Assembly: GCF_004010195.1 (NCBI RefSeq)
Contig: NC_057719.1
Coordinates: 180,599 to 216,889 of the forward strand
DNA from: Chiloscyllium plagiosum
Lineage: Eukaryota
Length of the DNA stretch: 36,291 nucleotides
Direction: 5' to 3'
Both the position numbers and the translations under genes were made by a program. Shown here piece after piece: positions 1-36,291 of this stretch; position 1 is the stretch's first letter, and every line of letters begins with the position of its first letter. The notes under the pieces were generated by a model. That model had not been told where the DNA came from. It ran no database searches and saw only the letters and a list, made by a program, of their open reading frames with translations.

Positions 1-205
1 TCTTCCAACCTCTTCCTCATTCTCCTTGCTTTATTCTTCTTGCTCCATTACCCCACCTCACCCCTCCCATTTTCCTCCTGTCCCCATTCTTCTCCCATTC
101 CTTCCCCCATCCCATCCTTCTGTCTGATCCTCCTCTCCCATTCATCTCCCACTCCTTGCCTCCACCCCTTCATTCTCCTCCTCTTCCATCCTTATCTCCC
201 ACTCA
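1..205. repeat. Pyrimidine-rich (C/T) low-complexity tract
   Basis: Almost entirely C/T with degenerate CTCC/CCCATT units. Confidence 0.8.
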
Positions 206-354
206 ATGCCAATCCCTAACTCATTCAGCACAGCTGGAATGCTAAAGATGGAAGGTTACGCATCAGTTATACAGGGCACTGGGGAGCCTCTGTACAGCAT
301 TGGTTATCTAATTTCAGGAGGGATGTTAATACATTGGAGACAGCTTGGAGAAGC

Positions 355-1408
355 TAACCATTTGGATACAGAACTGGCTCAGAGGTAGAAGACAAGTGGT
401 GGTGGTGGAGGGTTGCTTTTCAGACTGGAGGTCTGTGACCAGTTGTCTGCCACAATGTTCAGTGCTGGGTCCACTGTTTTTTGTCATTTATATAAATTAT
501 TTGGATGTGAACATAGGTGGTACAATTAGTAATTTTACAGATTACACCAAAATTGGAGGTGTAGTGGACAGCAAAGAAGGTTACCGTAGAGTACAACTGA
601 ATCTTGATCAGCTGGGCCAATGGGCCAAGGAGTGGCAGATGGAGTTTAATTTCGATAAATGAGAGGTGCTGCATTTTGGAAAGGCAAATCAGGGTAGGAC
701 TTGCTTCGAAGGTGCTGGGGAGTGTTGCTGGACAAAGAGACTTTGGAGGGCAGGTTCATAGTTCCTTGAAAGTGGAGTTGATGACAGATAGGATAGTGAA
801 GGTGGTGTTTGGTATGCTTTCCTTTATTGGTCAGAGCTTTGAGTATAGGAGTTGGGAGGTCATGTTGTGGACGTGCAGGACATTGGTTAGGCATGTTTTG
901 GAATATTGTGTGCAATTCTGGTCTCCCTCCTCTCGGAAGGATGTTGTGAAACTTGTGAAAATGATTCGGCAAAGATTTACAATGAAGAGGCTGAATTGAC
1001 TGGGGCTGTTTTCCCTGGAGTGGAAAGATGAGGGGTGACCTTTATAGAGGTTTATAAAGTCATGAGGGGCATGGAGGATAAATAGACAGGGCCTTTTCCA
1101 TGGCTTGGGGGAGTGTAGGACTAAAGGACCTAGGTTTAGGGTGAGAGGTGAAAAATTTAATATGGACCTAAGGGGCAACCTTTTCATGCAGAGAGTGGTG
1201 CGTGTATGGAATGAGCTGCCAGAGGAAGTGGTGGAGGCTGGTACAATTACAGCATTTAAAAGGCATCTGGATGGGTATATGAATAGGAAGGGTTTAGAGG
1301 GCTATGGACCAAGAGCTGGAAAATGGGACTAGATTTGTTTAGGATATGTGGTTGGCATGGAAGGGTTGGACCGAAGAATCTGTTTCTGCTGTGCGTCTCT
1401 ATGACTCT
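355..1408 (+). mobile_element. 5'-truncated, frameshifted CR1 LINE (RT C-terminus and 3' end)
   Basis: ORFs give WIQNWL..RRQ.VVV, PQCSVLGPLFFVIYIN, W..EWQMEFN, LEYCVQFWSP, RVVRVWNELP; ends in a TCTATGACTCT tail. Confidence 0.9.
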
Positions 1409-1597
1409 GATCATCAGATTTACCAGAATACCTGGAATGTGTGGATTGTCTTAGTAGGAAAGATTGAGCTGGCAAAGCTTGTATCTATGGTGTTTAGAGT
1501 CAGTAACTTGATTAAAATATACAATCCTGAGGGGTCATGACACAACTCCACCCCCCCCCCCCACCCCCCCCCCCCGCCACTCCCATCATTACTTCCC

Positions 1598-2010
1598 ACC
1601 CGCCGCCTGGAGGAAAAATGCCTTATATTACGCCTTGGGACCCTGCAACCACATGGGATAAATGTGGATTTCAAGAGCTTCCACATTTCCCCTTTCCCCA
1701 CATTATTCCAGTCCCAAGCCTCCAACTCGGCTCTGACCTGTCCATCACTTTTCTCATCTATCTGCTCCACTCCCCCCTCTGACCTATCACCTTCTCCCTC
1801 AGCTTTGTTCACCTATCGCTTTCTTAGTTACCTTCCTCCCAATCCCACCCCCGTCCCATTTATCTCTCAGCCCCCTGTCCCACAAGCCTCATTCCTGATG
1901 AAAGGCTTATGTCCGAAACGTCAATTCTCCTGCTCCTCGGATGCTGCCTAACCTACTGTGCTTTTCCAGCAACACACTCTCAACTCTGATCTCCAGCATC
2001 TGCAGTCCTT
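1598..2010 (+). mobile_element. Penelope-like element 3' fragment (GIY-YIG C-terminus, pseudo-LTR with hammerhead, tail)
   Basis: From 1598 translates TRRLEEKCLILRLGTLQPHGINVDFKSF, typical of a PLE endonuclease end; followed by the terminal repeat shared by the short inserts in this window. Confidence 0.8.
1895..1922 (+). ncRNA. Minimal hammerhead ribozyme motif, helix II weakened
   Basis: CTGATGA A AGGC TTAT GTCC GAAA CGTC. Confidence 0.6.
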
Positions 2011-2334
2011 TTTCCTCGATGTAGAGAGGATGTTTTGTTTTATATAAGAATTAAGAATAAGTGTTCACTGTTTAAAATTAGGCATCAATTGTTAAAATTG
2101 AGATGAGGTGAACTGACATGGACTGCAATTAGACTTTTGACAGTGTTACATGGAGACTGATCAAGAACGTTAGAGCCCATGGGATCAAGGGCAATTTGCC
2201 AAATTAGATCCAAAATTGCTTTAGTGACAGGAGGCAGATGTTTTTTGTGACTGGAGGACTGTGTCTAATGGTGTATGTAGGGTTTGGTGCTGGCTTCCTT
2301 GCAGATTGTTGTACGTTTTAATGTTCAAGACATG

Positions 2335-3190
2335 GTTTGTTTGTTGGATAGAGTCAAACTCCAATATTAGTTTGTTTCTTCATATGCTACTGTACAGAGC
2401 AGAACTGCTTTAGGGACTGTATGTATATAAAGATATTTTTAATGAATAAAATATATATTTTTGAAATAAAACGAAAAGGTGGTTGATGCAGAACTTGGTG
2501 TTCCCTGGGACAAGCACTGAGACAAATGTCGACGTGCAAACAAGACCATCAACTCGGTGAAAGACACTTTTTGGTCTGCCTAAAACTTGTTTGCCTTCCA
2601 GAGCAAGGATTTGACCTCAACTAGGTGTAGTAGGCTGACACATTAAGATCCAGGACTATATGCTGAGGGATGCAGTAAAGCTTGTGGCAGCTGCAGCCCA
2701 GGTGCAGTGGGGAAAGACCACTGTCTGTCTGAGGTCTGCCAACCAAAGTATAATTGATTTGATTTATTGTTGTCACATGTATCTAAATACAGTGAAGAGT
2801 TTTTTTTGTGAGCAGTACAGGAAGATCATAACAAGCAAGGACATATAGTTCATAGAGCGCTTAGACAGCGAAGCATATAAGGTTATGGCTGCGCAGGAGG
2901 TGCATAAAGCAAGATCAACATTATTTGAAGTTAGAGAGGTACATTCAACAATCTAACGGAAATCTATTCGGTATTGGAACCTCCCAGTGCCTCAAATATA
3001 CGTAAATGACATGTTGCGTAAGTAATGAATCCTTTGGGTTTGTTTGCTGGAACTGTCAGGATAGTCAAACTCCAACGTTCGTTAAGTTCTCCATATACTA
3101 AGCATGTTTAGTAATTAGTGCTTTAGATTCACTGCATTAGTGATTATGTATATAAAGATTTTTATGGATAAAGTATATTTTTGAAATAAA
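2335..3190 (+). mobile_element. Degraded Tx1/L1-group LINE 3' fragments with two copies of the 3' end
   Basis: About 2548-2727 encodes INSVKDTFWSA..LLRDAVKL.AAAAQVQWGKTTV-like ORF2 end; 2335-2470 and 3038-3190 are similar and both end ATAAA.TATATTTTTGAAATAAA. Confidence 0.5.
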
Positions 3191-3843
3191 GTGCTTGATG
3201 ACTGGCACAAATACAGTAGGTTAAAGGTGCTGTTTTTGTGCTGTAAAATTCAGACTAGGTGAAATGTTTTCGCAGGATGTCATGAGTCTTTGGAACTTTC
3301 CCTGAAAAGATGATAGTAGCAGAATCCTTGAATATTTTTAACGCCTAGTTGGATAAATTCTTGTGAAGCAAAGGGTGTGAATGGTGATTGAGGTAGGTAA
3401 GAAAAATTTGAGATTACAAACAGATCAACCATGATTTTATTGAATGACAGAGTAGGCTCAAGCAGCCAAAAGACGACGTCTTTGTTCATTCTACCTGTTG
3501 TGTTGCAGTAAGCTCAAAGAAAGTAGTTACCTTAGAAAAGTAACTACTTAGAAAACCTTGGATTTGAGACATCATCAAGTTTGTCTGAGCAAAATTTGAA
3601 TCCATCAGCTGAATAGCCTTAACTGACATATTTGCACATAAATGAAATGCTATCATCTCTTTCTTATAATCTTTCCATCTATGCATTGATACATTAATGG
3701 TAAATGTAGGTTCATCAAATGTGATCTTGAATTGATTATTAGGGATGTATCCAGGAGCTATTAATTGGTCTGCATTATTTCAAATAATTGTTTCACTTTA
3801 TTTTACAGTCTTCAAAAGTACTTGCTCATATCACCTCCAGGAA

Positions 3844-4107
3844 ATGGACTGTGATTCCCACGATCTAAAGGAGTCAATGTTTAATAATTTCAGTGATGTT
3901 GCAGATTGGGAGGAGAGAGACTTTGCTGGGGCAGAGGTGAAGGATATGAGAGTGGAGGCGGAGGCAGTGGTCAATGATGTCAACTTTGCTGTTCGTCACA
4001 TGGCTGTCTCGAAAAGCCTCCCAATTGGAGAAGATGTTGCCTACATTAATGTAGAAACAAAAGAAGGAAACAGATACTGTCTTGAGCTAACTGAAGCAGG
4101 ACTCCGG
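3844..4107 (+). CDS. GSKIP: GSK3B-interacting protein, coding exon 1 (88 codons)
   Basis: MDCDSHDLK...[18 protein letters not shown]...[25 protein letters not shown] matches vertebrate GSKIP; candidate acceptors end at 3808 and 3840; donor GTGAGA at 4108, phase 0. Confidence 0.96.
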
Positions 4108-5149
4108 GTGAGAAGAGCAACTGACATACCAGCTAATACAAAAATAGCTTTTAATCGGGGTTAATGATCCTGTGTCTCACTTAATTTTTACTACTTTATT
4201 GCCTCTTAATGATGGCTTTTACACATTTGACTTGTAAGGCCACAATGATGTTTCTTAAACATGTCTTGCAATCAGGAGATGGTGGAATAGTTCTAATTAT
4301 ACTCGATTACTTATCCAAAGGCCCAGGCTAATGCTGTCACCAAGGCAGCAGGTAGAATTTAACTTCAGTTAATAAAATCTGAAATATTCAGATGTGAAAG
4401 AGATATGGTGTGAAAGCAGGGATATGGCCTTGATATAGAGGATCAGCCATGGTCAGCATGAGTGACATAGCAAGCTCAAAGGGCCAAATGGCCTACTCCT
4501 GCTTCTGGTTTCTGTAAGGTCCTGATGGATCTTTTTTATTGGGTAAGTTAACAATAAATTGTCTCTGGTGTTAAAGGAGTTAAAATCCAGAGGTTACAGA
4601 TTTATGGTGATTTGCAAAGGAACCAGCGGTAAGATTAGAAAAATAAATCCAGCAAATTGTTGTGATCTGAAAAGCTCCTAAACGCAAATGCAACAGTAAC
4701 TTTCAAAGAACAATTCGAGAAATACTTGAAGGAGAAAATTTTGAAGGGCTGTGGGAAAAGATCATGTGGGACATGTAATGTGGGATTATCCCCCAGATCT
4801 AAAGGAATTGATGTTTCGTCATTACAGCAACCATGAGTGTTTTCAACTGAGAGACTCTTAAGGCATAAATATTTAGGATATGAGAGCCATGGCTTTGAGA
4901 AAATTGGATTAATTGAAAAGCTTTTTCTTGGATGTGTGGTGATGTTGGTTTAGTCCAGAAAGGGTGTCTGTTCTGAACTGGTATGTTATTTGGGGGATTT
5001 GTGGTGAAGGTTACAGGTTGGTGTGTTATTTGGGCAAGTATTATATTGGTTTGTGAGATGAAACATTTTGGGTTTTGAGTTTGCAGCATACTGCACTGAG
5101 TGGACAAAGTAATTTACTTTGCATCTAATCTTTTTTTTTCCTCTTCCAG

Positions 5150-5308
5150 GTGGTAGCTTATGGCTTTGACAAGGTGGATAAATCACTGTCTATGCAGTAC
5201 CATGAAACCATTTACTCTCTCCTGGACTCACTCAGCCCCGCATATCGTGATGCATTTGGTAATGCACTTCTGCAGAGACTCGAAGCTTTAAAAAATGTAC
5301 AGGAATGA
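5150..5308 (+). CDS. GSKIP: GSK3B-interacting protein, coding exon 2 (52 codons + TGA)
   Basis: Polypyrimidine tract and CAG ending 5149; [52 protein letters not shown] includes the GSK3-binding region. Confidence 0.96.
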
Positions 5309-5931
5309 AAGGCCTAACTCTTGCTCCTTGTGATGACATTTTTCAACATATTTTCTAATGTTCTGGACCAAACGTACAGGACAAGAGGTGACTCTCATCC
5401 CACAGAAAATTGGTGAATTGTTTGTTATTTTTCATGTTCACACAGCAGTGTAGTTGGGATCCACATTCTTGTAGAATTTCATACCTCCTCATTCCTACAG
5501 AAAGAGAGGGAGGATGTTTGTAAGTTCCATTGCTGTAACAGAGCTGAAACTGGTACAGTCCCTTTCAGAAATCAGTCTGTATTATTGCAGCACTGTTGAT
5601 AAAGCACAGGCAACAGGAGGGTGCCTTTGACCCATGACTATGTAAAGGGCAATGGACATTGTCCAGACTAGGTTTCTTGGTGAGAGAGAAGCAAGTGACC
5701 CCAGTGTTCAGGTCAGGCCATCATGTGTCTGGTAACTTTGAGCTTCTCCCAACTTTCTCATTTAAAAATGTTGTTTCATTTTACACATTGTACTTTGACT
5801 TGTTAATTTAGGAAGAACACCTTCCTGTGCTATTAAATTGTGAAGTGCAGGTCGAACCTCTGGAGTAACAGATTCCAAAGTCAGAAAATTCAACCACTTC
5901 AAAAAAAAATTAATGTATGTTTTATGAAAAT

Positions 5932-5937
5932 AATAAA
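5932..5937 (+). terminator. Candidate GSKIP polyadenylation signal
   Basis: AATAAA about 620 nt after the stop, followed by T-rich sequence; ATTAAA also at 5832. Confidence 0.5.
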
Positions 5938-6279
5938 ATATTTTGGACGCAGTTTACTCTGCTCTTCTGTACTGAACATTCATTAATTGTGAGGGTTTTT
6001 AGTTTTATAAAAATTGTCGAACGCCTTACTGAAGTCCATATAGGTCACATCTACTGCTCTGCCTTCATCAATCTTCTTTGTTACTTCTTCAAAAAACTCA
6101 GTCAAGTTTGTGAGACATGATTTCCCACACACAAAGCCATGTTGACTATCCCTAATCAGTCTTTGAGTTTCCAAATACATGTGCATCCTGTCCCTCAGGA
6201 TTCCCTCCAACAACTTGCCCACCACCGAGGTCAGGCTCACTGGTCTATAGTTCCCTGGCTTGTCCTTACCACCATTCTT

Positions 6280-8059
6280 AGAACAAAGAACAATACAGCG
6301 CAGAACAGGCCCTTTGGTCCTCAATGTTTCGCCGACCTGAACTATTCTCAGCTCATCCCCCTGCACTATCCCAAAATCATCCATGTGCTTATCTAAGGAT
6401 AGTTTAAATCTCACTAATGTGGCTGAGTTAACTACGTTAGCGGGTAGTGCATTCCATGCCCTTACCACTCTCAGCGTAAAGAACCTGCCTCTGACATCTG
6501 TCTTAAATCTATCACCCCTAAATTTGTAGTTATGCCCCCTCGTACATGCTGATGTCATCATCCTAGGAAAAAGATTTTCACTGTCTACTCTATCTAATTC
6601 TCTGATCATCTTGTATGACTCTATCAAATCCCCTCTGAGCCGCCGCCTTGCCAATGAGAACAGGTTCAAGTCTCTCAGCCTTCCCCCATAAGACCTTCCC
6701 TCCAGACCAGGCATCATCCTGGTAAATATCCTCTGCATCTTTTCCAATGCTTCCACATCCTTCATGAAATATGGGGACCAGGACTGTACACAATATTCCA
6801 ACTGTGGCTGCACTAGTGTTTTGTCTAGTTGCAGTATGATATTGCGGCTCCGGAATTCAATCCCTCTACAAATGAAACCTAACACACCGTATGCCTTCTT
6901 AACAGCACTGTCCGCCTGGGTAGCAACTGTCTGGGATCTATGTACATGGACTCCAAGATCACTCTGCACATCCACACTACCAAGAATCTTTCCATTACTC
7001 TGCCTTCCTGTTATTCTTTCCAAAGTGAATCACCTCACATTTAGCTGCATTGAACTCCATTTGCCACCTCTCAGCCCAATTCTGCAGTTTATCCAAGTCA
7101 CCCTGCTCCCTGTAACATTCTTCTACACTGTCCACTATCCACCGACTTTAATGTCTGCAAATTTACTAATCTATCCACCTATGCCTGTATCTAAATCTTT
7201 TATAAAAATGACAAACAGCAGTGGTCCCAAAACAGATCCTTGTGGCACACCACTAGTAACTGGACTCCAGGCTGAATTATTTTCCATCAACCACCACTCG
7301 CTGCCTTCTTTCAGAAAGCCAGTTTCTAATCCAAATTGCTAAATCACCCTCAATTCCATGCCTCTGCATTTTTTGGATTTGGGTTAGATTACATTACAGT
7401 GTGGAAACACAACAAGTCCACACCGACCCGCCGAAGCGCAACCCACACATACCCCTAACGTAACACTACGGGCAATTTGGCATGGCCAATTCACCTGACC
7501 TGCACATCTTTGGACTGTGGGAGGAAACCCACGCAGACACGGGGAGAACGTGCAAACTCCACACAGTCAGTCGCCTGAGGTGGGAATTGAACCCCAGACT
7601 TTGGCGCTGTGCGGCAGCAGTGCTAACCACTGGGCCACCGTGCCACCCAACAGCCTACCATGTGGAACCTTATCAAAGGCTTTACTGAAGTCCAGGTACA
7701 CCACGTCAATTGCCCTACCCTCATCTTCTCAAAACTCAAGGAGGTTTGTGAGACATGACTTACCTTTGACGAAACCATGTTGACTATCTGGAATCAAACT
7801 GTTGTTTGCTAGATGATTATAAATCTTATCTCTTATAATCCTTTCCAAAACCTTTCATACAACAGAAGTAAGGCTCACTGGTCTATAATTACCTGGGTCA
7901 TCTCTATTGCCCTTCTTGAACAAGGGCACAACATTTATAATCCTCTAGTCCTCTGGTACTAAACCTGTAGACAATGACAACTCAAATATCAATGCCAAAG
8001 GCTCTGCTATCTCCGCCTTAGCTTCCCAGAGAATCCTCAGATGAATCCCATCCGGCCTA
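6280..8059 (-). mobile_element. Second CR1 nested in the first
   Basis: RT to C-terminus (QLEYCVQSWSP, RVVRAWNALP) with a TGTTCT-type tail at 6280; interrupts the host ORF2. Confidence 0.85.
7375..7648 (-). mobile_element. HE1/V-SINE-like tRNA-derived SINE inside the nested CR1
   Basis: Head GGGTGGCACGGTGGCCCAGTGGTTAGCAC (A box), GGTTCAATTCC (B box), core GTGTGGAGTTTGCACGTTCTCCCCGTGTCTGCGTGGGTTTCC. Confidence 0.88.
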
Positions 8060-10218
8060 TCTTAAACAGTGGCACCACGTTTGCCAACCTCCTGTCTTCC
8101 AGTATCTCACCTGTGACTATCGATGATACAAATATCTCAGCAAGAGGCCCAGCAATCACTTCTCTAGCTTCGCACAGAGTTCTCGAGTACACCTGATCAG
8201 GTCCTGGGGATTTATCCACCTTTAACAGTTTCAAGACATCCAGCACTTCCTCCTCTGTAATCTGGACATTTTGCAAAATGTCACCATCTATTTCCCTACA
8301 GTCTATATCTTCCATATCCTTTTCCACAGTAAATACTGATGCAATATACTCATTTACTATGTCCCCCATTTTCTGCAGCTCCACATAAAGGCTGCCTTGC
8401 TGATGTTTGAGGGGCCCTATTCTCTCCCTAGTTACCCTTTCGTCCTTAATGTATTTGTAAAATTCCTTCGGATTCTCCTTAATTCTATTTGCATTAGCTA
8501 TCTCATGTCCCCCTTTTGCCCTCCTGATTTCCCTCTTATGGAAAGGTTGTTTCTTTTGTGGGAGAGTCTCGGACTAGAGGGCATAATCTCAGAACAAGGG
8601 ATTGGCCATTTAAGATAGAGGTGAAGAGTAATTTCTTCCCTTGAAGAGTCATGAATCTTTCCCACAGAGGGCTGTTGAGGCTGGGTCGTTAAGTATATTG
8701 AACGGCTGAAAGACATTTTTAATCAGTAAGATAATTGAGGATTATAGGGAAAAGACAGAAAAATGGTGATAAGATCATGGTGTGATAATCTTCAATGAAT
8801 AATCGGGTGGACTGGGCCAAAAGGTCAGCTCACCACCACCTTTTTGAGGGTAATTAGGGATGGACAAGAACTGCTAGCCTCGCCAGTGATATCCATATCC
8901 CATGAGCAAATGGCACGGTTACCACCTGTTCATCCTACACAGTCCCAAGTCCACTCTCATGGCAAGGAGAGCATCTGAACAACTGACGCTTCAGTGTGCT
9001 TGATCATGAACTAGGGACACACTCCAGGAATTTCTTACTTTGTGACATTGTCTCTGTCTTCCGTCAGTCAAGATGAGAAACCCTGTTGTGGTGAATTGTA
9101 GATTAAAAACCATTATTTACCAGTTTGTGAGAGTGTCGTAACATTTTTTCTCCAAAAAAAGAAATCACTGTTAGATTAGAGACAGAAATGGAGAGGTTAC
9201 CCTACTGGGAATTTTATATAGGCCTCCGAATAGTTCCAGAGTTGTAGAAGATAGGGTAGCAAAGACGATCCTTGATAGGAGCGCAAGTAACAGGGTAGTT
9301 GTTGTGCATGGCTTTAACTTTCCAAATATTGACTGTGAATACTATAGTTCAAGTACTTTAGATGGGTCAGTTTTGTCCAGTGTGTGCAGGGGGGTTTCCT
9401 GACACAGTATGTAGACAGGCCAACAAGGCCACATTAGATTTGGTACTGGTAATGAGCCCGGCTAGGTGTTAGACTTGGAGGTAGGTGAGCACTTTGGTGA
9501 TAGTGACCACAATTCAGTTATGTTTTCTTTAGTGATGAAAAGGGATAGGTATATACCGCAGGGCAAGAGTTATAGCTGGGGAAAAGGCAATTACAATGCG
9601 ATTAGGCAGGATGTAGGATGAGGAAAGAATCTGCAGGGGATGAACAGAATTGAAATGTGGAACTTATTCAAGGAACAGCTACTGTGGATCCTTGATAAGT
9701 ATGTACCTGTCAGGCAGGTAGGAAGTTGTTGAGCGCAGGAGCCGTGATTTACTAAGGAAGTTGAATCTCTTGTCAAAAGGAAGAAGGAGGTTTATGTTAG
9801 GATGAGATGTGAAGGCTCAGTTAGGGCGCTTGAGAATTACAAGTTAGCCAGGAAAGACCTAAAGAGAGCGCTAAGAGGAGCCAGGAGAGGACATGAGAAG
9901 TCATTGGTGGATAGAATCAAGGAAAACCACAAGGCTTTCTATAGGTATATCGGGAATAAAAGGGTGACTAATGTAAGATGAGGGCCAATCAAGGATAGTA
10001 GTGGGGAGTTGTGCACGGAGCAGAGGGGATAGGGGACGAGCTAAATTACTACTTTTCATCAGTATTCACACTAGAAAAAGACTGTTGTAGAGGAGAAGAC
10101 TGAGACACCGGCTACTAGCGTAGACGGGATTGAGGTTCACAAGGAGGAGGTGCTAGCAATTTTGGAAAGTGTAAAAATAGATAAGTCCCCTGGGCCGGAT
10201 GGGGTTTATCCCAGGATT

Positions 10219-10379
10219 GAAAATGTGTTGCTGGAAAAGCGCAGCAGGTCAGGCAGCATCTAAGGAACAGGAGAATCGACGTTTCGGGCATAAGCCCTTC
10301 AGGCCTGCTACGCTTTTCCAGCAACACATTTTCAGCTCTGATCTCCAGCATCTGCAGTCCTCACTTTCTCCTCGAAGAT
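10219..10379 (+). mobile_element. Fold-back mini-Penelope insert
   Basis: Inverted arm then sense arm plus tail; imperfect 14-bp TSD TTTATCCCAGGATT (10205-10218) / TTTATTCTAGGATT (10380-10393). Confidence 0.75.
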
Positions 10380-10509
10380 TTTATTCTAGGATTCTCTGGG
10401 AAGCCAGGGAGGAGATTGCAGAGCCTTTGGCTTTTAGCTTTATGTCATCATTGTCTACAGGAATAGTGCCAGAAGATTGGAGGATAGCAAATGTTGAAGG
10501 GGAGTAGAG

Positions 10510-10879
10510 CTGGAAATGTGTTGCTGGAAAAGCGCATCCAGGGAACAGGAGAATCGACGTTTCGGGCATAAGCCCTTCTTCAGGAATGGGGAAAGTTTGT
10601 CCAGCAGGCTAAGATAAAAGGTAGGGAGGAGGGACTTGGGGGAGGAGCGTCGGAAATGTGATAGGTGGAAAGAGGTCAAGGTGAGGGTGATAGGTCAGAC
10701 TGGGGTGGGGGCGGAGAGGTCGGGAAGAAGATCTCAGGTTAGCAAGGCGGTGCTGAATTTGATGGATTTGACTGAGACAGGGTGGGGGGACGGGAAATGA
10801 GGAAACTGGTGAACTCGGATTTCACCAGTTTCCTCATTTCCAGCTCTGATCTCCAGCATCTGCAGACCTCACTTTCTCC
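10510..10879. mobile_element. Penelope insert with inverted body and sense tail
   Basis: Perfect 15-bp TSD TGAAGGGGAGTAGAG (10495-10509, 10880-10894); 21-bp-arm hairpin at 10793-10841. Confidence 0.8.
10556..10583 (-). ncRNA. Minimal hammerhead ribozyme motif, intact core
   Basis: Reverse complement CTGAAGA A GGGC TTAT GCCC GAAA CGTC. Confidence 0.7.
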
Positions 10880-11427
10880 TGAAGGGGAGTAGAGACAACC
10901 CTGATAATTATAGACCAGTGAGCCTTACTTTAGTTGTGGATAAAGTTTTGGAAAGGGTTATAAGAGATAGGAGTTATAATCATCTAGAAAGGAATAAGTT
11001 GATTAGAGATAGTCAACATGATTTTATGAAGTGGAGGTCGTTGAGAAGGTGACCAAACAGGTGGATGAGGGTTAAGTGGGTTGATGTGTTGTATACGGAT
11101 TTCAGTAAGGCGTTTGATAAGGTTCCCCACTGTAGACTTTTGCACAAAATACAGAGGCATGGGATTGGAGGTGATTTAGTGGTTTGGATCAGAAACTGGC
11201 TAGCTGAAAGAAGACAGAGGGTGGTGGTTGATGGGAAATGTTCATCCTGGAGTTCAGTTACTAGTGGTGTGCTGCAAGGACCTTTTTTGGGTCCACTGCT
11301 GTTTGTCATTTTTATAAATGACTTGGATGAGGGCATAGAAGGATGGGTTAGTAAATTTGTGGATGACACTAAGGTCAGTGGAGTTGTGAATAGTGACAAA
11401 GGATGATGCAGGTTACAGAGGGACCGA

Positions 11428-11610
11428 GTCGAGAGTGTGGTGCTGGAAAAGTACAGCAGGTCAGGCTGCATCCGAGGAGCAGGAGAATCGACATTTTGGG
11501 TAAGAACCCTTCATCAGGAATGAGGCTTGTGAGCTGAATGGGTGGAGAGATAAATGGGAGGAGGAGGGGTTTCGGGCTGGTTGGAAGGTAGCTACTCCCT
11601 CCCATTTATG
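11428..11610 (-). mobile_element. Penelope terminal fragment with decayed hammerhead (11490-11517)
   Basis: Reverse complement CTGATGA A GGGT TCTT ACCC AAAA TGTC; helix II has T-A in place of C-G. Confidence 0.7.
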
Positions 11611-11932
11611 ACTTATCGCACTCTCAGCTACCTCTCAGCTACAGTGATATTATGGAATATACTATGGCATGAACTCCAGCTCCTTTTCAGCTCATAAAGT
11701 AAGATTCCAACAGCCTCTAAACTAAGCCAAACAATTGGAGTTTGAACCTTGGCTATCTTTTCCATATCATTAACTCTTAGTCTTTCTCCCAGGCCTCGTG
11801 TTTATAACACACCGCTCAGCATATTCCACACAGTGGAAAAAGTGAGGACTGCAGATGCTGGAGATCAGAGCTGAAAAATGTGTTGCTGGAAAAGTGCAGC
11901 AGGTCAGGCAGCATCCAAGGAGCAGGAGAATC

Positions 11933-11960
11933 AACGTTTCAGGCATAAGCCCTTCTTCAG
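11933..11960 (-). ncRNA. Minimal hammerhead ribozyme motif
   Basis: Reverse complement CTGAAGA A GGGC TTAT GCCT GAAA CGTT (G-U pair, GUU triplet). Confidence 0.6.
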
Positions 11961-11965
11961 GATTC

Positions 11966-11993
11966 CTGAAGAAGGGCTTATGCCCGAAACGTC
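11966..11993 (+). ncRNA. Minimal hammerhead ribozyme motif, intact core
   Basis: CTGAAGA A GGGC TTAT GCCC GAAA CGTC. Confidence 0.72.
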
Positions 11994-12079
11994 GATTCTC
12001 CTGCTTCTTGGATGCTGCCTGACCTGCAGCACTTTTCCAGCAACACATTTTTCATATTCCACACAGTGTTTGAAGAGTG

Positions 12080-12385
12080 AGCTTGTCTACTGCCTCTGAG
12101 TTAGAAGATTCCAGATTCAATCCCCACTTGAATTGATAACAGGATAACAACCCCAGCACTGAATGAGTGCTCCACTGTTTTTTCATGAACTACTGAACCG
12201 AGGGCCTGTCTCTGCTGTCAAATGGATGCAAAAGGTGCTGGTTCACTGTTGGAAGAAGAGTAGGTGAGCTCGCCAGAGTCCTCTGGCCAACGTTTATCCC
12301 TCAATCGACCTCACTGAAAGTAGATTATCTACCTGTTCTCTCGTTGCTGTGTGCAAATTGTTGGCAATGTTTTCCTACATTGAAT
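12080..12385 (+). mobile_element. Old Deu-domain SINE (SacSINE1/AmnSINE-like)
   Basis: Degenerate tRNA-like head then TGGATGCAAAAG...GAAGAAGAGTAGG...CTGGCCAACGTTTATCCCTCAA...TGTGCAAATTG...TTTCCTACATT. Confidence 0.65.
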
Positions 12386-13889
12386 GATAATCAGCGAGGA
12401 TGTCTTGAGGTGCAGTGGTAGTTTCTCTACCTTTGGCCAAGAATATCCAGGTTCAAGTCCCATTTCCCTAGTAGGTGTCATAATGTGTCTGAGTAGGTTA
12501 ATTAAATAGATACAAAGGCACACGTTTATATTCAAATACCTGGAAAAAGAAGGGTCAGGTTTGTACTTTGGATTTTGCACCCTTAACACAATGACAAGTT
12601 TTCTGTTAACTTAAAGTTTCATAATTGATAATGATGGCACTTAAGATGTAAAAAGAAATGCAGTTCTGAATTACAGACCTAATCTCTCTCTTGGATCCCA
12701 ATAGAAACTAGGAGCTGCAGTAAGCTATTTAGCCCTTTGAGCCTGCTCCAATGTTCAATATGATCATGGCTGGTCATCAAACTCAGTATCCTGTTCCCTC
12801 CTTTATCCCATTTACTTTGATCCTTTCAGTCATAAGAATTATAGTATATCTAACTCCTTGAAAACATTCAATGTTTTGATGTCCACTGCTTCCGGTGTCA
12901 GGGAATACCACAGCCCTGTGGTTCCAACATTTGCTATTTTCAAATAAAAATAGTTTTATCTAATGGTCACCTGAACACTTTCTTTCTCTACAAAATAATT
13001 CTTGACCTGCTGAAAGTATCTAGTCTTTTACGTTTCTCATAATACCTTGTACCTATATTGTGCCTTTAATATGGTAAAACATTCCAAAGTATTTTACAGG
13101 GGCATTATGAAAAGTGATGCATCCTGTACAACATAAGGTGAACTCAGGGTAGTTAGCCTTGATCATCAAGATGGATCAGAGCTAATGTTTGTAAAGATCG
13201 TTTTAAGGAAAAAAAGATTAAGTGGTGAGGCAAAAGGGTTCAGGGAAGGCATTCCACAGCTCAGGGCCAGAGCAGCTGAAGGATCTTAAATAGTGGAAGT
13301 CAGAATTAGAGGGGCACAGCTATCGGACAGTAAGGCAAAGGAGATAGAAATTTGAAGAGTTGAAGCCAATGTCGCCAAAAGAAAAGACAATTTTAAAATC
13401 GAGGTTTGAGTAAGGTCATTGATAGATTTCCGGTATGACTGCTTTTTTGCGTTTGATTCTCTGCATCTCCTGAAAGAACAGAGCACGGACTGTGGAAGTT
13501 CACCAGCATTTTTTAAAAAATTTACCTCATGGAGTATAGGAGTGCTGACTGGGCCAGCATTTGTTGCCTACCAATAGTTGCCTTTGAGAAAATGATGAGC
13601 TTGAATCTTCTGTAAGGTGCAGAGGTCCCAGCGTTTTTGCTCTCCTTGGTTTCAATGCCTGTAACATCTGAATATTATACACTGAATCAGTGATGGCCAT
13701 AACCCCAGAGGCACATTCAGGGATGACTTTGCCACCAGAATGAGATCAACAGATCATCCAAGTCTGTGATACAGAACATCTATAAGCAAGATTCTGAAAT
13801 TGATTAGAATCAATGTCATTGCATGGGGCATTCTTTCTGCTGACCAGACGGCATTGATGCGAGTAGTCAGGAAGGATGGAGAAGGATAC

Positions 13890-14720
13890 AAGACATGACA
13901 ATGTAGGAAAATAGAGCCTGCTAGAAGGAATGTAAGATTTAGGAACAAGAGTCTTCCAGCCTGCTCCATAAGATCAGGGCTGATTGGGCTATGGTCTAAG
14001 CTCCACTTTCCTGACTATGTCCCATAACCCTGGTTTCTCTCTAACCCAATATGGAATAGATATAAAGATGCAGCCTCCGTTACCTTCTGAGGAAGAGAAT
14101 TGTGCACTCCAAAAAGCCTTGGAAAGGAAAAATGTCTCACTTCTGAAAAGGGAGACGTCGTATCCCTAAAACATCCCCCGTTTTAGTCTGCTCACGAGAA
14201 GAAACATCCTCCAGGTATCCAACCTCCTCAGGGTCTTGTGTTTTAATCTCATATTTCTAAACTGCAAAAGATATAGCCCAAACCATTCAATTTGCCTCAT
14301 AAGATAAGCCCTTCATCTCAGGAAAGAGTTGACTTAACCTTCTCTAAAGTGCTATTAAAGTCATTATATTTTCTTAAATTAGGAGACCAAAGCCACGCAC
14401 AGTACCCCAGATAAGCTCACCGATACCCTGCAGAGCTGGAGTAAATCTTCCCTATTTAAATATTCTATCTCCTTGCAGCAAGCAATGTTTGCTGGACATG
14501 CAGGTTAACCTTTTGGGATTCATGTATCAGGACACCGAGATCCCTACAGCCTTTGTCAGCCTTTGGATCCAATAGTTTTCCCTTGGTGTGACAATTGGTC
14601 TAGGTTTGCTCCCCTCTCACTTCCACTGAATTTTCAAATAGTTTAGAAAAGTTTTCAAAATCTTCTGCTGTGAAGCCAGTCACCTGGCCAAAGCCTCCAC
14701 CATTTCTTTACCTTCCATTA
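13890..14720 (-). mobile_element. Heavily decayed CR1 3' region
   Basis: Reverse-complement similarity to the CR1 3' ends elsewhere in the window; no intact ORF. Confidence 0.55.
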
Positions 14721-14803
14721 TCCAAGAGAAAAAAAACATCATTCAATCTCAGGCCAACTGTGCCAACTGTGAAATGTACTGCCATTTCTGAATTGAGTTA
14801 AAT

Positions 14804-15010
14804 AAAAATCACACAACACCAGGTTATAGTCCAACAGGCTTGTTTGAAAGTACTAGGTTTTCAGTACTTCACCTTTGTCAAGTTTTACTATAAATTCTGT
14901 GTCCTATGATCCTGCCCCACTAGCTACCTGACGAAGGAGCAGCGGTCCAAAAGTTTGGACTTTCAAATAAACCTGTTGGACTATAACCTGGTGTTGTGTG
15001 ATTTTTAACT
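14804..15010. mobile_element. Fold-back element of a third Penelope-like family with decayed hammerhead at 14928-14957
   Basis: 48-bp inverted arms 14804-14851 / 14959-15006; CTGACGA A GGAGCAGCGGTCC AAAAG between them. Confidence 0.6.
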
Positions 15011-15012
15011 TT

Positions 15013-15093
15013 GGAGAAAGTGAGGACTGCAGATGCTGGAGATCAGAGCTGAAAAATGTGTTGCTGGAAAAGCGCAGCAGGTCAGGCAGCATC
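15013..15093 (-). mobile_element. Penelope tail fragment
   Basis: Same terminal sequence as the 11836 and 16651 inserts. Confidence 0.75.
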
Positions 15094-15299
15094 ATGACTT
15101 CTGAAATGGACAGTGGATGACCTAGAAATGTCATACATGCCAGACTCAGTCCAATGACTCCTGAGATGGATAGATGCCAGAAACTCTCCTGCTTGTCGAA
15201 GTTGTGTTCAGCAAGCTGACAAAATAACTTACATCGTTTCTCAGCTTCTCAGCCAACCACCAGTTCCCAATTCCTCTTCACTTTTCCTTCTCCAGGAAT

Positions 15300-15517
15300 C
15301 CACCAGAGGGAGCCTTGAGGCGGCCAGACCTGATGGGTTCAGGGCGCGCCACTCCCCCTGCTGGGGAATCCAGACTTAGTGCAGCACCTGCGTGCAGTGG
15401 CCCCTGCTGGCCGAAAGGGAGCGGTGCAGTTTCCGTATTGCAGCGCCGCCCGCTGGTGACTTGGGCGGTGGTGCAGCGGGAGCTCCGCCCCCTGGCGGCG
15501 GAGTGCCGGTGGTGCAG
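15300..15517. promoter_or_regulatory. CpG-rich cluster of five CTCF-like sites
   Basis: + CCACCAGAGGGAGC 15300-15313; - CCAGCAGGGGGAGT 15351-15364, CCAGCAGGGGCCAC 15397-15410, CCAGCGGGCGGCGC 15443-15456, CCGCCAGGGGGCGG 15485-15498; each minus site has CTGCAC 13-14 nt upstream. Confidence 0.7.
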
Positions 15518-15726
15518 TCTCCCGGCCCCATTTGTCTATGATTCAAACCCGGAAAATGGGGCTGCGCCTGGGGGGTCGTCCTGGGGCGGGGAAGGGGGGA
15601 GAGGTGGGGAAATAACCGCGGGAGGAGAACTAGGAAACACAGGACTGAAAAATACCCCATAACTAACTTCCCCGGGGAGCTATCTGGGAAAGAGTTGGAG
15701 TGGTTCCGTCATTCTGGCGGCGTGCA

Positions 15727-15799
15727 GGCTCCATAGCTCAGTGGTTAGAGCACTGGTCTTGTAAACCAGGGGTCGCGAGTTCGATCCTCGCTGGGGCCT
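15727..15799 (+). tRNA. tRNA-Thr (anticodon TGT)
   Basis: 73 nt; acceptor GGCTCCA/TGGGGCC, D arm GCTC/GAGC, anticodon arm CTGGT-CTTGTAA-ACCAG, T arm GCGAG-TTCGATC-CTCGC; Pol III TTTT at 15808-15811. Confidence 0.97.
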
Positions 15800-15942
15800 T
15801 ACTGGACTTTTACCCCTCAATTAAAGTTCCACAGATGAGGGGAACATTTTAAAACCCCCTAAAATACGACAGTCTTCATTAAGGATTGAAATACGTGTTC
15901 ACAGTCCACTGTGGCCTCACAGTCTCCTTTGACCTGGTTCAT

Positions 15943-16075
15943 AAATAGGAAGGATGTCGAGGGATGTAGTGCTGGCAAATGGCATAGATTAGTTTAGGGA
16001 TATCAGGTAGGCATGGACAAGTTGGACCGAATGGTCTGTTTCCGTGCTGTACACCTCTATGACGTTATGACTATA
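15943..16075 (+). mobile_element. CR1 3' tail fragment
   Basis: TTGGACCGAATGGTCTGTTTCCGTGCTGTA...CTATGAC tail. Confidence 0.65.
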
Positions 16076-16650
16076 TTCTTCAGCCTTGGCTTGTTTTGTA
16101 TATTTCACTTGCCACCCTCTATCACCAGCCACCATGGTCTGGAATTCCTTCCTTAAACCTCCTCTGTCTCTCTTAAAGCCTACCCCAATTAACTAAATTT
16201 TAGGGTTCCCCCGCCCCCCTTAATATCATTGCTGGTTTATAAATTTTCAATTGCCTCACTCTTCCCTATCCCTATAGCTTATGAGAGCTCTACAACTGAA
16301 GCTACAGGATGCAGAGCTGGGCTGGGAAGTGGCAGATGGAGTTCAACCTGGAAAAAGGTCAAATTTGTATGTTGAATACAAACTTAAAGGCAGGAACCTT
16401 GGCAGTGTGGAGGAGCAGCAGGATCTTGGGGTCCATGTACAAAGATCCCTTAAAGTTGGCACCCAAGTTGATAGGGTTGTTAAGAAGGCATATGGTGTTT
16501 TGGCTTTCATTAATAGGGGGATTGAGTTTTAGAGTCAAAGGTTTTGCTGCAGCTCTATAAAACCCTGGTTAGACCACACTTGGAATATTTTGTCCAGTTC
16601 TGGTCGCCTCATTATATGTGGAAGCTTTAGAGAGGGTACAGAGGAGATTT

Positions 16651-16857
16651 GAGGAGAAAGTGAGGTCTGCAGGATGCTGGAGATCAGAGCTGAAAATGTG
16701 TTGCTGGAAAAGCGCAGCAGGTCAGGCAGCATCCAGGGAACAGGAGAATCGACATTTCGGGCGATTCCTGAAGAAGGGCTTATGCCCGAAACGTCGATTC
16801 TCCTGTTCCCTGGATGCTGCCTGACCTGCTGTGCTTTTCCAGCAACACATTTTCAGC
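16651..16857. mobile_element. Fold-back mini-Penelope insert
   Basis: Inverted arms, tail on the left; 13-bp TSD ACAGAGGAGAT(T/G)T (16638-16650, 16858-16870). Confidence 0.85.
16768..16795 (+). ncRNA. Minimal hammerhead ribozyme motif, intact core
   Basis: CTGAAGA A GGGC TTAT GCCC GAAA CGTC. Confidence 0.72.
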
Positions 16858-17800
16858 ACAGAGGAGATGTACCAGATGCTGCCTGGACTGGAGGGCTTGT
16901 CTTATGAAGAAAGGTTGAGTGACCTGGGGCTTCTCTGGAGAGAGAAGGAAGGGAGGTGACTTGATAGAGGTATACAAGGTAATGAGAGGCATAGATAGAA
17001 TAGATAGCCAGAGACATTTCCCCAGGGCAGAAATGGCTGTCACGAGGGTTCGTAATTTTAAGGTGACTGGAGGAATGTAGAGCTAAGTTCTTTACACAGA
17101 TTGTAGTGGGTGCGTGGAATGCATTGCCAGTGGTGGTAGTAGAGTCAGAGACATTAGGGACATTTAAGCGACTGCTGGACAAGCACGCGGATGGCAGTAA
17201 ATTGAGGGGTGTGTAGGTTAGCTTGATCCTAGATTAAGATAAATGCTCGGCCCAACATCGTGGGCTGAAGAGTCTGTACTGTGCTCTACTGTTCTATGTT
17301 CTAACTCTTCAAGATCTCTGCACTGCAGTAATTCTGGCTTGCGAAGTGCTGATTTTAATCACCACCATAGACACCCATACCTTCAGCCACCCAGGCCCTC
17401 AATTTTGGAACAAAAGCAGAAATTGTTGGAAAAACTCAGCAAATCTGGCAGTATCTGTGGGGAGAAATCAGAGTTAACCCTTCACCAAATACAAATTTTG
17501 GACACTTCTCTCTTAATTTAAGAGGCTCTTTTTGATTAAAATGCTAAAATCAAGGTGCGAGTGAGAGCCAGTGTTAATCAGCAAACACAGTCATATGTAA
17601 ATTGGATTTAGTTGAAATTGTTTTAGTTGAAGTCACAGTTTCTGAAAAGGGATATTGACAAAAATTGGGAGCTGGAATATAATGTGGAGAAATGTGAGGC
17701 AGAATAGAGGAGCAAATACTGCAGAAAGCTACAGTTCAGAATTTAGTAGCCCTTGTGCATAGTTGATAGCCTGGTGGTAATATCACTAGACAATTAAACT

Positions 17801-17991
17801 GGTAAAAACAATGACTGCAGATGCTGGAAACCAGATTCTGGATCAGTGGTGCTGGAAGAGCACAGCAATTCAGGCAGCATCCGAGGAGCAGTAAAATGGA
17901 CGTTTCGGGCAAAAGCCCTTCATCAGGAATAAAGGCAGAGAGCCTGAAGCGTGGAGAGATAAGCTAGAGGAGGGTGGGGGTGGGGAGAAAG
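17801..17991 (-). mobile_element. Penelope terminus (variant subfamily) running into the gap
   Basis: Homologous terminal repeat with a different tail. Confidence 0.75.
17899..17926 (-). ncRNA. Minimal hammerhead ribozyme motif, intact core
   Basis: Reverse complement CTGATGA A GGGC TTTT GCCC GAAA CGTC. Confidence 0.7.
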
Positions 17992-18544
17992 NNNNNNNNN
18001 NNNNNNNNNNNNNNNNNNNNNNNNNNNNNNNNNNNNNNNNNNNNNNNNNNNNNNNNNNNNNNNNNNNNNNNNNNNNNNNNNNNNNNNNNNNNNNNNNNNN
18101 NNNNNNNNNNNNNNNNNNNNNNNNNNNNNNNNNNNNNNNNNNNNNNNNNNNNNNNNNNNNNNNNNNNNNNNNNNNNNNNNNNNNNNNNNNNNNNNNNNNN
18201 NNNNNNNNNNNNNNNNNNNNNNNNNNNNNNNNNNNNNNNNNNNNNNNNNNNNNNNNNNNNNNNNNNNNNNNNNNNNNNNNNNNNNNNNNNNNNNNNNNNN
18301 NNNNNNNNNNNNNNNNNNNNNNNNNNNNNNNNNNNNNNNNNNNNNNNNNNNNNNNNNNNNNNNNNNNNNNNNNNNNNNNNNNNNNNNNNNNNNNNNNNNN
18401 NNNNNNNNNNNNNNNNNNNNNNNNNNNNNNNNNNNNNNNNNNNNNNNNNNNNNNNNNNNNNNNNNNNNNNNNNNNNNNNNNNNNNNNNNNNNNNNNNNNN
18501 NNNNNNNNNNNNNNNNNNNNNNNNNNNNNNNNNNNNNNNNNNNN
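17992..18544. other. Assembly gap (553 N)
   Basis: Run of N. Confidence 1.
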
Positions 18545-18663
18545 GGGCTTATGCCCGAAACGTCGATTCTCCTGCTCCTTGGAGGCTGCCTGACCTGCTG
18601 CGCTTTTCCAGCAACACATTTTCAGCTCTGATCTCCAGCATCTGCAGTCCTTACTTTCTCCTC
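18545..18663 (+). mobile_element. Penelope terminus emerging from the gap
   Basis: GGGCTTATGCCCGAAACGTC...CAGCATCTGCAGTCCTTACTTTCTCCTC. Confidence 0.8.
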
Positions 18664-19072
18664 AGTATTTATGACCCCTTGAGAAGTTGGGGGTGAGCTG
18701 CCTTCTTGACCCGCTGCAGTCCATGTGCTGTAGGTTGACCCACAATGCCCTTAGGAGGATATTCCAGGATTTTGACCCAGTGACACTGAAGGAACAGCAA
18801 TATATTTCCAAGTCAGGGATGGAACTTGCAGGGGGTGCTGTTTCCATGTATCGGCTGCCTCGTACCCATTCTCTCCCAGAAAACAATTATAGGGTAAGTT
18901 GGTCATGGCCACGTGTGGAAATTTGATAGAATTATTCAAAACCATAAATTTTCAATATTTACTGTGTTTCCACTAGTAGGACTGTCAGTAACCAGGGAAT
19001 GTTGTGGATCATTGGCAAAATAACCAGAGTGAAGATTAGGAAACTTTCTTTACATGAGAGAGAGAGAGAACT

Positions 19073-19594
19073 TGCACAGTTACTGCCTTTGCTGTTTGAA
19101 TTAGTGTATCGCTGGACATCGGAGTGCATCTGGGAAAATTAACAAACAGTGAAATTCACAACTGATCTTGGAGGAACTGTTGGGCAAAGTTCACAGCACA
19201 GAATCAGATAAGTTAATCGTTGTTTTAAGTGTGGCCTACAGAGAATCTGCAGTGGTGAATAGAGTGGGTTCTTTCTTGATTATATGTTATCTTAAAGAGG
19301 TTTACAAAATTATGAGGGGCATGGATAGGGTAAATAGGCAAAGTCTTTTCCCTGGGGTCAGGGAATCCAGAACTAGAGGACATGGGTTTAGGGTGAGAGG
19401 GGAAAGATATAAAAGAGACCTAAGGGGCAACGTTTTCATGCAGAGGGAGGTACGTGTATGGAATGAGTTGCCAGAGGAAGGGGCCGGGTGCTGGCAGGTG
19501 GGACTAGATTGGGTTGGGATATCTGATCGGCATGGATGGGTTGGAACGAAGGGTCTGTTTCCATGCTGTACATCTCTATGACTATGACTCTATG
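19073..19594 (+). mobile_element. CR1 5'-UTR-like segment joined to a CR1 3' end
   Basis: 19073-19289 aligns by eye with about 27492-27718; 19290-19594 is a CR1 3' end with CTATGA repeats. Confidence 0.7.
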
Positions 19595-19609
19595 GTGAGT
19601 TGTGATCAT

Positions 19610-20310
19610 GTGGGTAAATGTGAGGTTATCCATTTGGTAGCAAAATCAGTTTATTATTTGAAAAGTTACAAATTGAGAAAGGAAAATGTTCAACAAGACC
19701 TGGTGTCCTTGTGCACTACTTGCTGAAACTAAGTGTGTACAGGCAGCAGGCAGGCAAGAAGGCAAACTCTATGGTGGCCTTTATAGCGAGAGGATTCTAG
19801 TACAGGAGCAGGGATGTCTAGAGACCATGCCTGGAGTCTTGTGTGCAGTTTTGATCTCCTTATTTGACGAAGGATGTTCTTGCTACTGAGGGAATGCAGC
19901 GAAGGTTTACCAGATGATTCCTGGGATGGCAGGACTGATGCTTGAGGAGAGACTAAGTTGGTTAGGATTGTATTTTCTGGAGTTTAGAATAAGGAGGAAT
20001 CTCATAGAAACCTATAGAATTCAGGCAGGACTGGACAGATTGAATGCAAGAAGGATGTTCCCAATACTGGGGGAGTCCTGGAGTCATAGTCTAAGAATAA
20101 GTGACAGCGGTCAGTCTGTGGAATTCACTATCACAGAAAATGGTTGAGGCAAAAATATTGTGTTTTCAAGAAGGAGGGAGCTATAGCTCTTGTGGTGAAA
20201 GGGATTATGAGATATGAGGGGAGGGTGGGATTAGAGTATTGAGCTCAATGATCAATCAGATTATATCGAACAATGGAGCAGGTTCGATGGGCTGAATGGC
20301 CTACTTCTTT
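19610..20310 (+). mobile_element. Decayed CR1 3' portion
   Basis: KCEVIH, MIPGMAGLMLEERLSWLGLYFLEFR..NLIETYRI motifs. Confidence 0.75.
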
Positions 20311-20660
20311 GTTTCTATGCTTCTATGGAAGGTGCCATCTGAAAGAGTGTTGGGAGCAGATTCGGTTGGAACTTGCACAAAGGAATTGGAGAAATACTTG
20401 AATAAACTTACCATGCAATGGGGGAAAGGCAGGAGGGTGGGAACAGATGAATAGTTTGCTAGGAATAATGCAGACATGATGGGCTGAAGGCTCACTGTGT
20501 TTATGTTTATGGTTCAATCAGTAAAAATGATACAGGACTCAATAATTCCACACAACAAACCACAAGTCCATTTGCAACTTCCTCGCGGTCTATTGGAATT
20601 GATTAGTGCAGGTGAGCAATCTGGTTATGTCCCCCAGTTGTCTCCTGAGAAAGGGCTGCA

Positions 20661-20816
20661 TTATCCTTTGGAAGATTCGGATCTCGGTGTCAAGATGCAC
20701 ACTGCACCATCTCGAGGTCGGAGAGTTCCTGTGTCCATAATTTCATAAGTGTGGCCTGGAGCATGTTGGAAGTCAAACCTTTGCAGGAATTTGGACAAAA
20801 TCACCTTTGCTTCCAT
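20661..20816 (-). CDS. CYP46A1: Cholesterol 24-hydroxylase-like P450, last coding exon
   Basis: Acceptor TTTATCCAG; MEAKVILSKFLQRFDFQHAPGHTYEIMDTGTLRPRDGAVCILTPRSESSKG*. Confidence 0.9.
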   Translation of the reverse strand: MEAKVILSKFLQRFDFQHAPGHTYEIMDTGTLRPRDGAVCILTPRSESSKG

Positions 20817-21089
20817 CTGGATAAAGAGGATCAAACTTTAATATCAGGGACCCAATTTGCTAATCACACATTGTGTATGCTAGTTCTAACACTCCAGTTT
20901 TATTTTGTCAAACACTTAATATTTGAAAATAAAACACTGGGAATAACACTGTCTATATTCTATATACAATTGTTGGGTATTATTCAATAACCACAGTGTC
21001 TCAAATTAATAATATACATATTATAGAAAACACAACTTGTTACTGAGCTTTTTTGAATTCATTGAGAAGATGCAGGAATCACTGACTTG

Positions 21090-22375
21090 GCCAGAATTTA
21101 CTATCCCTAATCGTCCTGAAGAAGGTGGTGGTAAGCTGCCTTCTCCAACCACTGCAGACACCACGGCACTGTTAGGGAAGACTTCTTACTCAGTGACACT
21201 GAAGGAAACAGTGATATATTTCCAAGTCAGGATGGTGAATGACTTGGAGGGGAACTTGCAGGGGGTGGTGTTCCCATGTATCTGCTTTAGATTAGGTTAC
21301 AGTGTGGAAATAGGCCCTTTGGCCCAACAAGTCCACACCGACCCGCCAAAGCGCAACCCACCCATACCCATTCCCCTACATTTATCCCTTACCTAACACT
21401 ACGGGCAATTTAGCATGGCCAATTCACCTGACCTGCACATCTTTGGACTGTGGGAGGAAACCGGAGCACACTGCTGCTACTGAGCGTCGGTGGTGGAGGG
21501 GGTGGGTGTTTGTGGATGTGGTGCCAATCAAGCGGCTGCTTTGTCCTGGATGGTGCAAGCTCCTTGAGTGTTGTTGGGGCTGCCCCCATCCAGGGCAAGT
21601 GGGGAGGATCCATCACACTCCTGACTTGTGCCTTGTAGATGGTGGACAGGCTTTGGGGAGACCGTTGGCTGAGTTAATTGCCACAGAATTCCAGGATGTT
21701 GACAGTGGGAGATTCAGTGATGGTAATACCATTGAATATCAAGGAGCAGTGGTTAGATTGTCTCTTATTGAAGATGGTCATTGCTTGGCATTCCTGTAGC
21801 GTGAATGTTACTTGCCACTTGTCAGCCCAAGCTTGGATATTGTCCACATCTTGCTGCATTTGAACATGGACTGCTTCAGTATCTGAGGAGTCGCAAATGG
21901 TGCTAAATATTTGCAATCATCGGCGAACATCCCATTTCTGACCTTAAGATGGAGGGAAGGTCATTGATGAAGCAGCTGAAGATGGCTGGGCCTAGGACAC
22001 TCCCCTGAGGGACTCCTGCAGAGATGTCCTGGAGCTGAGATGACTGACCTCCAACAACCACAACCATCTTCCTATGTGTCAGGTCTGACTCCAACCAGCG
22101 GAGGGTTTGCCCCCGATACCCATTGATTCCAGTTTTGCTAGGGCTCAAATATGGCCTGGATAACGAGGGCTGTCACTCTCACCTCCCCTCTGGAATTGTC
22201 CAGGTTTGAACCAAGGCTGTAATGAGGTCAGGAGCTGAGTGACCCTGGCGGAACCCAAACTGAGCATCACTGAGCAGGTTATAGCTGAGCAGGTGCTGCT
22301 TGATAGCACTGTTGGTGACCCCTTCCAGCACTTTACTGAGGATTTAGAGCAGACTGATGGGGGGGTAACTGGCTG
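21090..22375 (-). mobile_element. Decayed CR1/L2-group LINE of a second family, with a partial HE1-like SINE at about 21288-21470
   Basis: [36 protein letters not shown]; related 3' ends occur near 8825, 18665, 33595 and 35570. Confidence 0.8.
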
Positions 22376-22517
22376 GAACATATCATCAGCCATGACCTCA
22401 TTGAATGACAGAACAGACTCAATGGGATGAATGGTCTACTTCTGCTCCTCTGTCTTATGGTATTATAATGCCAACTCCACATACAATTAATGTTACTTAG
22501 CATATCAATGACATTAC

Positions 22518-22584
22518 CTGTGCAAAAACCTGGCCAAGACAGGAACGTGGCCCTAAAGTGAACGGGAAATAGCAGTAGTAGGGT
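22518..22584 (-). CDS. CYP46A1: CYP46A1-like heme-binding exon (67 nt)
   Basis: AG/GT bounded; (K)PYYCYFPFTLGPRSCLGQVFAQ contains FxxGxRxCxG. Confidence 0.93.
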
Positions 22585-22680
22585 CTGGAATCAATCAAAA
22601 TCCATGTGTTAGTTGCATCATAACTATTGGACATTGAGTCTCATCAATGGCTTTTACACAAACAATAGGTTTTCAGAATA

Positions 22681-22858
22681 AAAGCCGAAAGAACCGCAGA
22701 TACTGTAAATTAGAGACAAAAATAAGAATTGCTGGAAAAGCTCAGCAGGTCTGGCAGCGTCTGAGGAAGGGTCACGTGACCTGAAACATTAACTCTGATT
22801 TCTCTCCACAGACGCTGCCAGACCTACTGAGCTTTTCCAGTAATTTCTATTTTTGTTT
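22681..22858. mobile_element. Fold-back mini-Penelope (second family) with hammerhead motif at 22761-22791
   Basis: Inverted arms about 22715-22763 / 22809-22856; CTGAGGA A GGGTC ACGT GACCT GAAA CATTA. Confidence 0.7.
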
Positions 22859-23012
22859 GTGACAGATTTATGGAATTCAATTTCACAACTGGTTTTGAGG
22901 AAAGACAGACTTGGGGATATCTATTGACACTTCCTCCTCTCAGGGCTTCTCTTGAACGAAATATTTTCCAGGTGCACATATTGTTGTGACGTAAAAAACA
23001 GAGCAACACTTA

Positions 23013-23159
<147 letters not shown>

Positions 23160-23344
23160 TTAATTCAGATAATCCTGGAGCTTGACAGTGCCAGACAGTG
23201 GTTCCTAGTTAAATCTAATCAATGAGACATTCTGGAAGGCAGGCAATAGATGTGCTTGCCAGCTCCTCGCTGGACACACCAGTGATAAAGACGAAGCATT
23301 TTCCATCTCACCAAATCTGCTTTGGGTTCAGAAACAGAGATGAT

Positions 23345-23786
23345 TCTGAGGTGATGCCCTCTGGTTCTAGACTCTCCCACAAGGGGAAACAACTTCTCAT
23401 CATCCACCTTGTCACCATCCCCCTTAAAATCTTGAATATTCCAATAAGGTCTCCTCTCATTCTCCAATGACCAATACCCCCTACTCAGCTCAGAAGAACA
23501 TCCCTCCTTATGCAGGATCAGTCTCATGAACCTTCTCAGCACTGCTTCCAAAGCCAGGATATCTCTCCTTAGATAAGGGCAATCGAACTAACCACAGCTG
23601 TGGTCTGACCAGCTCTTTATGTGGTTTTAGCAAAATCTCCCAGTTTTTATACTCTATTCCCCTTGAAATAAAGGCCAACATTCTATTTGCCTTCCCTATT
23701 ATCTGGTGAACTTGGACAGTAGCGTTTTGTGATTTATATACTAGTTCACTCAAATTCCTCCGTTCCGTAGCTTTCTGCAGTCTTTC
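23345..23786 (-). mobile_element. Decayed CR1 fragment
   Basis: IGKANRMLAFISRGIEYKN, LVRPQL, LFPLVGESRTRGH. Confidence 0.8.
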
Positions 23787-24080
23787 TTACCAACTTTGAC
23801 AGATGCACCATAGAATGCATTCTATACAGATGCAGCATGTCTTGGTTCGGCCAACGCTCTGCCCAGGACCGTAAGAAACTACAGAGGATGTGAACACAGC
23901 CCAGACCATCACGCAAACCAGCCTTGACTCCATCTACACTTCTCGCTGTCTCGGACTGGCAGCCAACATAATCAAAGTTCCCCCCCCCTCCCCACCCCGA
24001 TTATAATCTCTTCCAACCTCTTTCATTGGGCAGAAGATACAAAAGCTTAAACACACAGACCAATGGATTCAAGAACAGTA
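23787..24080 (+). mobile_element. Rex1/Babar-like LINE C-terminal fragment
   Basis: Frameshifted TNF.RCTIE.IL, SAQDRKKLQR, DSIYTSRC, GRRYKSL, FKNS motifs. Confidence 0.6.
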
Positions 24081-24584
24081 CCCACCCGTTTAATCCCCCA
24101 CCCACAATCCCTCAATAAAAAGGAAGGAAGTTACTGGGGTTGTAGAGGCGATGGGAACAGGATGGGACATGGTGAGGATGTGCATAAATTGTTGAAACAG
24201 CTGAGATGACTGAGAACATGCATCTAGTGGCACATGTGCGATGTTATGGCTTTATTAGTAAAGTATGAAGTACAAAAGCAAGAAAGCTCAGGTGAAGCTG
24301 CACAAAAGACAAGCTCCTCAATTGCAGCTTTGGGTCCAATTTTGGACACAGCATTTATGGAAGGGATCTATGGGCCTGGTTGGGGGCATTAGTTACATGG
24401 GGAGAGTGAGATATTCTCTTTGGAGAAGAGAAAATTGAGGGGAAATCCAATCAACACATTCAAAGTCTCCAGAGTTCTGGGCAGAGTTGTTCAAGAGAAA
24501 CTGTTTCCATTGAGGGGGGGGGGGGGCAGATTGAGAGTAGTAAAGGAGGAACAGTTGAGGTGATTGGTTAGGATTCAGGGTACA

Positions 24585-24705
24585 GTTTCCTGATGAAGGG
24601 CTTTTGCCAGAAATGTCGATTTTCCTGCTCCTCCGATGCTGTGCTTTTCCAGCACCACAGTAATCTTGACTCTAATCTCCAGCATCTGCAGGACCTACTT
24701 CTGCC
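24585..24705 (+). mobile_element. 121-bp mini-Penelope insert with decayed hammerhead at 24590-24617
   Basis: 16-bp TSD TAGGATT(C/T)AGGGTACA (24569-24584, 24706-24721). Confidence 0.8.
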
Positions 24706-24951
24706 TAGGATTTAGGGTACACTGATACTGTGGGGAAACAGTCAACTGAGGCTTTCCAAAGAAGATTGGATAATTATCTGAAGAGAAAAATATTGTAGGG
24801 ATGGGGAGGGGACTCAGTGAATCACTCTCACATATAACTAGTACACACTGCTGAGGCACCAACATAACTGCTCTATGATTCTCATCTTTAATCGACAAAA
24901 CATAATCAGGAATAAATGCTACTCCTTTTAACATATAACTCAACAACTTAC

Positions 24952-25062
24952 AATCACAGAAACTCCGCCAGGGACCTTTATTCCTTCAATGACCATTTCC
25001 TGTGACAACCAGCGACTGGTCCCTGGTCCTGGGGGGTACAGCCTCAGAGTCTCCTTTATTAC
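24952..25062 (-). CDS. CYP46A1: CYP46A1-like K-helix exon (111 nt)
   Basis: AG/GTAAGT bounded; VIKETLRLYPPGPGTSRWLSQEMVIEGIKVPGGVSVI with ExLR. Confidence 0.93.
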
Positions 25063-25248
25063 CTGTGAGAAAGGGATCATGACCACAATCACACCGTTAG
25101 AAAACTGAAATGAGGTTTTCAATCACAATCCATTCCTGACAGGGACACAGTTCGGAACCAGACAGCAAGTGCCACAGGATTTGAATATCAATGCAATGAA
25201 TTAGGAGGCATCTTGAAAATGTTTTATGAGTGGTGTGCTTAGAGTTTC

Positions 25249-25446
25249 ACTCTGCATCTAACCCTGTGCTGTCCCTGTCCTGGGAGTGTTTGATGGGGAC
25301 GGTGTAGAGGGAGCTTTACTCTGTATCTAACCCTGTGCTGTCCCCGTCCTGGGAGTGTTTGATGGGGGACAATGTAGAGAGAGCTTTACCCTGTATGTAA
25401 CTCTGTGCTGTCCTGTCCAGGGAGTGTTTGATGGGGACAGTGTAGA
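25249..25446. repeat. 69-bp tandem repeat, about 2.9 copies
   Basis: Units start at 25249, 25318, 25388: ACTCTGTATCTAACCCTGTGCTGTCCCTGTCCTGGGAGTGTTTGATGGGGACAGTGTAGAGGGAGCTTT. Confidence 0.92.
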
Positions 25447-25753
25447 TTTCATGAAAAAATAAACTACAAAAAAGTTGCGAGTGATCTGTTCATAGTCTTG
25501 AGGATAAGGAGAGGAATGCCGGACAAGAAGTTATAACCTTATCATTAAATATTCTTCACACAACGATTGGTGGAAACCTGATGCCGTCTGAGCTGAGAAC
25601 CATCCAGCCCAATCTGGATTTTCAGAACAGGGATTGGATTGAGTGTTGGCTAAAGGGAGAGCCTGCAAAGGTGGGTGAATGGAGCTCAGCTTTAGATTAG
25701 TTCCAATCTAACTGAATTATGTAACGCCTGTGGGTCTGAATGCCCCCTTCCTA

Positions 25754-25783
25754 TTCCTGTTCCTGTTCCTGTTCCTGTTCCTG
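25754..25783. repeat. (TTCCTG)5 microsatellite, probably an expanded LINE tail
   Basis: Five perfect units after a decayed CR1-like 3' end. Confidence 0.85.
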
Positions 25784-25865
25784 TGAGATGGTTTGTGTTA
25801 TATGCGTGTCATAACATGATGTGTTTGGTGCCACGCAAATGCATCCACACCAATCAGAGCTGCAC

Positions 25866-25950
25866 CTGATTCATATACAGCAATTGGCCAATGTCATCAG
25901 CAGTAACATCACTCTTCAACCCAACAACTTCATCCACTTCTGCTTGCAAC
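25866..25950 (-). CDS. CYP46A1: CYP46A1-like exon (85 nt)
   Basis: (CT)n acceptor, donor GTGCAG; LQAEVDEVVGLKSDVTADDIGQLLYMNQ; phases fit both neighbours. Confidence 0.92.
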
Positions 25951-26364
25951 CTGAAGGAGAGAGAGAGAGAGATCGCATTATCCAGGAACACAGGAGTATC
26001 CTGGGAATAAACTTACATTACTATAGTTTCCTTGCAGCTGAGGTTGTTAAGGAGTGATCTGGACAGGATCTTAATGTGGAGGAAATGAGGGGAAATAGGG
26101 TGGATCTTCCCCTACAGTGGCAGAATCTCCAACAAGGAGACTAACGCGGAGGACTGGAGCTCATTGAAGCAAACACAGGGGACGTTTCATCACACGACTC
26201 GTGTGAATGTGGCAACTATGTCTGCATGAGATTCGAGGCAGTAAGTCAGTATGAAGATGGAGGATTGTTTGGGAATTGTAGATACTGTAGCTAAGGAGAA
26301 AAGGTAAAGATCTAGGATGAAAGAGACAGAGAGTGTGCACAACTTCGTAACTCCTCAATAAAAT

Positions 26365-26620
26365 ATTTTAGAAGCTGTTGTAATATTGGAATTGCAGCAC
26401 CCAATTTTCACACAGCAAACTCCCACAAACAGCAACGGGATTGTGATCAGATCATCTGGTTTTGAGAGCTGTCGGTTTAGAAATGAAGGATAAATATTTG
26501 TCAGGGGAGAATTGTTCTGTTCTTCTGCAAAATAGTGGCTGTGAGGGGGAATCTTTGTCAATGACCCGAGAGGTAGATAGGGCCTTAGTTTAACCTTTCA
26601 TGCAAAGACACAAGCTCCAA
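26365..26620 (-). mobile_element. Old Deu-domain SINE
   Basis: Reverse complement resembles 12180-12385 (AATATTTATCCTTCA, TTGCTGTTTGTGGGAG.TTGCTGTGTGAAAATTGG). Confidence 0.6.
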
Positions 26621-26779
26621 CATGACTGTTTGAGAGTTTCAGCCTGGATTATAGGTACAAGCCTCTGGCAGGGACTGAGACTCCTAGCTTTCTACCAGAA
26701 TCACAAAGGGGGTCATTTGGCCCATCATCTCTGCACGAGCTGTTTGCATCGGCAAGCTGGCATTGCAATTTTCCTGTCT

Positions 26780-27487
26780 TGTCCCCATATCCTTGCACAT
26801 TGTTTCTTGTTAAATAATCATGCAGTGCTCTCTTCAATGCTTCAATTGTACCTGCTTCCACATTTCCATAGAGTACATTCCAGAACTGAGCCATCATTTT
26901 GTGGAAAAAATTATTTCTCACACTGTGTTGCTTCTTTTGCAAATCACTTTAAATCTGTGCCCTCTCATTCTTTATCCTTTTAAAAGTGGGATCAGTTTCC
27001 ATTATCCATTCTATCCAGATTGTTCATCATTTTGAAAATGTTGATAGATCTCCTCTTAGCCTTCTCCTCTGCGCAAAAACATTCCCAACTTCTCCAAGCT
27101 ATGAAGGTTTTCATTCTTAGAATCATTCTTGTAAACCTCTTTTTCACCTCCAATGTGTTTACATCTTTTCAATAATGTGGTGCCTACAAATCTACACAAT
27201 ACTGAAGTCTAAATGGAGCCTAGCAAGAGTCTTGTACAAGCTCACCACCATCTCCTTTCCCTTCTCCGTATACTCCTATTAATAAAGCTAAGGATACTGC
27301 ATGCTTTTATAACTGCTCTCTCCCTTGTCCTGCCACCTCCAATGATGTGTGCATCTACACACCCAGCTCCCTCTGGTCCTGAACCTTCCTTAGTGTTATA
27401 TCCTCTATTTTACATTGTCCACCAACATTCTTTGACGAAATTGCATCACCTCACATTTATCTGTATTAAATCACATTTGCCATTGTG
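26780..27487 (-). mobile_element. Decayed CR1 3' portion
   Basis: RNNFFHK...WNVLYGNVEAGTIEALKRALHDYL. Confidence 0.7.
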
Positions 27488-27491
27488 ATCC

Positions 27492-28765
27492 TGTGCAGTT
27501 ACTGCCTTTGCTGTTTGAATTCATGTATTGCTGGACATTGGAGTGCTTCTGGGAAAATGAACAAACAGTGAAATCCACAACTGATCCTGGAGGTACCTGT
27601 TTGGGAGAAGTCACAGCACAGAGACAGATATGTAAATAGTTTTAAGTGCAGCCTTGGGGCCTTGCTGTAAGTCTGCAGTAGTGGATAGATTGGGTTCTTT
27701 CTTGATTATATATTTTATTGAGATATGTCTCTTGATTAAACTTGAAAATATAAGTCATAAGTATTAAGTTAGACTGGGGCAGTGTTTTGTACAGGAATAA
27801 GACGGTGCTATTTTCTGGGTCTGTAGATTGAAAGAAGCAAAAATGGCCCTTAAGTAGGGAGATGCTCTTCATGTCAGATGTGGCAGTTTAGGGAGAGTTT
27901 ATGTGTTACTGAGGATTATATCTGCAATAAATGCCGTTGGTTGCGAATCCTATCAGATCAAATGGAACAATTGGAGCAACAGTTGGAGGCAATGAGGAAT
28001 TTACAAGAGCAAGGGGGCATGATGGATGGCAGTTATAGGAAGGGGGGAAAGTCACAGATACAGTCACATAGATGGGTTAACTCCAGGAAAGGTAAGAGAG
28101 GTAGGCAGGTAAAGCAGGAGTCTTCTGTGGCTATCCCCTTTTCAAAGAAGTATGCTGTTCTGGAAAATGTAGGGGGTGATGGATTCTCAGGGGAATGTAG
28201 CACGAACAGCCAAGTTTCTGGTATTGAGACTGGCTGTAATGCAGTGAGGGGTACGTCAGGTTCCAATGATCGACTGTGTTCAGGGACTCTCTAGTCTGAA
28301 GCACAGACAGACGTTTCTGTGGCCAGCAGTGAAAAATCAGAATGGTGTGTTGCTTCCCTGGTGCCAGGATCAAGGATGTCTCAGAGAGGGTGCAGCATGT
28401 TCTCAAGGGGGAGAGGGGCCAGCAGGAGGTCATTGTCCACATTGGAACCAATGACATAGGAAGGGAAAAGGTTGAGATTCTGAAGGGAGAGTAAAGAGTG
28501 TTAGGCAGGAATTTAAAAAGGAGGTCCTCACGAGTAGTTAAAACTGGATTACTCCTGGTGCTTTGAGCGAGTGAGGGCAGGAATAGGAGGATAGAGCAGA
28601 TGAATGCTTGGGCTGAGGAGCTGGTGTATGAGAGAAGGATTCACATTTTTGGATCTTTGGAATCTCTTCTGGGTAGAAGTGACCTGTACAAGAAGGACGG
28701 ATTGCACCTGAATCAGAAGGGGACTAATATACTGGCAGGGAGATTTGCTCGAGCTGTTATGAGGG
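27492..28765 (+). mobile_element. CR1 5' half: 5' UTR and disrupted ORF1 (zinc finger, coiled coil, SGNH esterase)
   Basis: CSSCQMW...DYICNKC, heptad QMEQLEQQLEAM, CCFPGARIKDVSERV, VIVHIGTND, DLYKKDGLHLNQKG. Confidence 0.85.
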
Positions 28766-28938
28766 TAGTCAATTGCTTGGTTACAGTTTCTCCTGCTCGC
28801 CTTTCATTCCAGTCTATCCTGCCCAGCTCTGCTCTTGCCCTAGTGAGGTCAGCCCGACGCCAATTGATGTTTGTTACTGTGGGTTGCCCATTGTCATTCT
28901 CCATCATCATCCTGAATCTTACAATGATCACTATCTCC
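28766..28938 (-). mobile_element. Inverted CR1 ORF2 fragment (end of endonuclease)
   Basis: GDSDH then INWRRADLTRARAELGRIDW. Confidence 0.7.
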
Positions 28939-29196
28939 TAACTCTTCTTCAGGCAAGGGATTTCAAGCCACTGATCGATAACTATCACTACTGGGCTCTT
29001 TTAACTTACACAAAGCCTCTTAATTTGAAGTCAAATTCTGACCTTTACTCTCAAATTGACATTGTAAAAGATGTACCAATTAGAATTTTGACTGTGAAAA
29101 ATTTCCAGATACACTTACTTGACGTTCAGTTCCTTTCACTCCCCCCGCCCCAAGTCTCTGCCCCAACTCCCCAATCCACTCACCCACTGTCCTTAC

Positions 29197-29269
29197 TTTT
29201 TTCTTATTTCAGGTTGCCGTGTCAACTCCATGATGACAAAAGCAATCAGATTGGCTGTTGTCTCTTGAC
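29197..29269 (-). CDS. CYP46A1: CYP46A1-like I-helix exon (73 nt)
   Basis: Acceptor CTCACAG, donor GTAAGG; GQETTANLIAFVIMELTRQPEIRKK completes AGxET. Confidence 0.93.
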
Positions 29270-29924
29270 CTGTGAGGAACAAAACACTCGTCAACTGGAA
29301 CGCTGCTCCGGGAACCAAATATGGGAAGGCTTTGCACAGGGGCAGAAGAGATTGACTAAAATCCTACCAGGGACGAGGGACTTCAGTAACCTCGAGAGAT
29401 TGGAAAAGCGGCAATTGTTTTCCTTAGAGTAGAGAAGGTTAAAACGAGATTTAACAAAAAGTTTTCAAAATCAGAAAAGATTTTGGTAGAGTCAACAAGG
29501 AAACACTATCTCCACTTGCAAGAGAGTCCGAGTTAAATAATTGGCAAAGAACCAAGCTGGCAGTTTGGATCCAGGGAATTGTTAGTGCTTGGAAGTTCCT
29601 GCTGTAAAGTGCAGTTGACATTGGGCCATTGAATAGATTCGAGGCTGAGTCAGATGGATTTTTCATCCTCAAGGAAGATGAGAGTTCCAGGGCCAGGTGG
29701 GAGAGAGGAGCTGAGGTCACAGGCAGGCTTGATGTTATTGATTGATGAATTTGGCTCAGGAAGGCTGAATGGTCTGCTTTGGCTCCCAATCCATCCTCGA
29801 TGTCCTTGTGACTTGAAGGAGGGCTTTACAGTGGAGGGAATTCGAAGGGATACTGGGGGGATTACAGGACCAATCTGTTCTCTTTAGGGTGAAAGTTGGA
29901 GTAACAAGCCCAGAGAACCCTGGA

Positions 29925-30005
29925 GTTCTGAGGAAGGGTCACTCAACCCAAAACATTAACTCTGATTTCTCTCCACACATACTGCCAACTACTTCCAATT
30001 TTTGT
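29925..30005 (+). mobile_element. 81-bp mini-Penelope insert (second family) with decayed hammerhead at 29928-29958
   Basis: Perfect 16-bp TSD CCCAGAGAACCCTGGA (29909-29924, 30006-30021). Confidence 0.75.
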
Positions 30006-30169
30006 CCCAGAGAACCCTGGATGTCCAAGAATATTCAGAATTAAAAGGAAAAGAGGGACATATAACAATTACAAAGGCAGCAAAGTAACAGAGGCCCCAG
30101 AGTATAGGAAGTGCCAGAGAGGGGGAGAATCTTTCCTAATTAGGAGAGCAAAGATAGGGAGGGGGGAAT

Positions 30170-32485
30170 AAGAAAACACTGGGGAGCAAGATTAGGGAGA
30201 ATCCCAAGATATTCTACAAATAAATCAAGGAGAGGGGAGGAAAATAACTACATAAAGTGTAGGACAGTTAGAATGGGGCATGAAGCTGGAAGATATTGAT
30301 AAAGTGTTAAATAAGTACTTCACATCTGTCTTTACTTGGGAGAACAGGAATGTAGTACAGAATTTGAGAAAATGAACTGCATTGTTCTTGAGCAGATTGA
30401 TCGTAGAATCCCTAAAGTGTGGATAGAGGGCATTCGGCCCATCACGTCCACACCAATCCTTCAAAGAGCAACCCGCACAGACCCAACCCCTCACCCTATT
30501 CCTGTAACCCTGCGTTTCCCATGGTAGCCTCCCTAGCCTTCATATCCCTGGATGCTATGGGCAATTTAGCATGGCCAATCCGCCCCAACCTGCACATCTT
30601 TGGACTGTGTAGGGGAAACCAGAGCAGACACTCACACAGACACAGGGAGCATGTGCAAACTCCACACATACAGTTGTCAGAGGCTGGTAAGGCAGCAGTG
30701 CTAACCACTGTGCCACCCTGATATGAGAAGCAAGGAAGTTTTGGAGGTTTTGGTGAATTTAAAAGTGGGAAAATCCCTAAGTCTGGATGAGTTGTATCCC
30801 AGGCTTACAGGGACCCTGACCCAAATATTTAAATTGTCTCTGGCCACAGGGGAGGTGCAAGAGGACTGGAGGAGAGCTAAAATAGTTCTACTTCATAAGA
30901 AGGCGCGGTAGAGATAGACTGGGGAATTATAGACCAGTAAGTCTCACATCTGTGGTAGGAGAACTATTGGAAAAAGTGGTGAAGGAGAAATTTAATCTCC
31001 ATTGAGAGAGGCCATGTTTGGTCAGGCAGAGTCAGCCTGGGTTTGTCAGGGGGAGGCCATGCCTAACAAATCTGGTGGAACTTTTTAAGGAAGACACCAA
31101 GTGTTTGGATGAGGGTGGGCTGTTGATATAAGACCATAAGAAATAGGAACAATAGTAGGCCATTCGGCCTCTCAAGCCTGATCTGCCATTCAATAGGCAA
31201 CATTCCATATGTCCACTTCCCTGTGATACTTTATTCCCTTACTGGTCAAGAACCTTCCTATCTCAAGCTGACACATACATAAGGAGTATTTGGATTTCAG
31301 TAAGGCTTTTGAAAAGGTGCTACATAGGAACTGATGCAGAAGGTAAACGCTTATGGAGTCCAAGGTAACTTGGCAAATTGGATTCCACATTGCCTTTGTG
31401 ACAACTGACAGAGGGTGTTTGTAAAAGCTGTTTGTGTGACTGGAGTGCGGTGTGCAGTGGGTGTCCCACATGGATCAGTGCTGGGTCCCTTATTGTTTGT
31501 GACATTCATAAATGATGGAGATATGATTGTTGGGCGGGAGGGGGCGATGATAAGTAAATTTGTAGCTGTCACAAAGATTAGCTGAGTGGCTGACAGGGAG
31601 CAGGAAGGTGTTAGGTTACAGGAGGATATAAACGGATTGGTCAGATGGGCACATCAGTGGCAGATGGAGTTTAACCCTGATCACTGTGAGGTGATTCATT
31701 TTGGAAGAAGCAACAAGACCACGGAGCATTCAATGAAGGACAGGACACTGGGAATCTCAGAGGGACACTGGGATCTTGGGGAGCTTGTCCTCAGATCCCT
31801 GAAGGTGGCAGGATACAATAATACGATAGTTAAGAAGGTGTATGGGATACTAGCCTTTATCAGTCAAGGCATAGGTTGTAAAAGCAAGGAGGTGATGCTG
31901 GAGATGTACAGGTCTTTGGTGAGGCCACAGCTGGAGCACTGTGGGTAGTTCTAGTCCCCACACTATAGGAAGGATGGGATTACACTGGAGGGGGAGCAGA
32001 GGGGATTCACCAGGATGGTGCCTGGGATGGAGCAGTTTAGCGATGAAGGGAGGCTGGATAAACTCAGATTGTTTTCATTGGAGCAGAGACAGCAGAAGGG
32101 GACATGATGGAGGTGTGTAAGGTTATGAAGGGCATAGACAGGGTGGGTGGAAAGCAGCTGTTCCCCTCAGGTGAAGCGTAAATAACAAGGGGGCATCATT
32201 TTAAAGTGGAGGGCAGGAGGTTTAGAGGGGTTTTGAGGAAAGATCCTTTTCACTCCCAGAAGAGAGAGAGAGAGAATGGTAGGGATCTGGAGGCTGCTGC
32301 TGGAAGAGGAGTTGAGGTAGAAACGTCACAATTTTTTAAACAGTACTTGGGTGAGCTCTGAAGTGTCATAACACTCAAGGCCTATTGCGGGAAAGTGGTA
32401 CTAGTGTAGGTAGGAATGTATGTTTGGCAGTACAGACTTGATGGGCCAAAAGCCCCCCCCCCCCCGTACTGTATGACTGTACAAT
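30170..32485 (+). mobile_element. Decayed CR1 ORF2 with internal insertions
   Basis: LKVGKSLSLDELYPRL, YRPVSLTS, DFSKAF, WAHQWQMEFNPDHCEVIHFG, SLVRPQLEHC. Confidence 0.85.
30405..30718 (-). mobile_element. HE1-like SINE
   Basis: Head GGGTGGCACAGTGGTTAGCACTGCTGCC; body shared with 7375-7648. Confidence 0.8.
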
Positions 32486-32507
32486 GCTGTGAGGGTTTTT
32501 TGAAATG

Positions 32508-32806
32508 CGGAAGGCAAGGTGGCTCAGTGGTTAGCACTACTGCCTCACAACACCAGGGACCCAGTTTTGACTCCTGCCTTGGGTAACCGACTGTGTGGAG
32601 TTTGCACATTCTCCCAGTGTCTGCGTGGGTTTCCTCCGGGTGCTCTGGTTTCTTCCTACAATCCAAAGATACACAGGTAAGGTGAATTGGTCACGCTAAA
32701 TTGCCCATACGGAGAATGGGTCTGGGTGGATTACTCTTGAGAGGGTTGGTATGGACTTGTTGGGCTGAAGGGCCTGTTTCCACACTGTAGGGAATCTATC
32801 TAATCT
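32508..32806 (+). mobile_element. HE1-like SINE, near full length
   Basis: A box TGGCTCAGTGG, V-SINE-like core, CR1-derived 3' end GGGCTGAAGGGCCTGTTTCCACACTGTA. Confidence 0.88.
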
Positions 32807-33154
32807 CATGATGTTATGTATAAAATGATCATAGAAGGAAATTTAGTCGTAACTTTGGAAATGAAATTGGATAAATATTTGAAAAGGGGTATGTTACAGT
32901 GTCTTGGGGATCGGAGGGACTAATTGGATAGCTGGCAGAGGCATGGTGGGCAGAATGGCCTCTTTCTGTGTCTTTGTTACATCCCTGGTGAATTATAACT
33001 GTTTGTACTTCATTGGGAATTAACCCAAAGCGAGAACCTATCTTTTGTCAGTACAGACCACATTTGTTTATTATCCTAGAGCCCCATGACGCAGTCTGCT
33101 GTCAGGGAACAGGGACTCTGACAATGGAGAGGAGGAGTGAGTACTCTAACTGAC

Positions 33155-33217
33155 CTGCAATGAAGAAAGTAATGAAGTTGTCCAGCATCAGGCCATCGTC
33201 ATATTCCCCTTCTTGTT
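33155..33217 (-). CDS. CYP46A1: CYP46A1-like exon (63 nt), the most 5' exon found
   Basis: Acceptor CTTTTACAG, donor GTCAGT; QEGEYDDGLMLDNFITFFIAG. Confidence 0.92.
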
Positions 33218-33790
33218 CTGTAAAAGACGTTTACAGCAGAGTGAGAGAAATGAACTTGCTTGTGGTTTTACTCTGTTCCAACATCCACGTCATATTAAGC
33301 AAGGATTCCAGCACTAATCCTAGAGGAACATCACTGTCTACCTTCACCCTCTCTGAAAAACAATCACAGAAACAGAAAATCACAGTAGGAGCAAATCATC
33401 CAGCCATTCAAAATTCTCAGCTGATCATCTATCTTAACGCTATCTACCCACTATCTCCCGATACCCCGGTATCTTTAAAATTAAAAAAGAAAGTCATTCT
33501 CTTTCTGCTTTATATGCAGTGATCTGGCCTCCATAGTCGTCTGTGGTACAGAATTCCACATGTTCACTACCCCCTGTGTGATTAACAGCCATTCCCTCCC
33601 ATTGTGGGTCAACCTACAGCATGTGGACCGCAGTGGGTCAAGGAGGCAGCTCACCCCCACCCTCTCAAGGGGCAACTAGGGATAGGATAATAAATGGTGA
33701 CCCAGCCAGCGATGTCCACATCTTACAATAGAATAAAAAGATACTCACTGTTTGCTGTCCTTAAGCATTTTTTTAACCCAATCTTCTCAG

Positions 33791-34457
33791 TGTCACAAAG
33801 CTGGTCCCTTTTTTGTAAAAGCTGTTCCTTTTTTCAAGGATACTATGTCCTTGGTTTTTTTCAGAGGGGTAATAAACCTGCTCCCGGTGCCAATTAGACT
33901 GATTTGGTACAGAGATTAAAGGATATTAAGAGGCCTTTTTGTTTATATGTAAACAGATGAGACTTCAGGCTAAAGTGATCATGTTTTAGAAGTGACCTGT
34001 ACAATGAAAGGGGCATGGTCAGTCCAGAGCTAGTTAGGGAGTTCAACAGTAAGCTGTGTGAAAACATGCTGTCCCTCTCTTTCTCCCTCTCTCTCTCCCT
34101 CTCTCTCTCTTTCTCACTTTCTGCCCTTCTAACTTCAACCTATAAGCATCTGTTCCTTTTTTAAACTGTATTTTAAGGGAGTTTGCTTATTGGAACTGTT
34201 GTGTATACTGTATGTGGAACAGCATAATTACGTCTAGTTTGGATAGACTGAGTTCTGTAAGGATTCTTTATTCTGTTCTTTGTGTTTCATTATGCAATTA
34301 TGTGAATAAATTTTTGTCTGTTTTAGAACCTGGTAGTCAACCTTGCTAAATTACTCCGGGTGATTTTCACTGTATACTGACCGAAACAAATTGCAAAGCT
34401 ATAGTCTGGGGCTGCCTGCTTAAGATTGTTTTACGTGGTCTGACCTAGTCCACAACA
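33791..34457 (+). mobile_element. Solo LTR, 667 bp
   Basis: TGT...ACA termini, 4-bp TSD TCAG (33787-33790, 34458-34461), AATAAA at 34305. Confidence 0.7.
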
Positions 34458-34779
34458 TCAGCGCATAGGCCCAAACTTTGTTTACCAGCTTTTTAATATG
34501 TCACTATGTCAAAAACTTTCTTAAATTCTGTATAGATAACATAAACACCAGATGAAGCACACATACGGTCTGTTAATAAATATTCACTACTTCCACCACT
34601 GAAACATGGTGAGAGGAGCTAGCTACAAGGTACACTGTCACAATTCACCAAGACTCGTTCGACAGCATCTTTGAAACAATGCATTAACATCCCTCGTTGA
34701 TATCACAGGTCGACGCAACATCGAGGGCCGAAGGACCTGTACTGCGCTGGATCGTCCTATGTTTGATATGTTCTATGTA

Positions 34780-35560
34780 AGTATGCTGACCAGTACTGTA
34801 GTCTCATCAGTGCTCTGCATAACTGAAGGATAACCTCCCAACTCTTGCAGTCAATTCCCCTCACAATAAACTAGACCATTCTATTAGTTTCCCTGATTAC
34901 TTGCAGTGATTCATGCACAGAATTTCTCAGATTTCTCTGCATCTCAGAGCTCTGTGACCTCTCACCATTTAGATAATATGCTTCTTTTTCCATCCTTTCT
35001 GCCAATATGGACACGTCACACTTTTCCACATTGTACTCCACTTGTCAGATATTTGCCCATTCACTTAACCAATCTATATTCCTTTATAGGCTCCTTATTC
35101 CTGCTTCACAACTAACTTGCTTACCTATCTTTGTGTCATCAGCAAACCTAACTACCACACCTTCGATCTCTTCATCACAAGTTCTAACTTGTAAAGAGTT
35201 GTGGCCCCAGCACTGACCCCTGTGATACACAATTGTGACATCCTACCAGCCTGAAAAACATCCATTTATTCCTACTCTCTGCTTCCTGTCAGCAAGCCAA
35301 TCTTCTATCCATGCCAGTGTGTTATTTCCAATACTTTTATTTTCTGTAATTGCCTTTCATGTGCTTTATCAAATGCTTTCTGGAAATACAATATATTCAC
35401 TGGATCCCCCTGTATCTACAAGTTGCTTCTTCAAAGAATGCCAATAAAAGTTAAACATTTCTTTCTCAGGCACTCCCAGATTAATTCAAACTTATCTAAA
35501 GGGCCTTGTTCTCAATGATAACTTCTAGCATTTTTCCCTTTGACAGACATTTTAACTATA
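34780..35560 (-). mobile_element. Decayed CR1 RT fragment
   Basis: Reverse complement contains FADDTKIG, QGSVLGPQL and KVGIKG.FSGW-like motifs. Confidence 0.7.
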
Positions 35561-35744
35561 TCGCTGTTCTTTCATTCTCACTGGGTCAAAATCCTGGAAC
35601 TCTGTTCCTAACAGAGTCATAACACCCCAAGGAATGCAGCAGTTCAAGAAAGCAGCTCACTACCACCTTCTCAGGGCAATTAGAAATGGGTAAGAAATAC
35701 TGGTTTAACCAGCAACACCAACATCCCAAGAAAGAACAAACTCT

Positions 35745-36291
35745 GCAGGGGCATGGGAACCCAGACTGTAGCTTTAGGGTGCAGGACCTGGAGTGTAGGG
35801 AGGTTAGGAACAAGGCATCAATCTCAGATGAGGGTGCCTGTAAACAGGAAAGTTGCATGAAGTGTGTATATTTCAATGCAAGAAGTATACGAAATAAGGT
35901 AGGTGAACTTGCAGAGTGGGTTGGTACCTGGGACTTCGATGTTGTGGCTATTACGGAGACATGGGTAGAACAGGGACAGGAATGGCTGTTGCAGGTTCCA
36001 GGGTTTAAATGTTTTAGTAGGGTCAGAGGTGGGGGTAAAAGAGGGGGTAGTGTGGCATTGCTTGTCAAAGATAGTATTACAGCTGTGGAAAGGACGATGG
36101 AAGACGACTCGCCATCTGAGGTAGTTTGGGCTGAGGTTAGGAATAGGAAAGGTGAGCTCACCCTGTTAGGAGATTTTTACAGGCCTCCTAATAGTCCTAG
36201 AAACGTAGAAGAAACGATTGTGAGGATGATTCAAGAGAAGAGTGAAAGTAATAGGGTGGTTGTTATGGGAGACTTTAACTTTCCTGATATT
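35745..36291 (+). mobile_element. CR1 ORF2 start (APE endonuclease), open to the window edge
   Basis: ATG at 35857, 145 stop-free codons: KCVYFNARSIRNK, VVAITETW, KRGGSVALLVK, FYRPPNS, VVMGDFNFPDI. Confidence 0.9.

Follow-up and report, generated by a model that had tools for sequence, protein, structure and literature searches.

The DNA analyzed here is a 36,291-nucleotide stretch of Chiloscyllium plagiosum contig NC_057719.1, which we refer to as the window, and it carries dispersed copies of a minimal hammerhead ribozyme motif. The preliminary description listed about 13 such motifs, and a whole or partial copy is indeed present at all 13 coordinates, except that minus-strand copies had been given by their N17 ends; the C3 nucleotides of the copies at 10556, 11490, 11933 and 17899 are at 10583, 11517, 11960 and 17926, respectively. 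The first core box, CTGANGA, occurs on its own at chance level (32 in the window vs 28.0 ± 5.4 in dinucleotide shuffles); the strict pattern CTGANGA-N-helix-GAAA, with a helix of at least 3 bp, occurs 6 times vs 0.4 ± 0.6 (maximum 3) in 200 dinucleotide shuffles. About 3 strict matches would be expected from 1.4 Mb sampled elsewhere in the genome; the window is not a special cluster, its motif density being only about twice the genome average. An Rfam scan of the window at E ≤ 1 yielded 8 matches, none to a hammerhead family, and the miRNA-like matches among these are inverted motif pairs. The remainder of the GSKIP gene was looked for and not located.

The leftmost feature, at 1598..1717 (+), is the C-terminal remnant of a GIY-YIG endonuclease frame of a Penelope-like element (PLE), located upstream of a family A pseudo-LTR (pLTR). 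It was matched in a tblastn search with the 736-amino acid reverse transcriptase (RT)-endonuclease frame of another locus, L032 (60% over 43 amino acids, E 4e-6), and genomic copies of this type of remnant reach 5' into the RT. A TATA-like TTATCT (1860..1865, +) lies 31 nt before the predicted start A(-3), and is followed by a family A motif with a broken 10.1-11.1 pair (1895..1922, +). Most of the other copies also belong to family A. The one at 10278..10300 (-) retains only the 3' half, the first box being damaged where an inverted tail (10304-10373, +) joins; the copy at 10556..10583 (-) is an intact motif with its own TATA-like box and a 15-bp target duplication (10495-10509 and 10880-10894); and that at 11490..11517 (-) has AAAA in place of the GAAA box. 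An inverted pair at 11872-12054 consists of a long-tail arm (11933..11960, -), with both core boxes, G10.1-U11.1 and GTT, and a short-tail arm with an intact motif (11966..11993, +), accompanied by a 16-bp target duplication (11820-11835 and 12053-12068). The intact motif at 16768..16795 (+) starts with G-ATTC, has an inverted partial partner (16652-16762) and shows a 13-bp target duplication with one mismatch. The copy at 17899..17926 (-), of a TTTT-loop subfamily and with its own TATA-like box, has an intact core and a broken first helix I pair, whereas that at 18545..18564 (+) is a 3' half, with the first box falling in an N gap. A solo stub at 24590..24617 (+), in which the helix II 10.1-11.1 pair and the palindrome are broken, lies within a 16-bp target duplication with one mismatch (24569-24584 and 24706-24721).

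Family C is represented by a decayed motif (AAAA, TTT) at 14928..14956 (+), with TATAAA at 14889-14894 and an inverted tail partner at 14803-14851. Family B contributes a motif with a broken palindrome (CATT) at 22761..22790 (+), with an inverted tail partner at 22716-22760, and a solo stub with AAAA and CATT at 29928..29957 (+), the 16-bp target duplication of which (29909-29924 and 30006-30021) overlaps the first base of the stub. Both core boxes and GTC are kept in 4 of the 13 copies. The cores at 10556, 11966, 16768 and 17899 are all intact, as originally described, but the copy at 17899 has C opposite C at the first helix I pair; the core, helix II, ACGT, GTC and the first helix I pair are intact together only at 10556(-), 11966(+) and 16768(+).

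The majority lines of families A to D contain the CUGANGA and GAAA boxes around helix II along with U16.1-H17. An extra base between positions 9 and 10.1 is A in 290 of 305 family A rows and T in family D. Helix III is reduced to a palindrome, as first proposed, namely, ACGT in families A, B and D1 and AGCT in family C, with CpG-type decay in many copies. Families C and D came out misaligned when 20 motifs were run through MAFFT, so base pairs were tallied position by position; the 4 rows of family E were left out as too decayed. Counted in this way, helices I, II and III covary between families. G10.1-C11.1 is the majority pair in families A, B, C, D1 and D2, with different inner helix II pairs, and the short helix I (2-4 pairs, with U-U at the third position in family A) shows three different first pairs among five families (C-G, T-A or A-T), followed by T-A, A-T or C-G. 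The claim that helix II changes in sequence while maintaining pairing thus stands between families. The GGGT/ACCC variant at 11490, which had been cited in its favor, is weak evidence and was rejected as covariation: this type of 12-nt geometry makes up 10 of the first 100 matches listed for a pattern with 1,489 matches, that is, about 150 sites, and about 150 vs 70,555 exact family A sites fits two independent mutations. A canonical type I hammerhead was not recovered, in that no Rfam hammerhead model matched in the window and the minimum free energy folds of monomers lack a three-way junction. The motifs share with the minimal hammerhead ribozymes (min-HHRs) of PLEs the core boxes, the extra base, G10.1-C11.1, the palindrome and a covarying helix I; their cleavage activity is putative.

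The assignment to PLE pLTRs, with three families, made in the preliminary description is supported by PLE protein remnants located directly upstream of families A and C. Both families adjoin GIY-YIG remnants with a Neptune-type linker, and family A also an RT. The family A motif is found after the RT-endonuclease frame and again before the start of the open reading frame (ORF), at the pLTR-to-ORF junction, with the main frame starting about 170 nt after C3. In four of five new loci, a GIY-YIG remnant precedes the family C motif by 500-800 nt; family B has a tail homologous to that of family A, with no ORF traced upstream. The L032 frame displays the order RT, Cys-rich linker and C-terminal GIY-YIG, and family C the linker and endonuclease, with Pfam matches below the curated cut-offs (RVT_1 in the L032 frame, E 1.7e-6; GIY-YIG, E 2.7e-4); three of three family C pieces gave no match in a Pfam search, and the family C endonuclease is similar to that of family A (36% over 74 amino acids, E 2e-9). 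The Cys motif of the linker, the sole basis for the placement, suggests a Neptune-type element. The genome contains 51,272 RT candidates. No intact full-length element was seen in 20 RT-bearing loci, the longest sense frame being 736 amino acids, and a search for intact elements that started from an inverted arm returned only further inverted arms. The stubs are separate insertions with target duplications of 8-19 bp. Their 3' ends fall at two preferred points, giving a short or a long tail, and many have an inverted partner. The copies also show 5' truncation, and these features, including the optional tail, are those of endonuclease-containing (EN+) PLEs.

The suggestion of a very large ribozyme family was borne out by a genome-wide count of 180,095 generic sites with both core boxes (49 in the control), alongside 70,555 exact family A, 18,482 exact family C and 1,489 family-B-type sites. 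A sizeable share of these copies could be active ribozymes cutting host transcripts, in trans via the palindrome or with the help of a protein, which would amount to tens of thousands of sites. The number of exact family A sites, the presence of motif sequences in poly(A) RNA reads and the 27 of 149 sampled family A copies that keep the core, helix II, the palindrome and the first helix I pair are all compatible with this possibility, which we nevertheless regard as very unlikely. Exact sites are equally numerous on both contig strands, decay is mostly of the CpG type and alike in core and flanks, monomers were inactive in published tests, and read depth does not drop at the family C cut site, although the latter is a weak test. 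Furthermore, among 168 sampled copies, 66 belong to head-to-head pairs whose predicted folds bury the core, 89 are without any neighbor within 1 kb and only 10 have a direct one. Most copies are broken or likely inert.

This arrangement also bears on cleavage as dimers. The pairs 11933/11966 and 16762/16768 are inverted, head-to-head, and a search of the window for tandem arrays of the motif found none. The inverted pair at 11872-12054 has a predicted fold of -118.5 kcal/mol (z -19), and, being inverted and folded into long predicted hairpins that bury the core, such pairs are not the tandem dimers thought to be needed for cleavage. Likewise, the segment 11955-12010, proposed for in vitro cleavage, appears to be a poor test piece because its first 17 nt are predicted to form a 7-bp hairpin covering CUGAAG. 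A cofold of two monomers predicted intermolecular pairing over the palindrome region, in a program that cannot represent the dimer ribozyme.

Most copies have their 5' end 0-8 nt ahead of the core, with a TATA-like box some 30 nt further upstream; starts at the cleavage site are very rare. With a reference panel from which inverted structures were removed, the start falls within -7..+1 in 55 of the 95 family A copies that are still at risk there (0.064 per nt), compared with rates of 0.009 per nt at +10..+26 and 0.012 at -30..-8. An apparent set of cleavage-derived ends (11 of 157 starts at +27..+31) was at the edge of the anchor and was discarded: with a further anchor, 3 of 152 copies start at +27..+32, below the flanking rates. 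Of 98 element-contiguous upstream regions from several subfamilies, 72 contain TTAT[CT]T at a distance of 30-32 nt from A(-3), TATAAA lies 37-40 nt before C3 in 9 of 10 family C hexamer matches, and three family B upstreams contain TATA-like runs, identified by eye only. On the opposite side, the family A box is TTATCT, not TATAAA, and the start peak of family C is broader (0.045 vs 0.030 per nt upstream). Family C reads carry poly(A) 12-15 nt after AATAAA; two read mappings showed no pile-ups of RNA starts or ends, a weak test given the fragmented poly(A) library.

The base preceding ATTC is G at 9,134 sites vs A at 4,231 (0.68 vs 0.40 expected), and an extra G is present in 13 of 44 stubs but in none of 100 element-contiguous copies. 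An untemplated G has been attributed to copying of the cap (PMC3287187). Several observations count against this origin. Six G-containing solo stubs have a target duplication that can be read, and in three of them the G falls within it, where target preference would give the same result; an inverted partner accompanies 14 of the 20 G sites sampled and in at least 2 cases can itself supply the G; and in family C the G is limited to 3 of 13 stubs, compared with 0 of 10. The common 5' end could instead reflect a preferred endonuclease nick or microhomology at the ATT before the core, or RT that stalls on the folded ribozyme. The endonuclease of the anole PLE has a preference for 5'-ATT-3' close to the ORF-pLTR junction (PMC11167929), several stubs have 2-3 nt (GAT, ATT) in common with their own target duplication, and position 1.5 is C in families A and B, such that a one-base fold-back on helix I could add G. 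We consider this explanation unlikely: it leaves unexplained why the box stays 30-32 nt upstream in subfamilies whose spacers differ, family C has TATAAA at the same distance and yet no ATT there, and the other three of the six G's are outside the target duplication.

A further alternative is that the short units form a non-autonomous family of their own, similar to a retrozyme or a SINE, multiplying from its own transcripts or circles. The very uniform length of 130 bp, with own target duplications, would be in line with such a family, as would the reported origin of retrozymes as PLE derivatives and the existence of copies with an internal deletion in which two direct motifs are separated by about 560 nt (L112, L116). 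Given that stubs starting at the core lack the upstream box, that every subfamily is also found with PLE sequence upstream, that no copies are permuted at the cut site, and that tandem arrays are lacking in the window and direct neighbors rare among the sampled copies, we regard this alternative as very improbable.

The reading that we prefer, and deem probable, is that these are minimal type I hammerheads in PLE pLTRs and that most copies are 90-135-bp stubs, likely derived from the reverse-transcribed 5' end of uncut, capped RNA, and likely inert. An initiator A 3-8 nt upstream of C3, with a TATA or TATA-like box about 30 nt before it, would be the transcription start. As in the anole PLE, where this has been shown, reverse transcription would begin internally at the tail; it would then proceed to the cap, the copying of which would leave the extra G. 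A stub starting at the core would then have neither a TATA-like box nor a direct partner. In source elements only, two terminal copies on one RNA would pair via the ACGT (or AGCT) palindrome, probably with the help of the element's protein, and a cut after GUC (CUA) would take off the 3' end as well as the first 32 nt with their cap, producing a unit-length RNA that could be circularized. We put slightly less than an even chance on the complete scheme, in which the hammerhead is transcribed first, 3-8 nt after a capped start set by the TATA-like box; in family C a working poly(A) site follows, such that the hammerhead lies in an R-like region found at both mRNA ends; dimer cleavage strips cap and poly(A), switching the mRNA to a circularizable template; and internal reverse transcription of uncut RNA left some 180,000 cap-to-tail stubs.

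About 180,000 copies in one genome amount to an extensive natural archive of transposition products. The count is above that of any hammerhead family in the cited literature, and, if the proposed origin is correct, the stubs record the start site of the element. The RNA copied into stubs would have been uncut, consistent with what was found in vitro for the anole element, and because the stubs point to the exact start site and, for family C, to the poly(A) site, the cap-and-tail-trimming model is directly testable. For annotation, an intact-looking hammerhead in this genome should by default be considered one of tens of thousands of retroelement stubs.

Among known systems, non-LTR retrozymes (Cervera and De la Pena 2020, PMC7229834; Li et al. 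2026, 10.64898/2026.07.22.740005) resemble the present family in having very many type I hammerheads (126,247 in axolotl, the largest count in the cited literature and exceeded here), palindromic helix III and a link to PLEs. They differ in comprising tandem 150-450 bp repeats with canonical loop-loop hammerheads and circular RNAs, whereas the present stubs are dispersed or inverted and carry minimal motifs; hammerhead-bearing units in direct tandem were found neither as an array in the window nor beyond 10 of 168 sampled copies with a direct neighbor within 1 kb. Neptune-clade EN+ PLEs (Craig et al. 2021, PMC8557442; Arkhipova et al. 2013, PMC3846280) share RT followed by C-terminal GIY-YIG, a CxxCxxC linker, 5' truncation, inverted partners, tails and target duplications; a TATA box and an Inr-like sequence were noted in a rotifer pLTR in these papers, and the role of hammerheads in PLEs was called unclear (PMC8557442). 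The anole Poseidon element PAc (Frangieh et al. 2024, PMC11167929) likewise has the motif at the pLTR-ORF junction, two preferred tail 3' ends and no RNA ends seen at the cut site. Its RT starts internally at the tail, unprocessed RNA serves as the main substrate, and cleavage is protein-assisted; unlike family A, where the frame begins about 170 nt after C3 and the linker has the Neptune-type Cys motif, PAc has its ORF start in stem II. Dimer cleavage as published is weak, being low for a schistosome min-HHR and detected for 1 of 9 Xenopus dimers. The closest counterparts are the min-HHRs of metazoan PLE pLTRs described in 2014 (Cervera and De la Pena 2014, PMC4209133). They share the CUGANGA and GAAA boxes, the extra base 9/10.1, G10.1-C11.1, a palindromic 15.2-16.2 and a short helix I, as well as location in pLTRs, mostly as single copies, with close opposite-strand pairs and several covarying families per genome. 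Helix II differs in being 4-6 bp here, and the sections of that report considered here neither place the motif relative to a start site nor describe an extra G. The kind of motif is thus already published, and C. plagiosum adds further members in very large number: 180,095 sites vs about 4,000 in coelacanth and about 9,000 in Xenopus in that report, under different search definitions.

All 13 sites at which the preliminary description had placed hammerhead motifs of three families proved, on inspection, to be whole or partial copies of the minimal type I hammerhead (CTGANGA, helix II and GAAA). Counted strictly, with two boxes and a helix II of 3 bp or more, the motif is present six times in the window, against 0.4 +/- 0.6 expected from 200 shuffles, and CTGANGA alone stands at chance level (32 vs 28 in shuffles). 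The cores described as intact, at 10556(-), 11966(+), 16768(+) and 17899(-), all carry both boxes and GTC; the first helix I pair is kept at the first three but not at 17899(-). In the remaining copies, a box, a pair or the palindrome is broken, or the copy is cut off. The copies do sort into three families: ten of the 13 belong to family A, those at 22761 and 29928 to family B, with a tail homologous to family A, and that at 14928 to family C. An Rfam scan of the window reported no hammerhead family. A 553-base N gap at about 17992-18544, flanked by family A copies of opposite orientation, probably hides an inverted structure derived from a Penelope-like element (PLE). The window copies are real and add new members to a kind, the hammerhead motifs of PLEs, known since 2014; our literature searches found no account of such an expansion in a shark or any other cartilaginous fish (Chondrichthyes), one chondrichthyan being included, for tandem retrozymes, in Li et al. 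2026.

A C-terminal GIY-YIG remnant lies upstream of the window copy at 1895, and genome relatives run upstream into reverse transcriptase (RT), an RT piece yielding 51,272 first-look candidates when used as a genome query. One fetched locus, L032, combines RT motifs, a Cys-rich linker and GIY-YIG in a single frame of 736 aa, which matches Pfam RVT_1 with E 1.7e-6, below the curated cut-off. Along element copies walked in the 5' direction, the motif recurs directly upstream of the ORF start; since it thus stands both after the ORF and directly before it, the unit is pLTR-ORF-pLTR (pLTR, PLE pseudo-LTR), with a length estimated from overlapping copies at about 3.5 kb. No single intact full-length element was present among 20 loci. 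In four of five newly fetched loci, a GIY-YIG remnant belonging to family C, with a linker of the same type, lies 500-800 nt upstream of the family C motif; this endonuclease remnant matches that of family A at 36% over 74 aa. Such a linker is a mark of Neptune and Nematis PLEs (PMC8557442), and, by the linker motif alone, families A and C appear to be of this type. Loop II of family A (e.g. window 11980-11982) contains in most subfamilies an ATG that, by eye, opens a hydrophobic frame of ~50 codons overlapping the main ORF start; the ATG is absent from the TTTT-loop subfamily.

The proposal of a very large ribozyme family was borne out by pattern counts over the 3.56-Gb assembly containing the window, which its repeats and a GSKIP exon suggest to be from a vertebrate of shark-like nature. 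The generic pattern (the two boxes plus two G-C closing pairs) has 180,095 sites (control 49), and the exact family A, exact family C and family-B-type patterns have 70,555, 18,482 and 1,489 sites, respectively (control 0 in each case); the largest count in the literature consulted is 126,247 sites in axolotl, a rough comparison given that definitions differ. A background sample of 140 segments, each 10 kb long and taken at set positions along 14 contigs, contained 122 strict motifs vs 12 in reversed sequence, a net density of ~80 per Mb, so that about three would be expected in the window, against the six seen.

Base pairs were tallied position by position in every fetched locus (305 rows for family A, 33 for B, 18 for C, 11 for D1 and 15 for D2). 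The fourth family, D, with T at 9.1 and a 6-bp helix II, is absent from the window and was observed at L207:8962, L196:5832 and L114 (about 1290-1400), in the last case after an endonuclease-like tail that differs in type and is possibly Poseidon. The first helix I pair is C-G in A and C, T-A in B, and A-T in D1 and D2; the second is T-A in A and B, A-T in C, and C-G in D1 and D2; the palindrome is ACGT or AGCT, depending on the family. As the preliminary description held, helix II keeps pairing under sequence change, always opening with G-C between families while the inner pairs differ. The families being few lineages, this covariation is a pattern, not a significance test. Family A copies decay chiefly at CpG sites, with flanks and core equally affected: among 149 sampled, the core is kept in 58, and in 27 helix II, the palindrome and the first pair of helix I are kept as well. 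Selection thus acted on source elements and is not visible on the copies.

The 3' ends of copies cluster at about +76..+96 and +127..+135 from C3 of the core (short and long tails), forms that have been tied to two internal RT start sites (PMC11167929). At L137, L120 and L125, the long-tail end coincides with a splice-acceptor-like pyrimidine run ending in AG (+120..+136); no splice joint matching this AG is listed among the RNA reads placed on the family A junction. The 5' ends concentrate at the leading edge of the ribozyme: among 95 copies at risk, 55 have their start at -7..+1, a rate five to seven times that further out on either side. Starts at +2..+9 (28/123) are chiefly inverted junctions, and only 3/152 fall at +27..+32, around the cleavage site, so these 5' ends were not made by cleavage. 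For family C, the range -12..+1 holds the starts of 26 out of 41 copies at risk. In general, TATA boxes lie ~30 nt upstream of an initiator A. A TTAT[CT]T box stands 30-32 nt before A(-3), the predicted start of family A, in 72 of 98 pyrimidine-rich upstreams (14 lack the box), and this distance is the same in subfamilies whose spacers differ. In family C, a TATAAA is placed 37-40 nt upstream of C3, which is 30-32 nt upstream of the predicted start A(-7), in nine of ten hexamer matches. At L293, L295 and L297, the junction carries a brief duplication of the front end (TCCT-G-ATTCC), resembling the product of reverse transcription that ran to the RNA terminus and then re-annealed inside the first box. 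TATA and Inr have been reported for a rotifer pLTR, and the D. virilis PLE promoter paper places the start 46 bp before the intron; in the literature searched, we found no PLE or hammerhead for which transcription is reported to start at the first bases of the ribozyme.

Within the element, the base before ATTC is C or T. Genome-wide, leaving out sites with G one base further out, it is G at 9,134 sites and A at 4,231, a G share of 0.68 vs 0.40 expected from composition. In fetched loci, G precedes ATTC in 0/100 copies with contiguous upstream element sequence vs 13/44 solo or inverted stubs (short PLE-derived insertions); 15 rows with element sequence at the gap, none with G, were left out. 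Untemplated G in L1 and SVA has been attributed to cap copying (PMC3287187). Against this origin count the arrangement of 20 sampled G sites (14 inverted, 6 solo; A sites, 11 inverted, 8 solo, 1 direct), the location of G within the target duplication in three of six G solos with a readable duplication, and family C, where only 3/13 stubs vs 0/10 element-contiguous copies have the G.

RNA came from one raw poly(A) single-cell run, the organism of which may differ from that of the window; 2,045 reads were placed on the family A junction and 4,000 on the family C pLTR, with no pile-up of read ends on either in this run. On the latter (L324:2251-2271, AATAAA/ATTAAA), poly(A) follows 12-15 nt later in 1,655/4,000 reads (1,003 at 12 nt and 652 at 15 nt after AATAAA), and read depth does not drop across the cut site. 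Family C RNA is therefore present uncut and polyadenylated; 3' cleavage products, at about 27 nt, would escape detection. Host genes could acquire poly(A) sites from family C stubs.

Among 168 sampled core-bearing copies, 89 have no other copy within 1 kb on their stretch; a further 66 lie head-to-head in inverted orientation, 10 are direct and 3 tail-to-tail. The window pair at 11872-12054 forms one hairpin (predicted -118.5 kcal/mol); no direct pair with two intact motifs occurs in the window. Target duplications of 13-16 bp around five window insertions identify these as complete insertions, not deletion remnants. Internally deleted elements at L112 and L116 (also L119, L131 and L137) contain a directly repeated pair of hammerheads spaced by about 560-1,200 nt, those at L112 and L116 both starting at the first bases of the ribozyme; such elements are naturally occurring candidates for cleavage as a cis dimer and for yielding small circles.

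Several window stubs are inserted in decayed non-LTR (LINE-type) RT fragments, which are numerous and lie at 5983-8573 (minus strand) and at 330-1300, 11053-11406, 16853-17233, 19150-19590 and 31350-32140. The window further contains a GSKIP exon-like stretch at 3949-4110 (plus strand; Pfam GSKIP_dom, E 3e-16) with a GT donor-like site directly after it, so that part of it may be intronic to a GSKIP gene; a tRNA-Thr(TGT) gene at 15726-15800 (plus strand), directly after a GC-rich stretch at about 15230-15700; and, at 25241-25446, three tandem copies of a 69-bp unit unrelated to the ribozyme.

With the identity, architecture, counts and end distributions of the PLE hammerhead copies established, we propose that transcription would start, capped, just upstream of the ribozyme, and that reverse transcription would start internally at the tail and run off at the cap; together, these steps would yield promoter-less stubs with an uncut ribozyme. 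In source elements, end-to-end dimer cleavage, probably protein-assisted, would trim both RNA ends. We hold this start-site and end-trimming reading tentatively, at slightly less than an even chance. Published activity is weak, with the monomer uncut and dimer cleavage low (PMC4209133) and one of nine Xenopus dimers cleaved (Li et al. 2026), and an anole element is reported to insert in vitro without need for cleavage (PMC11167929). End-trimming dimer cleavage in source elements would agree with the circular-template proposal of PMC4209133.

Follow-up and report, generated by a model that had tools for sequence, protein, structure and literature searches.

Short pLTR inserts of Neptune-type Penelope-like elements in Chiloscyllium plagiosum share a 5' boundary that likely behaves like a capped RNA end

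Insertions of Penelope-like elements with an endonuclease (EN+ PLEs) are described as having an inverted pLTR, a one-sided tail of 30-40 nt and a target duplication (Arkhipova et al., 2013, PMC3846280; Craig et al., 2021, PMC8557442). The inserts studied here are alike in their head-to-head inverted pLTR, tail on one arm, short target duplication and partial tandems, and in the Inr- and TATA-like words that have been noted in the rotifer pLTR. However, most inserts here consist of only two stubs without an ORF, and they show a fixed 5' boundary and a cap-like G, which the accessible parts of those accounts do not report. In PAc, the Poseidon element of the green anole, two internal RT starts equal the tail ends in vitro, both strands are nicked and extended, uncleaved RNA is the main template, and the RNA 5' end sets product length (Frangieh et al., 2024, PMC11167929). 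RT starts there about 110-120 nt into an ORF that begins at hammerhead stem II. Two RT starts bounding the tail, a double nick and an uncleaved template would be common to PAc and the present elements; PAc belongs to another clade, however, and its ORF starts inside the hammerhead, whereas in the elements here the tail is followed by the ATG, at about +162.

Metazoan PLEs are described as bearing minimal type I hammerheads, mostly single, with some opposite-strand pairs (Cervera and De la Pena, 2014, PMC4209133). The hammerhead here likewise has CUGANGA, an unpaired base, stem II, GAAA, a 2-bp palindromic helix III and a short stem I. Self-cleavage and circular templates are proposed in that study, whereas the genomic record here is of templates that keep 32 nt upstream of the cut. 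Non-LTR retrozymes (bioRxiv 10.64898/2026.07.22.740005) are also non-coding, hammerhead-bearing and PLE-derived, but are defined there as head-to-tail tandems, while the stubs here are single or head-to-head and start 32 nt above the cut site. In L1 and SVA, an untemplated G at the 5' junction, with 1-2 nt of microhomology, is interpreted as a copied cap (PMC3287187); an extra G with such microhomology is found here too, but it marks full-length inserts there and products of 95-130 nt here. In the open-access literature we found no description of a fixed 5' boundary or a cap-like G for PLEs.

The window, meaning the whole stretch of DNA analysed, comprises 36,291 nt of C. plagiosum (GCF_004010195.1, NC_057719.1, positions 180,599-216,889, forward strand). 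Judged by their sequence, the inserts are pLTR stubs of Neptune-type PLEs; the elements and their layout are already known. None of the five window inserts discussed first has an ORF. Copies elsewhere in the genome match RVT_1 (E 1.4e-5) and GIY-YIG (E 1.8e-4), both slightly below the Pfam cut-offs, and show the EN+ layout: upstream of the pLTR lies one ORF that encodes RT and, at its C-terminus, a GIY-YIG endonuclease. The ORF copies hold YIDD and YIGET motifs; in one (L174) an A-type hammerhead follows 321 nt after the EN frame, and the ORF N-terminus, with a DKG motif, lies downstream of an A1 unit. A CX2-5CXXC linker between RT and EN, a feature of the Neptune clade (PMC8557442), reads CYCRNCKTC in another copy (L036) and is present in decayed form in L174; Nematis shares this linker. 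Family B is provisionally called Neptune-type by its shared hammerhead, body and layout, from the short upstream pieces examined. Partial tandems, an inverted copy, a one-sided tail and a target duplication, by which a pLTR is recognised, were all found. The window inserts are solo or head-to-head, and thus not the head-to-tail tandem of at least two hammerhead units that marks a non-LTR retrozyme. Some two-unit deletion forms of about 330 nt occur elsewhere in the genome.

Positions in the element are counted from the C of CTGANGA as 0. A long family-A4 pLTR copy (1603..2009, plus strand) has a pyrimidine-rich upstream part, followed by a TTTATC box (1859-1864), the Inr-like word TCATTC (1889-1894), the minimal hammerhead (1891-1926, predicted cut after 1922), body and tail. 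As the initial annotation had it, the word lies in CTCATTC (1888-1894); its A, at 1891, is position -4. The five inserts from two families that the annotation placed 0-5 nt before CTGANGA are all as it described. Two of them are head-to-head stubs whose plus arms begin at -4 (ATTC). The one at 11835..12051 (unstranded) has a minus arm of -2..+125 including the tail, a plus arm at 11962-12051 (-4 to about +86) and the target duplication CATATTCCACACAGTG (11820-11835 and 12053-12068). The other, 16651..16857 (unstranded), has a minus arm of +16..+127, an extra G at 16763, a plus arm at 16764-16857 (-4..+90) and the duplication ACAGAGGAGAT (16638-16648 and 16858-16868). In the family-B head-to-head stub 22690..22860 (unstranded, outer ends approximate), where no clean target duplication was found, the plus arm begins at about 22760-22761, or about -1..0, at a fold-back joint sharing TCTG. 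The solo family-A4 stub 24585..24705 (plus strand) runs from -3, at 24587, with GT in front, through the tail, and has the duplication core AGGGTACA (24577-24584 and 24714-24721). The solo family-B stub 29924..30005 (plus strand) starts AGTT CTGAGGA at -4, its A belonging also to the duplication CCCAGAGAACCCTGGA (29909-29924 and 30006-30021).

The annotation had chosen these five, and other window arms have their starts at -2, +5, +16, +45 and +57. Among them is a head-to-head stub absent from the earlier list (10218..10374, unstranded; minus arm +5..+88, plus arm +57..+128), whose host site is an older LINE-like repeat, and a solo family-A1 stub (15013..15093, minus strand; +45..+125) that starts 3' of the hammerhead. 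Longer copies are a family-A1 copy (10487..10830, minus strand, ends approximate) that passes through -4 into upstream pLTR to at least -224, and a family-A4 copy (11426..11570, minus strand) that keeps about 50 nt of upstream pLTR. N gaps interrupt the upstream pLTR of a family-A3 copy (17801..17991, minus strand) and hide the 5' end of a family-A1 copy (18545..18663, plus strand).

That random 5' truncation would not cluster in this way had been argued from the five inserts, and a plot of breakpoints over the genome bears it out. The blind sample covered 140 stretches of 10 kb (1.4 Mb), 20 of which adjoin the window, and 110 young family-A arms were counted, 24 of them censored by N or the end of the reference. 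Stops fall at 0..-5 in 27 of the 110 (8.5 per 100 arm-bases), at -6..-12 in eight (3.5) and at +10..+1 in 20 (2.7), all remaining bins having 0.15-0.8 per 100 arm-bases. The rate at 0..-5 is 21-fold that of bins outside +10..-12 (p ~1e-22). Solo arms also show the pile-up (11/45 stop at 0..-5), as do 15 of 39 family-B arms (-6..-1), a lower bound. Family-B positions at +21..+36 are unreliable, the copies being old. The boundary is soft, some stops at -6..-12 occurring on both arms of one insert, and about one quarter of arms run seamlessly through -4. The Poseidon-like family P, also hammerhead-bearing, has no stop at 0..-12 in 25 arms. Extrapolated roughly from 271 arms in 1.34 Mb, the genome holds about 7e5.

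Retrozyme units begin at the cut site. Here the cut falls after +27 (after GAAACGTC), and A1/A2 arms have two stops in 1464 arm-bases at +32..+11, the range that holds it; the annotation's separation of boundary from cut site is upheld, and a start at the cut site is rejected for want of a hotspot in the stop rates. An alignment artefact of the conserved ribozyme is countered by the use of young copies and leave-one-out natural references, and by joints with partner arms, ORFs and duplications. An assembly artefact is disfavoured because of the target duplications and unequal arms. A splice acceptor, suggested by a pyrimidine tract with AG at -25, -18 or -8 and by analogy with the D. virilis intron, was also rejected: the AG is not kept in A2, no stops pile up there, and the joints have no common upstream exon.

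The base in front of the boundary is informative. G stands at -5 in 26 of the 37 arms that stop exactly at -4 (background 27%, p 4e-8; p 3e-4 against a hand-estimated partner-arm null of 41%), 11 of these 37 rows being loci retrieved with a query that begins at -4. Arms stopping elsewhere have a preceding G in 15 of 68, and long copies have C at -5 in 58/58. Automatic labels of joints as explained were too permissive, and judgement by eye was used instead: neither partner arm, ORF nor duplication accounts for seven of the 26 Gs, and the other 19 are assignable to partner arm, ORF or flank too, or undecided. A flank-only count of 8/11 was hand-picked and includes one row from outside the G-test set. 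At 16763, where a cap-derived G had been proposed as a check, G is present; the opposite arm would give A and so is not its source. Joints with the ORF fall at the same place. Leaving out loci from the query that holds upstream pLTR, which itself selects a cluster at -60..-113, 12 of 15 junctions from an ORF piece to the next unit lie at 0..-8, ten of them at -4/-5. Units continuing past +127 into the ORF begin at 0..-5 in 10/34 and at +9..-8 in 18/34, three of the 34 rows, at +26..+32, resembling one duplicated insertion. Position -4 thus likely behaves like a capped RNA 5' end.

In three families, -4 falls on the A of an Inr-like word (TCATTC/TCAGTY), with a TATA-like box some 30 nt upstream of it; both words are named after the Inr and TATA consensus. 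The box reads TTTATC/TTATCT in families A and C, being weak in A, and TATAAA/TAAAAA in B; the stubs lack it. Positions -4..-1 also form the 5' strand of hammerhead stem I (modest covariation, 8 sequences), so conservation of the Inr-like word may be owed to the ribozyme. The minimal hammerhead is a predicted ribozyme, its core and stems being recognised by sequence; an Rfam scan gave no hammerhead match, and weak miRNA-like hits on palindromes only. A single-cell polyA library with another species label, not a start-site library, gave 2165 reads on both strands, 93% of which run into unlike sequence, with no concentrated molecule starts.

At their other end, stubs stop at about +90 or about +126, and these two 3' ends match the tail pattern by which internal RT initiation is known in PLEs. 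Of 49 head-to-head inserts, 44 pair one tailed with one tail-less arm (expected 45%, p 3e-9), and 17 of 32 arm pairs are of the same haplotype (expected 8%). The tail-less arm extends furthest 5' in 23 of the 44 mixed pairs, and the tailed arm is therefore not its fold-back copy. For such palindromes, self-priming on an antisense template is invoked in PMC3846280, whereas the data here favour two cDNAs of sense RNA. The joints vary from insert to insert, so the palindromes are not copied as units. Each of the ten commonest haplotypes occurs both in stubs and in long or ORF-linked copies (80 long and 133 short A1/A2 arms compared, a mixed sample of limited power). A SINE-like mini-element with its own subfamilies and fixed copied units is not what these shared haplotypes and varying joints describe.

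The initial annotation had proposed that an RNA of about 130 nt is transcribed from the Inr and mobilised in trans as a non-autonomous mini-retroelement. An RNA 5' end at the Inr-like A is retained, on indirect genomic evidence, but a dedicated short RNA is not. Stubs far exceed ORF copies (133 of 213 A1/A2 arms are short-only, in a mixed sample), 5'-truncated copies with about 40 nt upstream retain the putative promoter, the D. virilis pLTR promoter is described as partly internal and able to drive downstream transcription (PMC2377424), and tandem retrozymes have been classed with the non-autonomous derivatives of PLEs (bioRxiv 10.64898/2026.07.22.740005). Yet ORF-linked units have the identical boundary and no stub-only haplotype is seen among the ten commonest; copies running into the ORF thus share the start and stubs share haplotypes, which makes a separate 130-nt RNA unnecessary. 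The -30 box is absent from the stubs, poly(A) tails are absent while the 3' ends fit internal RT starts, and the variable joints also speak against it. A short RNA of this kind, whether of about 130 nt or a read-through RNA born from stubs, is in our judgement unlikely.

Stalling of RT at the folded ribozyme on a longer RNA, kept by the annotation as an alternative, would fit -4 as the exact 5' edge of stem I and the spread of stops from +10 to -12. However, RT meets the fold from its 3' side (+31), where A1/A2 stops are so few; family P has a hammerhead without a pile-up, units fold no better than shuffles (z -0.9 to +0.7), and the G is left unexplained. We regard stalling as very improbable. 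The chance is slim, too, that the boundary reflects a joining bias, with ends folding back or annealing preferentially at short self-complementary words in the stretch -3..+10. Many head-to-head joints do use such words (TTC/GAA, CTTCAG/CTGAAG), and the bias probably accounts for the +1..+10 shoulder, but the same stop base is found in solo arms and at ORF junctions, neither of which has an inverted partner, and the 23 mixed pairs in which the tail-less arm reaches further 5' are contrary to fold-back.

We think it probable, from these sequence comparisons, that the shared start at -4 marks the capped 5' end at which transcription of the element's normal long RNA begins. Pol II would start at the A of TCATTC/TCAGTY, with the pLTR TATA-like box about 30 nt upstream, so that the minimal hammerhead would occupy the opening ~36 nt of an RNA that likely serves as template uncleaved. 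Nicks about 11-16 bp apart would be made in the two strands by the RT/endonuclease, and cDNA would begin inside the RNA at two fixed sites (about +90 and about +126), one per nick. After 95-130 nt each cDNA would likely reach the cap and run off it, with a C copied from the cap. Two cDNA ends annealing via short matches would give a head-to-head stub, a cDNA end joining the target a solo stub, and a jump elsewhere in element RNA an ORF piece joined to -4. Where arms pass seamlessly through -4, the template would have been read-through RNA, or the cDNA would have jumped to the 3' repeat of the RNA. Longer RNAs beginning in a pLTR may be mobilised in trans.

How the pLTR is rebuilt and what the hammerhead does in PLEs are stated to be open (PMC2377424; PMC8557442). 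The arms across the genome record starts and stops of cDNA, and point to a capped, uncleaved template with jumps at its 5' end. Going further, and tentatively for the whole of what follows, PLEs may replicate by a target-primed reverse transcription that includes a strong-stop step like that of retroviruses. A dimer of RT might begin copying its own uncleaved mRNA at two points that lie 95-130 nt from the cap, the cap being copied as well, and longer products would require a jump to the repeat at the RNA's 3' end. Stubs would then be failed jumps, chimeras of ORF to -4 wrong jumps, and seamless copies and partial tandems correct ones, and the hammerhead would be the cap-bearing head of the mRNA, which cleavage would decap. 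The capped-template model is directly testable in the existing in vitro PLE system, and the strong-stop step, if true, would account for the regeneration of the pLTR with its promoter.

Five arms in the window, at 11962, 16764, 22761, about 24585 and about 29925, had been reported to start just upstream of the hammerhead core. These starts, the CTCATTC word at this point and its distance from the ribozyme cut site were all borne out on rechecking the sequence (positions here are counted from the C of CTGANGA as 0, minus being 5'; the cut falls after +27). Four of the five sites have a clear target duplication, and three inserts in the window, of the same families, are head-to-head palindromes of two inverted arms. 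Further window arms begin at -2, +5, +16, +45 and +57, so the five hand-picked arms are weak proof by themselves, and blind genome-wide sampling was therefore undertaken. The window also holds an inverted-arm insert of a separate family (14800-15010, CTGACGA core at 14928), an intact-looking tRNA gene on the plus strand (15727-15799; Rfam score 71.4 bits; its anticodon reads TGT, for Thr) and a 69-nt unit present in three tandem copies (25241-25446).

In the upstream direction, long copies lead into an ORF that has RT and GIY-YIG motifs as well as a CX2-5CXXC linker (Pfam scores slightly below the cut-off); downstream they lead into a leader that is followed, near +162, by an ATG and a PLE (Penelope-like element)-type N-terminus. 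Read from -4, the unit comprises the hammerhead, a body reaching about +90, a tail reaching about +126, a leader, the ORF and a pyrimidine-rich 3' part, after which the next -4 follows. The element is an endonuclease-positive PLE and probably belongs to the Neptune clade. In family A3, the ORFs carry a short tandem repeat of about 50-60 nt after the RT region, which several element copies have in common (stretches L080, L174, L176 and L177 elsewhere in the genome). L183 (= L090:2130-2660), L197 and L269 hold two-unit deletion forms that measure about 330-390 nt, run pLTR, hammerhead, tail, leader, pLTR and resemble retrozyme units; the query enriched for this set. The class, layout, tail and minimal hammerhead have already been described (PMC4209133; PMC3846280; PMC8557442; PMC11167929).

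The genome (3.56 Gb, its repeats shark-like in appearance) was sampled in 140 blind stretches of 10 kb; copies were located via the 3' body and each was aligned to long natural copies, itself left out. In 110 young family-A arms, stops per 100 arm-bases are 8.5 at 0 to -5, 3.5 at -6 to -12, 2.7 at +10 to +1 and 0.15-0.8 elsewhere. The clustering proposed in the initial annotation is thus real, the rate at 0 to -5 being 21 times that elsewhere, and the pile-up is not at the cut site. In family B, found by a query beginning at +36 and running 3', 15 of 39 ends fall at -6 to -1, and four copies are long. Family P, which is Poseidon-like and bears a hammerhead, has no ends at 0 to -12 among 25 arms; eight of the 25 end at -57 to -23, close to a CACTATAAA/CACTACAAA word located around -56 (e.g., L038:941+, L159, L037, L143), perhaps a different start site. 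In many copies (L191, L200-L206) assembly gaps stop at the same hammerhead base, +6 to +8, so the assembly undercounts long and palindromic forms.

The same boundary is found in units linked to the ORF. Queries downstream of +127 gave 50 such units; 36 extend 5' at least as far as +45, 34 of them uncensored. Of these 34, 10 end at 0 to -5, 18 end at +9 to -8 and seven run past -26. Fusions of an ORF piece straight onto the beginning of a second unit give 15 junctions, with 12 at 0 to -8 and ten of these at -4/-5, the trace expected from a template jump where an RNA physically ends.

The A at -4 lies within an Inr-like word in families A, B and C (TCATTC or TTATTC, TCAGTY, TGAGTC), with a T/A-rich box about 30 nt above it (TTATCT in A and C; TATAAA or TAAAAA in B), these labels following the Inr and TATA consensus motifs. 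Of 37 arms stopping at -4, 26 have G as the preceding base, nine have A and two have T; at other stop positions the preceding base is G in 15 of 68, and all 58 long copies have C at -5. A cap-like G had been suggested at 16763: it is present, and is one of seven of the 26 Gs that, by eye, match no template in the partner arm, the ORF or the flank. The remaining Gs could have either origin, template or extra base, a pattern predicted if the cDNA carries an additional C that pairs with a G of the target. In L1 and SVA a comparable extra 5' G has been taken as a copied cap (PMC3287187). Against these points, -4 to -1 doubles as hammerhead stem I and the boundary is soft, stops being spread around -4. 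RNA reads from another species label cover both strands, 93% continue into unlike sequence and no RNA start is seen in them; the best-supported 5' loose end shown lies at -4, and indicates no more than that copies in that species' genome break at this base too.

Two other explanations of the boundary bear on how -4 is read. Stalling of RT at the folded ribozyme, the alternative raised in the initial annotation, predicts stops on the 3' side of the ribozyme, but there are almost none, and shuffled versions of the unit fold as well as the unit itself. A separate mobilised RNA of about 130 nt, the reading originally preferred, predicts subfamilies of its own; instead, the ten commonest haplotypes are all found in both stubs and long copies (a mixed sample of limited power), and ORF-linked units have the same boundary. 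Such a separate RNA is therefore unlikely, whereas the other part of that reading is supported: the sequence evidence makes -4 a likely RNA start site. In D. virilis Penelope, transcription is already known to begin within the pLTR (PMC2377424).

The 3' ends form two peaks in the blind sample, at about +88 to +93 and +125 to +127, and 44 of 49 head-to-head inserts have one tailed and one tail-less arm, a one-sidedness known from PLEs (PMC3846280; PMC8557442). Work on a lizard PLE shows that RT begins at two internal sites matching the ends of the tail, that cDNA is primed on both strands and that the template is mainly RNA left uncleaved (PMC11167929), so a stub's 3' end is not necessarily the end of an RNA. 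In 23 of the 44 mixed pairs the tail-less arm reaches furthest 5'; the tailed arm cannot therefore arise by simple fold-back.

With -4 as the RNA start, we propose that the template would be a capped, uncleaved RNA beginning there. Two nicks in the target would allow two cDNAs to begin at about +90 and +126 and to run off at the cap; annealing, joining to the target or a jump would follow. In 17 of 32 pairs both arms carry one haplotype, versus 8% by chance, consistent with either double use of a single RNA or a common source locus. cDNAs from the ORF side often stop at +90 to +106, immediately 3' of the first of the RT start sites (L184-L189, L195, L207, L210, L223, L246, L249), where the second RT subunit or its cDNA may block them. 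Seamless long copies may come from either read-through RNA or a correct jump, and RT may act in cis, or also in trans on pLTR-headed read-through RNAs. In the open-access literature searched, we found no description, for PLEs, of a 5' boundary at a fixed position bearing a cap-like G, nor of jumps occurring there. The element offers a useful mechanistic readout within a known element class.
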